Assembly: GCA_022572465.1 (NCBI GenBank) | Contig: JACZVV010000001.1 | Span: forward strand, 2,749 to 66,748 | Origin: Chloroflexota bacterium | GTDB taxonomy: Bacteria > Chloroflexota > Dehalococcoidia > SHYB01 | DNA length: 64,000 nucleotides | Reading direction: 5' to 3' | In this document: piece by piece, positions 1 to 64,000 of the stretch | Layout: each line of letters starts with the position of its first letter | Numbering within the stretch: position 1 is the first letter of the stretch | The notes under the pieces: generated by a model | Databases searched by the model: none | The model's input: the letters and a program-made list of their open reading frames with translations, nothing else | What the model was told of the DNA's origin: nothing | Program-made: the position numbers and the translations under genes

Positions 1-643
1 CGGCGCCGATGAAGCTGTCCTCGCCGGGGATGTTCAGCCGCCGGTACGTGGAGCCAGGCGTCAGCACCAGGGCATTGGCGCAGTAGGAGTCGCCGGAGGC
101 GGTGGTGATCAACTTGAAGCCGTCGCGGAAGGCGACGGCGGTAACCTCTTGGGCCACCAGCGTCTCGGCGCCGAAACGGCTCGCCTGCTTGGCCAGCCGG
201 TCGGCGAGGCTGGAGCCGCCGATGCCCTCTGGGAAGCCGGGCACGTTGTCCAGGTTCTCGGTGATCGCCGCTTGGCCGCCCAATGCTCCGCGGTCGATGA
301 CCAGCGTCGAGATGTCCTCTCGCGCCAGGTAGATGGCCGCGGTGAGGCCCGCGGGCCCGCCCCCGACGACGATGGTGTCGTAGAAGTCACCCCCGGCCCT
401 GGTCGTCATCCCCAGCTTGTCCATTAGCTCCCGCGGGCTGGGGTTGATGGAGAAGCTGCCGTCCTCGAACAGCACCGTGGGAATGGTGCGCCCGCCGTTC
501 TGGAGCTCCTCCAGCTTCTTTCGCCCATCCGCGTCCTCATCGATGTCGACGTTCTCGTACGGGAGTCGCTGCTCGCCGAGGAATTTCTTGAGTCGTTTGC
601 AGTAGGGGCACCAGACGGCGCTGAAAACCTTGATTCGCGGCAT
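1..643 (-). CDS. Glutaredoxin-like (CPYC) domain fused to thioredoxin-disulfide reductase; 3' end runs off the window start
   Basis: Reverse-strand translation from ATG at 643 gives MPRIKVFSAVWCPYCKRLKKFL... then GDFYDTIVVGGGPAGLTAAIYLARED (FAD-binding GGGPAG of TrxR). AGGAGG-like RBS 7 nt upstream. Not in the ORF track because no stop occurs before position 1. Confidence 0.8.
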   Translation of the reverse strand, partial: MPRIKVFSAVWCPYCKRLKKFLGEQRLPYENVDIDEDADGRKKLEELQNGGRTIPTVLFEDGSFSINPSPRELMDKLGMTTRAGGDFYDTIVVGGGPAGLTAAIYLAREDISTLVIDRGALGGQAAITENLDNVPGFPEGIGGSSLADRLAKQASRFGAETLVAQEVTAVAFRDGFKLITTASGDSYCANALVLTPGSTYRRLNIPGEDSFIGA

Positions 644-808
644 CGTTTCCCTCCTGGTCGGGGCCTCTGAATCGCCGGTGAGGCCGGGACTTCCCCGGCG
701 GTTATCTTCAAGACATCCCAGCACTCATTGGATTCGATGCACGCCTGACGGTCAAGGGTGAGTCTCCCGGCGCCAGCCACGCCGCCGGAACGATCGACTC
801 CGCCCCCG

Positions 809-3037
809 TCACTCGCCGGACGACTCGGTGGGCCGCGCCGCCGCCGGCTGCACGCGGACGTCGGGAAGCCAACGCAACCACGTTGGGAAGTACCAGTTGA
901 CGTTGCCCAGCAACCGCATCGTCGACGGCACCAGGACCATGCGGACGATGGTGGCGTCCAGCAAGATCGCCACGCCGAGCCCGAAGCCCATCTGCTCGAA
1001 ACTGACCAGCCGTCCACTGGCGAAGCCGCCGAAAACGGCCACCATGATGAAGGCCGCGCCTGTGATGATCTTGCCCGTCGAGCGAAGTCCGAAGGCGACG
1101 GAGTCGGCGTTGTCGCCGGTCCGGTCGAACCGCTCTCGGATCCGGCTCAGCATGAAGACGTGATAGTCCATCGACAGTCCGAACAGCACCGAGAACAGGA
1201 ACAACGGGATCCAGGCCTCAATCGTGTCCACTTGCTGGAATCCGAAGAAGCCGGTGGCAACGCCTTTCTGGAAGACCAGCACCAGCATGCCGTAAGCGGC
1301 GCCGACCGAAAGCAGATTGAGGATCATGGCCTTGATGGGCACGACGATGGACCGAAAGACCAGCGTCAACAGCAAGAACGTGAGGCCGAGAACGAAGCCG
1401 AAGACGACGGGCGTGATGTCGCTGATGAGGCGGAAAAAGTCGATGGCGAACGCCGTCTCGCCGGTGACCAGCACCTGGCCCGGCACACCGTCGAAAGCGT
1501 CGGGGACGTGCTGCCGGCGCAGGCGTTTGACCGCGTCGATGGCGGCATCACTGTTGGAATCGGCGTTGATGGGGACTGGGAGGAGGGCCAAGTCGCGGGC
1601 CGGATTCACCTCGAGCGGCAGCGGTGGAGCAAACGCGTCGTCTTGGGCCAGCGAGCGGGTCAGGCGGTCGATTCCAGCGCGAACTTCCGGTGAGTCGATA
1701 TCGCCGTCGATGACCACATCCGCCGGCGTGATGCGTCCCGCCGAGAAATCCCGGTCGAGGATCTGAAACCCCGTCTTCGATTGAAGTCCTTCGGGAAGCG
1801 TGTCGATGCCGGCGAACCCCGGGTTGATGTCGAAGTACGGCACGGCCGCGGCGATGAGCAGTCCTACCGACAGGGTCATACTGAGCAACGGCCTGCGCAT
1901 CACGGTGCGGGCGACCCAGTACCAGAATCCGCCGGCATCACTCTCGGCCGTGGCTGTCTGCTGCCTGCCGAAGAACGGAACCCGGAGCTTGTTGACCCGG
2001 TCGCCCACGATGCTCAGCACCGCCGGCAGAAGGGTCAGTGACGCCGCCACGGCCATGATGACGACCATGATGGAGCCCAAGCCCAGGCTCTGGAAGATGG
2101 TGGTGGGCACGATCACCATGCCGATCAGCGCCAGGACGACCGTCACCCCGCTGAACAGCACGGTCCGGCTGCCCGTCGCCCCGGCCCGGGCGATGGCCTC
2201 GACCTTTTCCAGACCACCCCGGCGCTCCTCGCGGTAACGCTCGACGATGAACAGCGAGTAGTCGATGCCCACGGCCAACCCGATCATCACGATCATGGTG
2301 GTGATGAAGAACGAGAGCTCGATAAACTGACCGACGACAGCGGCGAGGCCGAGGGCCATGACGATGGCGACAGCGGCCAGCAACAGCGGGAGCAGAGCGG
2401 CGGCGATTGTGCCAAAAACGGCTATCAGGATGATGAGGGCGATGACGATGCCAATGGTCTCTCCCTGCACCAGGTCTTCGCCGAGGATCTCGAACGTCTC
2501 CCGGCTGACGCTGGCGATGCCGGTGCTAAAGACCTCGAACCCGTCTGTCTCCATGGCGGCGGCGACCGTGTCGTGCACCCGATCCACGTTGTCGACGGCG
2601 TCGTCGAGATCGCCGGCCATGAGGAACGGAATGATGGTGGTGCGCCGGTCCGGCGAGACCAATGACGCGTCGCCGGTCAGGTAGAAATTGGCCGCGGAGC
2701 CCGGCTCGACGATCTCGGGGCCCAGCGAGGTGATTTCCTCGAACAGCCCGGTGACGAAGGCTCGAAACGCCGGATCGTCCACGCTCCGCTCCGTGGAGCG
2801 TACGATGACGATCTCCCGGGCCTGCCGCTCGTCGCGCAGGCGGTCGTCCAGCAGCAGGTCGCCGCGCTTGGACTCCGGTCTGTTGGTAAAGTCGATCTGC
2901 GATGTCAGCGCGTCGCCCAGGAGCGTCGCGATGAGGAGCAGAGCGGCGACGAACGCGATCGCCCACAGGGCCACGGTCGTCCAGGGCCTGCGCGCGCTCT
3001 GCCGGGCAAGGGACTCAGTGCTGAGACGAAAAGGCAT
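809..3037 (-). CDS. MMPL-family (RND superfamily) membrane transporter, MmpL-like exporter
   Basis: 742-aa ORF with two hydrophobic bundles separated by soluble loops, typical of MMPL/RND proteins (e.g. GLAVGIDYSLFIVERYREE, GLSMDYHVFMLSRIRE). Confidence 0.9.
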   Translation of the reverse strand: MPFRLSTESLARQSARRPWTTVALWAIAFVAALLLIATLLGDALTSQIDFTNRPESKRGDLLLDDRLRDERQAREIVIVRSTERSVDDPAFRAFVTGLFEEITSLGPEIVEPGSAANFYLTGDASLVSPDRRTTIIPFLMAGDLDDAVDNVDRVHDTVAAAMETDGFEVFSTGIASVSRETFEILGEDLVQGETIGIVIALIILIAVFGTIAAALLPLLLAAVAIVMALGLAAVVGQFIELSFFITTMIVMIGLAVGIDYSLFIVERYREERRGGLEKVEAIARAGATGSRTVLFSGVTVVLALIGMVIVPTTIFQSLGLGSIMVVIMAVAASLTLLPAVLSIVGDRVNKLRVPFFGRQQTATAESDAGGFWYWVARTVMRRPLLSMTLSVGLLIAAAVPYFDINPGFAGIDTLPEGLQSKTGFQILDRDFSAGRITPADVVIDGDIDSPEVRAGIDRLTRSLAQDDAFAPPLPLEVNPARDLALLPVPINADSNSDAAIDAVKRLRRQHVPDAFDGVPGQVLVTGETAFAIDFFRLISDITPVVFGFVLGLTFLLLTLVFRSIVVPIKAMILNLLSVGAAYGMLVLVFQKGVATGFFGFQQVDTIEAWIPLFLFSVLFGLSMDYHVFMLSRIRERFDRTGDNADSVAFGLRSTGKIITGAAFIMVAVFGGFASGRLVSFEQMGFGLGVAILLDATIVRMVLVPSTMRLLGNVNWYFPTWLRWLPDVRVQPAAARPTESSGE

Positions 3038-3055
3038 GTCGCTCCTCTCGGGAAT

Positions 3056-3617
3056 CTACCGCTTCTGCCATACCGACTCGTACCGGTTCTCGATGAGCAT
3101 CCGGGATAGCGAGGCGTGGAGCTTGGAAAACCGTCCGTTGTATAGATTCGATTCGATGTCACTGAGCCGCCGTCCGTCCCACACGCGAAAGATCGACCTC
3201 CCGATAGTGGTCAGCAGCGTTGGCAAGACAAGATCGACGTAGACGAAATAGCCGCCCGGCCTCTGGACTCGATGGGTCTCCTTCACGGCGTCGAGCCAGT
3301 TGGGCGATGTGCTGCTGATGGCAGTGCTCGCAGCTGGCGGCGATGATTGCTTACTTGCCAGAGCATTACCGGTGCATCGCGCCGGCGCTCAGGTCCGCTT
3401 CCCGGCAGATGTCTTGCATCGTGGTCTGGCGGAACCCCTGGCCAGCGAAGCACGCGAAGGCGGCGTCGAGGATCTGCCGGCGGCGCGCTTCCAGGTGAGC
3501 CTGGGTAATCTTTGGCACGGAGTACGTCCTTGCACAGCGAATGCTCGTTCGATTTGTAAACGAACGTTCCTTCTTTTTATTACTGGCGTGTGTGCGTGTC
3601 AATCCCCCGCTGGCCAA
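3056..3617 (-). pseudogene. TetR-family transcriptional regulator disrupted by a frameshift/stop near 3366
   Basis: N-terminal HTH (ITQAHLEARRRQILDAAFACFAGQGFRQTTMQDICREADLSAGAMHR) ends in TAA at 3366. A TetR-like C-terminal domain continues in another frame (ORF 3056..3286). Likely start is GTG near 3518. Sits immediately upstream of the MmpL gene. Confidence 0.5.
3546..3566. promoter_or_regulatory. Imperfect palindrome CGTTCGATTTGTAAACGAACG in the TetR upstream region; candidate operator
   Basis: Inverted arms CGTTCG/CGAACG around an AT-rich centre, located between the methyltransferase stop and the TetR start. Confidence 0.25.
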
Positions 3618-3777
3618 TTTCGAACGAATCCACCTGCGTCTGCGTCACTCGGCGGCGCGGGTGCTTGGCGCGGCCCGATGTGGCTCGACGACAACGAAGT
3701 CGAGAGGCACGCTTCAACGCGGCGCGGCGCGATGGGACGGCGGGGAGTCTCGCGGGCGCGTGAGGCAGGGAGCGACG

Positions 3778-4575
3778 CTACGCCGGCTTGCGGGCGACCA
3801 CCAGGCCGTAGCTCAGCGCACCCTGCGTGACGAGGTCGAGGGTCTTGCGCAGCAGGTCCTTGGCCCGGTCCACCAGCGACGGCTCGATGGGAAGCTTGCC
3901 GAGTTTGGCCCCTATTTCGGCGATCAGGAGCTTGTCTCGGAGGCCCTTCAGGAACTGGGCGGCGACGGTCTGCAGGTCTTCGGTGTGCTCGACGACGAGG
4001 CCGGTCCCGGAAACCAGGTCCCGGTACTCTTCGAGGCTCTTTGCGTCGCCGACGCACCCGGCCACGGCCAGGATGCCGTGCAGCTCTGGCGGCAGGGGGC
4101 CTTCGACGGTAACGTCGGTCAGTCCCAGGCGTCCGCCGGGCCGGAGCGTTTCTGCAACCAAGCGAAGCGCCCCCTCCTTGTCAGGCAGAATGGAGAGCAC
4201 GCACTCCATGATCGCGGCGTCGAAGCTGCCCGGCTCGAGGGAGGCGTGGTACAGGTCGCCCTGGATGAACGTCGTTCGCTGCTCGACGCCGCTCTCCCGG
4301 GCCTGGGCGCGGGCGGCCTCGACCAGGTCCGTCTCCAGGGTGACGCCGACGACGTGGCAGCCGAAGCTCTTCGCCAGGTGCACCGAGCTGGCGCCCCGTC
4401 CGCAGCCGAGGTCCAGCACGCGAGCGCCACCCTCGATCCCGGCCAACTCCACCAGGCGGGACGTGAGGGCGAGGCCGCCGGGGTGATAGGAATCGCCCAA
4501 GAGCCAGCGAGCCGCTGGGTGGCTGTAGGCGGCCGAGCAACAGCCGGCCAGGTCGAGGTCATTGGGCAGGGTCAT
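3778..4575 (-). CDS. Class I SAM-dependent methyltransferase
   Basis: 265 aa; motif I VLDLGCGRGASSVHLA and acidic motif II. N-terminal Cys pair (AGCCSAAY). Overlaps the upstream SRPBCC gene by 17 nt. Confidence 0.8.
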   Translation of the reverse strand: MTLPNDLDLAGCCSAAYSHPAARWLLGDSYHPGGLALTSRLVELAGIEGGARVLDLGCGRGASSVHLAKSFGCHVVGVTLETDLVEAARAQARESGVEQRTTFIQGDLYHASLEPGSFDAAIMECVLSILPDKEGALRLVAETLRPGGRLGLTDVTVEGPLPPELHGILAVAGCVGDAKSLEEYRDLVSGTGLVVEHTEDLQTVAAQFLKGLRDKLLIAEIGAKLGKLPIEPSLVDRAKDLLRKTLDLVTQGALSYGLVVARKPA

Positions 4576-5098
4576 CGGCTCCCTCCGGCGTCGGGCAGGG
4601 CTGCTGCGGGTAGATTTTGCTGCGCCTGGCCCGGCTCTCGATGGTCTCTTTCATCTCGATCAGATGGTGGCGCATGAAGCGCTTCAACATGGGCGCGACG
4701 TACAGCTTGCCGACCAGCCACCCGGCGAGCCATCCTCGCACGCCGAACGTGCTCTCGTAACGCATGCGGGTGCAGGCCCCCCACTCCTCGAGGACGAAGC
4801 GATCGCGCAGCAGCGGCAACGGCCCCTGCTCCCCGGTAAAATCGATGCGGTCCGGCTCGTGAGTCGTGACCCACTCGACGGTGCGGTGGACGTTTGTCCT
4901 GCCGAACAGCCCTTTGATCGGCGTACGAAACTCGATGAGCTTGCGGGCGCCGTCCTCGCGCAGGACTCGCGAGCCGGACTCGCCGCCGGGACCCGCGGCG
5001 CCCCAGGCCGTCAGCACCTGGAACGCCAGCCGCCGGTCGGCCTGGATCTCGATCTCGGCCGCGGGCAGGCGGATGGGGACGGGCCATAACGACCACAT
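4559..5098 (-). CDS. SRPBCC (Bet v1 / polyketide-cyclase-like) ligand-binding protein
   Basis: Conserved part of ORF 4559..5431 starts at MWSLWPVPIRLP (ATG about 5098), 8 nt after the radical-SAM stop. The N-terminal 110 aa of the track ORF are a low-complexity shadow. Confidence 0.7.
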   Translation of the reverse strand: MWSLWPVPIRLPAAEIEIQADRRLAFQVLTAWGAAGPGGESGSRVLREDGARKLIEFRTPIKGLFGRTNVHRTVEWVTTHEPDRIDFTGEQGPLPLLRDRFVLEEWGACTRMRYESTFGVRGWLAGWLVGKLYVAPMLKRFMRHHLIEMKETIESRARRSKIYPQQPCPTPEGADDPAQ

Positions 5099-5106
5099 GC
5101 CGTTGC

Positions 5107-6642
5107 TTACCCGGCGGTCTTCGCCTGGTTGAACCGCGCGAGGGCCGACCGCACGCGCTCTTTGCTCAACGCCTCGCGGACCTCCTCTCGATACCCGACG
5201 TTGTTGTAGGCGCAGAATGGGATCATGCGGCCGTCGGGCGTGAGAAACTCGACGCAGCATTTCATGAGTTTCTTCACGTCGAAGGTGTAGCGGTCCATGA
5301 AGTCCTTGATGCTCACGACGAAGATGTGCTTGGTCAGATTGTGGCCGTCCAGGGGCAGATCGATGTTGCACGTGGCGCAGCTGAACTTGTCGGCGACGCC
5401 GTCGGTCCCCGGCACCGCGGTGGCCGACCACAGCCCCTCCAGCGCCTCCTGGATGTTTTCGCCCGAATCGGGCCAGGGGATGGGCCAGGTGCGATTGGTG
5501 ATGTAGTCCAGGTACTCGTCGACGTTGATCAGGCGCGGCAGCGGGACCACCTCTTCACCGTCCACGTAAGCATACGTGATCGACTGGCAGGCCGGGTGGC
5601 AGCACGGCACCGGCACGAAGTCGCTCTTGACGAACGTGCCGCCGGTCTGGGCTTCGATGCGTTCGACGATCTCGGAGATCGTCACCCGGTCCATGGGGTC
5701 GAAGGGCAGGTGACGGCCGGTGTGGGTCACCGGCTGGAAGTTCACCCCTCGGACCGCCGGATGCTTCAGGCCGAACTCGATGATGCCGCCCACCTCGTGC
5801 TCGTTGACCCCTCGTTCGACGGCGGCGACGAGGATGGTCGGCAGGTCCAGCTCCGCCAGCCGGTCCAGGGCCGCCAGCTTCTCGTCGAGCAGCGCCTCGC
5901 CGCGCAGTTTCACATAGGTCTCGTCCTCCAGTCCGTCGAACTGGAGGTAGATCATCGGCCGCAGCTCGCCCAGGCGGCGCGCCCACTCGGCGTCCCGGGC
6001 AATGCGCCGCCCGTTGGTGTTGATCATCACATGGCGGATGCCCTTCTCCTGGGCCATGCGGACCATCTCGAACAGTTGAGGGTGCAGCGTGGGCTCGCCT
6101 CCACTAAACTGCAACACTTCAGGATCGCCCTCGGCCCGGACGAAGGTATCCAGCATGCGTTCGACCTGGTCCAACGTCAGGTTGTAACCGGGGCCGGCGT
6201 CGGCGAAGCAGGTGGGACACGCCAGGTTGCAGCCGGTGTTGACCTCGATCAGGGCCAGGCACGTGTGTTGCTTGTGCTCGGGGCAAAGGCCGCAGTCGTA
6301 CGGGCAGCCGTCCTTGACCTCGGTCTGGTACTCGAGAGGGATCGTGCCCGGTTTGTTGTACTTCAGCGAGTTGACATAACCTTCAGCGTCGGTGGACAGC
6401 AGCGCCTCGAACCGGCCGTGGTCGGGGCAGCGTTTTCGCAGGTACACCTTGTTGTTTTTCAGGTGAATCTCGCCGTCGATCAAGGCGTTGCATTCGGGAC
6501 ACAAGCTGCGAGTCAGCTCGTAGAAGATGGAATCGGCGGTTCGTTTCTCCGGGATGGCGCTACCGTGGGTCACAGCACGGCTCCTTTTTTGCCGCCGGTT
6601 GCCCGGCGCAGCGTTGAACTCGACGCACCCATGCGGCCCCAT
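5107..6642 (-). CDS. Radical SAM enzyme with N-terminal 4-Cys zinc-ribbon and C-terminal Cys-rich auxiliary domain
   Basis: 511 aa; CNLACPTCF (CxxxCxxC) and GGEPTL glycine motif. N-terminal CPEC...CPDHG. C-terminal CCHPAC, CATC, KCC...FCAYN clusters. Confidence 0.85.
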   Translation of the reverse strand: MGPHGCVEFNAAPGNRRQKRSRAVTHGSAIPEKRTADSIFYELTRSLCPECNALIDGEIHLKNNKVYLRKRCPDHGRFEALLSTDAEGYVNSLKYNKPGTIPLEYQTEVKDGCPYDCGLCPEHKQHTCLALIEVNTGCNLACPTCFADAGPGYNLTLDQVERMLDTFVRAEGDPEVLQFSGGEPTLHPQLFEMVRMAQEKGIRHVMINTNGRRIARDAEWARRLGELRPMIYLQFDGLEDETYVKLRGEALLDEKLAALDRLAELDLPTILVAAVERGVNEHEVGGIIEFGLKHPAVRGVNFQPVTHTGRHLPFDPMDRVTISEIVERIEAQTGGTFVKSDFVPVPCCHPACQSITYAYVDGEEVVPLPRLINVDEYLDYITNRTWPIPWPDSGENIQEALEGLWSATAVPGTDGVADKFSCATCNIDLPLDGHNLTKHIFVVSIKDFMDRYTFDVKKLMKCCVEFLTPDGRMIPFCAYNNVGYREEVREALSKERVRSALARFNQAKTAG

Positions 6643-6760
6643 GTCCTACTGGAGGGCGGAGGGTTCTGGGCGAATCGCTGCATGATTCGATGCGTGGATC
6701 TGGAAGAAAGATTCTCGGCCGGGTTCGCGGAGCCACCCACGCTCGCCGGCTTCCAGGAGA

Positions 6761-8602
6761 TCACACGGCTGCTCGTTGCACCGCCTTCCGGAGCTGGACC
6801 GCGGTATTGATCACCGCCACATGGGTGAAGGCCTGGGGGAAGTTTCCCAGCATCTCGCCGGTTTCCGGGAGCACCTCTTCGCTGAACAGGCCCAGGTCGT
6901 TGGCGTGGCCCAGCAGGTTCTCGAACATGGCCCGGGCCCGGTCCGTCTCGCCGAGCAAGATCAGGTTGTCGGCCAGCCAGAAGGAGCACAGCGTGAACGC
7001 CCCCTCCTGGCCTCCAATTCCATCGTCGTAGTCCCGGTAACGGTAGACCAGCCCCGAAGGGCTGGTCAGCTCTTGGGCGGTCTTCTCGATGGTGGAGCGC
7101 ATGCGGGGATCGGTGGCCTTGATGAACCTGACCAGGGGAAGCATCAGGTTCGAGGCGTCCAGGGTCTTGCTGCCGTAGTGCTGGACGAAAGCCCCCACTT
7201 CGGGGTCGTACCCCTTTTCCAGCACTTCCTGCCGGATCTCCTCCATCACCGCCCGCCATTGCATGACGTCTCCGTCGCGCCCTGTGTCGCGCACCGTCAG
7301 CACGGCCCGGTGCAGCGCCACCCAGCACATCACCTTGGAGAACACGAAGTGCTGCCGCCCCCCTCGCGTCTCCCAGATCCCGTCGTCGGGCTCCTTCCAG
7401 TGGTCCATGACGAACTGGGCCACGTCGCGGCAGAACTCCCAGTACTCATCGTCAAACCCGCCGACGTATTTGCGGTAGAGGTGTGCCGAGTCCAGCACCT
7501 CCCCGTAGATGTCCAGCTGAAACTGCGAGTGGGCCCCGTTGCCGATCCGCACCGGGCGTGAGCGGCGATAGCCCTCCAGGTGAGGGAGCTCGATCTCCGT
7601 AAGGCGCCGCTCTCCCCCGAGCCCGTACATCACCTGGAGGTCGGCTGCTCGTCCCGCGGTGGCCCGCTCGAGCCAGTCTTTGAACGCTCGGGCTTCGTCC
7701 ACGAAGCCGACGATGTTCAACGCGTAGAGGGCGAAGGCGGCATCACGGATCCAAGTGTACCGATAGTCCCAGTTGCGGGATCCACCGATGGCCTCGGGCA
7801 ACGACGTGGTAGCCGCGGCTACCAGGCCGCCGGTGGGCGCGTAGGTCAGCGCCTTCAGCGTGAGGACGCTGCGCAGGACGTCGTCCCGATACGGGCCCTC
7901 GTACGTCAGCTTCGCCGACCACTCCTCCCAGAAACGTTTGGTGTCCTCGAAACGGAGCTTGACCTCCGCGCTGCCCAGCACCTCGATTTCGTGATTGGTG
8001 GGGTGCGAGTAACGAGCCGAAAAGTAGGCCGTGCTGCCCGAGTCCATCCGCCCTCTCGCTACGAAGCCGTTGTCCTCCACCTCCATCGGCGCGGAGCTAT
8101 AAAACGCCAGGGCGTCGGCCCCTCCATGGGCGTAACCGGAGTGGGGGTTGAGGGTCATCGCGTGGGGAACGATGGCGCCGTAGTCGAAACGGGGCTGACA
8201 GACAGCCTCGAATTCCACCGACCCCGATGTGCACTTCAGAATGCGCCCGATCTGTTGCTCCGGGAAGATCTCGTTCGGATCGCCGGGGCGGTCGTGGCCG
8301 TGGGCCGGCATGAAGTCTGTCAGCACCGCCGTTCCCTTCTTCGTGTGGAACGTCGTCTCGAGAATATTCGTCGCCGGCAGGTAGCGGCGGGTGGTCCGCA
8401 CCGTATCCAGAGGCCGCACCGTGAAATGGCCGCCAATGTTTTTGTCCAACAGGCGCCCGAAAACCGACCGGCTATCGAAACGCGGGAAGCAGGCCCAGTC
8501 CACCGAGCCGTCGGAGGAGACCAGGGCGCAGGAGTGAGCGTCGCCGATCAGGCCATAGTCGCTGATGGGGCGGTAGCCGTCGTTGGAGTCGGATGGGCTC
8601 AT
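6761..8602 (-). CDS. Glycoside hydrolase family 15 (glucoamylase/trehalase-like)
   Basis: 613 aa with GH15-typical (alpha/alpha)6 catalytic-domain signatures (WIRDAAF, NWDYRYTWIRD, general acid/base Glu region). Stop overlaps the pgl start by 4 nt. Confidence 0.85.
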   Translation of the reverse strand: MSPSDSNDGYRPISDYGLIGDAHSCALVSSDGSVDWACFPRFDSRSVFGRLLDKNIGGHFTVRPLDTVRTTRRYLPATNILETTFHTKKGTAVLTDFMPAHGHDRPGDPNEIFPEQQIGRILKCTSGSVEFEAVCQPRFDYGAIVPHAMTLNPHSGYAHGGADALAFYSSAPMEVEDNGFVARGRMDSGSTAYFSARYSHPTNHEIEVLGSAEVKLRFEDTKRFWEEWSAKLTYEGPYRDDVLRSVLTLKALTYAPTGGLVAAATTSLPEAIGGSRNWDYRYTWIRDAAFALYALNIVGFVDEARAFKDWLERATAGRAADLQVMYGLGGERRLTEIELPHLEGYRRSRPVRIGNGAHSQFQLDIYGEVLDSAHLYRKYVGGFDDEYWEFCRDVAQFVMDHWKEPDDGIWETRGGRQHFVFSKVMCWVALHRAVLTVRDTGRDGDVMQWRAVMEEIRQEVLEKGYDPEVGAFVQHYGSKTLDASNLMLPLVRFIKATDPRMRSTIEKTAQELTSPSGLVYRYRDYDDGIGGQEGAFTLCSFWLADNLILLGETDRARAMFENLLGHANDLGLFSEEVLPETGEMLGNFPQAFTHVAVINTAVQLRKAVQRAAV

Positions 8603-9336
8603 GCGGTGACCCTGGAGAGCTGTTGAGCCGCATCGGTGGTCAGGAACCAGTGGAGCGCGCCCGAGGCCGGCTTCACCAACCCAGCGGGCGCCGCCGTTTC
8701 ACCCGCGCGCGGCTCGATGCTCTTCCTCACCGCCTCGGCCTTGCTGCCGTCGCTGGCGAGGAACGCGACGGCCCGGGCGGCGTTGATCAGCGGCAGCGTG
8801 AACGTCAGGCGGTACGTTCCAAGGTGGCGGGTCCGCGTGGCGACCACATGCCGGCGCCGCTCTTCCAGCGCCGCGCTGCCGGGGAAGAGCGAGGCCGTGT
8901 GGCCGTCGTCGCCGATGCCCAGGAGCACCAGGTCCAGCTCCGGCGTTCCATCCCCCAACACCCCCGCCAGCTCTGCCTCATACCGCTCCGCCGCTTCCTC
9001 CGGCGGCTCCTCGCCGCGCATCCTGTGGACCTGTGACGGGGGCACGGGAACGCTGTCGAGCAACGCCTCTTTCGCCAGGCGATAGTTGCTGCTCGGGTCC
9101 TCGGGCGGCACGCAGCGTTCGTCTCCCCAGAAGACGTGCCATCGGTCCCATCGCGCCTGCGAGGCGTAGGGCGGGCCGGCCAGGATTTCATAGACTCGCC
9201 GGGGCGTGGACCCGCCGGAAAGCGCGATCGTGAATCGGCCTCGGTCGGCGATGGCTTGGCCGGCCCATCGGGCGATGAACCCGGCCAGAGCCCGGGCATT
9301 CTTTTCAGGCGTCGCGACGACGTGCAGTTTACACAT
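8599..9336 (-). CDS. pgl: 6-phosphogluconolactonase
   Basis: [25 protein letters not shown] and [16 protein letters not shown] motifs. Start taken at the internal Met (MCKLHVV); overlaps zwf by 8 nt. Confidence 0.8.
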
Positions 9337-10807
9337 GATGCATCGCGTGGGTCCCGCACACCTGTAGCCAGGCACGGCCATCCTGGGCCAGCAGCGCGTC
9401 CGCCCGGTCCGGCCCCCACGAGCCCGGTTCGTACCGCTGCAGCGGCGACTTCTCCCCTTCGGCGTCGTCCAGCAGCGGCTCCACCACCCGCCACGACTCC
9501 TCGATCTGATCGGCGCGGATGAACAGGGCCGCGTCCCCCTCCAGCGCGTCCTGCAGCAGCCGCTCGTACGCCTCGGGCAACACGTCCCCCTCGAACTCCG
9601 TGCCGTAGTGAAACGCCATGTCCGCCGACCGCGTGCTCATTCCCTGGTCTGGCACCTTGACCTCGAACCGCAAGTGGGCCCCCTCGTCCGGCTGGATGCA
9701 CAGGGCCAGGGCATTCGGCGCGGGCGCTTCCGATGGGTCCGTCGCGAACATCAGGTGGGGCGGGCGCTGGAACTGGACGACCACCTCCGAGACCTTGCGG
9801 CCCAAGGCCTTGCCGGTCCGCAGGTAGAAGGGCACGCCGTGCCAGCGCCAGTTGTCGATGTACAGCCGCAGCGCGATGTAGGTCGCCGTCTGCGACTCCG
9901 GCGCCACTCCTTTCTCGTCCAGGTACCCGTGGTACTGCCCTCGCACCGCATGCTGCCGCGCTCCTCCCGCTCCCCACGGGCGGATCGCCTTCAGTACATC
10001 GACTTTCTTGCTGCGCAGCGACTCCGCGTCCGCCGCGCTCGGCGGCTCCATCGCCACCATCGTCAGCAGCTGCAGCAGGTGATTTTGCACCATGTCCCGC
10101 ACCACGCCCGAATGGTCGTAGTAGGCGCCGCGATCGCCGACCGGCACCTCCTCCGCGACGGTGATCTGGACGTTGTCCACATAGTTGCGGTTCCAGAGCG
10201 GTTCGAAGATGGCGTTGGCGAAGCGGAAGACCAGCAGATTCTGGACCGTCTCCTTGCCAAGGTAGTGGTCGATGCGAAAGACCTGATGCTCTTTGAAGAA
10301 GTTGCCGACCGTCTCATTCAGGTCGCGGGCGGAAGGGAGGTCTCGGCCAAAGGGTTTCTCGATGACGATTCGCCGCCAGCCGGTGTCTTCGTTGGCCAGG
10401 CCCATCGCCCCCAGGTTCAGCACCGCTGGCTTGTAGAGGTGTGGTGCAATAGAGAGGTGAAACAGGCGGTTGGCCGGTTTGCGGCCTCCCTCCAGCTCCT
10501 CGATCCGCTCCCGGAGCCCCAGCACCTGCTCCGCGTTGTCCACCGCGCCGATGACGTAGTGCAGCCGCTTGGCGAACTCATCCCACTGGCTGCGGTCGAT
10601 GGTCATGCCGCCCTCTTCGCGCACCCCGTTCCACATGTAGTCGCGAAAGGCCGCGTCCGAGTATTTGGAGCGTGAGAAGCCGATGAAACGGACGTCTTCC
10701 GGCAGCCGTCCCTTGAAGTTCAGGTTGAACAGCGCCGGAAACAGCTTGCGTTTAGAGAGGTCTCCGGTCGCGCCGGTGATGACGATCGTGGTGGTGCCTG
10801 CCGGCAT
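9329..10807 (-). CDS. zwf: Glucose-6-phosphate 1-dehydrogenase
   Basis: [17 protein letters not shown]-binding site, RIDHYLGKE active site, EKPFGRD. ATG at 10807..10805 overlaps the TGA of the upstream gene (ATGA). Confidence 0.9.
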
Positions 10808-11715
10808 CACTTCGCCTTTCGAACGGCGTGGCCGCCGAATTGCTGGCGCATGGCCGCCAGCAACCTGTCGGCGAACGACGACTCCTGGCGGGACCTGAAC
10901 CGCTGCTGGAGGGCCAGGGTTATGACCGGCGCCGGAACGCCCAGGTCCACCGATTCCTTGACCGTCCACCGGCCTTCGCCCGAGTCCTCCACGTAGGCCT
11001 GGAGCGCTTCCAAGCGCGGGTCCTCGGCCAGCGCGTCGGCGGTGCGGTCGAGCAGCCACGAGCGGATGACGCTTCCGAAGCGCCAGACCTGGGCGATGCC
11101 CGCCAGGTCCAGATCGAACTCTTCCTTCGCCTGCAGGAGCTGAAACCCTTCGGCATAGGCCTGCATGAGGCCATACTCGACGCCGTTGTGCACCATCTTG
11201 ACGAAGTGCCCCGCGCCCGACGGGCCCACGTGGGCGTATCCTTTGTCGACGCCGGGCGCGAGGGTCTGGAAGATCGGCTCCAGCCGGTCGAACGTGGCGC
11301 GGTCGCCGCCGACCATGAGGCTGTACCCGCCTTTGAGCCCCCAGATGCCGCCGCTGGTGCCGGCGTCCAGGTAGGCGATGCCCTTCGCTTGCAGCGCCGC
11401 CGATCGCCGCATCGTGTCTTTGTAGTTGGAGTTCCCGCCGTCGATGATCGCGTCTCCCGGGGAGAGCGCCTCGCCAACGGCGGCGACGGTCTGCTCGGTG
11501 GCCTCACCGGAGGGCACCATGCTCCAGACGGCTCGCGGCGCGTCGAGCTTCGCGGCGAGATCGGCGATCGACGAGGCCCCGGCCGCTCCCTTGGACACCA
11601 GGGCTTGGACCGCCGTGGCGTTGAAATCGTAGGCGACCACCTGGTGGCCGCCTTGCAGCAGACGTTCCGTCATGTTGCCGCCCATGCGGCCCAGACCGAT
11701 CATGCCAAGCTGCAT
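10807..11715 (-). CDS. gnd: 6-phosphogluconate dehydrogenase, short (about 300 aa) decarboxylating type
   Basis: [15 protein letters not shown] Rossmann N-terminus, [16 protein letters not shown]. Confidence 0.85.
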
Positions 11716-11784
11716 GCGGGTCTCCTTTCGGGTGCGCTGGGAGGTGGCGCGGGTCCGATACTTCCCATCAAAGGCGTCACGGCG

Positions 11785-14514
11785 CTATTCGATGGCCATG
11801 GATGCCAGGCCGGTCTCGACGTCGCCCTTGAGCGTCACGCGCGCCACGCGCCGGCCCAACGCTTCGAGCGCGTTCAGATCGCCCAGGGCCTGGGCCGCTG
11901 CCAGGACGCCAAAGCTGTACGTTTCGCCGGGCACCGGCAGGTCGTGGGCGTCGTCGGCGACGATCTGGACGTACAGACCCGTGGGCGGCCCGCCCTTGTG
12001 GAGCTGGCCCGTGGAGTGCAAGAAACGCGGGCCAAACCCCAACGTGGTGGCGATGCCGTGGCGCTGCATGACGGCCCGCCGCAGGTCCGTGAGTCGCGCG
12101 ACGACCGCCGGCGTCTCTTGAACATAGGCCATGATGGCCAGATAATCGCCCGGCCTGGCGCCGGATAGCAGCTCCCGCAGCGAACCCGTCGCGCTGACAT
12201 CCGGTAAGCGGCCTTCCTTCTCGTAGGATGCCAGCACCTGGGCCGTCAGGTCCTTGGCTTGCTGGACGTTCGGCTGATCGAACGGCTGGATGCCGAGGAT
12301 GGCGCCGGCGACGGCGGTGGCGAACTCCCACCGGAAAAACTCACCACCGAGGTCGTACCGGTCCTTCAAAGCCAAGCGTGCCACCGGATGGCCCGACGAC
12401 TCAAGGCGTTCAATGGCCTGGTCCAGCTGCGCGTTGTCGTCGCCGTCCAACCGAAGGTAGACGAAGAAGCGGTCGTTCCCATAGGCGGCGGGCTCCAGCA
12501 ACGGCTCGCCCGCCACCGGCACGACGCCCTTGCCTTCCTTGCCGGTGCTCTCGGCGACGAGCTGCTCCACCCACAGGCCGAAGCCGGCGATCGCGGGGGA
12601 GGTCACCAGGGTCAGCTTGTCGCGCCCGTTCTGGGCCAGCGTGCCCATGGCGGCGCCTAGCCACGCAGCGGGATTCGCCTCGCCTTGCTCGTGGGCGGCG
12701 TCCCGAGCGCCGTCGGCCCGTTGCAGCAGCATGGCAACGTCCAGGCCCATGAGGGCGGCCGGCGTCAGGCCAAAATACGAGAGGACCGAGTACCGTCCAC
12801 CAACGTCGGAGGGGTTGAGGAACGATCGACGAAAGCCCCGGTCTGCCGCCAGCCGCTCCAGCGGCGTTCCGGCGTCGGTGATGGCGACGAAATGGCGGCC
12901 GGCGCTGTCCGCTCCGACGGTCTCTTCCACCAGTCGGCGGAAATGCTTGTAGAGGCTCATGACCTCGATCGTGGAGCCCGACTTGGACGACACCAGGAAC
13001 AGGGTGCGGGCCGGGTCGATGGCATCGGTGACGTGGCGGACCGCCGCCGGGATGGTGGAGTCCAGGACGATGAGCTCGGGGTAGCCTTCGGCGCTGCCGA
13101 AGGTCTGACGGAGGACCTCCGGGCCCAGGCTGCTGCCGCCCATGCCCAGGAGCACGACGTGACGGATGCCCTCGTCTCGGACCTCTTGCGCGAACGACTC
13201 CAGCGACGAGACCTGCTTGGACATGCGCTCGGTGACCTGGAGCCAGCCGAGCCGGTCGGCGATCTCGGCCGGGTCTTGTTTCCAGACGGTGTGGTCCCGA
13301 TCCCAGATGCGGGGTACGGTCCGGTCGCCGGCCATCCGCCGCAGCGTGGCCTCGACGTCCGTCTTCAGGTCGCCCAGACCGTCCAGCGGCGAGGCCGCGG
13401 AATGGGCGCGCAGCCGCTCCCGCTTCTCGGCGATGTTGCGAATGAGGGAGTCGAAGGAATCGGCGAAGGACTTGACCCCTTCGTCCAGAAGCTGCTGCGT
13501 CACCCGCTCCATGCTGACGCCCGCCTGGTCGATCGCCGCCAGCGCAGCCTCGGCTTCCGCGACGTGGCCGGCCAGAGTCGGCCTGACGACGCCCGACTCG
13601 GCGTAGGCGGTGAGGGTAGCGGGTGGCAGCGTGTTGACCGTGTTCGGGCCGATGAGCGACTCAACGTACATCAGCTCGTCGTAGGCCGGGTTCTTGGTGC
13701 TGGTGCTGGCCCATAAAGGCCGTTGGGGCTTGGCGCCCTTCTCTCGCAACTCCGCGAACCTCGGGCCCTCGAACAGCTCCTGAAACATGTGGTAAGCCAT
13801 GCGAGCGTTGGCGATGGCGGCCTTGCCCTGGACAAGCGCCGCGTCGCTGTTGCCCGCGTCCACACGCTCCTGGAGCAGCTTGTCCGTCAGTGTATCCACC
13901 CGGCTCAAGAAAAAGGAGGCCACCGCGCCGACCTTCCCCACGTCGCCCCCTTGCTCGGCCAGCTCCTCCAGCCCCTCCACATACGCCTCCGCCACCTGCC
14001 GGTACGCCTCCAGCGAAAAAATCAGGGTGGTGTTGATATTGATGCCCTTGCTGATGAGCCGGCGCACCGCCGGGATGCCCTGGGGCGTTCCAGGCACCTT
14101 GATCATCACGTTGGGCCGCTCCAGCGCCGCGAACAGTCGCAGCGCCTCTTCCACCGTCTCCTCGGTCTCATACGCCAGGTTGGGGCTGACCTCCAGAGAG
14201 GCGTAGCCGTCGGCGCCGCCGGTCTCGTCGTAGATCGGACGCAGCAGGTCCGCCGCCCGTTGGATGTCGCCGATGACCAGCGCCTCGTACGTCTCGACAA
14301 CGTCTTTACCGGCGCGGGTAAGCTCGATCAGCGCCTCGTCGTAATCGGCGCTTCCGGCGATGGCCTTCTCGAAGATCGTGGGGTTCGACGTCAAGCCGGT
14401 GACGCCGTCGTCGATGAGCCGCGCTAGCTCTCCCGAGACCAGCAGCCCTCGACGCATGTTGTCGTACCAGATCGACTGGCCCAGCTTGCGGGTCTCTTGA
14501 AGCGCATGAGTCAT
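11785..14514 (-). CDS. Bifunctional transaldolase / glucose-6-phosphate isomerase fusion
   Basis: 909 aa. The N-terminal 360 aa are transaldolase (TSNPTIF, VMIKVPGT). The C-terminus is PGI (LGMGGSSLGPEV, SKSGSTIE). Confidence 0.85.
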   Translation of the reverse strand: MTHALQETRKLGQSIWYDNMRRGLLVSGELARLIDDGVTGLTSNPTIFEKAIAGSADYDEALIELTRAGKDVVETYEALVIGDIQRAADLLRPIYDETGGADGYASLEVSPNLAYETEETVEEALRLFAALERPNVMIKVPGTPQGIPAVRRLISKGININTTLIFSLEAYRQVAEAYVEGLEELAEQGGDVGKVGAVASFFLSRVDTLTDKLLQERVDAGNSDAALVQGKAAIANARMAYHMFQELFEGPRFAELREKGAKPQRPLWASTSTKNPAYDELMYVESLIGPNTVNTLPPATLTAYAESGVVRPTLAGHVAEAEAALAAIDQAGVSMERVTQQLLDEGVKSFADSFDSLIRNIAEKRERLRAHSAASPLDGLGDLKTDVEATLRRMAGDRTVPRIWDRDHTVWKQDPAEIADRLGWLQVTERMSKQVSSLESFAQEVRDEGIRHVVLLGMGGSSLGPEVLRQTFGSAEGYPELIVLDSTIPAAVRHVTDAIDPARTLFLVSSKSGSTIEVMSLYKHFRRLVEETVGADSAGRHFVAITDAGTPLERLAADRGFRRSFLNPSDVGGRYSVLSYFGLTPAALMGLDVAMLLQRADGARDAAHEQGEANPAAWLGAAMGTLAQNGRDKLTLVTSPAIAGFGLWVEQLVAESTGKEGKGVVPVAGEPLLEPAAYGNDRFFVYLRLDGDDNAQLDQAIERLESSGHPVARLALKDRYDLGGEFFRWEFATAVAGAILGIQPFDQPNVQQAKDLTAQVLASYEKEGRLPDVSATGSLRELLSGARPGDYLAIMAYVQETPAVVARLTDLRRAVMQRHGIATTLGFGPRFLHSTGQLHKGGPPTGLYVQIVADDAHDLPVPGETYSFGVLAAAQALGDLNALEALGRRVARVTLKGDVETGLASMAIE

Positions 14515-14518
14515 GGTC

Positions 14519-16546
14519 TCATCCTCTCGACGCCGCGATCTTTTCCACCACGCGCTCGGCCTTCTGAGCTACGTGCTCGGCGGTGATGCCGAGGTGCTGG
14601 TAAATCTCCTTGTACGGGGCGGACGCGCCGAACCGGTCGATCCCAATGGCCACGCCGTCGAGGCCGACGTAGCGGTCCCACCCCATCGGCGATGCCGCTT
14701 CCAGCGACACTCGCGCCCGCACGTCCAGCGGCAAGACCTGCTCCCGATAGTTGTCACTTTGCGCTTCGAATAGCTCCCAGGATGGCATCGAGACCACGCG
14801 AGCGACGATGCCCTTGCCCTGGAGCGAACGCCCTGCTTCCAGGACGGCGTGCACTTCCGACCCCGTGGCCATGAGCAGCACGTCGGGCTTGGGACCCGCC
14901 TCCCAGAGGACGTACGCTCCACGGTGTACGCCTGCCGCCGTCGCCAGCTCTCCGCGGTCGAGAACGGGCAGGGCCTGGCGGCTGAGAGCCAGGACTGTCG
15001 GCCCGTGACGCCGCTCCATCGCGATCTTCCAGGCCTCGACGGTCTCGGTGGCGTCGGCGGGGCGCAGCACCACGAGGTTGGGAATGGCACGGAGGCCGGC
15101 CAACTGCTCGATGGGCTGATGGGTCGGGCCATCCTCGCCAAGACCGATGGAGTCGTGGGTGAAGATGTAGATGACCCTCTGCCTCATCAGGGCGCCCATG
15201 CGAATGGCCGGTCGCATGTAGTCGGAGAAGATGAGGAACGTGGCGGTGTAGGGAATCGTGCCACCGTGCAGGGCCATGCCGTTGGCGATGGCCCCCATGG
15301 CGTGCTCCCGCACCCCGAAGTGCATATTGTGGTCGTTATAGTCTTCGAACCCGTAGTGGCCGTGGTCCTTCAGGGTGGTCTTGGTGGATGGCGCCAGGTC
15401 GGCGGACCCGCCCGTGAACGGATGCACCGTGTGGACGATGGCGTTCATGACTCGTCCCGAGGCGTCCCGGGTGGCGATCGCCTTGTCGCTTTTGGCGAAC
15501 ATCCCGTCGAGCTCGCGGTCCCACCCCTCGGGCAACTCGCCTCGAAGGTCCAGTTCAAGCTGTGTGGCCTCGGCGGGATAGGCCTTCCGGTAGGCCTCCA
15601 GGCGGCGCTCCCAATCGGCCTGAGCCTCGCGCCCGCGCTCCAGCGCCTTCCGGAAGTGGGCCAGGGCTTCGTGAGGAATGGTGAACGGCTCCTCGGTGGG
15701 CCAGCCCAACCGCTCCTTGGTCAACCGGACCTCCTCTTCGCCCAGAGCCTCGCCGTGGGCGGCCGCCGTGCCTTGCTTGTTGGGGCTGCCGTAGCCGATG
15801 ATGGTGCGGCAGATGATCAGCGACGGCCGCACCGTTTCCAGTTGCGCCATACGGATCGACAGGTCGACCGACGGCAGGTCCATGCCGTCGATGGGGCCGA
15901 TCACGTGCCAGCCGTAGGCCTGAAAGCGCTGGTCGACGTTCTCGGCGAAGGCGATGTTGGTGTTGCCTTCGATGGAGATATCGTTGTCGTCGTACAGGTA
16001 GATCAGCTTGTCCAGCTTCAGCGTGCCCGCCAGAGAGGCCGCTTCCGAGGCCACGCCCTCCTGGAGGTCCCCATCGGACACGATGGCGTAGGTGTGGTGG
16101 TTGAACAGCTCGTGTCCCGGCCGGTTGTAGTGGTCCGCCAGCCACCGCTCGCCGATGGCCATGCCAACGCCGCTGGCGAAGCCCTGGCCCAGGGGGCCCG
16201 TGGTCATCTCCACGCCGGGCGTCTCCCCCAGCTCAGGGTGGCCCGGCGCCTTGCTCTGCCACTGCCGGAACTGCTGAATCTGCTCCAGGGGTAGGTCGTA
16301 GCCGGTGAGGTGGAGCAAGGAGTAGAGCAGAAGCGACGCATGCCCCGGCGACAGAATAAAACGGTCCCGGTCTGGCCACTGAGGGTCCTTCGGGTTGTAT
16401 CTCAGGAAGCGGTCCCAGAGCACGTAGGCCATGGGCGCCGCCCCCATGGGCGTTCCCGGGTGGCCTGAGTTGGCCTTCTCCACGGCGTCGACGGCGAGGA
16501 ACCGCATCGTGTTGACGCAGAGGGCGTCCAGTTCGGCCTCGCTCAT
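14519..16546 (-). CDS. tkt: Transketolase
   Basis: 675 aa; [16 protein letters not shown] (TPP binding), GEDGPTHQP motif. Confidence 0.9.
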
Positions 16547-16693
16547 TTTTCATCCCCCGGCTGAACATGGCGACGCATCGGGGTCTCGCACGGCGTGCGC
16601 TCGAAGCCATACTACATCAATTAAATGGCCGGGTCATCGGTGAAGATACCGAATATCCATCCGATCCCGCCCCGGCGCGAGCTCTCCCAACTG

Positions 16694-16749
16694 CGGCGGC
16701 TGAGCCGCAGCAGTATTTCCGGACCAAAAATGCTGCGGCTCAGCCGCCG
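16694..16749. terminator. Long perfect hairpin (19-bp stem, 18-nt loop) between the LLM gene 3' end and the tkt promoter region
   Basis: GCGGCTGAGCCGCAGCA ... TGCTGCGGCTCAGCCGC inverted repeat. No clear U-tract, so it could equally be a REP-like element. Confidence 0.35.
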
Positions 16750-16799
16750 GAGGAGCGGAGCGACGAAGAAGGACACCTTTGAAAACTTTGTTGACCGAG

Positions 16800-17732
16800 C
16801 TAGTAAGGCGGCCCGGGACCGATCTTCTTGGCCTTGGGCATCACCTCTATGGCGAACCGCTCCATGTTCTCCATGTACTCGGAGTAGGTCGTGCCTTCGA
16901 AGCCAACTCCGCCGAAGGTGATGCCGGCTTCGGCGAGCTCCTCGATGTCCAAGAGGATCTGGTCCGCCGAGCCGTGGAATCTTGGCCGGTCATTGTCGGT
17001 GATCGGCCTGTCCTGGACTTTTGTCTGGCCGCCGAACAAGACCTGAAAATTCTCGGGCCGCTCCCTGGTGTCTTTTTGGTTCCAATAATTGTCGAGGTAG
17101 CTCAGCGCCTGCTTCATGCCGTCCAGGTCGAACATGAACGGGTTCCATCCGTCGCCGTGCTTGGCTGCCCGGTAGAGCGATAGCTTGGTCTGACCGCCGA
17201 TCCACACCGGCGGATGGGGTTTCCGTACCGGCTTGGGCCAGAAGCGCATCTCGGAGAACGAAACGAACTTGCCTTCATAGGAGGCCTCATCCTGGGTCCA
17301 AAGGACTTTGATCGCCTCGATATACTCGTCGGTCACCTCGCCGCGGGTCTCCCAATCGATGCCAAGCTGATGGAACTCAGGCTCGAGCCAGCCCACGCCG
17401 GTGCCGAAGATCGCTTTGCCTCCGGTGACGACGTCGAGGGTCGCCACTTGTTTGGCCGTGTGAAAAGGGCTCCGATACGGCAAGACCAGAACGTTGATGA
17501 CCGGCCACATCTTCGTCTCGGTGGCCAGCCACGCGAGGAAGGTCGTCGGATCGAACCAGCAAGGCGTCGGGATCTGGTCGTGCTGTTTCGAAATGGCCAG
17601 ATGGTCGCCGACGTGGAAGGCCCAGTATCCCAGTTCGGCTGCTTTTCTCGCGAAATCCATGATCCATTCCGGCCCGGTGTATTCGGGCCAGCTGCGAATG
17701 ATTCGGTGAGGATATCCGACTTGAAACTCCAT
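16800..17732 (-). CDS. Luciferase-like monooxygenase family oxidoreductase (probably F420-dependent)
   Basis: 310 aa TIM-barrel LLM fold signatures (WAFHVGDHL, GGKAIFGTGVGW). Confidence 0.8.
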   Translation of the reverse strand: MEFQVGYPHRIIRSWPEYTGPEWIMDFARKAAELGYWAFHVGDHLAISKQHDQIPTPCWFDPTTFLAWLATETKMWPVINVLVLPYRSPFHTAKQVATLDVVTGGKAIFGTGVGWLEPEFHQLGIDWETRGEVTDEYIEAIKVLWTQDEASYEGKFVSFSEMRFWPKPVRKPHPPVWIGGQTKLSLYRAAKHGDGWNPFMFDLDGMKQALSYLDNYWNQKDTRERPENFQVLFGGQTKVQDRPITDNDRPRFHGSADQILLDIEELAEAGITFGGVGFEGTTYSEYMENMERFAIEVMPKAKKIGPGPPY

Positions 17733-17944
17733 TGTGTGGGTGGCCCCCTATCGAGATTCGATGGATTGTACCACGGGCGGTCGCTTCAATTCGTCGGGCC
17801 AAAGAGTCGTCGGGCCAAAGGGTCGTCGGGCCCAAGGGTTGCCGACACCGACGGCGTCACCGGCGCCAGCCCTTTCGGACGCGGATGGCGTGAGGCGACA
17901 GCTCGTCCGGCGGGTACGCCGGGAACGGCTCCAACGAATCGGCG

Positions 17945-19075
17945 TCAAGAAGTGGTTGGGATGTCCGAAGGCTCGTACAGGGGCCGGCTGCCGCGGGAAC
18001 GCATCAGCTTGAAAAACCGCTCGCCGCCCATGCTTCCCGGCTCTTCCAGATCGCCGAACTGCCGGAGGATGCTGATGCTCTCGGGCCGTTTTTCCACGGC
18101 TCGTTCCAAGGCCCATTTCGCCTGGGGCACGCGACCTTGTGTATGGAGGTAGTACCCGAGGTGGAAGTACGCGGTCGCTTCGGCGTGCTCGTCCGTGGGC
18201 AGCCGCATCCGAGCGAGCACCTGTTCTTCGGACAGGGCGTACCGGCTGGCGTCGCCCTTCTCCACCCAATCACGCACGGCGTCGCAGTAGCCCTGCCGTG
18301 CCGTCCGGAGCGCCGCCTTGGACGCTTCCGTCAGTTTCCCCGAGGCGCCTTCCCGTCCGCCCTGTATGACGTCGATCATCGCCTTCACGACGCCATCGCT
18401 CATGCCGGCCGACTCCGGCGGACGGACGATGCGCCCTGCCTCGTTGATCCACACCGCCGAGGGCACGTTGATGATGTCGTAGAGCTCGGCGAGGCGATGG
18501 GTCCGGTCTATCAGACAGAGGTAGGAGGGATCGGCGGCGTCGATCCACGGGGCCGCCGCCTCGTTACCCCGGCTGTCCAGCGCCACCGCGATGACGGTCA
18601 AGCCTTTGGAAGAAAGCTCGTCGTGGAGGGCCTGCCAGACCGACAGGTCATACCGGCAGCCTCACCAGGAGGCCCAGGCGGTGAGGAACACCTTTCTCCC
18701 CGCGTAGTCGGAGAGGCTGTGGAGCTTTCCCTCGCGATCCGGAAGCTGAAAGTCAGGGGCCTGGAGCGAGGTGAGAGCGTCCCGGCGCTCGCTGCTCCCT
18801 TCGCCGAAGAGCCACGTCTCGCGGGCCTCGTCGTGGACGACGGGCTTTCCAAGGTGACGCCACAGGTTGGTGAGATTGAAGGCGCCGGAACGCACAAAGG
18901 AATCCTCCCGGCCGGGTGGTATCGGCACGCAATCGTCGCCCAGACAAAACCCCTCCGGCTTCAGAGTCCATCCACTGGCCCGATCGAGGTCGGACGCCGG
19001 GAGCCAGAGGTCCTCCCCGGCGACGGTCGCGCCCCCAATGTCGTTGATTCGCTCTTCACAAATAATGGTGGTCAT
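17945..19075 (-). CDS. TlpA/ResA-like thioredoxin-fold thiol-disulfide oxidoreductase with in-frame TGA at the catalytic-Cys position (candidate selenoprotein, otherwise a pseudogene); C-terminal TPR-like extension
   Basis: Track ORFs 18662..19075 and 17945..18601 are in the same frame, separated only by a TGA. Protein reads ...FQLPDREGKLHSLSDYAGRKVFLTAWASW-[TGA]-GCRYDLSVW..., i.e. the WCxxC redox motif with TGA in place of the first Cys. A stem-loop starts 1 nt after the TGA. Confidence 0.5.
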
Positions 19076-19375
19076 GTCCGCCTCATTTCGCTATGGGGAA
19101 TCGTTGGTTGGACACGGCAAGGAAAAGGAGGGGCCGGCAGGCGGCGGCCCAACTTCGGCATCCGCCGGCGCTCCCGTCGTGAGAGGCCCATCGCGCCATC
19201 GTCCGGCCAGCCGGGAATCTGTTGCCGGGTCACCGGTCAGCCTCCTGGGGACGTTTGCGAGTTGCCGCGCATTATACCACGCAAGCTCGCCATTCTAACG
19301 CCAGCGTGTCGCAACGCCGGCCCGCCGGCGCAAGGAGCGAGATTCAGGCCCCTTGTTCCGTCGGCCGTCGAGGCG

Positions 19376-19933
19376 TCACTCGAGCTCTTGCGCCTGGAGC
19401 TCGATGAGCTGCCCCAACATGAACAGGCCCGCGGCGACGACATCGGTGGTCACGAAGGCTTGAATCAGCCGCTCGCTTCTCGCGCCGGCGTCCTGGGGCC
19501 TGAAGACGGCGGAGACGCTCAAGCGGCCCGCCAGCCGCGGGTCCAGGTCCCGTCCCATTCGCTCCAACGCCTCTTCGAGGCGAGCGAACGATGGGTAGCG
19601 TATGCCGAAGTGGGTGATGCCGTGAGGGTGATTGCGGAGCTTGTCGTCGTAGGTCGCGAACGCGGTCGCGAGGGATGGCCTGTCCGTTCGCGCCGCGCGG
19701 AGCTCCTGCTCCAGCTGCCACTGCTCCGGCGACACCTCGGAGGAGTACAGCACGTTGTTGACCGGGTCGTTCTGGTCCGGCGCCACGTGGACGACCATGG
19801 TTTCCCCGTCGGTCTGCGAGACGCGGCATCCCAGCGCCTCATACACCTTGATCGCCAGGCTCCGCTCGCCCGGCTGGTACAACATCTCGACGTGATTCAG
19901 CATCCGCCCCTTGTAGTCGACCAGCTGACCCAT
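19376..19933 (-). CDS. VOC (glyoxalase/bleomycin-resistance/dioxygenase) family protein
   Basis: Start at internal ATG (MGQLVDYKGRMLNHVEMLY); the upstream part of the track ORF is Arg-rich shadow. Confidence 0.55.
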   Translation of the reverse strand: MGQLVDYKGRMLNHVEMLYQPGERSLAIKVYEALGCRVSQTDGETMVVHVAPDQNDPVNNVLYSSEVSPEQWQLEQELRAARTDRPSLATAFATYDDKLRNHPHGITHFGIRYPSFARLEEALERMGRDLDPRLAGRLSVSAVFRPQDAGARSERLIQAFVTTDVVAAGLFMLGQLIELQAQELE

Positions 19934-20175
19934 TCGATCGCTCCTTCCATCGCGGGACCGCGGTTTGGATGTGAGGCAGTCTATCGCCGGGCCGTTGGAA
20001 AGGCAACAGGCGAATGCGCCACGATCCAAGCCATGACCGAAGCGGTGCCGGTCCGGGCTTCCATCGCCCCGTGTTGCGTGGAGGACTATACTGGACGCGC
20101 CCAACGCGAATTGTGGCGCGGCTCGACGTAGCCGGATGGTTGGACGACGGCCGCGCGCCATGGAGGAGGAGAACG

Positions 20176-21390
20176 ATGACGACCGAGACGAAGGCCAAGC
20201 GGAGAAATATCGATGCCGATGGGCACTACGTGGAGCCCCCGTTCGCGATTCCGGAATACATCGAACCGAAATACCGGGACGCGGCGCCTCGGATCGTCCA
20301 GGAGGACGATGGGAAAGAGTACTGGCGAGGCAGGGGCTGGTGGGACTACAACGACAAAATCGGGCCCCAGAGCGGGGGTGGCGGACAGCGCCAGAACGCC
20401 ACGGCCGTCGCCGGTCTGGCCGGGATTGCCCGCTGGAACCAGGGCGCCGACATTGGGAACGTGCAGGACCTCAACTACACCCAGATGAACCCCTCCGCCA
20501 ACGACCCAGCCGCCAGGCTGAAGGTCATGGACGAGGAGGAGATCGATGTCTGCGTCCTCTTCCCGACGCTGAACCTCCAGTGGATCAACGACGCCGAATA
20601 TCACATGGCGGTGAACCGCGCGCTGAACGACTGGCTGGCCGCCGAGTATCTCGGCGGTGACCGCAAGCGCCTCTACGGCACGGTCAACATCGTTGGCGTG
20701 CACGACATCGGGCTCGCCTGCGCCGAGGTCGAGCGGTGCGTCAAGGAGCACGGGTTCAAGGCGGTGTTCCTGCGGCCCTGTCATGCCAACCCCGACGCTC
20801 GCTGGTGGAGCGACTACTACGATCCGCTGTGGGCCACCTGCCAGGACCTGGACGTGGCCGTCGGGTTCCATCCCTTCCCCGGCGATACGATGTACGGGTC
20901 GGCGCGGTACTTCGACATGATAGGACCCGGGGCCGCTCAGGTATTTGGCAGAACTCCGGTGAACCACCCGGTGGACGCGATGCAACTGCTGACCGGGCTC
21001 ATCTGCGGGGCGAAGCTCGAGCAGTTTCCCAAACTACGGTTCGCGATCCTGGAATCGGGCGGCGGTTGGCTGATCACCCTGCTCGAACGCCTGGACGGCC
21101 GCTACGAGCATCTGGGCCACACGATCCCCGACGTGAAGATGGAGCCCTCCGACTACTTCCGGCGCCAGGGCTGGATCTCCTTCGATCCGGAGGAAGCGGT
21201 GTTGCCGCTGACAAGTGAGTGGATTGGAGCGGACCGCATCATCTGGGGCTCGGACTTTCCCCATCCCGATGCTTTCTACCCCAAATTCATCGAGATGCTG
21301 AACGGGAAGATCGGGAGCCTGACGCCCGAAAACCAGGCCCGCATTCGCGGGCTCAACGCCCTGGACTTCTATAAGATTCCGGCCTTGTAG
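20176..21390 (+). CDS. Amidohydrolase-2 (PF04909-type) metal-dependent hydrolase/decarboxylase
   Basis: Start MTTETKAKRRNIDADGHY with GGAGGAGGA RBS. DADGHY and WGSDFPHPD motifs. Paralog of 22891..24087. Confidence 0.85.
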   Translation: MTTETKAKRRNIDADGHYVEPPFAIPEYIEPKYRDAAPRIVQEDDGKEYWRGRGWWDYNDKIGPQSGGGGQRQNATAVAGLAGIARWNQGADIGNVQDLNYTQMNPSANDPAARLKVMDEEEIDVCVLFPTLNLQWINDAEYHMAVNRALNDWLAAEYLGGDRKRLYGTVNIVGVHDIGLACAEVERCVKEHGFKAVFLRPCHANPDARWWSDYYDPLWATCQDLDVAVGFHPFPGDTMYGSARYFDMIGPGAAQVFGRTPVNHPVDAMQLLTGLICGAKLEQFPKLRFAILESGGGWLITLLERLDGRYEHLGHTIPDVKMEPSDYFRRQGWISFDPEEAVLPLTSEWIGADRIIWGSDFPHPDAFYPKFIEMLNGKIGSLTPENQARIRGLNALDFYKIPAL

Positions 21391-21402
21391 CCGTGCTGAG
21401 CT

Positions 21403-21430
21403 GAGGCAGGGACGGTCCTGTCCCTGCCTC
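21403..21430. terminator. Bidirectional intrinsic-terminator-like hairpin between convergent genes
   Basis: GAGGCAGGGAC-GGTCCT-GTCCCTGCCTC, a perfect 11-bp GC-rich stem. Confidence 0.5.
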
Positions 21431-21492
21431 CGTTGGGCGGTGACCGGCGCCGGTCGTGGCCCGGACGGTATTTCGGCGTCAGCGGAGGGGGC

Positions 21493-21777
21493 TTACCAGC
21501 GTCCGCCGCCGCCGCCACCGCCGCCTTGCCGGGGCTCCCGAGGGCGAGCTTCGTTCACCGTGAGGGTGCGCCCCTGGAGCTCTTTGCCGTTCAAGGCCTG
21601 GATCGCCGCCTCGGCCTCGGCATTGTTGGGCATCTCGATGAAGCCGAAGCCCTTCGACCGGCCCGAATACTGATCGTTGATCAGTCGAGCGGCATCGACC
21701 TGGCCAAAGGGGGTGAAGGCCGCTTCCATATCCTGCTCGGTGGTTTCGTACGATAGATTCCCGACATAGATGTTCAC
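21493..21777 (-). CDS. RRM-type RNA-binding protein with C-terminal poly-Gly tail
   Basis: GTG start (VNIYVGNLSY = RNP2; KGFGFIEM = RNP1). Ends RQGGGGGGGGRW. AAGGAG RBS. Confidence 0.85.
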   Translation of the reverse strand: MNIYVGNLSYETTEQDMEAAFTPFGQVDAARLINDQYSGRSKGFGFIEMPNNAEAEAAIQALNGKELQGRTLTVNEARPREPRQGGGGGGGGRW

Positions 21778-21946
21778 GCTACGCTCCTTGTGCGTAAGAT
21801 TGTCCCTCGGAGTAGCAAGCGTCGCGTGCACCGGCCGGAGCATTGGGGTGGGAGGCGGAGACGTAACAGTCGCAATCACTTGGACGGCGATATTATACCA
21901 CGCCGGGCGTTTGTCAAGGGAATGCACCCTGCGTGACTGCCCCGAA

Positions 21947-21991
21947 TGGTGGGCGGTACTGGAATCGAACCAGTGACCCCTTGCGTGTGAA
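21947..21991 (-). repeat. 45-bp copy of the 3' part of tRNA-Val(CAC), from the anticodon loop to CCA; attL-type direct repeat
   Basis: Identical to 38125..38169. Upstream sequence diverges from the tRNA 5' half. Confidence 0.8.
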
Positions 21992-22455
21992 ACTCAGGCC
22001 AACGGGTTCGCCGGCCTCCACCACCATACGCCAACGGAAGAGACATGCGTCTCGACAGTCCACGTCTATCCGCACCCATTCGGTGCGATTCGGCCCCGTT
22101 GCTACATTATTTGCTACAGTCGCTCCCTGTAGGATGCTTCAGAGCCATGGTGGCGCTGCGGCGCTCGGGGTCGAGGTTGCCCCCAACGACGTAAGTCTTA
22201 CAGCCGCAGTCCCCACAGAGAACGGCCGCTCCCAAGCACTCCCAGGTAGCCAACCGCCACTCCTGATACGCTCCCGCCACGCTCCGACGTGTGTTAGCAG
22301 CTCCCAACCAGTCCGTTAGCAAATCGGTTAGCGAAACTGCCCCCGGCCCAAGGCATCCCCGCCTGCGTAAAGCAGCAGAGCGTCAGCCTGAACGGGCTGG
22401 GCGTGGCGGCTGAAGTGAACGTGTGGGCGAGGCGACGGCTGGATGCGTAGACCCT

Positions 22456-22779
22456 CTACGGTGCCCCAGGTAGGCTCTCGCTGGCTATCCCGTCGCCGTT
22501 TCGGTCCAGCCTAGGGGGATCGTTCGCCAGCCCTCCGGCAGCCAGATAGAAGTCCCGGGCCTGCTGCCACATAGGAAAGTCCCCACAGTTCCGGTCGGTT
22601 CCAGCCGCGTCAAAGAGCAGGCCAGGGTTAGCTGCCGGTCGTTGGGTGGACGGCGCGGGCTCGGTAGAGGTTACAGGCTCGAAGGCTGGTTGCTCCACGC
22701 TTCCCTCGATGACGACCTGGGCTGAGCAAGTCCCCAGCATATCGGTGAGGGCGCTCCATTGATCTGCCGTCGCGGTCAA
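22456..22779 (-). pseudogene. Excalibur (extracellular Ca-binding) domain fragment, C-terminal part of a split DUF1524-Excalibur nuclease gene
   Basis: NCGDFPMWQQARDFYLAAGG...LDRNGDGIASE matches the Excalibur consensus. Begins inside the 21-bp direct repeat. Confidence 0.5.
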
Positions 22780-22792
22780 GCTCCAGGTTGCC
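22766..22792. repeat. Direct repeat GCCGTCGCGGTCAAGCTCCAG(G/T)TTGCC, copy A
   Basis: 21/21 identity, then 5/6, with 36090..36116. Confidence 0.55.
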
Positions 22793-22890
22793 GGTACGCC
22801 CCATGGGTCTTAGTATGAGCACGTCAACATGAGCACGTCGATGCTCAAGCGATCGGATCGCCGCGCCGCGGCCAGCCAAGGAGGTTCCGC

Positions 22891-24087
22891 ATGACCACCG
22901 AGACCGAGATCAAGCTGAAGATCGTCGACGCCGACGGCCACTATCTCGAGCCGGCCTTCGAGCTGCCCGACTACATGGAGCCGAAGTACCGGGACGCCGC
23001 GCCCCGCATCGTCAAACGGGATGACGGCTTCGAGTATTGGGAGGGGCGCGACTGGACTGAGGAAACCGGCATCTTCGGCGGCGCCCAGACGCGGCGGGCG
23101 CTTGCCATCGCCGGGCTGGCCGGCGTCGAGCGTTGGAACGTGGTCAAAGACGACCCGGACAAAGCCCTGAACTACACTCAGATGAACCCGGCCAGCTTGG
23201 ACCCCATCGCGCGGCTCAAGGTCCTGGACGAGGAGCGCATGGACGCCGCTGTCCTGTACCCCACCTTCAACCTCAATTTCCGCACCGACGCCGAATTCCA
23301 GATGGCGCTCAACCGGGCGCTGAACGATTGGCTGGCCGATCGCTATATAAGCGCCGACCCCCGCCGGTTGTATGGCGTCACGAACATCGTCACGCTGCAC
23401 GACGTGGACGCCGCTTGCCGCGAGGTCGATCGTTGCGCTAAGCAGCATGGATTCAAGGCCACCTATCTCCGTCCCGGTCTTCCCACCGCCGAGGCCCGCT
23501 GGTGGAAGCGCGACTTCGATCGTTTCTGGGCCACCTGCCAGGACCTCGATGTCGCGGTCGCGTTCCACCCCTTCTCAGTCGACAGGATGTACGGGGCCAA
23601 CCGCGACCTCGACCTGCTCGGTCCGGCGGCCGAGCAGCAGTTCCTGCGCGCCGTGCTCACCCATCCCGTCGATGCGCTGAACGCTGTCTGTGGAATTATC
23701 GTTGGCGGTGTGCTCGAACGGTTCCCTGGCCTGCGATTCGCGATTCTCGAGTCCGGAGGCGGCTGGCTCGTGCCTATGCTCGAGCGCCTTGACCACCGGT
23801 TCGAACACATGGGCTGGAGACTCAAAGACCTGAGCATGAAACCCAGCGACTACTTCCGGCGGCAAGGCTGGATATCGTTCGATCCGGACGAGGCGACCCT
23901 TGGGGTTACAGCCGCGTGGCTGGGCGCTGATCGCATCATCTGGGGCTCCGACTTTCCGCACCCGGACGCCTTCTACCCCAACTTCGTGGATACTCTGAAC
24001 GGCCAGATCGCCGCGCTCCCGCAGGAGGACCAGGACCGCATCCGCGGCCTTAACGCCGTGGACTTCTACAAGTTGCCCAATAACTAG
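22891..24087 (+). CDS. Amidohydrolase-2 family hydrolase
   Basis: 398 aa; VDADGHY, WGSDFPHPD. About 55-60% identical by eye to 20176..21390. Confidence 0.85.
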   Translation: MTTETEIKLKIVDADGHYLEPAFELPDYMEPKYRDAAPRIVKRDDGFEYWEGRDWTEETGIFGGAQTRRALAIAGLAGVERWNVVKDDPDKALNYTQMNPASLDPIARLKVLDEERMDAAVLYPTFNLNFRTDAEFQMALNRALNDWLADRYISADPRRLYGVTNIVTLHDVDAACREVDRCAKQHGFKATYLRPGLPTAEARWWKRDFDRFWATCQDLDVAVAFHPFSVDRMYGANRDLDLLGPAAEQQFLRAVLTHPVDALNAVCGIIVGGVLERFPGLRFAILESGGGWLVPMLERLDHRFEHMGWRLKDLSMKPSDYFRRQGWISFDPDEATLGVTAAWLGADRIIWGSDFPHPDAFYPNFVDTLNGQIAALPQEDQDRIRGLNAVDFYKLPNN

Positions 24088-24279
24088 AACTCGGCCGGCG
24101 CCAGGCGCCGATCGCCGCACGCCGCAGGCCGCACGCCGCACGATTGAGGATGCCGGAACAAACACGGCGCAGGCCCAGCGGCTGCGACGGGTTCTCCGTG
24201 GCCCGTTTCTCCAGGCCCTGGCCGAAGTAGACGTCATCGCACGAGAAATGGGTAGCTCCTCTTCGGCGGAGATGGCGCA

Positions 24280-25404
24280 ATGAAGTTCTCCACATTCCAT
24301 TCGTTCATGCTGGTCGATGCCATAAGGGGGGGCAAGCTGCCGGATGACGTCGACGCCGGCATCCTTCCACAGCATTATGATCAAGTCGTCTCCACCCACC
24401 ATAATGAGATTCAGATGGAACTCGAGGAGATACGTTGGGTGGAGGAGCTGGGGTTCGACGGCGTGTGGCTGCGGGAGCATCACTTTACAGACTACGGCTT
24501 CCTACCGAATACGATGGTCATGCTCGGCTACATCGCGTCCATGACGAAGAGGATTCGGTTAGGCAGCGCCGTCGTTACGTTGCCGCTCCACAACCCGGTG
24601 CGCGCTGCCGAAGACGCCGCACTCGTCGACGTTATCAGTAACGGTAGACTCAATTACGGGATCGGTCGAGGATATCAGTCGATCGAATTCGATACCCTCG
24701 GCGTTCCCATGGACGACTCGAGGGAGCGTTGTTCAGAAGAAATAGAATCCATCATCCAGCTTTGGTCTAACGACACCGCGAGCTATCACGGCCGGTTCGT
24801 GGATTTCGAGCAGGTACGGCTTCAGCCGAAGCCCCTGCAACAGCCGCACCCCCCGGTCTTCTACGCCTCGATCAGCAAAGAGAGCGTCCTGCACTTTGCC
24901 AAGCTTGGCATACCATTCATTGTGGACTCGACGCTGACGCTCTCGAGCCTGGACCAACTGTGCGCCGCATGGAGCGAAGTCGCCAGTGCGCACGGCCACG
25001 ATCCGGGCTCTGGTGAGTTGGTGGCGATGCGCACCGTCTGGCTGGACGAGACAGATGAGCGGGCCAGAGAGTACGTGGGGAGGGCGCCGAAGGTGGAGTC
25101 CACGGCGCACGACCCGAAGTTGGCTCCACGGAAAAAGGATGGGAGCATAGCCCGAGGCTACGAATACTGGCAGAGGGGATGGCATGGGCGTTCGCTCAAA
25201 CACTACGACACCTCGGAGAATTGGGAGAATCGCTGGATCGCGGGCGATATCGATCGTGTGGTCGGTGGCATCGAGAGACTCGAAGAGATGGGGGTAAAAA
25301 ACCTAATTGTCGGGTTCGGATCGGACCCCGAACCGACCTCCCGAGCCGAGAAGCGCCGCCGCATGGAGTTATTCGCGAGAGAGGTTATGCCTCACTTTCG
25401 GTGA
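24280..25404 (+). CDS. Luciferase-like monooxygenase family (flavin/F420-dependent) oxidoreductase
   Basis: 374 aa LLM TIM-barrel signatures (GFDGVWLREHHF, GRLNYGIGRGY). Confidence 0.8.
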   Translation: MKFSTFHSFMLVDAIRGGKLPDDVDAGILPQHYDQVVSTHHNEIQMELEEIRWVEELGFDGVWLREHHFTDYGFLPNTMVMLGYIASMTKRIRLGSAVVTLPLHNPVRAAEDAALVDVISNGRLNYGIGRGYQSIEFDTLGVPMDDSRERCSEEIESIIQLWSNDTASYHGRFVDFEQVRLQPKPLQQPHPPVFYASISKESVLHFAKLGIPFIVDSTLTLSSLDQLCAAWSEVASAHGHDPGSGELVAMRTVWLDETDERAREYVGRAPKVESTAHDPKLAPRKKDGSIARGYEYWQRGWHGRSLKHYDTSENWENRWIAGDIDRVVGGIERLEEMGVKNLIVGFGSDPEPTSRAEKRRRMELFAREVMPHFR

Positions 25405-25603
25405 TGGCAGCAACCACCCGGATAGCACCTTCCCGAACTCTCAGGCCGGCATCGCCAAGATTTTCAGTGACCCCGCCGGAGGCAGGACAGAAGGTTACGC
25501 GAGACAACGCCGCCAACCTGTATGGCTTCCGAGAGGCGCTGAAGACCTGATATCCCCGACACCTGGGCCGTCCGCAGCGAGGGTTCTCCCCAGGCGCTCG
25601 GCT

Positions 25604-26353
25604 TCACTCCCAGGCGCTCACGTCTACACCCATGGCCCGGTATCGCTCCACCATAGCCTGGCCGCCCCCCGGGTCGGGGCCGCGGTCGTAGTCCCAGTGG
25701 CGGATCCTGGCGATTTCGACCCCCATCGGCGGGGCCTCTCCGAGCTTGATCGGCACGATGACGCCCCGTTTGTCCGGAAACGCCCGTTCCCACTCCGCCA
25801 CATGCTCCGCGGAGATGAAGAAGTTGATGCTGTCGCAGGTGACGTTCCACTCCTCCCGAAAGCGGTTCGGATGGATGCCGATGTGGAGGACCGTCGTCGG
25901 CGGGTCGAGCGCCACGACGATGAGGTCCTTGGTCTCAAACCGGATGGGCTCCCAGCAGTCCGGGCAGAACGAATCGATAATCGCCGTGCGGCCCGGGAAC
26001 ATGCCCCCGACGGCGCAGCACTCGCCGCCGCACCCCACGTACCACTTGCTCTCGCCGTCCACGGTCAGCCGGTGCCGGGTCGGCACGTTGCTAAACGGCG
26101 GCATTTTGCTGATCGTCTCCGTCCCAGGGACGAACATCACCTGGACACCCCGCTCTAGCTGGTGCAGGGAGTGCCAGGTGGTCCGCTGGTCCAGGCCAAG
26201 GTCCCGCATGATCTGGGCCAGGTTCGGCCCGCGACCGTGCTCAATGAAAGAGTCCTCCAGATAACGCCTGACCCGCTTCGCATTCTCGGTGAGCTCGAAC
26301 CATTCGCTGGCTGTGTTGCCGTAGACGCCGTAGGGGGCATGGAAGGCATGCAT
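25604..26353 (-). CDS. Alkylmercury-lyase (MerB) family protein, divergent
   Basis: Segments align by eye to MerB: YVGCGGECCA against YAWCALD (Cys96 region, with Glu where MerB has Asp99), NVTCDSINFFISAEH-EW against QSFCCHVHFFASV-EDW (Cys159 region). Confidence 0.5.
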   Translation of the reverse strand: MHAFHAPYGVYGNTASEWFELTENAKRVRRYLEDSFIEHGRGPNLAQIMRDLGLDQRTTWHSLHQLERGVQVMFVPGTETISKMPPFSNVPTRHRLTVDGESKWYVGCGGECCAVGGMFPGRTAIIDSFCPDCWEPIRFETKDLIVVALDPPTTVLHIGIHPNRFREEWNVTCDSINFFISAEHVAEWERAFPDKRGVIVPIKLGEAPPMGVEIARIRHWDYDRGPDPGGGQAMVERYRAMGVDVSAWE

Positions 26354-26401
26354 CCAACTCTCCTTTTGGGCGGCGTGCGTCCGAAGGGCGCCCTGAGGCC
26401 G

Positions 26402-26590
26402 TTATCTGCCGAAGGCCGGCTGTTCCCGCCCCGGGTCTCCCGCCGGACGCTCAATCTTGACGACCTCGGCTCCCTGGTCGGCCAGCAGCATCCCCAGCAG
26501 AGGCCCGGCGACGTAGTGGCCGGCGTCGAGCACGCGCTCCCCGCGCAGAGCGCCCGTGGGTGTTGGTGTCGGACGTAGGTTGATGGTCAT
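26402..26590 (-). pseudogene. N-terminal 62-aa remnant of a family-III CoA-transferase (CaiB/BaiF)
   Basis: [31 protein letters not shown] is the canonical N-terminus, followed by a stop. Confidence 0.5.
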
Positions 26591-26874
26591 ACGCGTCCCG
26601 GATCAGGTTGGCTTACCCAGATATCGTGGGGCGGATTCTACGCGGGCTCTATACGCCCGTCAATTGGGATCTGACGCCCAGGCAAGGGTGATCTTGCGAT
26701 GCACGGTCTCCCTATGGCTCCCGAAAACGTCATTGGCATGTCTGCACCTGGAGCACACCCGTCGCCGGCCTCCATCCGGCACCTGGGTATTGAACGTCCT
26801 TGGGGTCATTGGAGGCGATGATGGGCGCCCAAGGGTGAGGTGCGTCCCCGGGGAGTTGTAAGGGAGGACAACCG

Positions 26875-27528
26875 GTGACAGCTGCCTCTGTTCCTCGCCG
26901 AACGCTAACCAGAGTCGCCGACGAGATGGACCTCCCGTTCTGGGAGGGCGCCGTCCAGGGCAAGCTCCTCGTCCAGCGCTGTAAGGATTGCAACCGCTAC
27001 TACTGGCCGGTCAGCATCTGCGTGCAGTGCTCCAACCGGGACCTGGAGTGGGTGGAAGCCACCGGGCGAGGCGCCGTGTACACCTTAACCTTCATCCACC
27101 CGGCCCTTTCTGCTGGCCTGCGCTGTGAACACCCTTATAATGTGACCGTCGTCGAGCTGGAAGCGGGGCCGCTGATGTTTATCAACATCGTCGACTGCCC
27201 CAGCGACCAGATCGAGGTCGGCATGCCGGTGGAGGTGACGTTCAAAGAGATGGAGGCCGGTGGGAGCGTTCCCGAGTTCCGGCCCGTGCAGTCACAGCCG
27301 CGCCTGACGACGCAAGCGTCTGCGAGTCAAGGAGGGATTCATGGCACAGGAGTATCGGATCATCTCGGCGGATTCTCACGTGAACCCGCGGCCCACGTTC
27401 TGGCGGGACTACCTGCCGGGGAAGTTGGCCGAGCGGGCGCCCCAGGTGGAAGAGACCGACGAGCAGGACTTTATCTTGTTCGAGGGGAACCGCACCCCCT
27501 ACATCATGCTGTCGTCGTTGGCGGGTAA
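26875..27528 (+). CDS. Zn-ribbon / OB-fold protein (DUF35, thiolase-partner type)
   Basis: CKDCNRYYWPVSICVQC zinc ribbon. Paralog of 31069..31488. Conserved region ends about 27290; the ORF has no stop until 27528 and overlaps the next gene, so the true 3' end is uncertain. Confidence 0.65.
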   Translation: MTAASVPRRTLTRVADEMDLPFWEGAVQGKLLVQRCKDCNRYYWPVSICVQCSNRDLEWVEATGRGAVYTLTFIHPALSAGLRCEHPYNVTVVELEAGPLMFINIVDCPSDQIEVGMPVEVTFKEMEAGGSVPEFRPVQSQPRLTTQASASQGGIHGTGVSDHLGGFSREPAAHVLAGLPAGEVGRAGAPGGRDRRAGLYLVRGEPHPLHHAVVVGG

Positions 27529-28426
27529 GAAAGCGGAGGACTTCAAGTTCACCGGCAAGATGAGCGACGCGCGGCCCGGCGGCTGGGACCCCCATGAGCG
27601 CACCAAAGACCAGGACATAGACGGGATCGACGCCGAAGTTCTCTACGGTGGCGGGCCGCTGCGGACGGAGAACAGGGAGCTGGCGGTGGCCAGCCATCGG
27701 GCCTACAACGAGTGGCTGGCGGACTTCTGCAAGGGTGCGCCGGAGCGCCTCCTCGGCATCGCCTACGTGCCAATGTGGGACCTGGAGGAGGCGCTGGACG
27801 AGGTCCGCCACGCCGCCAAGATCGGCCTCCGGGGTGTCCTGATACCCGCGGCCCCACCGGAAGGCGAGTTCGCGGACCCCAAGTACGAAGTCTTCTGGAA
27901 CACCCTCGAAGAGCTCAACATGCCGGCGAACCTGCACGTGGGCTTTAGCGGCGGCCGTACCCCCCGGTTCGACAACTCGACGCATTTCCTCTCGGACATG
28001 CTGATGAGCAAGCTGGGTATGGCGGAACCGGTGGCCAACATGATCTTCTCCGGCATCCTGGCGCGCCACCCCAAGCTCAAGGTGGTGGAGGTGGAAGGCG
28101 GCGTGGGCTGGTGCGCCTTCGCCATCCAATACATGGACCACGTCTGGGAAAAGCACCGCTACTGGACCAAGTCCGATCTCACCGAGCCCCCTAGCTTCTA
28201 CTTCCATCGCCAAATTCGGGGAACGTTCGTCGATGACCCCGTCGCCGTCAACGAGCGCCACACCATCGGCGTCGAGAGCATCATGTGGTCTTCGGACTAC
28301 CCTCACAGCGAGACCCCGTGGCCCAACTCGAGGCAGAGCATCGCGAAGCACTTCGCGGGGGTGCCCGAAGACGAGACCTTCAAAATGATCTGCGGCAACG
28401 CCCAGAGGCTCTACAACATCTACTGA
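27341..28426 (+). CDS. Amidohydrolase-2 family hydrolase
   Basis: 361 aa; ISADSHV N-terminus, WSSDYPH motif, AAGGAGG RBS. Confidence 0.85.
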   Translation: MAQEYRIISADSHVNPRPTFWRDYLPGKLAERAPQVEETDEQDFILFEGNRTPYIMLSSLAGKKAEDFKFTGKMSDARPGGWDPHERTKDQDIDGIDAEVLYGGGPLRTENRELAVASHRAYNEWLADFCKGAPERLLGIAYVPMWDLEEALDEVRHAAKIGLRGVLIPAAPPEGEFADPKYEVFWNTLEELNMPANLHVGFSGGRTPRFDNSTHFLSDMLMSKLGMAEPVANMIFSGILARHPKLKVVEVEGGVGWCAFAIQYMDHVWEKHRYWTKSDLTEPPSFYFHRQIRGTFVDDPVAVNERHTIGVESIMWSSDYPHSETPWPNSRQSIAKHFAGVPEDETFKMICGNAQRLYNIY

Positions 28427-28445
28427 CGCGGCCAGCACCAGCAAC

Positions 28446-28478
28446 AAAGAGAGGGGCCCGATGTCGGCCCCTCTCTTT
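28446..28478. terminator. Bidirectional terminator-like hairpin between convergent genes
   Basis: AAAGAGAGGGGCC-cgatgtc-GGCCCCTCTCTTT, a 13-bp perfect stem flanked by T/A runs. Confidence 0.5.
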
Positions 28479-28491
28479 CATTTGACCCGCG

Positions 28492-29721
28492 TTAGACCAC
28501 GCCGCTTTTCCGCATGGCGTCCAGGCGGCTATCCTCGAATCCGAGCAACTGACGGTAGACGTCGTCGTTGTGCTCCCCGAGCTGCGGCGCACGCGGACCA
28601 TGGCGCCACGGCATCGCCGGAGATACCCAAGGCGAGGCGGGATACGTGAACGATTTCCCAACCTCCGAATGCTCGATTTCCGCGAAGTTGCCTCGCCCGA
28701 CAAAGTGCTCGTCGTTCAGGCTGCCCTCGGGCGGCCGCACCGTCGCCCAGATGACGCCTCGGTTTTGGGCGTCGAGCATGAGCTCGTCGGCATTGTGCTG
28801 CGCGATGAACTTGCGCCGCACGTCGTTGATGTGGCCCATCTCCTTGACGCGGGCGGATGGAATCGTGTATCGCTCGTCCGCCAGGTCTTCCGCCATCCCA
28901 TACTCGTCCAGCATGGCCGCCTCCCGCTCCCACTCCCCAGGGAACAGGCCGCCGCTCGTGATCATATTGTAGCCGTCCTTAGAGAGGATATCGCCCTGGT
29001 ACGTTGGCCGGCGGGGGCTCACCATTCGGCCAACCTCGTACACGGACAAGTTGTTCTCCGTGCAGGTGTTGACGGCCGTATGGATCGAAAAGTCGATGTA
29101 CTGGCCGCGGCCGGTCATCCGCTGATGCCAGAGCGCTGCCAGCGCGTCCATCGTCGCCATTGAGCAGGAGATGTGCGACGACTGCCACATCTGGGGCGCG
29201 ATAGGCGGTGTGTCGAATTCGCCGTCCGCATTTGGGCCGTACCCGCAGATCTTCGTCTGTCCACCGAGCGCGAGAAACACCAGGTCGGACCCCTTGTAGT
29301 CTCGCCAGGGACCCGTCTCGCCGAAGTCCGACATCGCCAGCACGATCAGCCGGGGATTGTCTGCCTGCAGGGTCTCGAAACCCAACCCGAGGTCGGCGAG
29401 ATATCCAGGCCGCGACGTAAGCAGCAGCAAATCTGCTTTCTTCAGGAGCTCCCTGAACACGCCGCGGCCCTCGCCGTTCTCCAGGTCCAGCGTGATCCCC
29501 TTCTTTCCGACGTTGTAGTGCCAGAAATGGAGACTCCGCTCGGCGCCGGGCTCGTCCCGGTAGAACGGTCCGATGCGCCTCGTCGGCGAACCTCCCGGGG
29601 GCTCGACCTTGATGACGTTCGCCCCCATCCCGGCGAGCAGCTTGCCGCAGAACTCCCCCCGCCAGTCCGCGAGCTCGATGATGGTGAAGTCGTCCAGAGC
29701 CATCGGATGCACCTCGGCCAT
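28492..29721 (-). CDS. Family-III CoA-transferase (CaiB/BaiF)
   Basis: Start MAEVHPMALDDFTIIELADWRGEFCGKLLAGMGANVIKVEPPGG with AGGAGGG RBS. The upstream 52 aa of the track ORF are shadow. Confidence 0.85.
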   Translation of the reverse strand: MAEVHPMALDDFTIIELADWRGEFCGKLLAGMGANVIKVEPPGGSPTRRIGPFYRDEPGAERSLHFWHYNVGKKGITLDLENGEGRGVFRELLKKADLLLLTSRPGYLADLGLGFETLQADNPRLIVLAMSDFGETGPWRDYKGSDLVFLALGGQTKICGYGPNADGEFDTPPIAPQMWQSSHISCSMATMDALAALWHQRMTGRGQYIDFSIHTAVNTCTENNLSVYEVGRMVSPRRPTYQGDILSKDGYNMITSGGLFPGEWEREAAMLDEYGMAEDLADERYTIPSARVKEMGHINDVRRKFIAQHNADELMLDAQNRGVIWATVRPPEGSLNDEHFVGRGNFAEIEHSEVGKSFTYPASPWVSPAMPWRHGPRAPQLGEHNDDVYRQLLGFEDSRLDAMRKSGVV

Positions 29722-29732
29722 GATTCGCCCTC

Positions 29733-31016
29733 CTAGATGACACCCTGCTCCGCCAGCTTCCCGACATCCGACTCGCCAAGCCCAAGCAGCTCTCCGAACA
29801 CCCGCTGGTTGTGCTCCCCATAGCAGGGTGCCCCCCAGCCGATGGCCCCCGAGGCGTGGGGCTGCGTCTCGGACCACCTCCCCACAATTCCCTCGACCCG
29901 GTACTTGCCGACCTCCGTGTGGTCCACCTGCTGCATGTAGCCGCGGTGAATGAGCTGCTCGTCGAGCTCGATGCGATCCTTCGTGTCCTCACAGACGCCC
30001 GCCGGGACGCCGGACTTCTGAAGCAGCTGCATCACCTCGTAGCGCTCTCGGTCCTGCGTCCAAGCCGTGACAAGCGCATCCAGGGCGTCCTGGTTCTCGT
30101 AGCGGGACTCTGTGGACGCGAACCTAGCGTCATCCGTCCACTCGGGGTCCCCGATAGCGTGGCAAAAGGCCCGCCACTCCTCGTCCGTGGAAATGGCGAT
30201 CGCGACCCAGGTGTCGTCGCCTTGCGTGCGATACACGCCGTGAGGCGCCGCCTTCGTGTACGGCGCTCGATTCCCAGAGCGCTCGTAATGGCGGCCGTTG
30301 GCGGTGTAGTCGAGGATGGCCGTCCCCGTCAGGAGGAAGCCGGGCCCTACCTGGGAGAGGTCGATGTGTTGCCCCCGGCCCGTCTTCGCGCGCAGGTGCA
30401 GCGCCGACATCACGGCCATGACGATGAACCAAGGGCCCCCCACGTCCAGGTACGAGAACCCATAGCCGCAGGAAGCCCTGTCGGGCAGACCGGACATGAA
30501 TTGGAGTCCGCTGACGCCGGCCGCTATTGGCCCGTAGGAGCGAAAATCGCGATAGGGCCCGAGCTTGCCGAAACCCGGCGCCTGCACATAGATGATGTCT
30601 GGCTTGACCTTCCGCATCTCCTCGTAGCCGAAGCCCCAGCGCTCCAGCGTCTGCGCCGTGTAGTTGTCCGTCACGACGTCCGCGAGCGGCAGCATCTCGC
30701 GGAACAGCTCCTTGCCGTGGGGGTGGTGCATGTTCAACGACACGCCGAGCTTTCCGGCGTTCGTGTTGTTCCACCCCGCGGCGCGGTTCACGCTCTGCAC
30801 TTTTGACCGGTCGAAGCTGCCTCGATCGCCGGTCGGCGGCGCCGATTCGCCTGGCGCCGTGTGCTGCGGAAAGCCGTACCGGATGAAGTCGAGCTTCTCG
30901 GTCCATTCGATACGGATGACCTCGGCGCCGAACGCCGCCAGGTGGCGCGGCCCCTTCGCCCCGGCGTTCAGCCACGTGAAGTCCAAGACCCGTATGCCTT
31001 CGAGGGGTTTCGGCAT
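29733..31016 (-). CDS. Family-III CoA-transferase (CaiB/BaiF)
   Basis: 427 aa; GIRVLDFTWLNAGAKGPRHLAAFGAEVIRIE N-terminus. Confidence 0.85.
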   Translation of the reverse strand: MPKPLEGIRVLDFTWLNAGAKGPRHLAAFGAEVIRIEWTEKLDFIRYGFPQHTAPGESAPPTGDRGSFDRSKVQSVNRAAGWNNTNAGKLGVSLNMHHPHGKELFREMLPLADVVTDNYTAQTLERWGFGYEEMRKVKPDIIYVQAPGFGKLGPYRDFRSYGPIAAGVSGLQFMSGLPDRASCGYGFSYLDVGGPWFIVMAVMSALHLRAKTGRGQHIDLSQVGPGFLLTGTAILDYTANGRHYERSGNRAPYTKAAPHGVYRTQGDDTWVAIAISTDEEWRAFCHAIGDPEWTDDARFASTESRYENQDALDALVTAWTQDRERYEVMQLLQKSGVPAGVCEDTKDRIELDEQLIHRGYMQQVDHTEVGKYRVEGIVGRWSETQPHASGAIGWGAPCYGEHNQRVFGELLGLGESDVGKLAEQGVI

Positions 31017-31068
31017 ACTCGCCTCCTTTGGCCGACCTCACCGCGCCCTAGCGAAAGTCCGGGCCGAT

Positions 31069-31488
31069 CTAGCCCGTTGCCGGACGGAACTGGGGCAGCG
31101 TGCCGCCCCCGTCGAGGTCGGTGAATGTGACCTCGACGGGCATGCCAAGCTCGATCTCGTCGTTGCCGCATCCGACAACATTAGTGAACATGAGCGGCCC
31201 CTCGTCTAGCTCGACGACGGTGACATTGTAGGGAGTGTCCGCCGCCCAGTTCTGGAGCCAGGGCCGGTGGATCACGGTGAACGTGTAGACCTTGGCCTTG
31301 CCGCAGGCCTCGACCCAAGGCAGGTCCTGCTTGCCACACTGCATGCATATGCTCGCGGGCCAGTAGTAGCGGTCGCAGGTCGCGCAGTGCTGGATCAGCA
31401 GCTTGTGCCGCGCGGCCCCCTCCCAGAACGGGAGGTCGAGCTCGTCGGCGACGAACTGCTTCGGGTCAGGCTTCTGCGTTGTTGTCAT
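31069..31488 (-). CDS. Zn-ribbon / OB-fold protein (DUF35)
   Basis: Start MTTTQKPD; CATCDRYYWPASICMQC. Forms a pair with the downstream thiolase-like gene, as in SCP-x/ChsH2-Ltp2-type systems. Confidence 0.75.
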   Translation of the reverse strand: MTTTQKPDPKQFVADELDLPFWEGAARHKLLIQHCATCDRYYWPASICMQCGKQDLPWVEACGKAKVYTFTVIHRPWLQNWAADTPYNVTVVELDEGPLMFTNVVGCGNDEIELGMPVEVTFTDLDGGGTLPQFRPATG

Positions 31489-31492
31489 TAGC

Positions 31493-32626
31493 CTACTTCC
31501 CCAGCACCACGCAGCCGTGGGCCCAGGTGTTCTGTACGCCGGCGTTGGCACCGTGCCCGGTCACAAGCGCGATCTCGGCGTCCTTGACCTGCGTCTCGCC
31601 GGCCTGGCCCCGCATCTGAAACAGGCCCTCCGAGAGGGCCGTGTACCCCATGACGTACCATCCCGAGAGCTGCCCTCCGCCCGTGTTCGTCGGGATGCGC
31701 CCGTCGAGGCGGGTGTCGCCGCCCATCACGAAGGGCCCGCCCTCGCCCTCGTTGCAGAAGCCGTAGCCCTCCAGCTGCATGATCACGTTGATGGAGAAGG
31801 CATCGTAGCATTGAAAGACGTCCACGTCAGCCGTGGTGATGCCCGCCATGCGGAAGGCCGACTCCTTGGCGGTGGCGCAGTCGAGGCCGTTGTAGAGGCT
31901 CTTGTCGTGCCAGCGCCGGATGTTGTGCCCCACTCCGAGGCCTCGGATGAAGACTGGTTTGGACTTCAGGTTGCGAGCGCGCTCCGCCGTTGTCACGATC
32001 ATCGCCACGCCCCCGTCGGTGTCGCGGGTGCAGTCGAGCCGCCGCAGCGGAGCGCAGATCATCGGCGAGTTGTAGTAGTCCTCGAGCGTGATCGGATTGC
32101 CGTACTCGATGGCGTCGGGACGCTTGCAGGCATGCTCGCGCTGCACGACCGCGACCGTTCCCAACTGGTCCGGCGTCGTGCCGTAAACGCCCATGTGGCG
32201 GCTGGCGTGAAAGGCGTGCGAGGCCACTGGGCTCACCAGGCCCCACGCCTGCGCGATGCCATAGCCGTGCCCGCCGATCTGCGCCCGCGTGCTCCACGGA
32301 CGGTGAGCCCCGACCAGCAGCACCGTCTCGGCGAGGCCCGCTTCCATCGCGCCGCAGGCGGCCATAACCGTCGCGCTTGCCGTCGCACCGCCGGTCTGCA
32401 TGTACCACGAAAACTTGGGCGTCAGCCCCAGGTAGCGTAGGTCCACGACGGACGGGTCCTGGTGCCCGTAGATGTACCCGTCGATGTCCTTCCGTTCGAG
32501 CCCTGCGTCGTCCAGAGCCTCCTTCACGGCCCAGGCCACGACCTGACGCGTCGTGTAGTCGGGCAGCTTGCCCTGCTTGGTGATCCCCAGGCCGACGATG
32601 GCATACTTGCCCGATTCGATGGCCAT
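31493..32626 (-). CDS. Thiolase-like (SCP-x / nonspecific lipid-transfer-protein type) protein
   Basis: Start MAIESGKYAIVGLG with GAGGAGG RBS; thiolase-fold C-terminal GxG motifs. The upstream 159 aa of the track ORF are shadow. Confidence 0.8.
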   Translation of the reverse strand: MAIESGKYAIVGLGITKQGKLPDYTTRQVVAWAVKEALDDAGLERKDIDGYIYGHQDPSVVDLRYLGLTPKFSWYMQTGGATASATVMAACGAMEAGLAETVLLVGAHRPWSTRAQIGGHGYGIAQAWGLVSPVASHAFHASRHMGVYGTTPDQLGTVAVVQREHACKRPDAIEYGNPITLEDYYNSPMICAPLRRLDCTRDTDGGVAMIVTTAERARNLKSKPVFIRGLGVGHNIRRWHDKSLYNGLDCATAKESAFRMAGITTADVDVFQCYDAFSINVIMQLEGYGFCNEGEGGPFVMGGDTRLDGRIPTNTGGGQLSGWYVMGYTALSEGLFQMRGQAGETQVKDAEIALVTGHGANAGVQNTWAHGCVVLGK

Positions 32627-33132
32627 GGTGAAACCTCCTCGCATGTGGGCGTCGCAGGACGTGCCCATTGTAGACTCCCGTCGGCTGTACCGGCAACGGG
32701 CGAGTTGACTTAGGCTGTACTGAGATGGAGATGGAGATGGAGGGGAAGGGGACGGCTCACCGAATACGCCGGCTGGTTGCATCGGTCCGTGCAGCTTGTT
32801 GGGCGATGGGAGTGCGCCGATACCACGAGAATGGTCAACATCGAGAGGACGGCCAAGCTCCTGCGCTTCACCGAACGTTGCTCGGCCCTGGAGGCGGTGG
32901 GGCTGGTGAGCACCATCTACGCCTCGGGCCCGCTTGCGATCGGGCAAAGGCGGCGGTAGGCGGTGACTATGCCCTCGGCAGCTGATCGCAGATCCTCCAG
33001 ATCCACGGGGACGGAGTCGAGTAGTTCCTGGTCCCTTGCCGCCTTTATGTCGTCCAGGAGTGTAGCCGCCGCTTGCCACGCCGGTGGCAATGCCGCCCGC
33101 CACCCACTACAATAGGTCGGGCCAACCCCGTT

Positions 33133-33182
33133 GGAGGGATGGCAGAGTGGACGAATGCGGCGGTCTTGAAAACCGCCGCCCA
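33133..33182 (+). tRNA. 5' fragment (acceptor 5' strand, D-arm, anticodon arm) of a tRNA-Ser(UGA)-like gene; 3' half absent
   Basis: GGAGGGATGGCAGAGTGGACGAATGC-GGCGG-tCTTGAAAa-CCGCC parallels bacterial tRNA-Ser(UGA) through the anticodon stem-loop. Downstream sequence lacks a T-arm and CCA. Confidence 0.5.
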
Positions 33183-33284
33183 GTGTCGGATAGGTAAGAG
33201 CCGGTAGGCATCAGTCTGCCGGCTCTTCTGTTGTGTACGGTTGCGTCTGGTCGCGTTAGCCTGGGTTACGTATCAAAAGACGTA

Positions 33285-33473
33285 TCAATTTTGAACCCGT
33301 TGGCGCGCTCGGTCCGCGCTGGCACCACCTCCGATTGCTTCTTGCACACGTCGGCGGGTCCGGTATCCCGAGAACCAGCGGTACTTCAGCTTCCCGTCAG
33401 ATGGGTCGCGGCCCAGGTAGATCACCACGGCCCAGCTGTTGGACTTGGCTCGGCGGCGGATGTGGCCCTTCAT
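33285..33473 (-). pseudogene. N-terminal AP2/arm-binding domain fragment of a tyrosine integrase
   Basis: MKGHIRRRAKSNSWAVVIYLGRDPSDGKLKYRWFSGYRTRR matches the integrase N-terminal consensus (KGSIRKR..SW...YLGRDP.GKR). Stops after 62 aa. Convergent with the tRNA-Ser fragment. Confidence 0.55.
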
Positions 33474-33580
33474 TGTGGCGATTATAGCAACGACAAAGAC
33501 GAGGGAAGTGAAAAACGGAGGGTCAGAAGCAAAGGAATAGGCAGGCCAGAGTTCCCTAGCCCGCCTATGACCTCTCGGAG

Positions 33581-33814
33581 CTACTTGTTGCCCCGAGGCT
33601 TGTGGCCTTCACGTTCGGCGAAGGCATCTATCTTGCCTTCCTCCCAATCACGAGCTGTTTCGTTCTTGACGCGAGGGCCTTCTATTCGAAGAGTGTCACC
33701 AAGTCCAGCGGCCCGGTTCTCGGCCTCACGGCGTTCGGGGTTGTCGGTGATGCCGAACTTGATGATCTTGTTACCGTCTCGCATCGTGTATCGATAGGTA
33801 TCGCGGTCTGCCAT
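33581..33814 (-). CDS. Small hypothetical protein
   Basis: 77 aa ORF with acceptable codon usage; no recognisable motif. Confidence 0.3.
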   Translation of the reverse strand: MADRDTYRYTMRDGNKIIKFGITDNPERREAENRAAGLGDTLRIEGPRVKNETARDWEEGKIDAFAEREGHKPRGNK

Positions 33815-33903
33815 TTGTTTCTCACCTCCTGACTACCACAGATTTTCAAGGGCCAAGCCCAAGCGACGCGTGGGAAAGCGTCTAAGAAGATCTTCATAGA
33901 ACG

Positions 33904-34440
33904 TTAGGGTGGATCGGGAGCCATTGCCTCTTTCAACAAATCGGAGGTTTTGGCCCACTCAATCACGCCATTGCGTTCGTTGGCCGATGGGGCTTTTTCC
34001 AATACGGTCTGAACCATCAATCTCGCCATATGCTGGCCAAGGTTCCAACCCACCGCCCGCAACCCCTCCTTGGAAATGATCGTGTACATTGGGCCATCGA
34101 AGTGAGTCAGGGCCTCCGGATCAGGGTCGAAGGTACGAGCGAGTACGTCCTTTACCGCGGCATCGTCCATCGCTCGCATGAACAGTTGCGCTCCCGGGTT
34201 GTCCAACGCTTTCGTCAATAGCCGCCGCGCCAACGTGGTGACGCCGACCTCCTGAGCCCTCGCCAATTGCTTCAACTTCTTCAGGTGCTCTTGGTCCAGC
34301 CTGATGCTCAACACCGCCGACAGCGGCCGCTTCACTTCGAACTCTACCTCTTCGGTGTTCTCATCAGCTTCCCCCATTTCGTGCGTGGCAAAATACTCTG
34401 CTGCTTCCTTGTCGCTCATCTTGTCATGCGGTGGTTTCAT
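33904..34440 (-). CDS. Ribbon-helix-helix (BrnA/CopG-like) antitoxin-type protein with C-terminal extension
   Basis: LSIRLDQEHLKKLKQLARAQEVGVTTLARRLLTKAL RHH motif. Immediately downstream of the BrnT-like gene. Confidence 0.45.
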   Translation of the reverse strand: MKPPHDKMSDKEAAEYFATHEMGEADENTEEVEFEVKRPLSAVLSIRLDQEHLKKLKQLARAQEVGVTTLARRLLTKALDNPGAQLFMRAMDDAAVKDVLARTFDPDPEALTHFDGPMYTIISKEGLRAVGWNLGQHMARLMVQTVLEKAPSANERNGVIEWAKTSDLLKEAMAPDPP

Positions 34441-34470
34441 GACATGGTCCTCCTTTTGGTTGTCCCGCCG

Positions 34471-34801
34471 TTAACGCGCTCCTTTCCTGCTTTTGGGCTT
34501 GGCCCGGCGTTGCTCTGTGATCGTGGCATCCATCGCGGTGACGACGCGCCACACACCTTCATCCTCTCTGCCCAGCACTATTTTTAGATGCCGACCGGCA
34601 TCGGTCTTGCCGAATACCAGGTAAAACTTGCCTTCGCGACGGCCGTATGTCCTGTTGGCGACGGCCGTATGTCCTGTTGGCGACGGCCTCTTCGACCTCA
34701 TCGAGGATGACTTGATGACGGGCCAGTATGTGATCCTCAGCCCATTCAGTCCACCTCAGCTCGTCGATTTGGAACACGCCCCGGACTCCTTTCGGCTTCA
34801 C
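34471..34801 (-). pseudogene. BrnT (DUF497) family toxin disrupted by a 22-bp tandem duplication
   Basis: N-part FQIDELRWTEWAEDHIL...EEAVANRTYGRR in one frame; C-part VANRTYGRREGKFYLVFGKTDAGRHLKIVLG in another. The peptide VANRTYGRR is encoded twice. Confidence 0.55.
34639..34682. repeat. Exact 22-bp tandem duplication ACGGCCGTATGTCCTGTTGGCG x2
   Basis: Read directly from the sequence; it frameshifts the BrnT-like ORF. Confidence 0.8.
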
Positions 34802-34907
34802 CGGTTCCTATGTAATACATTGTAATACATTCGCCTCCGGCTGTCAAGCCTTTTGGGGTCCAAATCGGGTGAGTTTCCAGTGACGACACGCCCTCGCCAC
34901 CTACCCA

Positions 34908-35186
34908 TTGCCCGTCCAGGCCCGACCGCCTAGACTCCCGGCCATGCGCCCCGACTACCTGGCCCTACGACCCGACGGGTCCATCGTGGACACCCGTCTG
35001 CGCTTCGGCAGAGACGATCGCGTGCGCATCACCCGGGGACCGCACGCCGGCAGCCTGGCCACCGTTGAGTCACTTCTCGGGTGCTGGATCAAGGACAACT
35101 CGCCACAGAGCGAGCCTGGGTACAACGTGGCCTTGGACGGCGGCGACGTCGTGAGCGTGCGGTGGGACTGGGTTGCTCCGGTGTAG
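34908..35186 (+). CDS. Hypothetical protein (KOW-like motif)
   Basis: 92 aa ORF; DRVRITRGPHAGSLATVES resembles a KOW motif. Confidence 0.3.
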   Translation: MPVQARPPRLPAMRPDYLALRPDGSIVDTRLRFGRDDRVRITRGPHAGSLATVESLLGCWIKDNSPQSEPGYNVALDGGDVVSVRWDWVAPV

Positions 35187-35300
35187 AACGAGCCACTATC
35201 TTCAGTAGCGAAGCCACCCGGCGATGTGCGGACGGTTCACGCTGAAAAATGATCTCAGCGCGTTTGAGTTGCGATTCAACTTTCGAGGCGACGATCTCGA

Positions 35301-35810
35301 CTACCGGCCCCGCTCCTGTCTGTCGATGGCCTCCTGGTACCGCTGCGAAACGTCGGCCTGGGTCTCGCGTTGCTCGGGCGTCCACCACGTTTTGATGAAC
35401 GAGAGCACCGCGCTGACCTCCGCTACCGAAAGCCTGTCCCCGAACGCGGGCATGGCACCCGGGAACTTGCCGTTCAACACCCAATCCGTGAGCTGAGCGT
35501 CAGGGTGATGCCAAGTGTGTCCCGTCTCGTTATGGGGGGGTGCGCCGACCACCCCTCCCTGACCACTCTGAGTCCCGTGACAAACCTGGCAGTTGGCCCC
35601 GTACAGCGGCTCACCCGGGTGTGAGCCTCCGGCTTCCTCCTCCTCTTGAGCGATCTCAGGGGAGGGCGAAGGGGTCGACGCCAAAACGGCGGGTGGCGAT
35701 GGTGCGTCGGCATCCGTCGGTCGGGATTCACCCCCCGAACACGCCGTCACTACTAGCGCTACCGCCAACCCGGCCACAGCGAGAACCACCCTTGATGACC
35801 GTCTTGGCAT
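35301..35810 (-). CDS. c-type cytochrome lipoprotein
   Basis: Signal peptide with lipobox (LVVTAC) and heme-binding CQVCH. Confidence 0.7.
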   Translation of the reverse strand: MPRRSSRVVLAVAGLAVALVVTACSGGESRPTDADAPSPPAVLASTPSPSPEIAQEEEEAGGSHPGEPLYGANCQVCHGTQSGQGGVVGAPPHNETGHTWHHPDAQLTDWVLNGKFPGAMPAFGDRLSVAEVSAVLSFIKTWWTPEQRETQADVSQRYQEAIDRQERGR

Positions 35811-36089
35811 CGCCACCCCCCTGTCTGAACCCGGCTGCATTGTATGGCTGCGGACGGGCCCGTGGTCAAGTGAGGACAGACGGGTGCTAGAATCCGAGGC
35901 GCAGAACCAATTGCTGTAGTCATAGGGGTGGCGTGTGAAAGTCATCTTGGTTGGAATCGAGGCGGCGGTGATACTGACCGGGTGCGAGGCGGAAGAAGCG
36001 CCCAGGGCGCCGTAATGCGGACCGTAGTGTTCTTAGCGACGGCTATGTTGCCGCTGTCAGCTTGTTCTGACGGGGCACCCCATTCATCA

Positions 36090-36116
36090 GCCGTCGCGGT
36101 CAAGCTCCAGTTTGCC
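36090..36116. repeat. Direct repeat GCCGTCGCGGTCAAGCTCCAG(T)TTGCC, copy B
   Basis: Matches 22766..22792. Confidence 0.55.
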
Positions 36117-36127
36117 TTGACCGTGAT

Positions 36128-36328
36128 TCAATTCACGGCGTACTCGCACCAGTAGGATTCTCCTGGAGGACGCCAATCCTCGGGTCCCTTGGCCCCTTTC
36201 GAGCGGTTGGCCGATGCTGTGACGGCGATCAGGTGGCCGTCGAACGAGAGGTCATTGGCGTAGTCTTCCTTCGTCTCGGCGGCCCAGGCCCACCCGCCGG
36301 ACCTATGGGCATTAGCGAGGGGGACCAT
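36128..36328 (-). pseudogene. DUF1524 (GmrSD C-terminal HNH-like nuclease) domain fragment, N-terminal part of a split DUF1524-Excalibur gene
   Basis: [26 protein letters not shown]...YWCEYA matches the DUF1524 His-Me finger consensus. Ends in TGA 7 codons before the 21-bp repeat; read-through of the TGA would give ...LTATADEW, paralleling LTATADQW at the start of 22456..22779. Confidence 0.5.
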
Positions 36329-36448
36329 GCGGTCAACTTGGAGGCTCCTGGTGACTTCAACCTTTGTGTCGGTGTATGGGGCGCGCGCATCTCTCTTGAG
36401 GGTTCCTAGTTTCTATGTACCACCGCGTCTAGCTTGCCCCCGGCACCC

Positions 36449-36459
36449 GGGGGGGGGGG
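36449..36459. repeat. Homopolymeric G11 tract
   Basis: cccgggggggggggtagg read directly from the sequence; intergenic inside the island. Confidence 0.6.
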
Positions 36460-36508
36460 TAGGTTGCCGCCTTCAGCGCCGCCATGTTCCTCGAACGCCA
36501 CGGCCACA

Positions 36509-36892
36509 TCATCCATCCGCCAGGTAATGCGGCGAGTCCGGGACCGGTGGGATCACCTTCCCACCCATTGTCTTCTTCGCCTCGTGAACCAGTCGCAGCC
36601 GCCGCTTGGAAACCCTGCCCGCAAAGCGAAAGAACAGCAGGCCCAACTCATCCAGCGAGTAGTGTACGAAGCCCGCCGGTATGCGCTGCCTTGCTGCGTC
36701 GTCGGTGTAGAAACCCACCAGGTCTTGCAACTCATTGCTCCACAGGAGCGCATACCCGTCTCGCTTCAAGGTGGCCTCGACCTCAGTCATCTCCGCATCG
36801 GTGACCTTCAGGTCATCGGGATACTTCACCGGCCAATCCCGGCGCCGCAGGCGGGCCAGGATCGCAGATTTGTTCGCCCGAAGCTCCTCCAC
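36509..36892 (-). CDS. Hypothetical protein (island-borne)
   Basis: 127+ aa ORF with coding-like composition; the frame stays open upstream of the annotated Met. Confidence 0.35.
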   Translation of the reverse strand: MEELRANKSAILARLRRRDWPVKYPDDLKVTDAEMTEVEATLKRDGYALLWSNELQDLVGFYTDDAARQRIPAGFVHYSLDELGLLFFRFAGRVSKRRLRLVHEAKKTMGGKVIPPVPDSPHYLADG

Positions 36893-37057
36893 TTCCTCTG
36901 GCGTGAGGGCTTCCTTGGGTGCCCATCGCAGGTTGTCGCCGTGGACTTCAAGAACGACGCCGCGACGAACTCCATCTCCAGCAGTGGGAGCACAGGGAGC
37001 CCCACCTGAAACCCGATAGAGTCTTTTGGGGCGTCACCCAAAGAAGGGGGAAAAACG

Positions 37058-38044
37058 ATGACCGGAAAACACAGGGGTAACCAGGAAGGCAGTGTCTACC
37101 AGAGGAAGTCCGATGGGCGATGGGTCGCCGCCAGCGTCGTAGACGGCAAACGCCATGTCCGTTACGGACGCACCCGCCAAGAGGCCGCACAGAAGCTCAG
37201 GGACCTGCATGCACGGCAGGACAAAGGGCTGCCGATGACGACGGCCGGGATATGCCGCTCGGGGACTACCTGGAGCAATGGCTGGCCACCGTCAAGACCC
37301 GGGTCCGGCCTTCCACCTACGAGATGTATGAGGTCATGGTGATGGTCCATCTCACGCCGGCCCTGGGCCACGTCCGCCTGGGCAAGCTGACGCCGGAGGA
37401 TATCGAGAAGGCTTACGCTGCGATGCAAACGGCGGGGAAGTCCGCCAGCGTCATCGAGCATGCCCTCCTCCGCCTCGCGAAGGCCCTGAACGACGCAGTA
37501 CGCCGCCAGCATATCTACCGGAACCCCTGCCATGCCGGGAGCCCGCCCCATCCCTTCCGGCGGGAGTTGGCTCCTATCGAATCCCGGGGCATACAGCGTC
37601 TCCTTGCTGCTGCCCACGAGACTGACTACTACGCCTTGTGCACACCGCCTTACACACGGGCTTCCGACGCAACGAACTCCTGGCCCTCGTACCAGGAACC
37701 CAAGACGGCCAAGGCTCGTTGGCTGGTGGCCCTTACACCATCCTCGGTCGGTGTCCTCAGAGGCTTGTGGACCACCGGAGGCCGAGGGGCCGCAGCTGGG
37801 CTATGAGATTACGGAGGACAGCGCATTTTTCCGCCACCGCGATGGATCGCCCATGCGCATGCTCCGCCAAGGCATCCATCCGAAAATCGTTCAAGAGCGC
37901 CTGGGTCGTTCCCGCGTGGGTGTAACTCTAAGCATCTACAGCCACGTCACGCCGGGATTGCAGGAAGCTGCCGCGTTGCGATTCGAGGAGGCCTTTACGG
38001 TCACCAGCGAGCCGGAGGCCAGCCTGGCTGCGCCAGCGAGATGA
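37058..38044 (+). pseudogene. Tyrosine recombinase / phage integrase with at least three frameshifts
   Basis: Arm-binding N-terminus (GSVYQRKSDGRWVA) in frame a. SAM-like core-binding domain (LGDYLEQWL...) in frame b. LHTGFRRNELLAL box in frame c. C-terminal FRHRDGS...LGRSRVGVTLSIYSHV (catalytic Tyr region) in frame d. Confidence 0.75.
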
Positions 38045-38124
38045 ATTGGTACAAAAAAGGGTACACTGGTGTCAAAACGAAGGCCCTCGGGACCACCCCG
38101 AGGGCCTTATTGCTTCTGTTGAAC

Positions 38125-38200
38125 GTGGTGGGCGGTACTGGAATCGAACCAGTGACCCCTTGCGTGTGAAGCAAGTGCTCTAACCCCTGAGCTAACCGCC
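38125..38200 (-). tRNA. tRNA-Val (anticodon CAC)
   Basis: GGGCGGTTAGCTCAGGGGTTAGAGCACTTGCTTCACACGCAAGGGGTCACTGGTTCGATTCCAGTACCGCCCACCA; cloverleaf with 7-nt anticodon loop UUCACAC. The 3' 45 nt are duplicated at 21947-21991. Confidence 0.85.
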
Positions 38201-38227
38201 CTAGCCCGGCGTGGGGTCTCGACGAAT

Positions 38228-38302
38228 GGTGCCAACGGCAGGGCTCGAACCTGCGACCTAGCGCTTATGAAGCGCCCGCTCTTCCCCTGAGCTACGTTGG
38301 CG
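38228..38302 (-). tRNA. tRNA-Met (anticodon CAU; elongator or Ile2-type, not distinguishable)
   Basis: GCCAACGTAGCTCAGGGGAAGAGCGGGCGCTTCATAAGCGCTAGGTCGCAGGTTCGAGCCCTGCCGTTGGCACCA; G1-C72 pair. Confidence 0.8.
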
Positions 38303-38451
38303 ACCGGCGTGCCGATTGGCCTGCCGCCCCTCGGGCACGCGACGACTATAGTATAGCCTGAAACGCGGCGTCAACGGAACAAACGCCAGCTGTTTTCGGC
38401 CACGGGATGGGACGAGACACCGGTCCAGACGTCGGCGGACGCGTGCCGGCC

Positions 38452-39210
38452 CTACACCATGTACACTCCGCCGTTGGCATGCAGCGTCTGTCCGGCGAGG
38501 GCGGTGTTGTCGTTGGTCGCGGCGTAGACGATGACCTGGGCCACCTCGTCCGGATGTTGCGCCCGCAGGAACGGGAAGCCTCGGACCTCGGCCGTGAACT
38601 GCTCGGCCTCCGGCCCCTCTTCGCTGCCCATGTTGGTCACCATGCGCCCCGGCGCCACGATGGTAACCACGATGCCGTACCGGGCCAGCTCCCACGCCAG
38701 GACCCTGCTGAAGCTATTGACCCCGGCCTTGCTCGCCGCGTAGGCCGCCAGCCCTTTCAGGGGCTGGACCGACGCGCCCGACGAGACGTTGACGATATGC
38801 CCGCTGTTCTGCCGCCGCATCGCCGGGATCACCGCCTGGCACGTCAGGAAGGTGCCCCTGAGGTTAATGTCCATCACCCGGTCGTAGGTCTCGTCGGTCA
38901 TCGCCTCCACCCGCTCGTTGATGACCACCCCCGCCACGTTGGCCAGCACGTCGATGCGGCCGAACTCGTCTTCTACCCGTTGCACCATCGCCGCGACGCT
39001 TGCGCGCTGGGTGATGTCGGTGTTTACGTACGTCGCCCGCCGGCCGGTCTCTTTCGTGATGGCCTCGGCGGCGTCCCGCCCCCAGTCGTCGCGGATGTCC
39101 GCCACGACGATGTCCAGCCCTTTGCGGGCCAGGCCCACGGCGGTGCAGCGTCCCAGCCCCCACGGGCGAGCCGCGCCGGTTACGATGGCGATCTGGTTGC
39201 TGGAAGCCAT
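38452..39210 (-). CDS. SDR-family oxidoreductase
   Basis: 252 aa; IAIVTGAARPWG cofactor site, YAASKAG (YxxxK). Confidence 0.85.
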   Translation of the reverse strand: MASSNQIAIVTGAARPWGLGRCTAVGLARKGLDIVVADIRDDWGRDAAEAITKETGRRATYVNTDITQRASVAAMVQRVEDEFGRIDVLANVAGVVINERVEAMTDETYDRVMDINLRGTFLTCQAVIPAMRRQNSGHIVNVSSGASVQPLKGLAAYAASKAGVNSFSRVLAWELARYGIVVTIVAPGRMVTNMGSEEGPEAEQFTAEVRGFPFLRAQHPDEVAQVIVYAATNDNTALAGQTLHANGGVYMV

Positions 39211-39390
39211 TGCCGCACGCCTCCTCGGCGAGATGCGCCGTCAGGCCCGAAGGTCCGGCCGGCGTCAACGGCGATGATAGGCACGGTGAGACGCCTCGTC
39301 AAGGCGGCGGCAGAGGCGAAATCCCAGCCGGCGCCCCCCAACGGGAGCGTCGATCGCAGCGTTTTCGCCCGGAAGGCCTGGCGCTTGCCG

Positions 39391-40554
39391 CTAGACGACT
39401 TTCTCGTCGGACACGTGCTCGACGAACTGTTGCCCCAGCCGGGCGGCGCCCATCATCGTCCCCACCAGATGGTGATACGGCACGCCGGAGAAGTAGTGAT
39501 GGCTGCGAGTAGGGAGGTCGGCGCCCTCGGCCCACTCCTTGCGCTGGAGATCGATGTAGCCGTGCTGCTGCTTTTGGGACATCTCCTGAAGCAGCTCGCT
39601 GAGCCCGTAGGAGCTCGCGTGCTGGCCCCCGAGGGTAATGAAGATGAATTTGAACCCCAGCTCCCCGAGCTGGGCGAAGGTGATGGGATCGGGGTCGTTA
39701 TACCATTTGAACGACGACGACCAGTTGAAGGCGAATCGCGCGTCGGGGAACCGCTTTTGGATCTCGCTGGCGAAGCTCACGACAGGCTCCCGGTCGGACG
39801 TGGGAAACTCGCACCACACCAGGTCGGGGATACCGGTGTCCAGGTATCGTAGGGCCCGATCGACGGCCAGCTCCTGACCCCGCAACGACTCTGGAGCATC
39901 CATGGCGCTCAGTCCGTCGGTCCGCGCGATGATCACGAAATCGGAGTTTCCCAAGTCGTCGGCGACGGCCCTGACCATACGCAGCTTGCCGACCATCTCA
40001 TCGGCAGCCACGAGCGCTTTCCCCCCGATGTGGCCGCAGCGCTTGGGCAGCACCTGGTCCTCGATGTGAGCGGCGGCGACCCCGGCGTTGACGTACATCT
40101 CGGTGGTCCGCTGCACGTTGAAGATGTTGCCGTAGCCGCCGTCCATGTCGACGATCACCGGCGGGATCTCGAGATGCTTCGGCGGGATACCTTTCTCCGG
40201 GTCTCCGACGGCCATGGTCAGCTGGAACTTTCGCAGCGCGCTGACCGTCCTGCGGGCGCCGTCGGCGATCTCCACGTTGGCGTACAGGTCCATGTCGGTG
40301 CTGCCGACGTGCCCGATGGCGAACGAGTAGCCGCTGAAGTAGACGGTCTTGAAGCCGTAGTACATGACAAGCTGGGCGCCCATGGGATCATAGACCCCCG
40401 GACCGAAGAGATACGCCTCCGAGTCCAGCAGCGCCCGCATGCGGGTGCTGGGATGGACCCAGCGGGAGGCCGGCACCCGGTAGCCCTCGGGCATTAGCGC
40501 ACTCTCGGCTAGCTCCGAATCGCTCATCTCACCAACGCTCGTTTCGGTTCCCAC
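39391..40554 (-). CDS. Isocitrate lyase / PEP mutase superfamily protein (ICL-like)
   Basis: 387 aa; KRCGH signature (K[KR]CGH of the ICL family), IIARTDG. Confidence 0.8.
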   Translation of the reverse strand: MGTETSVGEMSDSELAESALMPEGYRVPASRWVHPSTRMRALLDSEAYLFGPGVYDPMGAQLVMYYGFKTVYFSGYSFAIGHVGSTDMDLYANVEIADGARRTVSALRKFQLTMAVGDPEKGIPPKHLEIPPVIVDMDGGYGNIFNVQRTTEMYVNAGVAAAHIEDQVLPKRCGHIGGKALVAADEMVGKLRMVRAVADDLGNSDFVIIARTDGLSAMDAPESLRGQELAVDRALRYLDTGIPDLVWCEFPTSDREPVVSFASEIQKRFPDARFAFNWSSSFKWYNDPDPITFAQLGELGFKFIFITLGGQHASSYGLSELLQEMSQKQQHGYIDLQRKEWAEGADLPTRSHHYFSGVPYHHLVGTMMGAARLGQQFVEHVSDEKVV

Positions 40555-41036
40555 AGCCTCTCCTCCTGTCGCGCCTGGGGCCGCCCGCAGCCTGGTCTCG
40601 TCTCACCGGGCGGCCTTTCTCAGGGGTCAGTCCTTGATTTCCGGCCCGAGTTCGGGCCAATCTCGCGAGAATTTCGACTGCGCCCTCGCCATGGCCCAAA
40701 AGGTGCGACTCCTGACCCCACTCCCGCAGCCGGCCCCGGGCGTCGTTCGATTCAGACAAACAAGATCATGGTTCGGTTTGAGGAGCCGCCACGAAACCGG
40801 CGGATGAAGAGTCGGGGAGCGACCGGCTGTCGGGCGGTGTTGGCGATCCGGGATGCCCCGGTCCCGCTCGCCGCAGCCCGCCGGTCTCGATTCGTGACAG
40901 GTTTCGCGAGTATGACCGGCGCGAGGCCTTTCTGTCAAATCCGGCGCCGCCCTCGGACTGCTCCGTGATTCGACGTACAGCGCACTGTCCGCGATGCTTT
41001 CGTTCACGACGCCCTCGGACGCCCACGCCCTGCCGC

Positions 41037-41483
41037 CTATTCCCGCAAGAGCACCCGCTGTTCGATGGCGACGCCCCGCCGCAGCGTCTCGGTGACCGGG
41101 CAGCTGTCAGCCACGGCCTCCAACTCCTGCCGCTGCTCCTCGGTGATCGGCCCCTTGAGCTCGATGACGGCCTCTACGCCAGACACCCGCAATACCGCGT
41201 GGACCGGGCCGTCAATCCTATCGTGGTCGAGATCGAACGTCGGGATGCGCACCTCGATGGACTCGACGGGATAACCCTTGCGGCGAGCGTACCGCGCCAC
41301 CGTCACCGCTTTGCAGCCGGCCAAGGCGGCCAGGAGGGTCACGACCGGCGACGGGCCCAGGTCGTCGCCGTCCATCTCCACGGGATGATCGATCAGCATC
41401 GAGTGCCGGCCCATCTCCACCTGCACCTGGTCACGGACCACATGGCGGGCCGACACGTTGGCGGCGATCTGTCGCGTTGTCAC
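41037..41483 (-). CDS. OsmC/Ohr-family peroxiredoxin-like protein
   Basis: 148 aa; conserved Cys pair (LAGCKAV ... ADSCPV). Confidence 0.85.
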   Translation of the reverse strand: MTTRQIAANVSARHVVRDQVQVEMGRHSMLIDHPVEMDGDDLGPSPVVTLLAALAGCKAVTVARYARRKGYPVESIEVRIPTFDLDHDRIDGPVHAVLRVSGVEAVIELKGPITEEQRQELEAVADSCPVTETLRRGVAIEQRVLLRE

Positions 41484-41681
41484 ACTGAAGCCTCCTCTTC
41501 CCTGCGGGACCGCAACGACGCCCGCTACCCACCGGGCCGTCCTTTTGCTGGCCGCCCGAGGATATCACCCGCGCCGGGTCAGGGCAATCGACCCGCCTCT
41601 TTCCTGCCTCCGGACGACAGCCGTTGATGGGCCGATTCGAGCCGGTGTATAGTGGGCCCATTACCCGCACGGGAGGAGCCG

Positions 41682-42833
41682 ATGCACAGCCTCCGAGACA
41701 CAGCCGCCATCGTCGGGATCGGCGAGACCGAGTACGTCCGCAAGAGCAGCAAGAGCCTCGAAGCCCTGGTGTTCCAGGCGATCGAGCGGGCCTGCGACGA
41801 CGCCGGCATCACCCCGAAAGAGATCGACGGCGTGGTCCAGTGCGGCAGCGGCACCGCCTACGTCCCGATCATGGACTTCGTCCGCAACTACGATCCTCAC
41901 GTGGTCAGCTACGCCGGCATGGCCCCTTTCGGCGGCGGCGCCGCGGTCAACTCCGCCGCGGCCCTCGCGGCGATGGCCGTCAACGCCGGCATGGCCAAAC
42001 ACGTCGTCGTGTGGCATGGCCTGGCCTGGGGCTCCCTCAACCAGACGCCCGGCGACGTCCACGACGCCGTGGACAATAAGCACGACTTCGAGACGCCCTA
42101 CGGCTGGTTCGGCCAGCCATCGCACCTGGCGATGGTCGCCCAGCGCCACATGCACGAGTACGGCACCACCCACGACCAGCTTGGGGCCATCGCCGTGGCG
42201 GCCCGCAAGCACGCCATCATGAACGACAACGCGGTGATGAGGCAGCCCATCACGCTGGAGGACTACCACGCCTCGCGATGGATTACCGAACCGTTCCACC
42301 TGCTGGACTGCTGCCTGATCAACGACGGCGCCGGAGCGTACATCGTAAGCAGCGCGGAGCGGGCCCGGTCGATGAAGCAACCGCCGGTCTACATCATGGG
42401 CATCGGCCAGTCGCCGGGGCACCGGACCAAGTACTGGGCCCAGAATCCCGCGCTCTGCGAGACGGCGGCGGTGGACTCCGCTCCCAGGGCCTACGCCATG
42501 GCCGGCGTCGGGCCCGAGGACATCGACTTTTTCCAGACCTACGACTGCTTCACCATCACCACGCTGATGACCATCGAGGACCACGGTTTCTGCAAGAAGG
42601 GCGAGGGCGGCCCGTTCGTGGAGAACGGCCGGATCGAGGTCGGCGGTCAGCTGCCGGTGAACACCCACGGCGGCATGCTGTCGCAGTCCTACATGCAGGG
42701 GATGAACCACGTCTGCGAGTCGGTGCGTCAGCTCCGAGGCACCGCGGGCGCGGCACAGGTCCGCGATGCTGAGATCGGCATGGTCGGCGGCTACGCCGGC
42801 TCGACCTACGCCAGCCTCATCCTGCGCCGGTAG
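41682..42833 (+). CDS. Thiolase-like (SCP-x type) protein
   Basis: Start MHSLRDTAAIVGIGETEY; C-terminal NTHGGMLSQ and GYAG motifs. Confidence 0.8.
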   Translation: MHSLRDTAAIVGIGETEYVRKSSKSLEALVFQAIERACDDAGITPKEIDGVVQCGSGTAYVPIMDFVRNYDPHVVSYAGMAPFGGGAAVNSAAALAAMAVNAGMAKHVVVWHGLAWGSLNQTPGDVHDAVDNKHDFETPYGWFGQPSHLAMVAQRHMHEYGTTHDQLGAIAVAARKHAIMNDNAVMRQPITLEDYHASRWITEPFHLLDCCLINDGAGAYIVSSAERARSMKQPPVYIMGIGQSPGHRTKYWAQNPALCETAAVDSAPRAYAMAGVGPEDIDFFQTYDCFTITTLMTIEDHGFCKKGEGGPFVENGRIEVGGQLPVNTHGGMLSQSYMQGMNHVCESVRQLRGTAGAAQVRDAEIGMVGGYAGSTYASLILRR

Positions 42834-42932
42834 GCGAGAGATGGGGTATGCGGGACAACCACCGGCCCGAACCCCGCCATCGGCGCTCTATCCGGCTCAA
42901 GGGATGCGATTGCGCTACTTCCGTCCATCATC

Positions 42933-43160
42933 GTGACCGTCTGCACCCGCCAACAGGAGTGTCTTTTCGGAGGCATCCGCGCCGGCCGAATATGGTTGAA
43001 TGATGCGGGACGAGTGGTCCGGGATCGTTGGAACGGCCTGCCACGTCATCATCCCCACGCGGAATTGGACTCAATGGCTGTGATGCCGAATCACGCGCAT
43101 GGGACCGTGGTTCTTTTGTGCGCCGTTTTAGGGGCGGGTTTTAGACCCGACCCTACCGCC
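42933..43160 (+). pseudogene. IS200/IS605 (Y1/RAYT-like) transposase fragment
   Basis: GRIWLNDAGRVVRDRWNGLPRHHPHAELDSMAVMPNHAHGTVVL carries the HuH (MPNHxH) motif. About 70 aa of a roughly 150-aa protein, followed by non-homologous sequence. Confidence 0.45.
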
Positions 43161-43191
43161 TGGCGTGCAAGGCGTCACGGGGGCAGGCCCG

Positions 43192-43617
43192 CTACGCAAA
43201 GGTCTTCTTCAGGTCGTTCAAGAGGGCCACGTAGATGCCGTGGCAGAACTCCACCGCCCCGTCGCCTTTGGCCTCCCAGTTGGACGACCACTCCAAGAAC
43301 GTCGTGTCGCCCTCGGTGACTGGGGAGACTCGAACCATGCCCACGTACCCCTTCACGTCGTCTTTCGATATCGGCGAAGGGCCGTCGTCGATGCTGTACC
43401 TGACCGTGCGTTCGACGTCGCTCACGCCCAACAGCGTCTCGTGGAACACGTCGTTGAGCAGCCGGCGGGCGCCCGCCTGATCGCCTTTTTTGTCGCCCAC
43501 GATAGTGAGTTTCGTAACGACGTTGGGGGCCCAGGACATGTCATGAAAATCGCTCAAAGCGGCCCAGACCTTGTCGACAGGCCCATTCACGACAATAGAC
43601 TGATACGTCTTCCCCAT
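43192..43617 (-). CDS. SRPBCC (polyketide cyclase / START-like) protein
   Basis: Start MGKTYQSIVVNGPVDKVW; Bet v1-like length and pattern. Confidence 0.65.
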   Translation of the reverse strand: MGKTYQSIVVNGPVDKVWAALSDFHDMSWAPNVVTKLTIVGDKKGDQAGARRLLNDVFHETLLGVSDVERTVRYSIDDGPSPISKDDVKGYVGMVRVSPVTEGDTTFLEWSSNWEAKGDGAVEFCHGIYVALLNDLKKTFA

Positions 43618-43719
43618 TTGAGCTGTGCCTCCCAGCAAAAAGTTTCAGCGTAGTGTAGCACACGTATGGACGTCCCGATCATCCAATCGGGAAGCCCCTC
43701 CCGACCGTCACCAAAAACG

Positions 43720-45276
43720 TCAAGGGCGCACGAAAACCAGGTGCTTAAGCCACGCCGCTGAGCTCTCGGGGAAGTCGGTCCGGTAGTGGGCGCCGCGACT
43801 CTCCTCGCGTAGCAGCGCCGCTTCGGCGATGAGCCGCCCCGTCAGCACCGCGTTGCGCAGGTCGTTGGACGCCCGGTCCGCCGCCTCGGGCAGGCGCCGC
43901 TCCCACGAAGCCAGCGTGTCCGCCGCGAAGGTCAGCCCCTCACGGGTGCGCTCGATGCCCACGTGGTCCCACATCAGGCGTTGCAACGCGGCCAGGCCGG
44001 TGCCTGGATAGGTCTGGCCCGCGGCCTCCCGCCTCGGCAGCGAGTGTGCCTCTTCGATCCGTCCGCCGGGCTCCGATGGGCCGTCTTCCCGTTTGGTCCC
44101 TCCGTTACGCGCCCGGTCCACCAGCCGCTTGGCGAAGACCATCGTCTCCAGCAGCGAGTTGCTGGCCAGCCGGTTGGCGCCGTGGGCGCCGGTGCAGGCC
44201 GTCTCCCCACAGGCCAGCAGCCCCTCGATGTTCGTCTCGCCCCAGGCGTTGATCTTCACGCCGCCCATCATGTAGTGGGCCGCCGGGGCGACAGGAATCA
44301 GGGCGCGCGTGATGTCCAGGCCCTGGCCCATGCAGAACTGATAGATCTGGGGAAAGCGGCCCTGCACCGTCCGGGCGGGCAGGTGGCGGACATCCAGGAA
44401 CACGTGGGGGGCGCCGGTCTTGCGCATCTCGGCGACGATGGCCCGGGCCACCACGTCGCGAGCCGCCAGCTCTCGCTCCGGCGCATAGTCGGCCATGAAC
44501 GCCCGGCCGGCCTCGTTCCGGAGGATGCCGCCCTCGCCGCGCACCGCTTCGGAGATCAGGAACGGCGGCGCGCCCGGCATGCGCAGGGCCGTGGGATGGA
44601 ACTGGAAGAACTCCATGTCCATCACCTCGGCGCCCGCTCGAAAGGCCACGGCCACGCCGTCTCCGGTGACGACCTCCGCGTTGGTCGTGATCTGAAACAG
44701 CCGGCCCGCGCCGCCGGTCGCCAGGACCAGCCGCCGGCACTCCAGCCGTTCCACCGTCCCCGCCCGGCTGTCGAACACCGTCGCACCCTGAAGCACGCCG
44801 TCGGCAACCTCGACATCGGCCAGCAGGCTGTACTCGCGGATGCTGAACCCGGCATGCCGCGCCAGGTCGCTCAGCGAGAGCTCGATGTGCCTCCCGGTGG
44901 CGTCGCCGCCGGCGTGAAGGATGCGGGGCACGCTGTGGGCGCCCTCTCGGGCCAGGGCGACCTCGCCATGAATCGTGTCGAAGGCCACGCCATAGCGGAT
45001 CAGGTCCCCGACGCGATCGGCGCCCTCCTCGGTCATGATGCGAACGCTGTCCAGGTCGACCAGGCCCGCGCCGGCGGAGACGGTGTCGCGAAGGTGCAGC
45101 TCGGGGCTATCGTCGGCCCCAATGGCGGCGGCGATCCCGCCTTGGGCGTACTGAGTGTTGCACTCTTCGAGACTACCCTTGGTCAGGATCAGAACCGACC
45201 CGGCGTCCCGGGCCAAGAGCGCTGTGTACAGACCGGCGATGCCGGAGCCGACGATGATGTAATCGAAGGTGCGCAT
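43720..45276 (-). CDS. nadB: L-aspartate oxidase
   Basis: 518 aa; DYIIVGSGIAGL FAD site, HYMMGGV, ESRGAHYR. Confidence 0.9.
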   Translation of the reverse strand: MRTFDYIIVGSGIAGLYTALLARDAGSVLILTKGSLEECNTQYAQGGIAAAIGADDSPELHLRDTVSAGAGLVDLDSVRIMTEEGADRVGDLIRYGVAFDTIHGEVALAREGAHSVPRILHAGGDATGRHIELSLSDLARHAGFSIREYSLLADVEVADGVLQGATVFDSRAGTVERLECRRLVLATGGAGRLFQITTNAEVVTGDGVAVAFRAGAEVMDMEFFQFHPTALRMPGAPPFLISEAVRGEGGILRNEAGRAFMADYAPERELAARDVVARAIVAEMRKTGAPHVFLDVRHLPARTVQGRFPQIYQFCMGQGLDITRALIPVAPAAHYMMGGVKINAWGETNIEGLLACGETACTGAHGANRLASNSLLETMVFAKRLVDRARNGGTKREDGPSEPGGRIEEAHSLPRREAAGQTYPGTGLAALQRLMWDHVGIERTREGLTFAADTLASWERRLPEAADRASNDLRNAVLTGRLIAEAALLREESRGAHYRTDFPESSAAWLKHLVFVRP

Positions 45277-45298
45277 GCCAAGGCCGAATCGGAGGCCG

Positions 45299-46495
45299 TC
45301 AGGTCGTCGCCAGCATGCGCTCCAGCGCCACCCGCGCCCAGTGCGCCACCTCGTCGTCGACTTTAATCTGGTTCACCACGTTGCCCTCGACCAGCCCCTC
45401 CAGCACCCAGGCCAGGTACGCCGGGTGGATGCGATACATCGTGGCGCAAGGGCAGATGACGGGGTCCAGGCAGTAGACCAGCTTGTCGGGATGCTCGTGG
45501 GCCAGCCGGTTGACCAGATTGATCTCGGTGCCGATGGCCCATTTGCTGCCCGGCGGCGCCTCGGATACCGACTTGATGATCTGCTCGGTCGACCCGTCGT
45601 AGTCCGCCTCGTCGACCACCTCCATGGTGCACTCGGGGTGGACCATGACGTTGATGCCGGGGTGCCGTTCTCTTGCCTGCCGCACCTGCTCGACGGTGAA
45701 CCGTTTGTGCACCGAGCAGTGCCCTTTCCAAAGGATGAACGTGGCCCGGCGCAGGTCGTCCTCGCTGTTGCCGCCCAGAGGCTGGAACGGGTCCCAGACC
45801 AACGTGTCGTCCACCGAGTACCCCATCTTGCGGGCGGTGTTCCGTCCCAGGTGCTGGTCCGGGAAGAAGAGGACCTTCTCCCGTCGGTCCAGGGCCCACC
45901 GGATCACTGCCTGGGCGTTGGAGGAGGTGCAGACCAGCCCGCCGTTGATGCCGCAGAACGCCTTGAGGGCCGCCGTCGAGTTCATGTAGGTCGCCGGCAT
46001 CACCTTCCCGGCGACGCCCTCGACGCCCTGCAGGTCGTCCCAGCACTGGAGAACGTCCTCCGTGGAAGCCATGTCGGCCATGGAGCAGCCCGCGGACATG
46101 TTGGGCAGAATCGTCGTCTGGTGCTCGGCGCTCAGGATGTCGGTGCTTTCAGCCATGAAGTGGACGCCGCAGAAAACGATGAACTCCGCCTCGGGCCGCG
46201 CCGCCGCGGCCTTAGCCAGCTTGAACGAGTCGCCGCGCAGGTCGGCATACTGGATGATCTCGTCCCGCTGGTAGTGGTGGCCCAGGATCACCAGCCGGTC
46301 CCCCAGTGTCTTTCTCGCGGCTTCGATTCGCTCGTCCAGCTCCGTGGCCTCCAGGCCCATGTACCGCTTGGGCAGGTGGCTGACCTGGCTCTTGGTGCCC
46401 ATCTCCGTTCGAATCAGCAGGTCGGCCAGCGACCGGTCGGCATCGCACCCTTTCCCTGGCGTAAGCTTCTCCGGCGCCATCGTAGTCGTCGTCAT
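45299..46495 (-). CDS. nadA: Quinolinate synthase A
   Basis: 398 aa; cysteine ligands (CSMADM, CTMY..., VICPCATM) and HPEC motif. Confidence 0.9.
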   Translation of the reverse strand: MTTTTMAPEKLTPGKGCDADRSLADLLIRTEMGTKSQVSHLPKRYMGLEATELDERIEAARKTLGDRLVILGHHYQRDEIIQYADLRGDSFKLAKAAAARPEAEFIVFCGVHFMAESTDILSAEHQTTILPNMSAGCSMADMASTEDVLQCWDDLQGVEGVAGKVMPATYMNSTAALKAFCGINGGLVCTSSNAQAVIRWALDRREKVLFFPDQHLGRNTARKMGYSVDDTLVWDPFQPLGGNSEDDLRRATFILWKGHCSVHKRFTVEQVRQARERHPGINVMVHPECTMEVVDEADYDGSTEQIIKSVSEAPPGSKWAIGTEINLVNRLAHEHPDKLVYCLDPVICPCATMYRIHPAYLAWVLEGLVEGNVVNQIKVDDEVAHWARVALERMLATT

Positions 46496-46510
46496 GGTTC
46501 ACCTATGTTT

Positions 46511-47815
46511 CTAGATCGCCACGGGGATCGCCGTGGCGGCCGCCCGAAGCGCTCTCCCCCGAAGGGAGTAGGGCGACGCCTCGGTGATCTCGACTTGCAC
46601 CGTCTCTCCGTGAAATCGTTGGCCTCCGTCCACATAGACCAGCTTGTTGGGCCGGGTGCGTCCGTGCCAGCGCCCGTCCTTCTCGCCTTCGATCAGCACT
46701 TCGTGGGTCGTCCCCACAAGCGCCGCGTTGATCTCCCGGGCGATCTCCGTCTGCATCGCCTCCAGGGCCGCGTGGCGCTCCTTCTTCTCCTTTTGGGACA
46801 CGTCGTCGGCTTGCCGCCGCCACGCGATCGTCCCCGGCCGGGGTGAGTACATCGCCATGTGCACCTTATCGAATCGCACGCGCCGCACCAGGTCCATCGT
46901 CTGCTGGAACTGGCTCCGGGTCTCGCCGGGGAAGCCGACGATGACGTCGGTGGTGAGACCCACGCCGGGCATCGCGACGCGGATGCGGTCGACCAGCGCA
47001 AGGTACTGCTCGCGGGTGTAGCCCCGGCGCATCGCCGCCAGCACGTCGTCGTCTCCGGCCTGGACCGGCAGGTTGATGAACTCGCAGACCTTGTCCAGGC
47101 GGGCAACCGCGTCGACGATTCTTGGGCTCATGTCGTTGGGGTGGGAGGTCAGGAAGCGGACCCGCTGGATGGCCTGAACGCCGTCGACCGCCTCCAGCAG
47201 GTCGGCGAGATCAGGCTGGTCCGGCAGGTCGTGGCCGTAGGAGTCGACGTTCTGCCCCAGAAGCGTCACCTCTTTGACGCCGCGCCGGGCGAGCATCTCC
47301 ACCTCCGTCACCAGCTCGGCGATGGGGCGGCTCCGCTCGCGGCCCCGGCGGTAGGGGATGATGCAGAAGGTGCAGAACTTGTCGCAGCCGTGGATGATCG
47401 GCACGAAGGTCGCCACCGAGGGCCGGCTGGGGATCAGGGGCAGCGAGCTGTCGATGCAGACGCCCTGCCGCGCCTCGACGAGACGAATCAGGTCGCCGTA
47501 CTCCTGCGGGCGCATGAACACGTCGGTATGGGGGAAGCGGGCGCGGAGCTCGTCGGTGTTGGGCCCCACCATGCACCCCATGAGGGCCACGATGGTTTCG
47601 GGACGTTGCCGCTTCACGGACTTCAGCGAGCCCAGCCGCCCGGCGACCTTGTCTTCCGCGCCCTGGCGCACGACGCAGCTGTTGAGGACGATGATGTCGG
47701 CCTCTTCCATAACGTCGGTGGGAGAGCATTCGAGGCGCTCCAGAGCCGCGCCCAGCCGCTCCGAATCGGCCACGTTCATCTGACAGCCGATGGTCCAGAT
47801 GTGATAGGTTTTCAT
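46511..47815 (-). CDS. miaB: tRNA (i6A37) methylthiotransferase MiaB-type radical SAM enzyme
   Basis: 434 aa; MTTase N-domain Cys (TIGCQMN, NSCVVR), radical SAM CDKFCTFC, TRAM C-terminus. Confidence 0.85.
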   Translation of the reverse strand: MKTYHIWTIGCQMNVADSERLGAALERLECSPTDVMEEADIIVLNSCVVRQGAEDKVAGRLGSLKSVKRQRPETIVALMGCMVGPNTDELRARFPHTDVFMRPQEYGDLIRLVEARQGVCIDSSLPLIPSRPSVATFVPIIHGCDKFCTFCIIPYRRGRERSRPIAELVTEVEMLARRGVKEVTLLGQNVDSYGHDLPDQPDLADLLEAVDGVQAIQRVRFLTSHPNDMSPRIVDAVARLDKVCEFINLPVQAGDDDVLAAMRRGYTREQYLALVDRIRVAMPGVGLTTDVIVGFPGETRSQFQQTMDLVRRVRFDKVHMAMYSPRPGTIAWRRQADDVSQKEKKERHAALEAMQTEIAREINAALVGTTHEVLIEGEKDGRWHGRTRPNKLVYVDGGQRFHGETVQVEITEASPYSLRGRALRAAATAIPVAI

Positions 47816-47894
47816 TTGCGAATTATTTCACAAGTTATGACCCGGTTTTGAGTACAAAAAGCCCCCGTTAAGGCAACTCCTTCGTTGAAAACGC

Positions 47895-47989
47895 TGGCGG
47901 AGGGAATGGGATTTGAACCCATGAAGAGGTTATTCACCCCTTAACCGCTTAGCAGGCGGCCGCACTAGACCAGGCTATGCGATCCCTCC
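47895..47989 (-). tRNA. tRNA-Ser (anticodon GCU), class II with long variable arm
   Basis: GGAGGGATCGCATAGCCTGGTCTAGTGCGGCCGCCTGCTAAGCGGTTAAGGGGTGAATAACCTCTTCATGGGTTCAAATCCCATTCCCTCCGCCA. Confidence 0.8.
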
Positions 47990-48264
47990 CTCGACGCCAC
48001 TATAGCACTCACCTCGGCGCCCTTCAAGGAGCCTGGTCGCGCCTGATCCAAGTCTCACCCGTTCCAGCCTTTGGTCATCTTCCCCTCGCCGTCCTGAATT
48101 TTCGGTGCAGGACGGGCACGCGCGGTGCAGGACGCGCACGGAACTTGCCGGCGGTCCTCCCCCTCTCCATGGCCATGGAGAGGGGGCCAGGGGGTGAGGC
48201 CTACCGGTACGCCAGCTTGACCGACCGGCCTCACCGCCGATACAATCGCACCAGGAGGCGTCGC

Positions 48265-48495
48265 ATGCCGCTGTACGAGTACCACTGCTCCACGTGCCGG
48301 GACACCTTCGAGGTCCTGCGGCCCATGGGCCAGGCCCCGGTGGCCGAGATGTGCGCCGAGGGCCACGAGGCCAAGAAAGTCCTTTCCACCTTCGCCACCG
48401 TCGGCGTAGCCCAAGAGGGCGGCATCGCGCCCTCGGCGTTCCAAGGCGGCGGCGCCGGCGGCTGCTGCAACCCCGGCGGCTGCGCCTGTCACTAG
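48265..48495 (+). CDS. FmdB-family zinc-ribbon protein with Gly/Cys-rich tail
   Basis: MPLYEYHCSTCRDTFEVL...CAEGHEAKKV (CxxC...C..H), then GGGAGGCCNPGGCACH. AGGAGG RBS. Confidence 0.7.
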   Translation: MPLYEYHCSTCRDTFEVLRPMGQAPVAEMCAEGHEAKKVLSTFATVGVAQEGGIAPSAFQGGGAGGCCNPGGCACH

Positions 48496-49204
48496 CCGGC
48501 CAATCGGTGCGCACCACCGCCGTCCTTCTTTAGCCAGTTAAAACCCGGCTATTCGTCGCGGCGGGGCCGCACGCGCCGCGGCAGATCGGCCATCGCTCTA
48601 TCGAGCAGCCCCGGCCTCTTCATTTTCGCTGGCCGCTTCGCGTTCTCGTCGCGTCGATACGCTTCGACACCCACTGGTCTCGCTTCCTGATATCGCAAGC
48701 CCTCTCCGTACCCCGGTACGTGGCCCCTCTTCGGTGTGGCGTCCGGCTAGCCTCCCTCTTTCGCCGTTATGTTACTGACACCCGTTTGGCTGGCGATTAC
48801 TCGTTGTTCATGCCATTTCCACGATCCTTTTGCCAGTGCTCGATCTTAAGAGCGTCCAATAAAATGCCCCTTGAAGTTGAAACCTTAGCTGAGACGTCAT
48901 GCTGAGCCGCCGCAGGCAAGACGAAGCATGACCGTCATGACCGGTTTTGGTAGACCGTCTTCGTCATCTTGACGATATCGTCTCTGCCGGTTGTATCATC
49001 AATATTCGCGCTCTTTTCCTCTCTTGTCCACAAGTTTCTCCAGTCGTAAATCGGGCTGTTATAAACTCGACCGACAGTCCTGAATGGACATTAATTAGCT
49101 CGGGCCGGTTCGCGGTCGATCGCGTCCCGTTCCGTCCGCAACAAGGCCCCATGTGTGAGCCGTCAAGCGCTCTGTCCCCTTCGGCTCGCAACGCCGCCAC
49201 GCCG

Positions 49205-49951
49205 CTACCGCGCCTCGCCACGCTCGACACGGCGTCGGCGCCACCGGTACGCGCCGGCGATGCCGCCGGTGATGGCCGCCTGCCCCAGCGTCAGGCCCGC
49301 CAGGATCAGCGTCGCGTCCAGGAAAAAGCCCTCGGGGAAGATGCGGATCAGGTTGTCGGTAGCGGGGTTCAGCTGCCACAGATCGTTGGAGAAGCCGATG
49401 ACGTGGAACTGCTCGAACGCGGTCTCGAAGTCCACCAGGGCGGCCAAGCCCGCCGCGACGAACAGCACGCCCGTCAGCGCGCTGCCCCACATGAGCCCCT
49501 GGGTCAGCCGGCCGATCATGCCCCGGCGGCCCCACAGCGCCAGGCCCGCTACGAAGAAGCCGGCCATGTAGTAGAACGAGACCTGCTGCCAGAGCCCCAG
49601 CCCCCGCACAAGCCCCTTCACGTCGGCCATGTGCAGCACCTCCCGCTGCTTGAACAGCGGCTGCTCCCGGCCCGCCACCACCGCCGTCACGTCCAGCGGC
49701 TCCTCCGACGAGTTGAAATAGTGCTTGATCTCCCGCGCGATGCGCATCAGCTCCGGCTTCTCGATGCCCGTTAGCAGCACGACGTCGTGCCGGTCGAAGC
49801 CCGAGCTGTACAGCCACCCGCTGTTGATCACGATGCGAAGGTTCGTCGTAATCAGGAACAGCGGTACCGCCAGCACCAGCACGGCGACGGCAACCACCGA
49901 AACGTAGCGGGATTTCAGCGCGCTCATTCCAACATCTTCGATTGGCCTCAT
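49205..49951 (-). CDS. DUF1461 (TIGR01906) integral membrane protein
   Basis: Multiple TM helices and conserved PEGFF region. Confidence 0.6.
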   Translation of the reverse strand: MRPIEDVGMSALKSRYVSVVAVAVLVLAVPLFLITTNLRIVINSGWLYSSGFDRHDVVLLTGIEKPELMRIAREIKHYFNSSEEPLDVTAVVAGREQPLFKQREVLHMADVKGLVRGLGLWQQVSFYYMAGFFVAGLALWGRRGMIGRLTQGLMWGSALTGVLFVAAGLAALVDFETAFEQFHVIGFSNDLWQLNPATDNLIRIFPEGFFLDATLILAGLTLGQAAITGGIAGAYRWRRRRVERGEAR

Positions 49952-50021
49952 TTCCTTGTCAAGGAGGACGCCCCGCCGTTAGAATGGGATTTCCACAGGC
50001 CCCGGAGGAAGGGAGCCGGCC

Positions 50022-50822
50022 GTGACCGAATACGACGACCTGGAGAGCTTCGATACGTTTCTGGCCATCGTGGCGCGGCTCCGAGGGCCCGGCGGCTGTC
50101 CTTGGGACCGGGAGCAGACCCACGCCTCGCTGCGCAAGTACCTGCTGGAAGAGTGCTACGAAGCGCTGGAGGCCATCGACGCCGGTCCCGGCGCGACGGC
50201 ACGGCTGGCCGAGGAGCTGGGCGACGTGCTGCTCCAGGTCGGCCTGCACGCCCAGATCGGCAGCGACGATGGGCAGTTCTCCATACGCGATGTCCTGCGC
50301 AACATCAACGCCAAGCTTCTCCGCCGGCACCCCCACGTCTTCGGCGACGCGCAGGCGTCCCACCCCGCGGAGGTCGAGGCCATCTGGCAGAAGCTCAAGC
50401 AGAGCGAGGGACACGATCAAGAGTCGGTGTTGGAAGGTGTCCCGAAATCGATGCCCGCGCTGGCGGCAAGCCAGGAGATCCAGGGTCGCGCCGCCCGCAT
50501 GGGGTTCGATTGGCCCGACATGGGCGGAGTGCTGGACAAGGTCCGAGAGGAGCTGGACGAGTTTCGCCAGGCCCGTTCGCCCGAAGAGCTGGAGCACGAG
50601 CTCGGCGACATCCTGGCGGCGCTGGTCAACGTGGGCCGCAAGCTGAACATCGACTCCGAAGGGGCGCTGCGCAAGGGTAACGAGCGGTTCCGGCAGCGGT
50701 TCGGCCACATGGAGCAAGCCGCCCGAAGGCAAGGCCGGGGCCTGGAGGAGCTGCCGCTGGACGAGCAAGAGTCGCTGTGGCAGCAAGCCAAGAGCGAGCT
50801 AGGCGGCGGCCCGCCGGCCTAG
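50022..50822 (+). CDS. mazG: Nucleoside triphosphate pyrophosphohydrolase MazG (tandem MazG domains)
   Basis: [12 protein letters not shown]...[10 protein letters not shown] and a second [15 protein letters not shown](E/D) motif. Confidence 0.85.
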
Positions 50823-51079
50823 CTGTCTTCGACTCCCTTGTCTCGAATGAAATCGATGGCGTCCTGGACGGTCACAATCTTCTCGGCATCCTCGTCAGTA
50901 ATCTCGACTTTCACGTCATCGTTGGTGAACTCCTCTTCGAACGCCATGATGAGTTCGACGAGGTCCAGCGAATCGGCATTCAGGTCTTCGGTAAACGATG
51001 CGTTCGGCGTCACCTGGTCGTTCTCGACGCCGAGCTGATCGACGACGACCTGCTTAATTCGTTCGTAGACAGTGGCCAA
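50819..51079 (-). CDS. acpP: Acyl carrier protein
   Basis: 86 aa; [12 protein letters not shown] phosphopantetheine attachment site. Confidence 0.9.
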
Positions 51080-51109
51080 TGGAGCCCTCCGGATCGTCCG
51101 GTTTTCAAG

Positions 51110-51520
51110 CTATGTTTTGACGGTGGCCATAATCGCGCCGAGGACGCCGTTGACGAACCGATGCAAGCTTTCGCTTCCAAACGCCTTCGCCAACTCCACC
51201 GCCTCGTTTATCGCCGCTTTCGGCGGCGTCTTATTATTCATCACAATCTCGAAGATGGCAATACGGAGAATGTTGCGGCCGACCACCGAAAGCTGGTCCA
51301 CGGGCCAGGCCGGCGCGTGCTCTTGGATGAGCGCGTCGATATCGTCCTTGTGCTGAACGACCCCCTCGACAAGCTCCCCGGCCAAAGCCTTGGCCTCCTC
51401 CGGCAACTTGCCCTCCTCCAGAGTCCGCTGGAGCGTCGCCGGAAAGTCGTGGGCGGTGCAGTCCAGCTCGTAGAGCACCTGCAACGCGGCGATCCGTCCT
51501 CTTCTGCGAGTCCCTGGCAT
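51110..51520 (-). CDS. nusB: Transcription antitermination factor NusB
   Basis: RRRGRIAALQVLYELD N-terminus; 136 aa. Confidence 0.85.
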   Translation of the reverse strand: MPGTRRRGRIAALQVLYELDCTAHDFPATLQRTLEEGKLPEEAKALAGELVEGVVQHKDDIDALIQEHAPAWPVDQLSVVGRNILRIAIFEIVMNNKTPPKAAINEAVELAKAFGSESLHRFVNGVLGAIMATVKT

Positions 51521-51527
51521 CGTCTCC

Positions 51528-52271
51528 CTACGCGATGGCCAAACCGCCGTCGACCATCAACACCTGCCCGGTTATATATCCCGCCTCTTCGCTGGCGAGA
51601 AACGCCACCGCTTCCGCCACGTCCTCCGGCGTGCCGAACGCCCCCAGCGGCACCCGGCTCCGCACCTGGTCGCGCTGCGCGTCGTTGAGCCTGCCGGTCA
51701 TCTCAGTCTCGATGAAGCCCGGGGCGACCACGTTCACCGTAATGCTCCTCGTCGCGACCTCCAGCGCCACGCTCCGGGCCAGGCCCACCAGCCCGGCCTT
51801 GGAGGCTGTGTAGTTGGCTTGACCGGCGTTGCCTTTGAGGCCCACCACGCTGCCCATCATGACGATCCGGCCCCATCTTTTGCGGAGCATCGGCTTCAGC
51901 GCGGCCTTGGTGCAAAGGAACGCGCCGGTGAGGTTCGTCGCCAGCACGTCGTCCCACTCCGCGGACGACATCCGCAGCAGAAGGGTGTCCCGGTTGATGC
52001 CGGCGTTGTTGATCAAGATATCCAGCGAACCGTGGGCGGCGTTCACCTCGGCGACCAGACGCTCGGCCTCTTCCGGCCGGCGGATGTCAGCGACGTGGGT
52101 CGAGCAGCGCCCGCCTGCCGCTCGCACCGCTTGCTCGGCGGCGGACACGTCGCGGGTGGCGTTCAGGGCGACCGTGGCGCCCGCAGTGGCCAGGCGGACG
52201 GCAATAGACCGCCCGATGCCGCGGCTGCTGCCGGTGACGAGAGCGACCTTTCCCGCGAGGTCCGAGGCCAC
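51528..52271 (-). CDS. fabG: 3-oxoacyl-ACP reductase
   Basis: GTG start (VASDLAGKVALVTGSSRGIGR), NNAGI, YTASKAG. Confidence 0.85.
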   Translation of the reverse strand: MASDLAGKVALVTGSSRGIGRSIAVRLATAGATVALNATRDVSAAEQAVRAAGGRCSTHVADIRRPEEAERLVAEVNAAHGSLDILINNAGINRDTLLLRMSSAEWDDVLATNLTGAFLCTKAALKPMLRKRWGRIVMMGSVVGLKGNAGQANYTASKAGLVGLARSVALEVATRSITVNVVAPGFIETEMTGRLNDAQRDQVRSRVPLGAFGTPEDVAEAVAFLASEEAGYITGQVLMVDGGLAIA

Positions 52272-52285
52272 CTGCGTCTCCGAGC

Positions 52286-53236
52286 TTAGTTGTTTGCGCC
52301 TCGAACCGAGGCCATGGAGCCGATGTTGAAGGTCTGGGCGCCCTTGGCGATGCGTTTGACCAGCCCCGTAAGAACGTTGCCCGGTCCGATCTCCAGAAAC
52401 GTCTGGACACCGTTGTCGGTCATGTACTGTATCGACTTGGACCACTGGACGCAGCGGCAAATCTGCGCCTGAAGCTCCTGGTGAATCGCCGCCTGGTCGG
52501 CGAGCGGCTCGCCGGTGCCGTTGCTGATCACGGGGATGGCCGGCGAAGCGAACTGAGCCCTGCCCAGAGCGCGCACCAGGCCGGGCACCGCGGGCGCCAT
52601 GAGGCTGGAATGAAAGGCGCCGCTCACCACCAGGGGAACTGCCCGCCTGGCGCCCATCGCCTTTGAAAGGTCGAGGGCTTCGACGAGGGCCTGCTTCGCG
52701 CCGCTGATGACGATCTGGCCGTCGGTGTTGATGTTGGCGATCTCCGCGCCCGTCTGCTGGCAGAGCTGCTCCACCAGGGCCAGGTCCAGACCCAGAATCG
52801 CCGCCATGCCGCCCTCTCTGACCTGGCCCGCCTCGTGCATCAGCCGACCCCGCTCCCGGACCAGCCGCAGCGCGTCCTCGAACGTCAGCGAGCCGGCAGC
52901 CACCAGGGCGGTGTACTCGCCCAGGCTGTGGCCCGCGACGAACCGTGGCGTCTCCGGCGATTCGTATCCCCGGGCCTCGGCCATGGCCGCCAGCGCCGCC
53001 ATGCTGGTCGTCAAGATCGCCGGCTGCGCATTCACCGTCTCGCGCAGCTCTTCCTCCGAACCGGAGAAGCAGAGTTTGGTCAAAGGGAAGCCGAGAATCT
53101 CATCGGCCTGGTCGAAGACCTGCCTCGCGGTGGGCGACTCCTCATAGAGGTCCCGGCCCATTCCAACGGTCTGGGAGCCCTGTCCCGGGAAGATATACGC
53201 GACCTTTGTCGATTCTTGGGTGGCTGCGCTGCTCAT
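52286..53236 (-). CDS. fabD: Malonyl-CoA:ACP transacylase
   Basis: FPGQGSQ, GHSLGEY active-site Ser motif. Confidence 0.9.
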   Translation of the reverse strand: MSSAATQESTKVAYIFPGQGSQTVGMGRDLYEESPTARQVFDQADEILGFPLTKLCFSGSEEELRETVNAQPAILTTSMAALAAMAEARGYESPETPRFVAGHSLGEYTALVAAGSLTFEDALRLVRERGRLMHEAGQVREGGMAAILGLDLALVEQLCQQTGAEIANINTDGQIVISGAKQALVEALDLSKAMGARRAVPLVVSGAFHSSLMAPAVPGLVRALGRAQFASPAIPVISNGTGEPLADQAAIHQELQAQICRCVQWSKSIQYMTDNGVQTFLEIGPGNVLTGLVKRIAKGAQTFNIGSMASVRGANN

Positions 53237-53291
53237 AAGTCCCCCCTTACAGCTGGCCGTCGCCCTTGATTGCGTTGCGAAGATGTCGTCT

Positions 53292-53483
53292 CTACTCAGG
53301 TGTCTCTTTCACCGGCAGAACGTCTCTTCCGGCGTAGGTGCCACAAACCGTGCAGACCCTGTGCGGCAGTTTGGGGCTTGCGCATTGCGGGCAGCGGCTG
53401 ATGTTCAAGGGCCGCAACCCAAGATGGGCCCGGTGACTGCGGTGGCTGGCTTTGGAGCGTTTTCGTTTCGGAAGGGGAGCCAT
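53292..53483 (-). CDS. rpmF: 50S ribosomal protein L32
   Basis: MAPLPKRKRSKASHRSHRAH; CPQC...CTVCG zinc ribbon. Confidence 0.9.
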   Translation of the reverse strand: MAPLPKRKRSKASHRSHRAHLGLRPLNISRCPQCASPKLPHRVCTVCGTYAGRDVLPVKETPE

Positions 53484-53498
53484 CAGGTCAGGTCCTTA

Positions 53499-54023
53499 CT
53501 ACGGAGCGCCGCCGATCTCGAGCCGGATCCCGGCGAGCTTGTCCCATCTCGAGTCCGATCCACCGGCCGGGCATTCGCATGGCCTGAACCGCAGCTGGGC
53601 TCCGCACGTGGCGCAGATTCCGGGGCAGTCCTCGGCACACAGAGGCTTCATCGGCAAGTCCGCCAAGATATCCTGCGCGACAAGCTTGCTCAGGTCCAGA
53701 ATGTGCCGTTCGTCGATCGTTAGGACGGCGTCGCTCGCTTCATCGACGCGCGAACCATCCTCCACGTCAACAGACGGCCAGAACTCTTCGGCGATATCGA
53801 ACCGCGCGGGGTACTCGAACCGATCGAGACATCGGCTGCACGTACACGCCGCCGACGCCTGTCCGCGCGCCAGCGCCAGGATCCCTTTGTTGGTGCGAAT
53901 CAGCCGCACGGAGCCGGTAATGCCGCTGGCAAGGCCAGCGAGCTGCCGGCCCTCGTCGTCGAACGCATACCGGCAATCAGTCCCGGTAGGAGACCTCAGC
54001 AGCTGTGCAACGTTCCACTTCAC
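53499..54023 (-). CDS. yceD: YceD/DUF177 family protein
   Basis: 174 aa with C-terminal CxxC...CxxC; conserved position upstream of rpmF. Confidence 0.8.
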   Translation of the reverse strand: MKWNVAQLLRSPTGTDCRYAFDDEGRQLAGLASGITGSVRLIRTNKGILALARGQASAACTCSRCLDRFEYPARFDIAEEFWPSVDVEDGSRVDEASDAVLTIDERHILDLSKLVAQDILADLPMKPLCAEDCPGICATCGAQLRFRPCECPAGGSDSRWDKLAGIRLEIGGAP

Positions 54024-54238
54024 GCCTCACCACGCTCTCAATCACAAGTAAAACGCGGCCATTATAAGGAGCCGCTAAACTTGGTGTCAACTAAGGATTG
54101 GGGCATTTCCCCCAAACTCCGTTCCGAATTCTAACAAAGACTTACGAAAAGCGCAACAGGGTAGCTGCTTCGTTGACACCCCATGGGGGCCGCCCTATGA
54201 TGGCCCGGGCCGCGCGTCGGCGCGATTGGGAAGGACCG

Positions 54239-55030
54239 ATGACCTACCAATATATTCTTTATGCCGTGGCGGACGGTGTAGCCACCATCACCTTGAATCG
54301 CCCGGAAAAGCTCAACGCGCTGCTTGAAGAGACGCAGCCGGAGTTCATCGACGCGATGCGGCGCGCCCGGACCGACACCGACGTGCGCGTCCTGGTGGTG
54401 ACCGGCGCCGGCCGGGCCTTTTGCTCCGGCGCCGACGTTGCCCGCCTTAACCGGCAGATGGAAGGCGGATCGGCCCACGAGCTCAAGAAACCTACCGAGC
54501 CTGTGGGCGCCTTTTTGATCCCTCTCCACGAGTTTCCCAAGCCCACGATCGCCTCGGTGAACGGCCTCGCGGTCGGCGCCGGCGTCTCCCTGGCGCTGGC
54601 CTGCGAGATGCGGATCGCGTCGGACCGGGCCCGCCTCGTCCCGGCGTGGGTATCCCGTGGCCTCGCCCCGGACGCCGGCGCGACCTGGTTCCTGCCCCGT
54701 ATCGTCGGCGTCGCCAAGGCCGTCGAGTTGCTCTACACCGCGAAGCCGCTGGAAGCGCAGGAGGCCCTCAGCCTCGGCATCTACAATCGCGTGGTCGAGC
54801 ATTCGCGCTTGGGCGAAGCGACGCTGGAGCTGGCCCACGCCATCGCCAAAGGCCCGCCCGTGGCTATCGAGTTCACCAAGCGGGCCGTCCATCGCGGCAT
54901 GACCAAATCTCTCGCCGACGCGATGGACTACGAGACCCACGCCCAGTACACCTGCTTCGCCACCGACGATTTCAAGGAAGCCGTGACCGCTTTCCGGGAG
55001 AAACGCGAGCCCCACTTCACCGGGCGGTAG
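54239..55030 (+). CDS. Enoyl-CoA hydratase/isomerase (crotonase) family
   Basis: VLVVTGAGRAFCSGADV oxyanion-hole motif. Start MTYQYIL; upstream part of the track ORF is shadow. Confidence 0.85.
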   Translation: MTYQYILYAVADGVATITLNRPEKLNALLEETQPEFIDAMRRARTDTDVRVLVVTGAGRAFCSGADVARLNRQMEGGSAHELKKPTEPVGAFLIPLHEFPKPTIASVNGLAVGAGVSLALACEMRIASDRARLVPAWVSRGLAPDAGATWFLPRIVGVAKAVELLYTAKPLEAQEALSLGIYNRVVEHSRLGEATLELAHAIAKGPPVAIEFTKRAVHRGMTKSLADAMDYETHAQYTCFATDDFKEAVTAFREKREPHFTGR

Positions 55031-55058
55031 CCCACGAGCGTCTCCGGCGGCGGTCTTC

Positions 55059-55634
55059 GTGCGCCCGGACGTGCCATCGGGCCCTTGCGCGCCACCCTCA
55101 CCTCAAGAATACACTCGCCTCGTGCCTCCTCGCGCGCAACGCGTCGCCGCCGCCGTGCGGCGCCGCCTTGGATTCATGCAGCCGCCGGCCAACCCGGCGA
55201 TGTTGCTCGCCCACGCTCCCATCGACGTCGTGGTCCTGGATTGGCCTCCGGAGCTGTCGGGGGTCCTGGTGATGCGCCCCCACGGTCCGGTCATCGGGCT
55301 CAACCGGCGGCATAGCCCGGAACGACGGCATTTTTCGTTCTGGCACGAGGTGGGGCATTACCTCATCCATCGGCCTCGGCTTCCCAGCGGACTCCTCGCC
55401 TGCCCTCACCCGGCCAGTCCCCGCACGGCCGATCTCGAGCTGGAGCGCGAGGCCGACATATTCGCGGCCAACGTCATGATGCCGGCCGACTGGGTCCGCC
55501 GGTCCCACCGGCGGCAGTCCACCCTCCAAGCTCTCGCCCGCGACTTCGGCGTCACGCCCACGGCGATGATGCGGCGGCTGCGCGAGCTCGGCCTCCGGCC
55601 CGTGGCCAGCACCGCCGCCGGCGGATTCCGTTGA
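55059..55634 (+). CDS. ImmA/IrrE-family (DUF955) HEXXH metallopeptidase-like protein
   Basis: FWHEVGHYLIH zinc-binding motif and downstream EADIFAANVMMP. True start may be the internal Met near 55176. Confidence 0.5.
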   Translation: MRPDVPSGPCAPPSPQEYTRLVPPRAQRVAAAVRRRLGFMQPPANPAMLLAHAPIDVVVLDWPPELSGVLVMRPHGPVIGLNRRHSPERRHFSFWHEVGHYLIHRPRLPSGLLACPHPASPRTADLELEREADIFAANVMMPADWVRRSHRRQSTLQALARDFGVTPTAMMRRLRELGLRPVASTAAGGFR

Positions 55635-55709
55635 CCGCCGTCTCTCTCCTCGCCACCCTGATTCGAGCATCCGCCTCCCTCGCTCGGCCGGTTTGACACG
55701 CGCATCCGG

Positions 55710-56360
55710 TTGCCCCAATGTATCTTTGCAATGGAACCGCCCGCTCCCGGCGAACGACCCCATCTCTTGGGCCGCCATCTCCACTCCGCCGAGCGGATCG
55801 ACGGCAGCGACGCGTCTGCGCGTGCATCGTGGGCCTGGATCGTCCCGGCGCTGGCAGCGTGCGCCTTGGCCCTATCGTTGGCGACGGCGCAGCCCGCTTC
55901 GGCACAACAGTTCGAGGGCCAGCTCGCCAAGGGGGCCAGCGGTCCGTACGAGATCACCGTCTTCGCCAACCCGACGTCGCCCCTCGCCGGCCTGGGCTCC
56001 CGCATCACCGTGGAGGTCGTCACCACCGCCGACGGGCAACCCGCGACCGACGTCGATGTCTTGATCATCATGACCCGGCCCGACGGCACCTTGGCCGGCG
56101 AGGTCGAAGCGGTGCGGTTGCCCACGAATCCCCAGTTCTACCAGGTCCCGGTGACCCTCGACGAACCCGGGACGTGGAGCTTCACGGCGGCGATCGAGAG
56201 CCCGTTGGGGCTGGGAACCGTCGATGGGTCCCTGCTCGTCAGAGAGAGAAACACGTCCGGCCTCTCGGGGGAAATCCTCTGGGGCATCGTCATGCTCGTC
56301 CTCGTCGCCGGCGGCTTGGCCGTGTGGCTCACCGCGCGACGTCGCGGCGCTCAGGCATAG
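55710..56360 (+). CDS. Secreted/membrane-anchored hypothetical protein
   Basis: Signal-peptide-like N-terminus (WIVPALAACALALSLATAQPASA) and C-terminal TM (ILWGIVMLVLVAGGLAVWL). Confidence 0.4.
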   Translation: MPQCIFAMEPPAPGERPHLLGRHLHSAERIDGSDASARASWAWIVPALAACALALSLATAQPASAQQFEGQLAKGASGPYEITVFANPTSPLAGLGSRITVEVVTTADGQPATDVDVLIIMTRPDGTLAGEVEAVRLPTNPQFYQVPVTLDEPGTWSFTAAIESPLGLGTVDGSLLVRERNTSGLSGEILWGIVMLVLVAGGLAVWLTARRRGAQA

Positions 56361-56445
56361 CCTGCCGCGATGGCGGTCCTCACGCTCCGTGGCCCCCCCG
56401 AGAGGCCGGTGTTACAATGAGCCCACATCTGGGAGACCGATTCTG

Positions 56446-57177
56446 GTGAGCGCCTCGCATCTTTCATCCTCCGAGATCTGCGCCGCCCTCCAGCACGGCG
56501 GGATCATTGCACACCGGCCCTTTCGGACCGGCTGGAACTCGAACTTTCTTCTCGAAATCGACTGCGGCGGGTCGTCAAGCTGCTCGGCCATCTACAAGCC
56601 CCAGCGAGGCGAGGCCCATCTGTGGGACTATCCCCCAGGCACGCTGTTCCAACGAGAGTATCTGGCCTATCGGGTGAACCAGGTGTTGGGCTGGAACCAG
56701 GTCCCCCCGACGGTGATTCGCGACGGTCCCCACGGCGTGGGCTCGGTCCAGCTCATGGTCGACGCCGAAGAGGGACGCCACTTCTTCAACCTGGCCGACG
56801 AACACAAAGACGCCATGATTCAAATGGCCGTGTTCGATTGCCTGATCAACAACGCCGACCGCAAAGGGGGCCATGTCTTGCTCGACGCCCAGGGACATAT
56901 CTGGGCGATCGACCACGGCCTGTCCTTCACCGCCGAGCCGAAGCTGCGGACCGTGATGTGGGACCTTTGCGACGAGCCCGTGCCCGAGCTCCACAAGGAG
57001 CGAGTCCTCGGCCTGCTGAACGACGAGGCCCTGCGAGCCGAAGTCACGCCCAACCTTCAGCGCGACGAGGTCGAGGCGCTTTATGAGCGTGCCGCCTGTC
57101 TGCTCACCTGGCCGACCATTCCCATGGACCGATACGCCGACCGAGTCCTGCGGCCCTATCCGTGGCCGCCGATCTAG
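56446..57177 (+). CDS. PI3/PI4-kinase-like (SCO1664/TIGR03843-type) protein
   Basis: CLINNADRKGGHVLLDAQGHIWAIDHGLSF resembles the catalytic and activation loops of atypical PI3/4-kinase-like proteins. GTG start; the N-terminal part of the track ORF is shadow. Confidence 0.5.
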   Translation: MSASHLSSSEICAALQHGGIIAHRPFRTGWNSNFLLEIDCGGSSSCSAIYKPQRGEAHLWDYPPGTLFQREYLAYRVNQVLGWNQVPPTVIRDGPHGVGSVQLMVDAEEGRHFFNLADEHKDAMIQMAVFDCLINNADRKGGHVLLDAQGHIWAIDHGLSFTAEPKLRTVMWDLCDEPVPELHKERVLGLLNDEALRAEVTPNLQRDEVEALYERAACLLTWPTIPMDRYADRVLRPYPWPPI

Positions 57178-57197
57178 CGTCAAGGAGGCGCCGCGTC

Positions 57198-57395
57198 ATG
57201 CCACGCTGTGAGTACCCGCGATGCGACCGCATCGTGCGTGACCCCAACAAGTACCGCCTCTGCCACGTCCACGCGGACATGGCCGAGTTTTTTACCTGGT
57301 TCTCCGATTACCTTCGCCGGGTGGAAAAGATCGCCGGTAGAGGGGCCTCGATGCGCTCCAGCGGCCTCGTGGTCCCACCGGGCGCCACCAGCTGA
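57198..57395 (+). CDS. Small Cys/His zinc-finger-like protein
   Basis: MPRCEYPRCDRIV...YRLCHVH (C-x4-C...C-x-H). 66 aa; its 3' end runs into the 28-bp tandem repeats. Confidence 0.35.
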   Translation: MPRCEYPRCDRIVRDPNKYRLCHVHADMAEFFTWFSDYLRRVEKIAGRGASMRSSGLVVPPGATS

Positions 57396-57452
57396 CCGCG
57401 TCCCACCGGGCGCCACCAGCTGACCGCGTCCCACCGGGCGCCACAGCTGACC
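57371..57452. repeat. 28-bp tandem repeat GTCCCACCGGGCGCCACCAGCTGACCGC x3 (third copy degenerate)
   Basis: Read directly from the sequence; contiguous copies without spacers. Confidence 0.8.
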
Positions 57453-57615
57453 GCTGGGCGTGATTGGTTCACCCGGCCGCGTCTTGCCGGCGGCGCCCGG
57501 GTCGTCGGAGCCGGCGAACGCATGCCCTTATTGACAGCGGGCCTCAGCCGTTGGTAGAGTGGGGATGTTAGCACTCGGCAGGACTGAGTGCTAATTCATT
57601 TGTCAAGGACAACCC

Positions 57616-57930
57616 ATGCCCCTATACGAATACGAATGCCCCAGCGAGCATCGCTTCGAGTTGCGACAGAGCTTCGACTCCGAGCCTCGGGCCGTCTGCC
57701 CCACCTGTGAATCCGATTCTCGCCGCCTTATTCTGGCGGTGCCCGTCCACTACAAGGGCAGCGGCTTCTACACCACCGACTACGGCCGCTCCGATGCCGG
57801 CAGCGATGAGTCCACCAGCGACTCCTCAAAGGAATCGGACGGCGCCAAGAAGTCCAAGGACTCGACCGAAGCGAAGTCCGAGACCAGCGCCTCGTCGACA
57901 GCCACCAAAGACGGCGGCGACGACTCCTAG
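57616..57930 (+). CDS. FmdB-family zinc-ribbon protein with acidic/Ser-rich tail
   Basis: MPLYEYECPSEHRFEL...CPTCES, then an S/D/E/K-rich low-complexity C-terminus. Paralog of 48265..48495. Confidence 0.7.
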   Translation: MPLYEYECPSEHRFELRQSFDSEPRAVCPTCESDSRRLILAVPVHYKGSGFYTTDYGRSDAGSDESTSDSSKESDGAKKSKDSTEAKSETSASSTATKDGGDDS

Positions 57931-57947
57931 CCCCGGGAGGCGCAGCT

Positions 57948-58427
57948 GTGCGCGCGCTGCTCCAGCGGGTGTCCAGAGCCTCGGTGCGTGTCGGCGATGA
58001 GCCCGTTGGAGCGATCGGACCCGGCATCGTGGCGTTGGTCGGCATCGCCCGGGGCGATTCGGAAGCCGACGCGCGGTACCTGGTCGAAAAAACGGTCAAT
58101 CTCCGCATCTTTCCCGATGACGAAGGGCGGTTCGACCGCTCGGCTCTCGATGTGGGCGCCGACCTGCTGCTCGTCAGCCAGTTCACTCTCCATGCCGACA
58201 CCCGCAAGGGCAGGCGCCCCAGCTTCACCGCCGCCGCCGGGCCCGAAGAGGCCCAGCGGCTCTTCGAACGCCTCGTGAGCCTGGCCGCGGAGACCGGTCT
58301 CCGCGTCGAGACCGGCCGCTTTCAGCAACACATGCTGGTGGAAATCCACAACGACGGTCCCGTGACCCTCATGCTCGATAGCGACGACCGGCATCGGTCC
58401 CGCTCCGGCGGGGCCAAAGCGCCGTAG
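57948..58427 (+). CDS. dtd: D-aminoacyl-tRNA deacylase
   Basis: MRALLQRVSRASV, SQFTL motif, NDGPVT. Confidence 0.85.
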   Translation: MRALLQRVSRASVRVGDEPVGAIGPGIVALVGIARGDSEADARYLVEKTVNLRIFPDDEGRFDRSALDVGADLLLVSQFTLHADTRKGRRPSFTAAAGPEEAQRLFERLVSLAAETGLRVETGRFQQHMLVEIHNDGPVTLMLDSDDRHRSRSGGAKAP

Positions 58428-58798
58428 CCTTCCGCCGTCCCTCGCCCCGCTGTTGCTCGCCCCTCCGCGCGCTGCATCTCCGTGCCTCTCCGCGCCATCG
58501 GCCGCCGGCATCCTCGCCCTAGACTCCGCGGGCTAGCCACGCTATGCAGCCGCGTCATTACACGCACATGGCCGCCGTCCGACACCATGTCGACAGGTTC
58601 GCATAGCCCTCGGCTCGCCGGCGAGTCCGCGGTTTCCAACGTCGATCGGCGGCCTCTCTCCATCCATCCTCGCCGTTTCGGGCTAGCCCTCCATCTCACC
58701 CCACAAATCACTCTAAAGGGCGATTCGCGGCAATGCCGCATCAGCAATACTGGTTTTAGACGCATTCAAAACAATTATTTACCATTGGCCAAAACCGA

Positions 58799-60190
58799 AT
58801 GAAAGTGCGTCTTACGGTCCCGGCGGAAAGCGGAGGAACGCCGACGATCGCTGGCCCGCACGAAATCAAGACAGACCGGCGCGGGCCACGGGCTGACGGG
58901 GCGGAGATGAGGAGACAGACGGTGAAAGAATCAAGCTCGCGCCGTGCCAGGCTGTCGTTCGTGGCCACCACGTTGGGGCCGCCTATCGGCATCGGACTCG
59001 TCATCGCTCTGTGGGCGGCCGTTGCGCTGGGCCTTCACCTGGGCGCCGTCCAGGGCAACCCGGGCGTCCGCATCGGCGAGAACTTCGTACTCCACGTGGC
59101 CGCGCTGGCCGCCGGTTTGGCGGGACTGGTTCTCGTGAAGGCTCTGACGCCCCAACGGTCCCGCGGCTTGACGGCCTCAGGCAAGGCCCGAGTGGGCAAC
59201 CTGGCTGGATTCGGCGCCGCTGGCCTGGCCGCGGGGGCCGCCTGGCACCTGCTGGCCCGGTGGTCCGGCTTCGCGGCCCTCGCCGATTCCACGGCCCAAC
59301 AGGCCGCGCAGATCGCCATCGTGTCCGTGTCCGCGATGACCGCTGGCCTCCTGATCCAGCACTACCGTACCGTGATGGCGCGGGTCCGGTCCCAACACGA
59401 AATCCTCCGGAAGCAGGTCCGAGAGTTGGAGCGGTCCCGGGCGGCGCTAACCGAGAGTGAAGAGCGAATGCGCCGCGAGATCGCCGATCTTTTGCACGGG
59501 CCCGTTCAGAGCCGCCTGCTCATCATCTGGCACCGAATGGCCGACTGCCAGGAGCTCATCGAAAACGAGCCCCAGCGAGCCGCCGCGATTCTCGCCGCCG
59601 CCCGCGACGACATCGATCGCCTTCGAGAGCAGGAGGTGCGTCAGGCGAGCCATCTCCTCCATCCGGAGGCCATCGGCGCCGGACTGGTCGAGGCGGTGCG
59701 TGCCCTGTTGACGCGGGTCCAGGACCGCGCCAAGATCAGGATCATGGTCGACCCGAAGCTGGCCAAACTGGACGCCCCGACGTCGAACCGGCTCCCGGCG
59801 AAGGTCCGCCTCATCGCCTTTCGGGTGATCGAAGAGAGCCTGAACAACATCTGGCGCCACGCCGACGCCGATACGATCGACGTCACCCTTGCCGTCACAC
59901 CGGAAGACCAGCTCTACGTGATCGTGAAAGACAACGGACGAGGTTTCGACACCTCCACCATGCGGCCCGGCTTGGGACTGACCACCATCGCCGCGCGGGT
60001 CGCCCAGGTCGGCGGGGTTTGGCACATTGCCAGCGATCCGGGCTCGGGAACCGAGCTCGGCGTGTCCCTGCCCCTCTCCGCCGTCGACGAGAGGGTGGTG
60101 GAGTCCGCCGCCGAAGCCCCGGACTCGCCTCCTTCGAGCGGCTCGGCTGGCAGCGACGCCAACGCTCAAAAGTCCGGCTCTGCGGCCTGA
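58799..60190 (+). CDS. Membrane sensor histidine kinase (HisKA_3-type, NarL-class partner)
   Basis: 4 TM segments, H-box IADLLHGPVQSRL, HATPase_c (DNGRGFD, GLGL). True start may be an internal Met near 58907. Confidence 0.8.
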   Translation: MKVRLTVPAESGGTPTIAGPHEIKTDRRGPRADGAEMRRQTVKESSSRRARLSFVATTLGPPIGIGLVIALWAAVALGLHLGAVQGNPGVRIGENFVLHVAALAAGLAGLVLVKALTPQRSRGLTASGKARVGNLAGFGAAGLAAGAAWHLLARWSGFAALADSTAQQAAQIAIVSVSAMTAGLLIQHYRTVMARVRSQHEILRKQVRELERSRAALTESEERMRREIADLLHGPVQSRLLIIWHRMADCQELIENEPQRAAAILAAARDDIDRLREQEVRQASHLLHPEAIGAGLVEAVRALLTRVQDRAKIRIMVDPKLAKLDAPTSNRLPAKVRLIAFRVIEESLNNIWRHADADTIDVTLAVTPEDQLYVIVKDNGRGFDTSTMRPGLGLTTIAARVAQVGGVWHIASDPGSGTELGVSLPLSAVDERVVESAAEAPDSPPSSGSAGSDANAQKSGSAA

Positions 60191-60208
60191 TCCGCGCCAG
60201 GTGAGCTG

Positions 60209-60631
60209 TCAGGCCCTGCGCGCGATCCTCGACTCCGACCAGTGCTGGTCCAGCAGATCGAGGACCCGCTCCGCTCTCAAGTCCGCCTTGAACAAGCACC
60301 CGATGGCGCCGACCTCCCGCGCCGAGCTCTCGAGGTTCGAGCCCCCCTCGGCGGTCATCAGCAAGACTCGAAGCCACGGATACGACCGCGCTATCCGTCG
60401 CGCAACGTCGAAGCCGCTCAGGCCCGGCATGTTCACGTCCATCAGCACCGCGTTCGCATTCAGGCGCGGCAAGCGGTCCAGGGCCTCCTCGCCGGACGCG
60501 GCCAGACTGGCAACGCGAATCCGTGGATGCCCGGCGAGCAGCTCCTGGGTCAGGTGCAGGAAGTCCGGCTCGTCGTCCACGGCCAGGAGCGTCCAGATCT
60601 TTGCGTTCGGCAGGGAGAGAGTGCTTGCCAT
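60209..60631 (-). CDS. Single-domain (receiver-only, CheY-like) response regulator
   Basis: LLAVDDEPDF, phospho-acceptor Asp in VLMDVNMPGLSG, conserved Thr/Lys positions. No output domain. Confidence 0.8.
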   Translation of the reverse strand: MASTLSLPNAKIWTLLAVDDEPDFLHLTQELLAGHPRIRVASLAASGEEALDRLPRLNANAVLMDVNMPGLSGFDVARRIARSYPWLRVLLMTAEGGSNLESSAREVGAIGCLFKADLRAERVLDLLDQHWSESRIARRA

Positions 60632-60732
60632 TGGATCCCGGGTCCTCCAGCAGGACGCCTATGCATTGCACTCCACGCTATCAAGCCTCGTCGTCGTCGC
60701 ATAGCGGGCCACTCCGCACCCGCCGGTGGGCA

Positions 60733-60768
60733 TATCCCGCATCCCCCCTGGAATATCCCGCATCCCCC
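60733..60768. repeat. Two tandem copies of ATATCCCGCATCCCCC, about 100 bp upstream of the receiver gene
   Basis: Read directly from the sequence; period of about 20 bp. Confidence 0.6.
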
Positions 60769-61189
60769 TATGAGGCTCACCCCCCACTCCGCGATGGCCG
60801 ATCGGCGCTTTTCACCCACTTTCTGAAGCCGCAGCCTCCTCGCCGCAAGCGCGCCACCAAACCCGCGTGGGGCGTTCCACCAAATCCCCCTGCGTGGCCG
60901 GGCCCATAGCCGCCTGCTGGTTGGCCAACCTCGGCGCGACGGCGATGGGCCCGGCCACGCCGCCGGCCCGTCCATAGCCTCGCATGCGGGCGGCCCCTCC
61001 GCCCTCGCCACCATTTACAAACGTGCTTGCGGGCTAATGCGTGCAGGTCACGTGGGGCAACGCCCCGTCGCTACGGTATCGTCGTGATGTCGGCGGACAA
61101 GGACCGGCCCGCTCTCCAACCGCTCGCGGGGAGCGAATCCAACAACCGTCAACGTCGCGGCGACACGACATCACTCGGAGACAACGGCG

Positions 61190-61807
61190 ATGACCAAATT
61201 CTTCAAGCGCATCCGGGCCCTGGTGAAGGAAAGCCGAGGCTTCACCCTCATCGAGATGATGACCGTCATGGGCATCCTATCGGTGCTCTCCGCCATCACC
61301 TTTCCCGCGGTCACGGGGACCACCTCGTTCAGCAGGGCAACGACGCAGACCGTGGACCTGACCTCGGCCCAGCAATCGGTCGACCGTTTTATCAGCGACA
61401 CCGGCAGCTTCTTTCCCACCCTGGCTTCGTTGGCAGGGACCACCAGCGCCTGGCAAGCCGGTGAGCTCCCGGAGGCAGCGCCCATCGGCGGCGACGGGTC
61501 CACCGTCGAATTAGCCATGCTCTTCACCCAGGAAGGCATCGCCGGGTTCGATTTCAGCGCCACCTTCGAGAGCGGCTCGACCGTCAACCCCTTCATCGGC
61601 AGCTATCTCAGAGACCGGCCCAAGCACGACGACGAAGTGGTCACGCTCGATGCGGGCGAGGAGTCTCCGACAATCCGGGTCAACAAGCGAGGCGAGAACG
61701 TCTACGTCAAACTGAAGAACACCACCGCAGCCCCCCTATCATTTCTCCTGTGGGGACTCGATTCCAGCGGCGGCGTCTGGGTCTTTGTGGACCGAGACTT
61801 CTACTAA
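61190..61807 (+). CDS. Type IV pilin / pseudopilin-like protein (prepilin N-terminal cleavage/methylation domain)
   Basis: SRGFTLIEMMTVMGILSVLSAITFP is the class III signal peptide plus the hydrophobic helix. Confidence 0.7.
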   Translation: MTKFFKRIRALVKESRGFTLIEMMTVMGILSVLSAITFPAVTGTTSFSRATTQTVDLTSAQQSVDRFISDTGSFFPTLASLAGTTSAWQAGELPEAAPIGGDGSTVELAMLFTQEGIAGFDFSATFESGSTVNPFIGSYLRDRPKHDDEVVTLDAGEESPTIRVNKRGENVYVKLKNTTAAPLSFLLWGLDSSGGVWVFVDRDFY

Positions 61808-61930
61808 CCGATTACTCCCGCGGCATTTCCCGTACAGCCGGGGAGACCTCTCTCGCCCTTGAGGTCTCCCCGGTGCTTTTTAGCCCTCGCCGGTCGGCCC
61901 AACGTCGCCTGAAGATGTCGCGCACCGCGG

Positions 61931-62740
61931 TTACTGGAACAACGACCAATCGCCCTTGTCGTCGCGGGTCCAACCGCTGCTGGCCCAGGTCCCGCCGTCG
62001 ACGCTGATGGTGATGCCGGTGGTCCACGCCCCTAGATCAGAGCACAGGTAGACGCAGGCGCCCGCCACGTCCTCCACGGAGCCGATGCGCCCCAGGGGAA
62101 TGCCGCGCAACACGCCTTGGATGCGCTCGGGGGTCATCGACGGCATCGTGTGGGGCGTGCCGATGAAGTCGGGCGCGATGGCGTTGACGCGAATGCCGTG
62201 GTCCGCCAGCTCCAGGGCCATCGATCGCGTGAAGTTGAGCATCCCGGCCTTGCAGGCGGCGTAGACCGAGTACATCGGCGCGGCCCGCAGGCCCTCGATG
62301 CTCGAGATGTTGACGATGGAGCCCTGGCGCTTGCCGTCGATCATCGCCCGGACCGCGGCATCGGTGCAGTTGAACAGACCCATCAGATTCAGGTCGATGT
62401 GCTTCCGCCAGCCGGCCTCTCCCATATCCAGAAAGGCCATGTGCCGCGTGCCGCCGGCGTTGTTCACCAGGATGTCCACGCCTCCCAGCTCGTCGACGGT
62501 GCGCGCCACCATCGCCTTCACCTGCTCGAAGTCGCGAATGTCCGTCGTCATCGCCTCGCCCCTTCGCCCCACCGCGCGGACCTCCTCGGCCACCTGCTCA
62601 CCGGCGATCTGATTGCGGTCCGCGATGACCACGTCGGCGCCGAACCTGGCAAAGGTCAGGGCGATGCCCTTGCCGATGCCGTCACCGCCGCCGGTGACGA
62701 TGGCGACCTTGTCCTTCAACATTGGGCTGGATGCGTCCAT
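61931..62740 (-). CDS. SDR-family oxidoreductase
   Basis: VAIVTGGGDGIGKGIA, YAACKAG. Confidence 0.85.
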   Translation of the reverse strand: MDASSPMLKDKVAIVTGGGDGIGKGIALTFARFGADVVIADRNQIAGEQVAEEVRAVGRRGEAMTTDIRDFEQVKAMVARTVDELGGVDILVNNAGGTRHMAFLDMGEAGWRKHIDLNLMGLFNCTDAAVRAMIDGKRQGSIVNISSIEGLRAAPMYSVYAACKAGMLNFTRSMALELADHGIRVNAIAPDFIGTPHTMPSMTPERIQGVLRGIPLGRIGSVEDVAGACVYLCSDLGAWTTGITISVDGGTWASSGWTRDDKGDWSLFQ

Positions 62741-62783
62741 CGGCTCGGCTCCTATGCTGCAGATGCGGAGGTGACGTCCGCTT

Positions 62784-64000
62784 CTATCCAGGCCAGGTGA
62801 TCACGCCGGCCCGCTTCAGCCGCTCCGTCTCCTCGCCGGCATACCCCAGCTCGTCCATGATCCTCTGGGTGTGCTGGCCCAGCAGCGGCGGCGGGCCGAA
62901 GATTCGACCCGGCGTCTCCGAGAAGTGGACCAGATGGCCGAACTGGCGCATCTTGCCATACTCGGGATGCTCATACTCCACGACCAGGCCGTTCTTGACG
63001 TTGTCGGCGTCGGTGAACCAGTCCTGGCCGGCATCCGGGTCGGAGATCTCACAGGGCACGCCGGCGGAATCCAGCGCGTCGAACCACGCCTGGGCCGTCC
63101 TGCCGGCGAACGCCGCTTCCAACACGCTCGTCAGCTGCTTGGCGTGGCCGCCTCGGGCCTCGGCGGTTGCGAACCGTTCATCGCCCGCCAGCTCGTCCTT
63201 GCCGATGGCGCGGCATAGGGCCTGCCAATGCTCCTGGTTGAAGCACGCGATGGCGATCCAGCCGTCGCTCGTCTGGTACAAGCGATACAGCGGACCCAGG
63301 CCCGTCTGGGAGGCGTTCAACCGCGGCCGCTGGAACGGCCCATCGGGCCCAATGTACACGTCCGAGTTGTAGTAGACGCCACAGTTCAGCAGGCTCGTAT
63401 CCACGAACTGGCCCTTGCCCGTCTTCTCGCGGTAGTAGAGCGCCAGCAGGACGCCGATGACCGATTGAAAGGCATTGCCCGTATCGCACATGCCGAAGCG
63501 GTACCACACCGGTGGGTTGCCCTCGCCGCCCGACTCGTGCTCGCAACCGCACATCGCCTGGAAAAGCTGGTCGAAACCTGGCCACGACGACATCGGTCCG
63601 GTGATGCCATAGGCCGGTGTGTGGCAATAGATCACGGCGGCGTTGAGATTCCGGGCCGTCTGGTAGTCGATCCCCAGCCGCTCCGCCACGCCTGGCCGGA
63701 AGTTGTGGTGAATCACGTCGGCCTGGCGCATCAGGCGGTGGGCGATCTCGCGCCCTTCTGGCTCCTTCAGATTGACGGCGATGTCCCGCTTGCCCCGCTG
63801 ACATCCGTGGAAGGGCATGCCGTTCATCCGCATCTGGTCGCCTTCGGTGGACTCCAGCTTGATCACGTCGGCGCCAAGATCGCTCAGGATCATCGGGCCG
63901 AAGGGCCCCGCCAGGAAGTTCCCGAAGTCCAAGACTCGTACGCCCGCCAGGGCGTGCTCGACGCCACGGCCGCCACCGCGTCGCGGCCTGCGGGACGCCG
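62784..64000 (-). CDS. Family-III CoA-transferase (CaiB/BaiF); 5' end runs beyond the window end
   Basis: Frame stays open upstream of the track start (...GVEHALAGVRVLDFGNFLAGP), giving the canonical RVLD N-terminus. No start codon inside the window. Confidence 0.8.
   Translation of the reverse strand, partial: ASRRPRRGGGRGVEHALAGVRVLDFGNFLAGPFGPMILSDLGADVIKLESTEGDQMRMNGMPFHGCQRGKRDIAVNLKEPEGREIAHRLMRQADVIHHNFRPGVAERLGIDYQTARNLNAAVIYCHTPAYGITGPMSSWPGFDQLFQAMCGCEHESGGEGNPPVWYRFGMCDTGNAFQSVIGVLLALYYREKTGKGQFVDTSLLNCGVYYNSDVYIGPDGPFQRPRLNASQTGLGPLYRLYQTSDGWIAIACFNQEHWQALCRAIGKDELAGDERFATAEARGGHAKQLTSVLEAAFAGRTAQAWFDALDSAGVPCEISDPDAGQDWFTDADNVKNGLVVEYEHPEYGKMRQFGHLVHFSETPGRIFGPPPLLGQHTQRIMDELGYAGEETERLKRAGVITWPG

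Follow-up and report, generated by a model that had tools for sequence, protein, structure and literature searches.

At the beginning of the window, by which we mean the whole 64,000-nucleotide stretch of Chloroflexota DNA analysed here, four open reading frames listed in the initial annotation are all present on the minus strand: a radical SAM (rSAM) gene at 5107-6642, a gene for a 179-amino-acid protein at 4559-5098, a methyltransferase (MT) gene at 3778-4575, and a gene for an MMPL-family RND transporter (MmpL) at 809-3037 (Pfam MMPL, 3e-81). The rSAM gene and the 179-amino-acid gene are separated by 8 nt and the latter overlaps the MT gene by 17 nt, just as annotated, and identical junctions are found in L001, a contig 97% identical to the window. 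Where does the rSAM gene start? Its frame is open up to ATG 6642, while a Shine-Dalgarno sequence, AAGGAG, lies 7 nt upstream of GTG 6573, and homologues begin at GTG. Judging from these sequence features, the true start is probably GTG 6573, which would place the gene at 5107-6573 with a product of 488 amino acids. With this start, the gap to the upstream GH15 gene becomes 187 nt instead of the 118 bp annotated, and a consensus scan of the coding strand detected neither a promoter nor a terminator between the rSAM operon and the pentose-phosphate/GH15 genes.

Toward the MmpL gene, the minus strand carries a promoter-like site at 3546-3602, which consists of TTGACA at 3602-3597 and a 21-nt palindrome, CGTTCGTTTACAAATCGAACG, at 3566-3546. 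This site was read directly from the sequence and was not called by the consensus scan; it is likely to be a separate TetR operator and transcription start for MmpL. Downstream of it lies a remnant of a TetR-family gene (3366-3518, minus strand), 50 codons from GTG 3518 to an in-frame TAA, which matches TetR_N at E=2.8e-10 over profile positions 1-35 of 47 and is called with the same 50 amino acids in L001. In the decayed stretch between the remnant and MmpL (3056-3365, minus strand), three-frame translation showed that the terminal open frame differs from that of the helix-turn-helix (HTH), and a family search of this stretch found no family, a tail match to Methyltransf_11 being non-significant (E=0.18). 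Thus, the HTH of the frameshifted TetR gene described before is real, but only the 50-codon remnant is left of it, and the remainder is out of frame without a family match. MmpL adjoins the module in only 3 of the 71 clade loci, namely the window, L001 and L005, two of which are near-identical. The view that an MmpL exporter and a TetR regulator are parts of the system is not supported, since MmpL is so rarely adjacent, the promoter-like site and its palindrome lie between MmpL and the module, and TetR is a remnant; both are probably bystanders. At the very edge, the window cuts a gene on the minus strand (1-643), whose translation is the start portion of a fusion between a glutaredoxin-like domain (CPYC) and a thioredoxin-reductase-like flavoprotein; its full 407-amino-acid counterpart in L001 matches Glutaredoxin and Pyr_redox_2. 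Thiol-redox genes are seen near the module in several loci, although thioredoxin-family genes are common and this may be coincidental.

What kind of enzyme is the rSAM protein? It carries the Pfam domains Zn_ribbon_HMPTM and Radical_SAM, and is a full-length homologue of GDGT-MAS/Tes (PDB 7TOL, E=1.3e-86). Its predicted model fits 7TOM/7TOL with TM 0.75-0.77 over about 500 columns, that is, over the whole length, compared with TM of about 0.32 to all other rSAM structures. The early impression that it recalls a multi-cluster tetraether synthase is therefore well founded. On the NCBIfam models, it scores 368.6 bits for Tes (cutoff, 450) and 363.4 bits for TrsS (cutoff, 490), and all the clade members tested score about equally on the two, at 325-381 bits, under both cutoffs. 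Membership of Tes itself, which the initial annotation could not confirm, is not supported because of the sub-cutoff score, a replaced labile Met ligand and additional Cys residues, nor is that of TrsS because of its score. The rSAM protein belongs to a third, distinct and widespread bacterial clade of the Tes/TrsS superfamily. It keeps the four-domain architecture of GDGT-MAS, in which a rubredoxin-like Fe site and a C-terminal cluster domain accompany the [4Fe-4S]N and radical-SAM cluster motifs. Across the clade, conservation extends to the motifs CX2CX20CX2H, CX3CX2C plus His, and CX3CX2C.

All the motifs picked out initially, CPEC...CPDH, CNLACPTCF, GGEPTL, CCHPAC, CATC and KCC...FCAYN, are found in the protein, though two details needed correction: the N-terminal ribbon is not of the four-Cys type but CX2CX20CX2H (three Cys and one His), the same as in GDGT-MAS, and the C-terminal domain has eight Cys residues, not nine. 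These eight are all conserved across clade members of 43% to 100% identity. They correspond to the set of Tes and TrsS (C352, C462 and C477) together with that of the clades paired with an Lgt-like protein (C347, C422/425 and C463), so that five invariant residues, C347, C348, C422, C425 and C463, lie beyond the Tes triad. Solely from such complementary Cys patterns between clades, we propose a putative second metal site in the C-terminal domain. The position of the labile Met is occupied by K, Q, R or E in nearly all clade members, by M in one, and by Lys in the window.

The genes around this clade are informative. Among the 57 clade loci with enough flank to score it, 50 have an MT gene directly downstream of the rSAM gene; in 54 of 61 loci, the MT starts between -27 and +94 nt from the rSAM stop, and in P0068 the two are fused into one protein. 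Thus, the rSAM protein is encoded almost always immediately 5' of the MT, usually with an overlap and once as a fusion, and the pair is found in Chloroflexota, Actinomycetota, and soil and marine metagenomes. A gene for an SRPBCC protein, to which family the 179-amino-acid protein belongs as described below, is located near the pair in 12 loci at varying positions, and it sits between the two in the subclade of the window. In L002, the rSAM gene stands alone while SRPBCC and MT genes overlap elsewhere, on a contig of equal length that is taken as the same genome. Is it possible that we are looking at fortuitous adjacency, or at genes in decay that form no functional module? Some local decay does exist, as the neighbouring TetR remnant indicates. 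However, the open reading frames are intact, their catalytic motifs are invariant, and an arrangement seen in 50 of 57 loci across such different sources, with one fusion, is not due to chance; the survey effectively refutes this explanation. The proposal that the gene order should be conserved in related genomes thus held for the rSAM-MT pair, and the locus survey together with the junctions substantiates the three genes as a conserved, translationally coupled unit. Such near-constant pairing marks a widespread, uncharacterised pathway.

Which molecules does this pathway act on? PlsY is encoded downstream of the module in L007 and L018. In sister clades, the rSAM protein is paired with, or fused to, an Lgt-like membrane protein, and L033 and L061 have an Lgt-like gene as well as the MT. 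The pairing in sister clades supports a lipid substrate, and with PlsY in two loci, the hydrophobic or lipid-like substrate envisaged in the initial annotation is plausible. The 179-amino-acid protein itself had no match in Pfam or NCBIfam even at E<=10. Its AF2 model is confident (pLDDT 89), the best Foldseek matches are TcmN ARO/CYC, TTHA0849 and CoxG with probability 1.0, and some of its 106 homologues carry PF10604. Therefore, the middle protein is indeed an SRPBCC (Bet v1/START-like) protein, and probably a carrier of a hydrophobic ligand. Its C109 is near-invariant, and C168 is located in its C-terminal tail; conserved Cys residues outside the clusters are a feature of the rSAM protein, the MT and the SRPBCC protein alike.

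One explanation, in the direction of the initial annotation, is that bacteria make tetraether or membrane-spanning lipids here: the rSAM protein would couple two alkyl tails tail-to-tail, the MT would methylate the lipid separately, the SRPBCC protein would deliver it and MmpL would export it. The whole-length similarity to GDGT-MAS is in line with this, no residue of the Tes-type Cys triad is missing, which would keep genuine C-C coupling feasible, and Lgt-like, PlsY, SRPBCC and MmpL neighbours suggest lipids. Moreover, bacterial Tes homologues, many of them in Chloroflexota MAGs, have been put forward as candidates for brGDGT synthesis (PMC8941075; PMC11868695). On the other hand, the literature found shows no bacterial Tes homologue to be active, the rSAM protein misses the Tes cutoff and is as close to TrsS as to Tes, its labile Met ligand is replaced, five extra Cys are invariant, and the MmpL neighbour is not conserved. 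C-C coupling also leaves unexplained a near-obligate, sometimes fused, ArsM-like MT with four Cys, and class I MTs are, to our knowledge, unable to methylate saturated carbons. We consider this explanation unlikely, and the rSAM-MT pathway is probably not tetraether synthesis.

The MT deserves closer attention. It scores 137 bits on the NCBIfam model NF045667 of the DVU_1556 family (cutoff, 155) and 92 bits on the ArsM subfamily model (cutoff, 263); by these scores, it is related, below threshold, to the DVU_1556 MT, the partner of true TrsS. Its Cys set consists of C12, C13, C125 and C174, and in 61 linked MTs, C13 and E124-C125 are conserved in all, C174 in 60, and C12 in 59. C125 and C174, the two at the substrate site, fall in the alignment on the Cys residues with which ArsM binds As(III) ('SNC' and 'GEC'; 8XT7/5EVJ), whereas the Cys of ArsM 'YGCG' is absent and HPGG is found there instead. 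The class I fold assigned before is correct, but a generic enzyme it is not, being an ArsM-like four-Cys protein and a near-obligate partner of the rSAM protein. It is to be noted that the best solved relatives, MitM, a RebM-like enzyme and phosphoethanolamine MTs, are ordinary N- or O-methyltransferases, and the four Cys could accordingly serve structure or regulation.

Two other explanations are suggested by these features. One is that the module makes organo-metalloid lipids: the MT would bind As(III), or Se, Sb or Te, at its dithiol site and methylate it, the rSAM protein would join the metalloid to a lipid-tail radical, and the SRPBCC protein would carry the arsenolipid-type product. The MT has invariant Cys at both As-binding positions of ArsM, some homologues are annotated in their source as 'arsenite methyltransferase', selenoproteins are frequent in the sister family TrsS, and all three proteins have the conserved non-cluster Cys. 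Furthermore, pairs of an rSAM and an ArsM-type enzyme are reported to build C-As bonds in arsinothricin biosynthesis, and C-As bonds of arsenosugars likewise come from such a pair. However, no ars or selenium genes (arsR, acr3, arsC or selD-type) are present in the loci with annotated neighbours, the MT is far below the ArsM cutoff with HPGG at the 'YGCG' position, and the distribution in Chloroflexota and Actinomycetota resembles that of a housekeeping pair, not of a resistance island, which makes this explanation very unlikely. The other is maturation as supposed for TrsS/DVU_1551-1557, where the targets of the rSAM protein and the MT would be a metallocofactor or a partner protein, with the SRPBCC protein as a scaffold. 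Cofactor assembly is what the fusions of true TrsS look like, their partners being a MocA-like NTP transferase, a PaaK-like ligase and the DVU_1556 MT, and maturases are typically coupled tightly, or fused, to their partners. Still, it appears quite improbable, as the other DVU_155x genes are absent beside the clade, the first 13 loci have no conserved third neighbour or target gene, and both the SRPBCC protein and the Lgt-like proteins paired with sister clades indicate lipids.

We prefer, with a probability of roughly 0.4, that a hydrophobic substrate is radically functionalised at an Fe-S or thiol site in a putative chemistry coupled to methylation. The SRPBCC protein would extract a hydrophobic, lipid-like substrate and hand it over to the rSAM protein, whose 5'-deoxyadenosyl radical would, like that of Tes, abstract H from a carbon that is not activated. 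In GDGT-MAS, an intermediate between the substrate carbon and cluster sulfur is formed (PMC9433317; PMC13459092). Instead of resolving such an intermediate to a C-C bond, the rSAM protein of the window might form or keep a carbon-heteroatom bond, the heteroatom being sulfur or another thiophilic atom at its extra Cys site, and the ArsM-like MT might supply or methylate the heteroatom through a dithiol site. Overall, a hydrophobic molecule would gain a methyl-heteroatom function, in a reaction formally resembling that of a methylthiotransferase split in two.

How does such a pair compare with known systems? In MiaB and RimO, the auxiliary-cluster sulfur is methylated before radical transfer. 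With these methylthiotransferases, the window pair may share radical H abstraction and a SAM-derived methyl on auxiliary Fe-S sulfur, but this is a working analogy only, as they are unrelated families with both activities in one polypeptide. ArsS-ArsM and ArsL-ArsM, which yield C-As compounds, have the same logic of an rSAM enzyme with a thiol-rich MT. ArsL and ArsS, the latter of TIGR04167, are of another rSAM family, however, and ArsM shares with the window MT the class I fold and Cys at two As(III)-binding positions, with an N-terminal Cys pair also present, whereas the window MT is outside the ArsM family by HMM and the loci with annotated neighbours show no ars gene context. The Tes homologues paired with Lgt-like proteins, for which no description was found in the literature searched, are 40-46% identical to the window rSAM and share C347, CC/CxxC and C463, but they have lost C352, C462 and C477, and a prolipoprotein-diacylglyceryl-transferase-like membrane protein replaces the MT in 14 of 15 loci. 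Archaeal GDGT-MAS/Tes (MJ0619) is about 39% identical (33% in the structural alignment), with the four domains, cluster motifs and three C-terminal Cys in common; Met439, its labile ligand, is Lys in the window, and the window clade is bacterial with a near-obligate MT, a partner not reported for Tes. A parallel in organisation is TrsS with its DVU_1556-family MT (NF045646/NF045667), reportedly described by Haft and Tolstoy in 2025: a Tes-related rSAM protein is tied to a homologous MT with the same two ArsM-like Cys, and fusions occur in both (P0425 for TrsS). Identities are 34-37% between the rSAM proteins and 30% between the MTs. The Met is retained in TrsS, where the additional CxxC and CC are missing, and TrsS fusions involve the DVU_1551 NTP transferase and DVU_1553 ligase, neither of which accompanies the window clade; instead of these partners, the clade has the SRPBCC protein, and it lives in Chloroflexota and Actinomycetota.

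What kind of enzyme is the radical SAM protein of this module (5107-6573, minus strand)? By Pfam it is composed of Zn_ribbon_HMPTM and Radical_SAM domains, and its sole strong relative among solved structures is the archaeal tetraether lipid synthase GDGT-MAS, or Tes (MJ0619; PDB 7TOL), which is aligned in two stretches over residues 42-493 with E=1.3e-86. Its AlphaFold model (pLDDT 79.5, pTM 0.83) superposes on 7TOM/7TOL with TM 0.75-0.77 over about 500 columns, while other radical SAM structures match the core only (TM about 0.32). It is to be noted that, in addition to the four-domain fold of Tes, the ligand motifs of GDGT-MAS, namely CX2CX20CX2H, CX3CX2C plus a His, and the CX3CX2C of the SAM cluster (PMC9433317), are all found in the window enzyme: C48, C51, C72 and H75 form the rubredoxin-like site, C113, C117, C120 and H123 the three-Cys-plus-His motif of [4Fe-4S]N, and C138, C142 and C145 the radical-SAM motif. 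These motifs are near-invariant throughout our sample of the superfamily. Membership in the SPASM/twitch, HpnR/B12 and MoaA/PqqE groups was rejected; models of SPASM families match the core alone (about residues 131-310), and neither Pfam nor NCBIfam reported a SPASM/twitch or cobalamin-binding (B12) domain. The initial annotation had suspected a multi-cluster enzyme of the tetraether-synthase type with nine C-terminal cysteines. As to homology and architecture this holds, as to family membership it does not, for the score on the NCBIfam equivalog model of Tes (NF045702) is 368.6 bits and its cutoff is 450; the C-terminal cysteines are eight.

Identity with TrsS, a related radical SAM (seleno)protein family known here only from NCBIfam and a review table, was rejected as well, at 363.4 bits on NF045646, whose cutoff is 490 bits and on which true TrsS proteins reach 619-698 bits. 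Members of the clade to which the window enzyme belongs score 311-367 bits on the Tes model, and 15 further relatives of this kind 255-381 bits on the Tes and TrsS models, all below both cutoffs. Over well-aligned columns, the window enzyme is 39% identical to MJ0619 and 34-37% identical to true TrsS. Does such an enzyme join lipid tails? In Tes, H is abstracted from the terminal carbon of a lipid, the carbon radical so formed is parked at one sulfur of the [4Fe-4S]C cluster, and reaction with another radical then yields the C-C bond (PMC9433317; PMC13459092); the cluster is held by three Cys and a labile Met, Met439 (PMC13459092). The three Cys are conserved in the window enzyme, and the position of the Met is occupied by K446, as it is by K, Q, R or E in nearly all of the clade, while the Met is present in 12 of 13 Tes-group and in all 25 TrsS-group representatives. 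Genuine tail-to-tail coupling, that is, a C(sp3)-C(sp3) bond made as in Tes, would be in keeping with the shared fold, motifs and three Cys; with the labile Met replaced and the scores below the Tes cutoff, we regard it as unlikely.

The C-terminal cysteines carry a further hint. Eight of them, C347, C348, C352, C422, C425, C462, C463 and C477, are strictly conserved in the window's clade across 43% to 100% identity. Tes and TrsS retain C352, C462 and C477, whereas the sister bacterial clades have lost these three and retain C347 and C463 along with two neighboring Cys (CC) at the 422/425 position. Since the window's clade has both sets, its members may well possess another metal or thiol site in the C-terminal domain besides the Tes-type cluster.

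The methyltransferase gene (3778-4575, minus strand) encodes a class I enzyme by Pfam, and the solved structures closest to it overall are those of MitM, a RebM-like methyltransferase and phosphoethanolamine methyltransferases. Among NCBIfam models it scores highest on the DVU_1556 family (NF045667, 137.2 bits, below the cutoff of 155) and next highest on ArsM (NF008823, 92.1 bits, far from the cutoff of 263), so that neither assignment was accepted. Among 61 methyltransferases linked to the radical SAM gene, C13 and C125 are found in all, C174 in 60 and C12 in 59; an invariant Glu precedes C125, and an HPGG motif is also conserved. In a PDB query with the C-terminal half, C125 and C174 are aligned with the Cys of 'SNC' and 'GEC' in solved ArsM (8XT7, 5EVJ), the As(III)-binding residues of that enzyme (C174 and C224 in CmArsM), and could be a dithiol pair able to bind As(III). 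MitM and the RebM-like enzyme have no Cys at these two positions in the same output, and a query with the N-terminus alone gave no meaningful alignment with ArsM. ArsM has its third catalytic Cys in a 'YGCG' motif, where the window protein has HPGG and no Cys. A route to organo-arsenic or organo-selenium lipids could be imagined from the aligned Cys pair; the annotated flanks, however, showed neither arsenic nor selenium genes, the third Cys is missing, and we consider such a route very improbable.

The relation to TrsS can be seen also from the methyltransferase. True TrsS proteins occur as fusions with a DVU_1556-type methyltransferase (P0425), with a DVU_1551 MocA-like NTP transferase (P0441) and with a DVU_1553 PaaK-like ligase (P0485), so that TrsS is physically tied to the DVU_1551-1557 gene set; the NTP transferase part of P0441 has an HD region, and the ligase of P0485 is a PaaK-like AMP ligase. 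A literature search on DVU_1556/1557 found nothing. P0425 has a methyltransferase domain with 30% identity to the window protein (E=6e-21), in which the equivalents of both C125 and C174 are kept. Thus, the radical SAM-methyltransferase pair of the window seems to be sister to the TrsS/DVU_1556 pair, its two genes having co-diverged: the adjacent methyltransferase is homologous to the DVU_1556 type yet falls short of its cutoff, and the other DVU_155x partners are absent. This kinship is also what would speak for maturation of a cofactor or a protein, as is suspected for TrsS, and the absence of the remaining partners is what makes it, in our estimation, a very doubtful function for the module.

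How tightly are these genes bound to each other? All the open reading frames called before on the minus strand of 809-6642 are present, and the motifs quoted from them were seen in the translations. From reading of the sequence, 8 nt separate the radical SAM stop from the start of a 179-aa reading frame (4559-5098), which overlaps that of the methyltransferase by 17 nt, and a Shine-Dalgarno sequence, GGAGGGAG, lies within the upstream 179-aa gene. The radical SAM protein probably starts at GTG 6573 rather than at the annotated ATG 6642, because AAGGAG is located 7 nt upstream of the former and homologues begin near there; a start at ATG 6642 would give 23 extra residues (window 6573-6642, minus strand), which are poorly conserved and modeled with low confidence. 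Gene set and junctions are the same in a 97%-identical metagenomic contig (L001). Scans of the coding strand gave neither promoter nor terminator, including the interval between the radical SAM gene and the GH15 gene upstream of it, and therefore boundaries of the operon are inferred. The GH15 gene (trehalase/glucoamylase-like; 6761-8602, minus strand) adjoins the radical SAM gene in the window and in L001, and is divergent from it in L008 (L008:3-1784, minus strand), an Anaerolineales MAG whose radical SAM protein is merely 58% identical to that of the window; this neighborhood may be a coincidence.

Related loci were collected through a genome scan with a single protein (12 loci), contig look-ups, and a metagenome scan with a narrower alignment (80 loci), and the window's clade was represented by the 71 loci that keep six diagnostic C-terminal Cys. 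The assembly index has no entry for the exact radical SAM protein of the window. Conservation of the gene neighborhood, proposed as a check in the initial annotation, was borne out for its core, as the methyltransferase gene directly follows the radical SAM gene in 50 of the 57 clade loci with at least 900 nt downstream. In 54 of 61 loci, the methyltransferase start is projected at -27 to +94 nt from the radical SAM stop; where an SRPBCC gene is placed between the two, as it is in six loci, this distance grows to about 500-540 nt. P0068 is even a fusion of the radical SAM enzyme with the methyltransferase, and in the homologue tables twenty radical SAM clusters and methyltransferase clusters agree in the length of their longest contig. 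In one lineage (L002) the radical SAM gene stands alone and an overlapping SRPBCC-methyltransferase pair is located elsewhere; both are taken to belong to the same genome because the same 3.39-Mb longest contig is recorded for the two proteins. The contig with the stand-alone SRPBCC-methyltransferase pair (L016) has genes for a LuxE/LuxC-type acyl-protein synthetase and acyl-CoA reductase (L016:4151-6641) about 3.4 kb upstream of the pair, with three genes between, and an ABC exporter downstream. Recorded hosts are Dehalococcoidia, other Chloroflexota, Anaerolineales, Promineifilaceae, Acidimicrobiia, Pseudonocardiaceae and NC10/Methylomirabilia MAGs. Judged by its best hits, the window most likely derives from a genome of the class Dehalococcoidia.

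The 179-aa protein matches no Pfam or NCBIfam model even at E<=10, PF10604 included, and fold prediction was applied for that reason; some of its 106 homologues do match PF10604. Its model (pLDDT 89) has the beta-alpha start, antiparallel sheet and long C-terminal helix of the SRPBCC helix-grip fold, with TcmN ARO/CYC, TTHA0849, CoxG and PR-10 as the best Foldseek matches (probability 1.0, TM up to 0.78), and the proposal of an SRPBCC protein is thus borne out by the predicted structure. A near-invariant C109 lies in the sheet, and C168 in the C-terminal tail. At six more distant loci, similar genes are found upstream or downstream of the radical SAM-methyltransferase pair on either strand; such varied positions argue for a functional link, not for inherited synteny.

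The MmpL gene (809-3037, minus strand) and the TetR gene beside it, at first supposed to be the exporter and the regulator of the module, are probably no part of it. MmpL is adjacent in only 3 of the 71 clade loci, namely the window, the 97%-identical L001 and L005, and co-location does not speak for coupled lipid export. TetR is reduced to a 50-codon HTH remnant followed by a decayed tail (3056-3518, minus strand), with two in-frame TAA and another frame that matches no family. The same 50-aa call in L001 indicates that it is probably a real pseudogene, not a sequencing error. The frame ending at 3056 holds a stretch '...RPGGYFVYVDL...' with faint likeness to a methyltransferase tail (E=0.18). 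Before MmpL come a 258-nt gap, a promoter-like TTGACA and a near-perfect 21-nt palindrome, CGTTCGTTTACAAATCGAACG (3546-3602, minus strand), just upstream of the remnant; the arrangement resembles a TetR operator/promoter that has been orphaned and may now drive MmpL constitutively. After MmpL, a fusion of a glutaredoxin-like (CPYC) domain with a thioredoxin-reductase-like flavoprotein is encoded (1-643, minus strand; also L001:6623-7846), and thioredoxin, AhpC or glutaredoxin genes are seen near the radical SAM-methyltransferase pair in L004, L006, L008 and L018. Elsewhere on the minus strand (9329-11715 and 11785-14514), the longest zwf frame (576 aa) overlaps gnd by about 250 nt, and the true zwf start is probably further downstream since the G6PD domain begins at residue 93; the gene upstream of these encodes a bifunctional fusion of transaldolase and phosphoglucose isomerase with 909 aa (NF007080, 1217 bits). 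Scans of the window for tRNA and Rfam families gave nothing related to the module; the only RNA genes found are tRNA-Val(CAC), tRNA-Met(CAT) and tRNA-Ser(GCT), at 38126-38301 and 47895-47989 (minus strand).

What, then, is the substrate? In the sister clades, which comprise a set of 40-46% identity together with L053, L054 and L088, an Lgt-like membrane protein, similar to prolipoprotein diacylglyceryl transferase with matches below the TIGR00544 cutoff, is encoded beside the radical SAM gene in 14 of the 15 loci with enough flank. The sister-clade loci are L053, L054, L073-L075, L082 and L084-L098 (e.g., L053:2797-3633 and L091:3268-4041); P0377 is an Lgt-like-radical SAM fusion, and two methyltransferase-paired loci, L033 and L061, also have an Lgt-like gene. 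PlsY, glycerol-3-phosphate acyltransferase, is encoded directly downstream of the pair at L007:10429-11103 and L018:10727-11422. Both are Dehalococcoidia-type loci, and in L018 a second PlsY gene lies nearby (16195-16881) and the pair is surrounded by several transposase genes. The Lgt-like pairing, the PlsY neighbors and the SRPBCC protein favor a membrane-lipid-like substrate. Our best reading, to which we give a probability of roughly 0.4, is that the SRPBCC protein would deliver a hydrophobic substrate, on which the radical SAM enzyme would form or keep a carbon-heteroatom bond, the heteroatom being supplied or methylated by the methyltransferase. A more specific proposal, which we hold to be quite unlikely, is that the methyltransferase-paired clade is a five-metallocentre enzyme that, together with its ArsM-like dithiol methyltransferase, would attach S, Se or As as a methylated heteroatom to an unactivated carbon of a lipid tail. 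The five putative centers would be the rubredoxin-like Fe, [4Fe-4S]N, the radical-SAM cluster, the Tes-type [4Fe-4S]C, and a second Cys4 site shared with the Lgt-paired clades.

If heteroatom installation on lipid tails were true, it would be a chemistry not yet known for lipids, and one version of the five-center proposal would supply the route, so far missing, by which hydrocarbons and fatty acids containing arsenic or sulfur are made. Homologues of Tes in bacteria are already known, have been proposed as enzymes for branched GDGTs and serve as genomic markers of their producers, with many hits in Chloroflexota (PMC8941075; PMC11868695), and we found no report in which a bacterial homologue was shown to be active (PMC13459092; PMC11868695). 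Branched GDGTs underlie widely used proxies of palaeotemperature and pH. The homologues analyzed here fall into classes defined by their partners, methyltransferase-paired, Lgt-like-paired and TrsS, which differ in their C-terminal Cys sets and none of which reaches the Tes threshold. Inference of tetraether synthesis from such marker genes is therefore unsafe, and if the five-center proposal is true, a large share of the bacterial homologues counted as metagenomic brGDGT potential would not be tetraether synthases. In our literature search, neither the four-Cys methyltransferase partner nor the SRPBCC insertion nor the Lgt-like pairing in sister clades was found to be described. The methyltransferase-paired class is a compact, testable target of two or three genes, which could uncover a novel radical reaction acting on hydrophobic substrates and could also clarify the role of the enigmatic TrsS/DVU_1556 system. 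Compared with that system, as catalogued by NCBIfam, the window's clade stays under both thresholds. Compared with Tes, the window enzyme has kept the machinery, has lost the protective Met, has apparently gained a second Cys site, and is tied to a putative dithiol methyltransferase.

Follow-up and report, generated by a model that had tools for sequence, protein, structure and literature searches.

A decayed anticodon-loop-type tRNA island at tRNA-Val(CAC) in an uncultured Chloroflexota lineage

Ends of the island

The window, a stretch of 64,000 nucleotides, comes from an uncultured Chloroflexota lineage known from metagenomes alone. It contains a 16-kb interval that ends at an intact tRNA-Val(CAC) gene on one side and at a detached copy of the 3' part of that gene on the other, with the following features at and around its ends.

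21493–21777, minus strand: gene for an RRM-type RNA-binding protein; nearest chromosomal gene past the island
21947–21991, minus strand: displaced tRNA-Val 3' fragment (nt 32–76), distal att core (attR) at the far island end; exact repeat, no tRNA by ARAGORN or Rfam
38080–38108, no strand assigned: 12-bp GC-rich hairpin in the island arm, terminator-like on both strands, separating the integrase stop from the 3' end of the tRNA
38126–38201, minus strand: intact (regenerated) tRNA-Val(CAC); ARAGORN, Rfam RF00005 (69.8 bits), exact repeat
38227–38301, minus strand: tRNA-Met(CAT), by ARAGORN and Rfam, co-oriented with tRNA-Val and immediately upstream of it; chromosomal, outside the island

The 45-nt string TTCACACGCAAGGGGTCACTGGTTCGATTCCAGTACCGCCCACCA is present in exactly two copies, at 21947–21991 and 38126–38170, both on the minus strand, 16,179 nt apart and identical at 45 of 45 positions; none of 100 shuffles matched it, even with three mismatches allowed. 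A preliminary description of this DNA had reported that the last 45 nt of the tRNA, up to CCA, recur at the far end behind sequence unrelated to the tRNA. Alignment confirmed the unrelated 5' flank, and the length and CCA end of the repeat stand, but by hand count on the sequence it begins at nt 32, the first anticodon-loop base, and not at U33, and the last base of its upper copy is 38170 instead of 38169. The same description had named a misread second tRNA at the distal copy as one finding that would overturn it; ARAGORN and Rfam call no tRNA there, and within 20–40 kb Rfam (E ≤ 0.1) gave no tRNAs beyond tRNA-Val and tRNA-Met. With the anticodon at nt 34–36, a repeat of nt 32–76 corresponds to the anticodon-loop ('A') sublocation of tRNA islands, and the 3' 45 nt of the intact gene (38126–38170) form the tRNA-side att core (attL), probably supplied by the island.

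Promoter-like sites were found by tRNA-Met(CAT) (38374–38345) and, for the RRM gene, at 21917–21890, 30 nt from the displaced fragment. The hairpin at 38080–38108 (RNA fold −27.9 kcal/mol, z = −4.0) probably ends transcription of the tRNA operon in occupied genomes.

Integrase pseudogene and element debris

The tRNA-proximal end of the interval holds an integrase gene, present as a pseudogene, followed inwards by relics of other genes; a further nuclease remnant lies near the far end.

37058–38044, plus strand: tyrosine-integrase pseudogene, convergent with tRNA-Val, 81 nt from the tRNA 3' end; pieces 37058–37249 (frame 2), 37252–37641 (frame 1), 37641–37688 (frame 0), 37696–37767 (frame 1) and 37799–38044 (frame 2)
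36512–36961, minus strand: element-backbone gene relic (ORF 36509–36892, orf127, 127 aa); only non-self homologue P0143, 76% identity
36073–36328, minus strand: GmrSD_C/DUF1524-type nuclease gene fragment with internal stop
35301–35945, minus strand: cytochrome c (Cytochrome_CBB3 domain match), intact ORF
34471–34801, minus strand: DUF4258-like putative toxin gene, two ORFs split by a 22-bp tandem duplication
33904–34440, minus strand: CopG/RHH antitoxin-like gene, intact (PF12441, 27.3 bits, just below the cut-off of 28)
33330–33473, minus strand: second, different tyrosine-integrase stub, first ~47 aa only (Arm-DNA-bind_4 domain)
22456–22800, minus strand: DUF1524-Excalibur nuclease gene, C-terminal fragment, complementing the fragment at 36.1–36.3 kb

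The integrase pseudogene matches intact integrases at E = 1.9e-97, and all of its pieces are 48–56% identical to intact integrases of 381–386 aa. Aligned to one of these, the 386-aa P0002, it falls into five collinear pieces in three frames with two deletions. The box-I Arg motif HTGFRRNELLAL is readable only in the 48-nt frame-0 piece (37641–37688). The first deletion (~27 aa) follows box I, the second (32 aa) takes LHDARH, the HxxR box, and LGHS has become LGRS, with the Tyr motif IYSH kept. When stitched together, the pieces score 26.2 bits against PF00589 (cut-off 27.1), over profile positions 137–169 only, compared with 88.6 bits for intact P0002, and the N-terminal SAM-like core-binding domain PF14659 is detected at E = 2e-12. 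We defined an active tyrosine recombinase by PF00589 and the catalytic residues R-K-H-x-x-R-H/W-Y within one ORF with a complete catalytic domain. By that definition the gene is inactive, although the core-binding domain and Tyr motif place its descent within the family. The integrase had previously been called dead and split over four reading frames; it is indeed split, but into five pieces in three frames with four frame changes and two deletions, and these changes, the lost HxxR box, LGRS and the sub-threshold PF00589 score agree with its being dead. Its lesions are identical in an independent assembly (L002, ungapped). Our search for an intact close integrase found none, the best intact homologue being 51% identical.

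Within the debris, the nuclease fragment at 36073–36328 includes a 44-nt stretch 89% identical to 22749–22792. The duplication in the toxin-like gene consists of 34633–34654 and 34655–34676, and after repair the sequence matches DUF4258 at 22 bits, below the cut-off of 25. With its toxin-like gene broken, the locus lacks the adjacent intact pair that defines a type II toxin-antitoxin system.

Among the Pfam hits of the ORFs scanned in 21.9–38.1 kb were neither structural or packaging domains of a prophage (capsid, portal, tail, large terminase) nor any relaxase or type-IV-secretion domain. HTH_17, Prim-Pol and AAA_25 domains are likewise absent from the island ORFs, which do not hold the excisionase (RDF) and replication or transfer genes of a self-mobile element. 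The 45-mer att core is absent from IMG/VR viral contigs.

Catabolic cargo and composition

The remainder of the interval is a cluster of catabolic genes.

31493–32632, minus strand: thiolase-like/SCP-x, intact ORF (operon-like block 28492–32632)
31069–31551, minus strand: DUF35/ChsH2 OB-fold, intact ORF (same block)
29733–31016, minus strand: family-III CoA-transferase, intact ORF (same block)
28492–29877, minus strand: family-III CoA-transferase, intact ORF (same block)
27341–28426, plus strand: Amidohydro_2, intact (cargo 22891–28426)
26875–27528, plus strand: second DUF35, intact (same cargo)
25604–26353, minus strand: MerB-like lyase with N-terminal wHTH, intact (same cargo)
24280–25404, plus strand: luciferase-like monooxygenase, intact (same cargo)
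22891–24087, plus strand: Amidohydro_2, intact (same cargo)

The island is composite, with an intact catabolic cluster (22.9–32.6 kb) and about 4 kb of debris, and the ORF domain content bears out an earlier impression of catabolic genes mixed with mobile-element remnants. All genes of the ~10 kb cargo are intact, and its composition is host-like. A comparison of GC content and codon bias with the flanks, as previously proposed, was only weakly positive: island GC is mildly lower (0.630 vs 0.657 in the flanks), but GC3 of the cargo (0.83–0.90) equals that of the host, and the debris (0.70–0.77) is the sole deviating part. The only GC outlier stretch is 33.2–37.1 kb (GC 0.60), and tetranucleotide distance is raised across 22–38 kb with a maximum at 32–38 kb. 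A close relative may have donated the cargo, or the cargo may be a later addition.

Empty and occupied sites in related assemblies

The empty tRNA-Val site that the preliminary description had suggested looking for was found twice, in the independent contigs L004 and L098 (NCBI MAG GCA_022566575.1), with flanks 97–98% identical to the window. Both carry the gene order SDR, tRNA-Met, tRNA-Val, RRM with nothing in between, so that the promoter and gene of the RRM protein come directly after a complete tRNA-Val, and the counterpart of the displaced fragment is continuous with the 5' half of the tRNA. The flanks of L004 are ~98% identical to the window on both sides, and L098 is colinear with it over 10.5 kb at 97.0% before passing straight to 21991. 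On the occupied side, L002 spans 36658–40788 gap-free at 99.0% identity, L099 spans 34594–38167, L101 26518–38167 and L005 21430–23056; these four further assemblies, which represent at least three samples, reproduce both occupied junctions and 11.6 kb of interior at 98–99.7% identity. The island is polymorphic, with some genomes of its population occupied and others without it.

The trailer at the two empty sites is CCACCA-CGTTC-GCGG, and the attR trailers read CCACCA-TTC-GGGG (window, L005 and L006) or CCACCA-TCTC-GCGG (L007). Since CCACCA-CGTTC-GCGG occurs in neither junction of the window, the empty site of L004 cannot be explained as a de Bruijn chimera formed at the repeat. In L006, a ~92% strain, the displaced fragment has two compensatory T-stem changes, as would be expected if it were that strain's own native tRNA half. 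It is mainly the trailer sequences that suggest a polarity of insertion and not of loss.

It counts against the island history proposed below that the heavy decay of the integrase fits poorly with a divergence of just 2–3% between occupied and empty genomes.

Related elements

Anticodon-centred 'A' class islands make up 2083 of 3919 Islander islands (PMC4383910), and an attB reaching from the anticodon loop to CCA has been described (10.1101/2020.11.02.365908). The present island resembles tDNA islands of this class (Williams 2002; Hudson, Lau and Williams 2015, PMC4383910) in the regenerated tRNA and displaced direct 3' fragment at its ends, which lie on one replicon in equal orientation (38126–38201 and 21947–21991, both minus strand), in the tyrosine-integrase gene at the tRNA-proximal end, in its 16-kb size, in its accessory metabolic cargo and in having unoccupied target sites in relatives (L004 and L098). 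It differs in that its integrase gene is a pseudogene with several disruptions, excisionase and replication genes are missing and the host is an uncultured Chloroflexota, and in that empty and occupied alleles come from environmental assemblies, not isolates.

A closer match for the integrase is provided by small integrative elements of Chloroflexota (L089, L090/L096, L091/L097 and L100), whose intact integrases belong to the same family (~50% identity, same length class and domains) and are placed as in the island, 70–85 nt from the 3' end of a convergent tRNA. The target there is tRNA-Val(TAC) or tRNA-Ala(TGC), in contrast to tRNA-Val(CAC) in the island. These elements carry HTH_17 and Prim-Pol genes, both of which the island lacks, and the ~10 kb catabolic cargo was not seen in them. 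L100 shares the orf127 backbone relic with the island, with its homologue P0143 there closely following genes for HTH_17 and Prim-Pol/AAA_25. In tblastn of the island with proteins of L089–L091 and L100, only the integrase and orf127 matched, and no HTH_17 or Prim-Pol remnant appeared. HTH_17 was present in all five homologous-gene contexts examined, four of which also had Prim-Pol and/or AAA_25, and none a structural phage gene. Elements with this combination of integrase, HTH_17 and Prim-Pol/AAA_25 may be comparable with pSAM2. A search for a distal repeat of a tRNA fragment up to 10 kb from the intact integrase homologues gave none, and targeting of the anticodon loop by the family as a whole is therefore presumptive.

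Four marine metagenome contigs from other organisms (L092–L095; GC 54–63%) hold degraded islands at tRNA-Met–tRNA-Val(CAC), with an identical 45-nt tRNA-Val 3' half, a homologous arm just past CCA and an integrase 3' end with ~77% nucleotide identity to the island. In L092 and L094 the integrase is reduced to its 3' end; in L093 and L095 the core has a non-tRNA 5' flank, which would fit either a junction of attP type or one between the units of a tandem array.

Proposed history and alternative explanations

Taken together, these findings suggest, with a probability of roughly 90%, that the interval 21992–38125 is a genomic island that a tyrosine integrase inserted into the tRNA-Val(CAC) gene at its anticodon loop. 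The regenerated tRNA, the displaced direct 3' fragment and the integrase gene at the tRNA end support the original proposal of a tRNA-targeting integrative element. The island is an ordinary, decayed and well-documented example of the anticodon-loop type, of a sort familiar from textbooks.

Judging from the anatomy of the locus, the attP of a circular element would have held a copy of tRNA nt 32–76 and at least 5 nt of trailer. A crossover within or beside the 7-nt anticodon loop would have joined the chromosomal tRNA 5' half to the 3' half of the element, so that tRNA-Val stays functional with an element-supplied 3' half, and would have displaced the native 3' half by 16.2 kb to 21947–21991. 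What brought the island in was probably a small integrative element like those next to the intact homologues, encoding an integrase, an excisionase-like HTH_17 protein and a replication protein of the Prim-Pol/AAA_25 kind. After insertion its mobility backbone would have decayed, with the integrase broken and the excisionase-like and Prim-Pol genes lost; further decay may have broken the toxin gene of the toxin-antitoxin-like pair and left the second-integrase and nuclease stubs. With its mobility genes decayed, the island would now be a fixed chromosomal segment incapable of excision by itself. The earlier statement that it is 'now immobilised' accordingly stands for the dead integrase, but immobility itself is an expectation from gene content, and both 45-bp cores are still perfect.

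Those perfect cores would also suit an island that still moves, either through a related integrase acting in trans on them or through swapping of the whole segment by homologous recombination in the flanks. Presence and absence vary among genomes only 2–3% diverged despite at least six integrase lesions, occupied junctions are found with two or more flank variants (that of the empty-site genomes, …GCGGCAATCAAGCTGGGT, in L007 and another in the window, L005 and L006), and two assemblies end at one 55-nt vertex (38113–38167), suggesting co-occurring variant alleles at the junction. We nevertheless regard continued mobility as unlikely: neither an attP-type junction for the island (P-core-P', …GGCCTGAGT + 45-mer + CGTTCAACAG…) nor an intact integrase closer than the 51% homologue was found, viral contigs lack the 45-mer, the excisionase-like gene is gone, and a single old insertion in a sub-lineage explains the polymorphism equally well.

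It is less probable still that the 16-kb segment is ancestral at the locus and the empty sites secondary, by precise excision or RecA-type recombination between the 45-bp repeats. Direct-repeat recombination would restore an intact tRNA, and empty and occupied alleles do coexist at high flank identity, but a crossover within the core would keep the attR trailer, in place of which the empty sites have CCACCA-CGTTC-GCGG. This scenario would in any case alter the history of the empty alleles only, and not the nature of the island.

Descent from a prophage or an integrative conjugative element, in place of the small Prim-Pol-type element preferred here, appears very improbable. Integrases that target tRNAs are common among prophages, and L100, the sole source of a backbone-relic homologue, also encodes a weak match to an Sf6-type small terminase; against this stand the lack of phage structural, relaxase and type-IV-secretion domains in the ORFs scanned in 21.9–38.1 kb, the absence of the 45-mer from viral contigs, and the homologous contexts with their HTH_17 and Prim-Pol and/or AAA_25 genes and no structural phage gene. 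Finally, we rejected a chimeric contig across the short repeat or a misread second tRNA: the window does derive from a metagenome-assembled genome, and contigs of other assemblies do break at the repeat, but the structure is not an assembly artefact of this contig because both junctions and the interior recur in independent assemblies, and the distal copy is not a tRNA.

A decayed island bounded by a 45-bp duplication of tRNA-Val

The evidence supports reading positions 21992–38125 as a tRNA island of a very familiar type, decayed but with its cargo retained, which only some of the population's genomes carry. The immobilised, tRNA-targeting island proposed in the preliminary description is supported by empty sites in related genomes, by the lesions of the integrase and by the loss of HTH_17 and Prim-Pol genes. 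The target lies next to a second tRNA gene:

38126–38201, minus strand: tRNA-Val(CAC) (ARAGORN, Rfam)
38227–38301, minus strand: tRNA-Met(CAT) (ARAGORN, Rfam)

An exact second copy of the final 45 nt of tRNA-Val lies on the same strand at 21947–21991, a distance of 16,179 nt. Even when 3 mismatches are tolerated, the window holds only two copies of this 45-mer and 100 shuffles hold none. Counted along the tRNA sequence, the repeat comprises nt 32–76, from the first anticodon-loop base to CCA. It therefore starts one base before U33, the start initially proposed, while the span on to CCA stands, and the last base of the upper copy is 38170 rather than 38169. As originally stated, the 5' side of the distal copy bears no relation to the tRNA in alignment. 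The copy is not part of a second tRNA: Rfam (E ≤ 0.1) detected no tRNA-like sequence in the 20–40 kb interval besides tRNA-Val and tRNA-Met. The native tRNA half would thereby have remained joined to the RRM promoter region.

tDNA islands of the anticodon-centred ('A') class have this anatomy; in Klebsiella, one integrase group has an attB extending from the anticodon loop to CCA (10.1101/2020.11.02.365908). Integration would involve recombination of an attP carrying tRNA nt 32–76 (hypothetical junction …GGCCTGAGT + 45-mer + CGTTCAACAGAAG…) with the chromosomal tRNA-Val gene, the crossover falling in or beside the 7-nt loop, which the anticodon-stem inverted repeat flanks. The new 3' half of the tRNA would come from the island arm, which would also bring a 12-bp GC hairpin (38080–38108) that probably terminates the tRNA operon.

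Empty and occupied alleles in related genomes

Other assemblies of the same organism were found via exact-protein look-ups (source metagenome samples ERZ23498856, ERZ23498787, ERZ25039799, ERZ27267519, and ERZ27267525). The comparison with related genomes suggested by the preliminary description revealed an empty tRNA-Val site in two contigs. The first, L004 (ERZ23498787), tracks 38974–38121 of the window with 98% identity and then runs straight on to 21991–21303. The second, L098 (MAG GCA_022566575.1, JADFIP010000003.1), is colinear with 48579–38121 over 10.5 kb at 97.0%, makes the same jump, and carries complete tRNA-Met and tRNA-Val genes (ARAGORN), with the RRM gene 171 nt further on.

The empty attB junction reads …CCACCACGTTCGCGG…, and in both contigs the bases 3' of CCA are CGTTC-GCGGCAATC; this sequence occurs at neither junction of the window, so the two contigs are not graph chimeras across the 45-bp repeat. 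CGTTC after CCA is common to the empty attB and the island arm, so the identity block may have spanned 50 bp originally. Trailers of attR, the displaced distal core, are today TTC or TCTC; their difference from the empty attB argues that the empty alleles are the ancestral state and not products of recombination between the repeats.

Occupied distal junctions were also seen in the more divergent strains L006 and L007 (~92–93% identity). The core at L006:125–169 differs from that of the window by two mutually compensatory T-stem substitutions (ACTGG/CCAGT to CCTGG/CCAGG), which implies descent of the displaced fragment from a tRNA-Val allele that was functional in that strain. Such a pattern is expected if the strain's own tRNA half was displaced and the half now in use is island-derived.

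Both junctions and most of the interior were independently reproduced by contigs matching 36658–40788 (L002, 99.0% identity, zero gaps), 34594–38167 (L099, 99.7%), 26518–38167 (L101, 99.7%), and 21430–23056 (L005, 98.3%). In two samples, chromosome-side contigs stop at 38113 and island-side contigs at 38167 (ends of L001, L003, L099, and L101), and the resulting 55-nt overlap, 38113–38167, looks like a k = 55 graph vertex carrying a third, unseen branch. Since a 45-bp repeat alone cannot break a SPAdes-type assembly at k = 55, a co-occurring variant must diverge there, suggesting a co-occurring allele that branches off at 38112 or 38168.

This shared break at the junction vertex, together with the coexistence of occupied and empty alleles at 97–98% flank identity and the presence of occupied junctions on at least two flank backgrounds, is what points to an alternative that we regard as unlikely, namely that the island, although disabled in cis, is still circulating in the Chloroflexota population. 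Transfer would then depend on homologous recombination in the conserved flanks or on a distant relative of the integrase that works in trans at the two perfect 45-bp cores, and selection on the intact catabolic cargo would keep the polymorphism. The integrase is heavily decayed, as against just 2–3% flank divergence from the empty genomes.

When genome contigs were scanned with the ICL/PEP-mutase protein of the flank, 80 loci came up (74–81% identity, all in MAGs), many of them from Chloroflexota and others labelled Actinomycetota, Dormiibacterota, or a few further phyla; tRNA-Met–tRNA-Val was near none of the 60 loci scanned, and there was no conserved gene order, so that the scan gave no more than a weak taxonomic indication. 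Names borne by members of the flanking-protein clusters assign the organism to Chloroflexota.

The tyrosine-integrase pseudogene

The integrase was mapped by tblastn of P0002, an intact 386-aa homologue, against the window and by peptide mapping. It proved to be disrupted, as first described, into five collinear pieces in frames 0, 1, and 2 instead of the proposed four reading frames:

37058–37249, plus strand: integrase piece 1, frame 2
37252–37641, plus strand: integrase piece 2, frame 1
37641–37688, plus strand: integrase piece 3, frame 0, containing the box-I motif HTGFRRNELLAL
37696–37767, plus strand: integrase piece 4, frame 1
37799–38044, plus strand: integrase piece 5, frame 2

Among intact proteins, Chloroflexota integrases of 381–386 aa come closest to the stitched translation (only 47–51% identity), and the sole nearer database entry is a 184-aa fragment of the same pseudogene. 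Approximately 27 residues are absent downstream of box I, a 32-residue deletion takes ILPRAL…LHDARHAHATL including the HxxR box, and LGHS has become LGRS; the tyrosine motif IYSH alone is left. The stitched product scores 26.2 bits against PF00589, under the 27.1 cut-off and over profile positions 137–169 only, compared with 88.6 for P0002. Because L002 aligns without gaps to the window over the whole integrase gene, the lesions are genuine rather than a product of sequencing error.

Traces of the ancestral element

Three intact integrase homologues could be placed on contigs, each 70–85 nt from a convergent tRNA gene: tRNA-Val(TAC) in L089 and L090/L096, and tRNA-Ala(TGC) in L091/L097. In the window, the integrase stop (38044) and the tRNA 3' end (38126) are arranged likewise. 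An HTH_17 (excisionase-like) gene lies upstream of the homologue in all three cases, and Prim-Pol or AAA_25 genes are present in two of the three. Repeat search and blastn-short found no distal repeat of the adjacent tRNA within 10 kb upstream of these homologues (L096, L097, and L089).

The ORF next upstream of the pseudogene (36509–36892, minus strand), whose relic was lengthened to 36512–36961 by tblastn, has three homologues only among 5.8 billion proteins. Of these, only P0143 (76% identity) does not belong to a copy of the island; it is encoded on the Prim-Pol element contig L100 directly after HTH_17 and a Prim-Pol/PriCT/AAA_25 gene. No HTH_17 (excisionase-like) or Prim-Pol (primase) remnants were detected in the island by tblastn; unrestricted tblastx hits were discarded as noise inflated by sum statistics. 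The ancestor was probably a small integrative element of this Prim-Pol type, which would since have lost its excision and replication genes by deletion. A viral origin was dismissed, as the exact 45-mer has no match in IMG/VR.

The exact 45-mer does occur in four JGI marine metagenome contigs. In L092 and L094, a homologous arm comes after tRNA-Met–tRNA-Val, together with 116 nt left over from the integrase 3' end (77% identity). In L093 (201–245) and L095 (839–883), the 45-mer comes after non-tRNA sequence and before the island arm and integrase remnant, with a second integrase C-terminal remnant ~580 nt away on the other side of the core; two readings fit this arrangement, an attP-like junction or a junction inside a tandem array of degraded islands. 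These remnants indicate that the att/integrase lineage recurs at the same tRNA in other organisms and is decaying there too.

Catabolic cargo and mobile-element debris

As the preliminary description had it, catabolic genes and mobile-element debris lie between the repeats, in 22.9–32.6 kb and 33.2–37.1 kb, respectively. The cargo consists of nine ORFs, all intact, and an NCBIfam scan of them gave nothing over any curated (equivalog) cut-off.

Cargo genes in 22.9–32.6 kb
Two Amidohydro_2 proteins
Luciferase-like monooxygenase
MerB-like protein (lyase)
Two DUF35/ChsH2 OB-fold proteins
Two family-III CoA-transferases
Thiolase-like protein

The DUF35/ChsH2 paralogues (26875–27528, plus strand; 31069–31551, minus strand) form inverted repeats I1/I2 of ~73–75% nucleotide identity, and a thiolase-like partner adjoins only one of them.

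Other features between the repeats
22456–22800, minus strand: nuclease fragment (DUF1524/GmrSD_C-Excalibur) resembling the missing C-terminal part of 36073–36328
33330–33473, minus strand: stub of a second tyrosine integrase of a different subgroup (residues 1–47, Arm-DNA-bind_4), abutting the catabolic cluster
Within 33.2–37.1 kb: cytochrome c gene
34633–34676: DUF4258-like putative toxin gene, two overlapping ORFs split by a 22-bp tandem duplication
36073–36328, minus strand: GmrSD_C nuclease fragment with a stop

Judging from the second integrase stub, at least two elements seem to have been combined in the island. The tandem duplication is in perfect register (TTCGCGACGGCCGTATGTCCTG / TTGGCGACGGCCGTATGTCCTG), and the CopG-like antitoxin gene beside the broken toxin-like gene is intact. 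The two nuclease fragments, near opposite island ends, give one contiguous GmrSD_C + Excalibur match when stitched and share 44 nt (36073–36116 and 22749–22792). At only 89% identity, this overlap is at odds with a single nuclease gene split by a plain 13.3-kb insertion that duplicated its target; the fragments possibly come from recombination between two gene copies or from one rearranged gene.

A short ORF (35224–35496, plus strand) overlaps the cytochrome c 3' end on the opposite strand. It has no Pfam match, and its start, MCGRFTLKND…, resembles that of SOS-response-associated peptidases (SRAP/YedK). Possibly this ORF is one more gene fragment.

The proposed GC comparison gave a weak signal (0.630 inside vs 0.657 outside): only the debris is clearly lower (GC 0.60, GC3 0.70–0.77), the cargo being host-like (GC3 0.83–0.90).

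The island documents the standard tRNA-island cycle, in which an element integrates at the anticodon loop, sheds its mobility genes and keeps useful cargo, in an uncultured Chloroflexota lineage for which occupied and empty alleles both come from environmental data. For annotators and binners of this genome, 21992–38125 is accessory DNA, which accounts for the assembly breaks at tRNA-Val, and the catabolic cluster (CoA-transferases, DUF35/thiolase, amidohydrolases, luciferase-like monooxygenase, MerB-like lyase) is strain-variable. Its use is in annotation and population genomics of the lineage; how such islands work is seen no differently, and the result is no surprise.

The left flank beyond the island

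Just left of the island there is a second structural difference: at ~21303, L004, L098, L006, and L007 all part from the window and run into sequence missing from its 64 kb. Before this point they retain only a frameshifted, ~78% remnant of the final ~30 codons of amidohydrolase A (20014–21390) (remnant/divergence coordinates L004:1490–2014, L006:811–1348, and L098:11726–12180). Amidohydrolase A and the island gene at 22891–24087 are paralogues with ~72% nucleotide identity (repeat D1); an exact look-up of the amidohydrolase A protein with a guessed start codon, as support for the window's left flank, gave no match.

A 42-nt motif, TTGGGAGCGGCYGTTC…GCTGTAAGAC, is present as a single copy in the window at 22194–22235 (minus strand), ~200 nt inside the distal island end. 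At 83% identity it recurs in the empty-site contigs and the ~92% strains, exactly where the left-flank similarity ends (L004:1493–1534; L098 about 11726–11770). In L098 it is covered by an 80-nt 'tRNA-Ser(GCT)' called by ARAGORN where the similarity to the window stops, an apparent false positive that does not align with the window's real tRNA-Ser.

Follow-up and report, generated by a model that had tools for sequence, protein, structure and literature searches.

A 13.3-kb segment with catabolic genes divides a DUF1524-Excalibur nuclease pseudogene inside a tRNA-Val island of an uncultured Chloroflexota bacterium

In the 64 kb of Chloroflexota DNA analysed here as a whole (the window), two fragments resembling successive parts of one secreted nuclease are found at opposite ends of a 13.3-kb segment, which we call X. 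This raises the question whether a single gene was cut by a single insertion, and by which process the segment would have entered. An initial annotation had proposed a site-specific insertion into the linker of one DUF1524-Excalibur gene, bounded by a direct repeat and nested in a tRNA-Val island. The features of the locus are collected in Table 1.

Table 1. Positions in the window of the features of the nested insertion and its surroundings
Feature	Position	Strand	Evidence and remarks
Further amidohydrolase of the window	20014-21390		
Distal att repeat of the outer island, copy of the tRNA-Val 3' part	21947-21991		45/45 identical to 38126-38170
Nuclease pseudogene, C-terminal fragment	22456-22786	-	WSLTATADQWSALTDMLGTC, Pro/Thr-rich linker, Excalibur, stop 22456-22458; translation, Pfam, homologs
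Left 44-nt repeat copy	22749-22792		Perfect 21-nt core 22766-22786; polymorphic among strains
Segment X	22787-36089		13,303 bp between cores; core start-to-start spacing 13,324 bp
Cargo of X, ~9.7 kb catabolic gene cluster	22891-32617		Pfam, L001 gene calls, high third-position GC
Amidohydrolase in the cargo of X	22891-24087		
Tyrosine integrase stub, 62 aa, N-terminal arm DNA-binding domain only	33285-33473	-	Pfam Arm-DNA-bind_4
CopG/BrnA-like antitoxin	33904-34440	-	Pfam CopG_antitoxin
Disrupted toxin-like ORF pair	34471-34801	-	Weak DUF4258 match
Cytochrome c, lipoprotein-type signal	35301-35945	-	Pfam Cytochrome_CBB3
Right 44-nt repeat copy	36073-36116		Perfect 21-nt core 36090-36110; identical in four independent contigs
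Nuclease pseudogene, N-terminal fragment, GmrSD_C/DUF1524 His-Me finger region	36090-36412	-	Translation, Pfam GmrSD_C, homolog alignment
Island ORF	36509-37000	-	Weak TubC_N-like match, no PHROG match
Outer-island tyrosine integrase pseudogene	37120-38044	+	Pfam Phage_int_SAM_3, PHROG integrase
tRNA-Val(CAC)	38126-38201	-	ARAGORN; 3' 45 nt (38126-38170) are the proximal att repeat

The 21-mer GCCGTCGCGGTCAAGCTCCAG starts on the plus strand at 22766 and 36090 and nowhere else in the window, as annotated initially; the count stays at two when up to three mismatches are allowed, and the chance expectation from shuffles is 0. It forms the core of a longer direct repeat in which 39 of 44 nt are identical and beyond which similarity is at background on both sides. 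Translation of both copies gave WSLTATAD in the frame of the nuclease gene, again in agreement with the initial annotation. Scanning of metagenome, genome and viral collections for further copies of the 21-mer yielded 20 loci, all of them chance matches in unrelated taxa, none of which encodes a DUF1524 relative or resembles the window. A dispersed repeat was thereby ruled out.

Putative extracellular nucleases that combine DUF1524 with Excalibur at the C-terminus have been described (PMC5714182), and both domains flank the insert as had been claimed. The N-terminal fragment matched Pfam GmrSD_C/DUF1524 with 29 bits (cut-off 23) and is 70-78% identical to homologs. The C-terminal fragment, which on the minus strand reads QWSALTDMLGTC...NCGDF...DGIASESLPGAP* after the left repeat copy, reached 19 bits against Pfam Excalibur, under the cut-off of 22; its assignment is backed by 50-55% identity over ~110 aa to the C-terminal parts of intact homologs carrying Excalibur (PF05901). 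When the fragments were aligned across the junction, they abutted in 119 of 120 intact homologs, the C-terminal match starting 4-7 residues before the end of the N-terminal one, with WSLTATAD as the overlap. The rejoined fragments showed ~60% identity to intact homologs over 95% with the same domain order, and the nearest intact homolog is only ~63% identical. One gene was thus split, as initially proposed. Two paralogous nuclease genes, for example in tandem islands, could mimic this picture if each had been truncated independently. When the 120 homologs were ranked by similarity to each fragment, the two rankings were indeed uncorrelated (Spearman 0.09), so that their common origin is not positively shown by this comparison. 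However, in addition to abutting in the homologs, the fragments have precisely the 44-nt repeat in common, similarity is absent beyond these 44 nt, and two independent deletions ending at identical codons are very unlikely; we regard a pair of paralogs as highly improbable.

The position of the cut differs from the linker named in the initial annotation. Because the GmrSD_C match includes WSLTATAD and ends at profile position 130 of 138, the repeat lies inside that domain, ~15-20 codons upstream of the Pro/Thr-rich linker, and the split interrupts the last helix conserved in the nuclease domain, at the C-terminal end of GmrSD_C and outside the linker. Judged from its sequence, the host gene is a pseudogene, since the N-terminal ~150-250 residues of the homologs, half of the protein, are absent, the catalytic DH is mutated to DR (VDHMVPL in homologs, VDRMVPL here) and an in-frame TGA at 36128-36130 takes the place of a conserved Trp (NWITVK in homologs). 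Further, the final conserved Cys of Excalibur is replaced by Ser (DGIASES instead of DGIACES). The TGA had been noted initially and taken as decay after the insertion; the codon is present, but the gene is far more decayed than this, and with the N-terminal half missing and the DR and Ser substitutions in place, decay may have preceded or followed the insertion.

The split gene is nested in a larger element. A 16.1-kb island, the integrase of which adjoins tRNA-Val, carries at either boundary the same 45 nt from the tRNA 3' end, and in a related strain the site is empty, contig L031 joining window positions 38974-38121 directly to 21991-21303. The outer element is therefore a tRNA-gene genomic island, and the nesting stated in the initial annotation is borne out. 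Translations of the outer integrase are spread over all three frames with internal deletions, and without the nested block ~2.9 kb of debris would be left of the island; the block of catabolic genes now makes up almost its whole length. A phage origin was rejected, as the search of viral contigs with the nuclease as query found no relative and PHROG matches were restricted to the integrase and the CopG-like ORF. Secondary-site integration of X by the tRNA-Val integrase was likewise rejected, because the similarity of the 44-mer to tRNA-Val did not exceed that of shuffles.

From the breaks that several metagenome assemblies show at 22647 and at 24146-24232, it might be suspected that the source contig is a chimera of assembly or binning. 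This is refuted by independent metagenome contigs. The right junction is spanned with identical sequence by four contigs from four samples (L026-L029), while L032 covers the left junction, with amidohydrolase, core, C-terminal fragment, Excalibur, att repeat and RRM gene at 98.2% identity. The interior of X was recovered in L001 and L002 (99.7-99.8% identity), L038 runs from tRNA-Val into the island and L025 crosses 24146. Since both junctions are found in independent contigs, they are no assembly artefact, and the chance that a chimera was analysed is negligible.

The same contigs revealed variation among strains. In a second haplotype, H2 (L024, L025, L030), all sequence left of 22647 is replaced, which demonstrates that rearrangements not involving att sites also occur at the locus; L025 in addition has a deletion carrying a 23-nt overlap. 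By these strain variants, the locus is still undergoing reshuffling. A protein specific to H2 belongs to Amidohydro_3. X was present in all four contigs with the 66-aa ORF of the N-terminal fragment. The 21-mer scans of metagenomes and genomes contained no uninterrupted nuclease allele, and neither a circular (attP-type) junction nor another genome with an element at the WSLTATAD site was encountered in the metagenome, genome and viral scans.

The bulk of X consists of ordinary metabolic genes. Its catabolic cluster encodes an amidohydrolase of PF04909 (two copies), a luciferase-like monooxygenase, a MerB-like protein, a thiolase-like protein, two family III CoA-transferases, a ChsH2-like OB-fold protein and a second ChsH2-like OB-fold gene. 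Remnants of mobility were found to the right of it. The integrase stub matched Arm-DNA-bind_4 with 26.3 bits (cut-off 22.3) and lies 2.6 kb from the nearest end of X; no catalytic integrase domain was detected downstream of it in any frame of 32600-33285, and Pfam searches found no catalytic recombinase domain in any ORF or frame of X examined. A word-indexed search for relatives of the stub returned nothing and was uninformative. A 188-aa ORF (33231-33797) was considered as a small serine recombinase and rejected, having no Pfam match and low coding quality. The toxin-like ORF next to the antitoxin is broken by a 22-bp tandem duplication (34633-34676). GC content dips to 0.58 at 33-35 kb, compared with ~0.64. 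The cytochrome c probably starts near 35810, giving a product of 169 aa as called on L027 and L029. Pfam search of X revealed no transposase domain, no inverted repeat pairs its ends, and the end-to-end alignment score was at shuffle level.

How X entered has to be judged from these remains. We lean modestly towards reading it as an old att-type integration that has become fixed and decayed. According to this proposal, the nuclease gene would have been carried by a small integrative island at tRNA-Val before X arrived. A circular element, now 13.3 kb long, would have brought a stretch of ~44 nt matching the codons A-N-W-S-L-T-A-T-A-D-E-W-x-A, with which the nuclease domain ends, and cut the gene by conservative att-type recombination, with the crossover inside the present 21-nt core and one copy of the stretch remaining at each junction. 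The likely enzyme would be the tyrosine integrase of X itself, of which only the arm-binding stub survives. The catabolic cluster may have come as cargo, or may have replaced most of the element backbone later. All that was mobile is now decayed, the two integrases and the toxin gene as well as the nuclease gene; the arrangement is therefore fixed, and no working gene can be restored from it.

The blocks of identity are alike in size, 44 nt for X and 45 nt for the tRNA-Val island, which is typical of the att sites of tyrosine integrases and supports att-type integration of X. Together with the integrase stub, the toxin-antitoxin remnant, the segment of lower GC and the lack of inverted ends and transposase, this makes att-type recombination the most likely origin. 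Against it speak the missing catalytic domain, the distance of the stub from the end of X and the variation of the core among strains, as do the predominance of metabolic genes in X, the non-att rearrangement of H2 and the failure of the scans to yield an uninterrupted allele, a circular junction or a second genome with an element at the site. The initial term site-specific names an inferred mechanism; X has no functional recombinase. Whereas the X repeat differs at 5 of 44 nt, the tRNA-Val att repeat differs at 0 of 45. On this basis X might predate the tRNA-Val integration, or the repeat arms may have been unlike from the start, the counts being too small to decide.

The missing recombinase agrees with another route, in which circular DNA that by chance carried ~44 nt of a homologous nuclease gene was integrated in Campbell fashion through this short homology, by a RecA-dependent or an illegitimate event in which no dedicated recombinase took part. 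In its inner flank, the right copy reads ADEWGA, a plausible gene variant with the consensus residue of homologs at E, as would fit the capture of part of a paralog, and the H2 break and the L025 deletion are other non-att rearrangements at the locus. Nevertheless, 44 nt at ~90% identity make a very poor substrate for homologous recombination, and X does hold an integrase stub. Although the outcomes of both routes are indistinguishable by sequence alone, we consider the Campbell-type event unlikely.

The repeat may also be viewed as a target-site duplication of at least 44 nt, produced by staggered breaks filled in by repair or by a transposition-like process, the copies of which then decayed neutrally. 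The left copy mutates freely, with seven segregating sites among strains in its 44 nt, in both core and flanks, and substitutions inside the 21-nt core were observed in L023, L024 and L030. The five mismatches between the copies could therefore postdate a perfect duplication, and a core-plus-arms anatomy is not demonstrated by them; four fixed differences all lie outside the core, an outcome with a chance of ~0.075 as calculated from the strain comparison and thus not significant. A transposon model, however, was ruled out, as X has neither inverted ends nor transposase, and known transposon duplications are far below 44 nt. An origin of the repeat by such duplication appears improbable.

Within the att-type reading, X could conceivably be the decayed remainder of an integrative element from a family not yet described, with the conserved W-S-L-T-A-T codons at the nuclease-domain end of secreted DUF1524-Excalibur nucleases as attachment site, which we regard as a long shot. 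Members of such a family would inactivate the extracellular nuclease that rival mobile elements carry and, in Chloroflexota, bring in catabolic genes as cargo. As it stands, the locus is an unexceptional nested insertion, opening no new mechanism and answering no standing question. What it documents, with an empty site as control, is a tRNA-Val island of an uncultured bacterium that was hollowed out and refilled with genes for amidohydrolase, CoA-transferase and monooxygenase, placed as a block in a dead gene. This is of use for annotation and for ideas on the spread of paralog-rich catabolic clusters.

Gene-intervening elements and prophages are known from skin in sigK, SPbeta in spsM, gin in gerE and yin in yabG (PMC4191935, PMC5595907, PMC10747680). 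Like these, X is a kilobase-scale element within a coding sequence, flanked by short direct repeats, and the gene halves become contiguous when the element and one repeat are removed. In contrast to X, with its stub, those elements have retained a functional recombinase, often accompanied by a directionality factor. Their excision rebuilds a functional gene, whereas the rejoined gene here would lack its N-terminal half and carry DR and the TGA, and no excised form of X was seen among the contigs scanned. Their hosts are spore-formers, while X resides in an uncultured Chloroflexota bacterium.

Genomic islands at tRNA genes are subject to nested or tandem accretion of further elements. The 45-nt repeat that perfectly copies the tRNA-Val 3' end, the adjacent integrase, the empty site and the nested second element place the present locus close to such islands; it departs from typical accreted ones in that the outer island is reduced to debris and the rest is the nested catabolic block. 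With other DUF1524/GmrSD_C-Excalibur nucleases the gene has its domain order in common, the copy described here being a pseudogene split in two.

The 13.3 kb segment X is bordered by two direct copies of a repeat, described in the initial annotation as a direct repeat of 21-27 bp at 22766 and 36090. The 21-mer (GCCGTCGCGGTCAAGCTCCAG) was indeed found at exactly these two places in the window, both on the + strand; allowing up to three mismatches added none, and with shuffled sequence as control the expected count was none. A repeat finder extended the similarity to 44 nt (39 of 44 identical), and directly outside this block in-register identity and gapped alignment were both at background. Four fixed differences separate the left from the right copy, the chance that all of them miss the 21-nt core being about 0.075, and the left copy alone carries seven segregating sites within the 44 nt, two of them in the core (five left-copy haplotypes). 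The core may never have been functionally distinct from its flanks; a duplication of 44 nt or more, perfect at first and decayed later, fits the repeat differences equally well. No resemblance of the 44-mer to the tRNA-Val att site was detected.

Features of the locus and independent contigs covering it (positions in the window)
Feature or contig	Position	Strand	Content or identity
Amidohydrolase paralog, outside the island	20014-21390		
Excalibur end of the nuclease pseudogene (C-fragment)	22456-22786	-	
44-nt repeat, left copy	22749-22792		core 22766-22786
X	22787-36089		
14-nt tandem duplication	22812-22839		
Catabolic cluster	22891 to about 32617		
CoA-transferase fragment	26393-26581	-	62 aa
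Inverted paralogous segments	26914-27284 and 31082-31452		73% identity
Toxin-like ORF	34471-34801	-	
44-nt repeat, right copy	36073-36116		core 36090-36110
GmrSD_C/DUF1524 part of the nuclease pseudogene (N-fragment)	36090-36412	-	
11-G run	36449-36459		
tRNA-Val(CAC)	38126-38201	-	3' 45 nt repeated exactly at 21947-21991
L001, L002	24146-38167 and 24146-34587		99.7-99.8% identity
L026-L029 (four samples)			right junction, 44-mer identical; 99.5-99.7% identity
L032	21430-23056		RRM gene, att repeat, Excalibur fragment, core, amidohydrolase start; 98.2% identity
L038			tRNA-Val into island; 99.0% identity

Both nuclease fragments are read on the minus strand. Ahead of the right copy, the N-fragment matches Pfam GmrSD_C (DUF1524) with 29 bits (cut-off 23), and the left copy runs on as WSLTATADQWSALTDMLGTC, a Pro/Thr-rich linker and NCGDFPMWQQARDFYLAAGG...LDRNGDGIASESLPGAP to a stop codon; this C-fragment matches Pfam Excalibur with 19 bits, slightly below the cut-off of 22. 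The combination of DUF1524 and Excalibur is known for putative extracellular nucleases (PMC5714182). When the two fragments were fused through one repeat copy and used as query, more than 1,000 homologs were obtained, the best about 60% identical across 95% of the query. Several of them bear names of Chloroflexi MAG proteins, and PF07510 and PF05901 occur together in many. Aligned with the homologs, the fragments occupy adjoining columns and share only A[N/T]WSLTATAD[E/Q]W[G/S]A; in 119 of 120 homologs the end of the N-fragment match lies 4-7 residues past the start of the C-fragment match. The earlier proposal of one split gene is supported by this adjacency, with overlap only at the repeat codons, and a derivation from two paralogs trimmed independently is very improbable. 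The proposed split in the linker was wrong: the Pfam domain match extends through WSLTATAD as far as position 130 of the 138 profile positions, which places the break inside the nuclease domain, within its last conserved segment. P0004 (contig L036; 61% overall) belongs to the closest DUF1524-Excalibur homologs of full length and is the second-best match to the N-fragment; its neighbours are a tyrosine recombinase, a SIR2-like gene, a large serine recombinase and a truncated Mg-chelatase/ComM-like gene. Nuclease genes of this type may commonly be carried by mobile elements.

Since independent contigs cover both junctions, the structure is real and not a chimera, and an assembly artefact is refuted with near certainty. 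On the gene strand, an attB-type junction of the N-fragment with the C-fragment would read GGCAAACTGGAGCTTGACCGCGACGGCAGATCAATGG, and an attP-type junction of the two ends of X would read GGCAACCTGGAGCTTGACCGCGACGGCTGATGAATGG. Neither the nuclease fragments joined without X nor the ends of X joined to each other were present in any contig found.

X is nested in the tRNA-Val island, as had been stated earlier, and both the exact 45-nt repeats and an empty site bear this out. In L031, from a related strain, window 38974-38121 is joined straight to 21991-21303, the order being tRNA-Met, tRNA-Val and at once the RRM-protein gene; because tRNA-Val directly abuts this gene, the site of the 16.1 kb island is truly empty in L031. 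Minus X, the island would shrink to only about 2.9 kb, taken up by the two nuclease fragments, an unknown ORF and the pseudogene of an integrase. The tyrosine integrase adjoining tRNA-Val is ruined, its SAM-like N-terminal domain and catalytic-domain remnants lying in three frames with internal deletions. Left of 21303, the match of the related strains (L031, L033, L034) to the window stops within the 3' end of the amidohydrolase paralog, so the chromosome left of the RRM gene is also strain-variable.

Most of X is a catabolic cluster encoding two PF04909 amidohydrolases, a luciferase-like monooxygenase, a MerB-like protein, two family III CoA-transferases, two ChsH2-like OB-fold proteins and a thiolase-like protein. 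The inverted paralogous segments correspond to the two OB-fold genes and, together with the CoA-transferase fragment, point to a duplication and rearrangement within the cluster. The 14-nt unit just upstream of the first cargo gene (ATGAGCACGTCAAC / ATGAGCACGTCGAT) is duplicated in the window and single-copy in L023-L025. At 33.2-36.1 kb the GC content drops to about 0.58 and the genes resemble the debris of a mobile element: a CopG/BrnA-like antitoxin, a KOW-like ORF, a cytochrome c lipoprotein and a 62-aa ORF (including MKGHIRRRAKSNSWAVVIYLGRDP) with an integrase arm DNA-binding domain (PF14657, 26.3 bits, cut-off 22.3), downstream of which a search for the catalytic integrase part found nothing. 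The toxin-like ORF beside the antitoxin consists of two overlapping ORFs, split by a 22-bp tandem duplication (34633-34676); contigs from two samples end at 34587-34594, and hence this spot may be polymorphic.

The order N-fragment, repeat, X, repeat, C-fragment, with no other duplication, is the outcome expected of one reciprocal crossover between a circular molecule and the gene. A circular X would have recombined with the nuclease gene in this single step, possibly catalysed by a tyrosine integrase that was later lost. The identity block at X (44 nt) has the same size as that at the adjoining tRNA-Val island (45 nt), and blocks of 44-45 nt are typical of tyrosine-integrase att sites. Based on this block size and the integrase stub inside X, att-type integration by a now-lost tyrosine integrase is favoured and on balance probable, the catabolic cluster being cargo or a later replacement of the element backbone; the site-specificity of the insertion is unproven. 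Campbell integration through short homology, in which no dedicated enzyme would have taken part, is considered unlikely. An intact recombinase, a transposase and terminal inverted repeats were sought in X and none was found; a long target duplication through repair or transposition, against which the missing inverted ends and transposase both speak, is improbable.

The nuclease gene is a pseudogene, with decay far beyond the TGA, which takes the place of the conserved Trp in NWITVK. The N-terminal 150-250 residues of the homologs, comprising a signal/TM region, a Pro-rich stretch and the YDRxDWxHW...CTVDTG region, are absent; the invariant VDHMVPL reads VDRMVPL in the N-fragment, and the final Excalibur Cys is Ser in the C-fragment. 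In another strain (L032) the C-fragment lacks the conserved EW and reads ADRSSAL. The C-fragment is evolving neutrally. The 11-G run separates the nuclease fragment, at its truncated 5' end, from the island ORF upstream of it, and is presumed to be the point at which the 5' part of the gene was deleted.

The locus is a rearrangement hot spot. In haplotype H2 (L024 = NCBI GCA_022570845.1, L025, L030), similarity to the window begins at about 22647, 119 bp left of the core and inside the linker-coding part. Left of this break, a different block (L024 1-6842, L030 1-1924, L025 1-8) with Hydantoinase_B, MmgE/PrpD and two Amidohydro_1/3 genes takes the place of the Excalibur part and of all window sequence beyond it on that side; the join in L024 lies 20 bp past a stop codon. 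In the window the reading frame runs on past this point into a genuine Excalibur domain, which makes H2 the later replacement and the arrangement of the window the older one. L025 further lacks window 25916-28238 (2.3 kb), the two flanks overlapping by 23 nt, and thereby the 5' part of the MerB-like gene, the second ChsH2-like OB-fold gene and the amidohydrolase at 27341-28426. Many assemblies end at about 22647 and at 24146-24232, most simply explained by coexisting variants. Within window 22647-24232, the first cargo amidohydrolase (22891-24087) is 93-96% identical to the common metagenome allele, with patchy divergence, compared to 98-99.8% for the rest of X, and most members of its protein cluster are on 1.4-1.8 kb contigs; this pattern suggests strain mosaicism or gene conversion. 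The paralog outside the island shows about 68-72% nucleotide identity to it. A small structural variant (window 48456-48585) was observed about 0.5 kb from tRNA-Ser in L037, where 538-760 contains two copies of window 48517-48585 and, in inverted orientation, a 54-nt copy of 48456-48509.

Formally, X resembles the gene-intervening elements of spore-formers, namely skin, SPbeta, gin and yin (PMC4191935, PMC5595907, PMC10747680). It differs from an active intervening element in the defining properties, as a recombinase is lacking and rejoining the fragments would still leave a dead gene, whereas the repeats and the continuity of the target are those of an integrated element. X is likewise similar to nested accretion in tRNA islands. 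Taken together, the insertion represents a new yet ordinary instance of an already known kind of arrangement.
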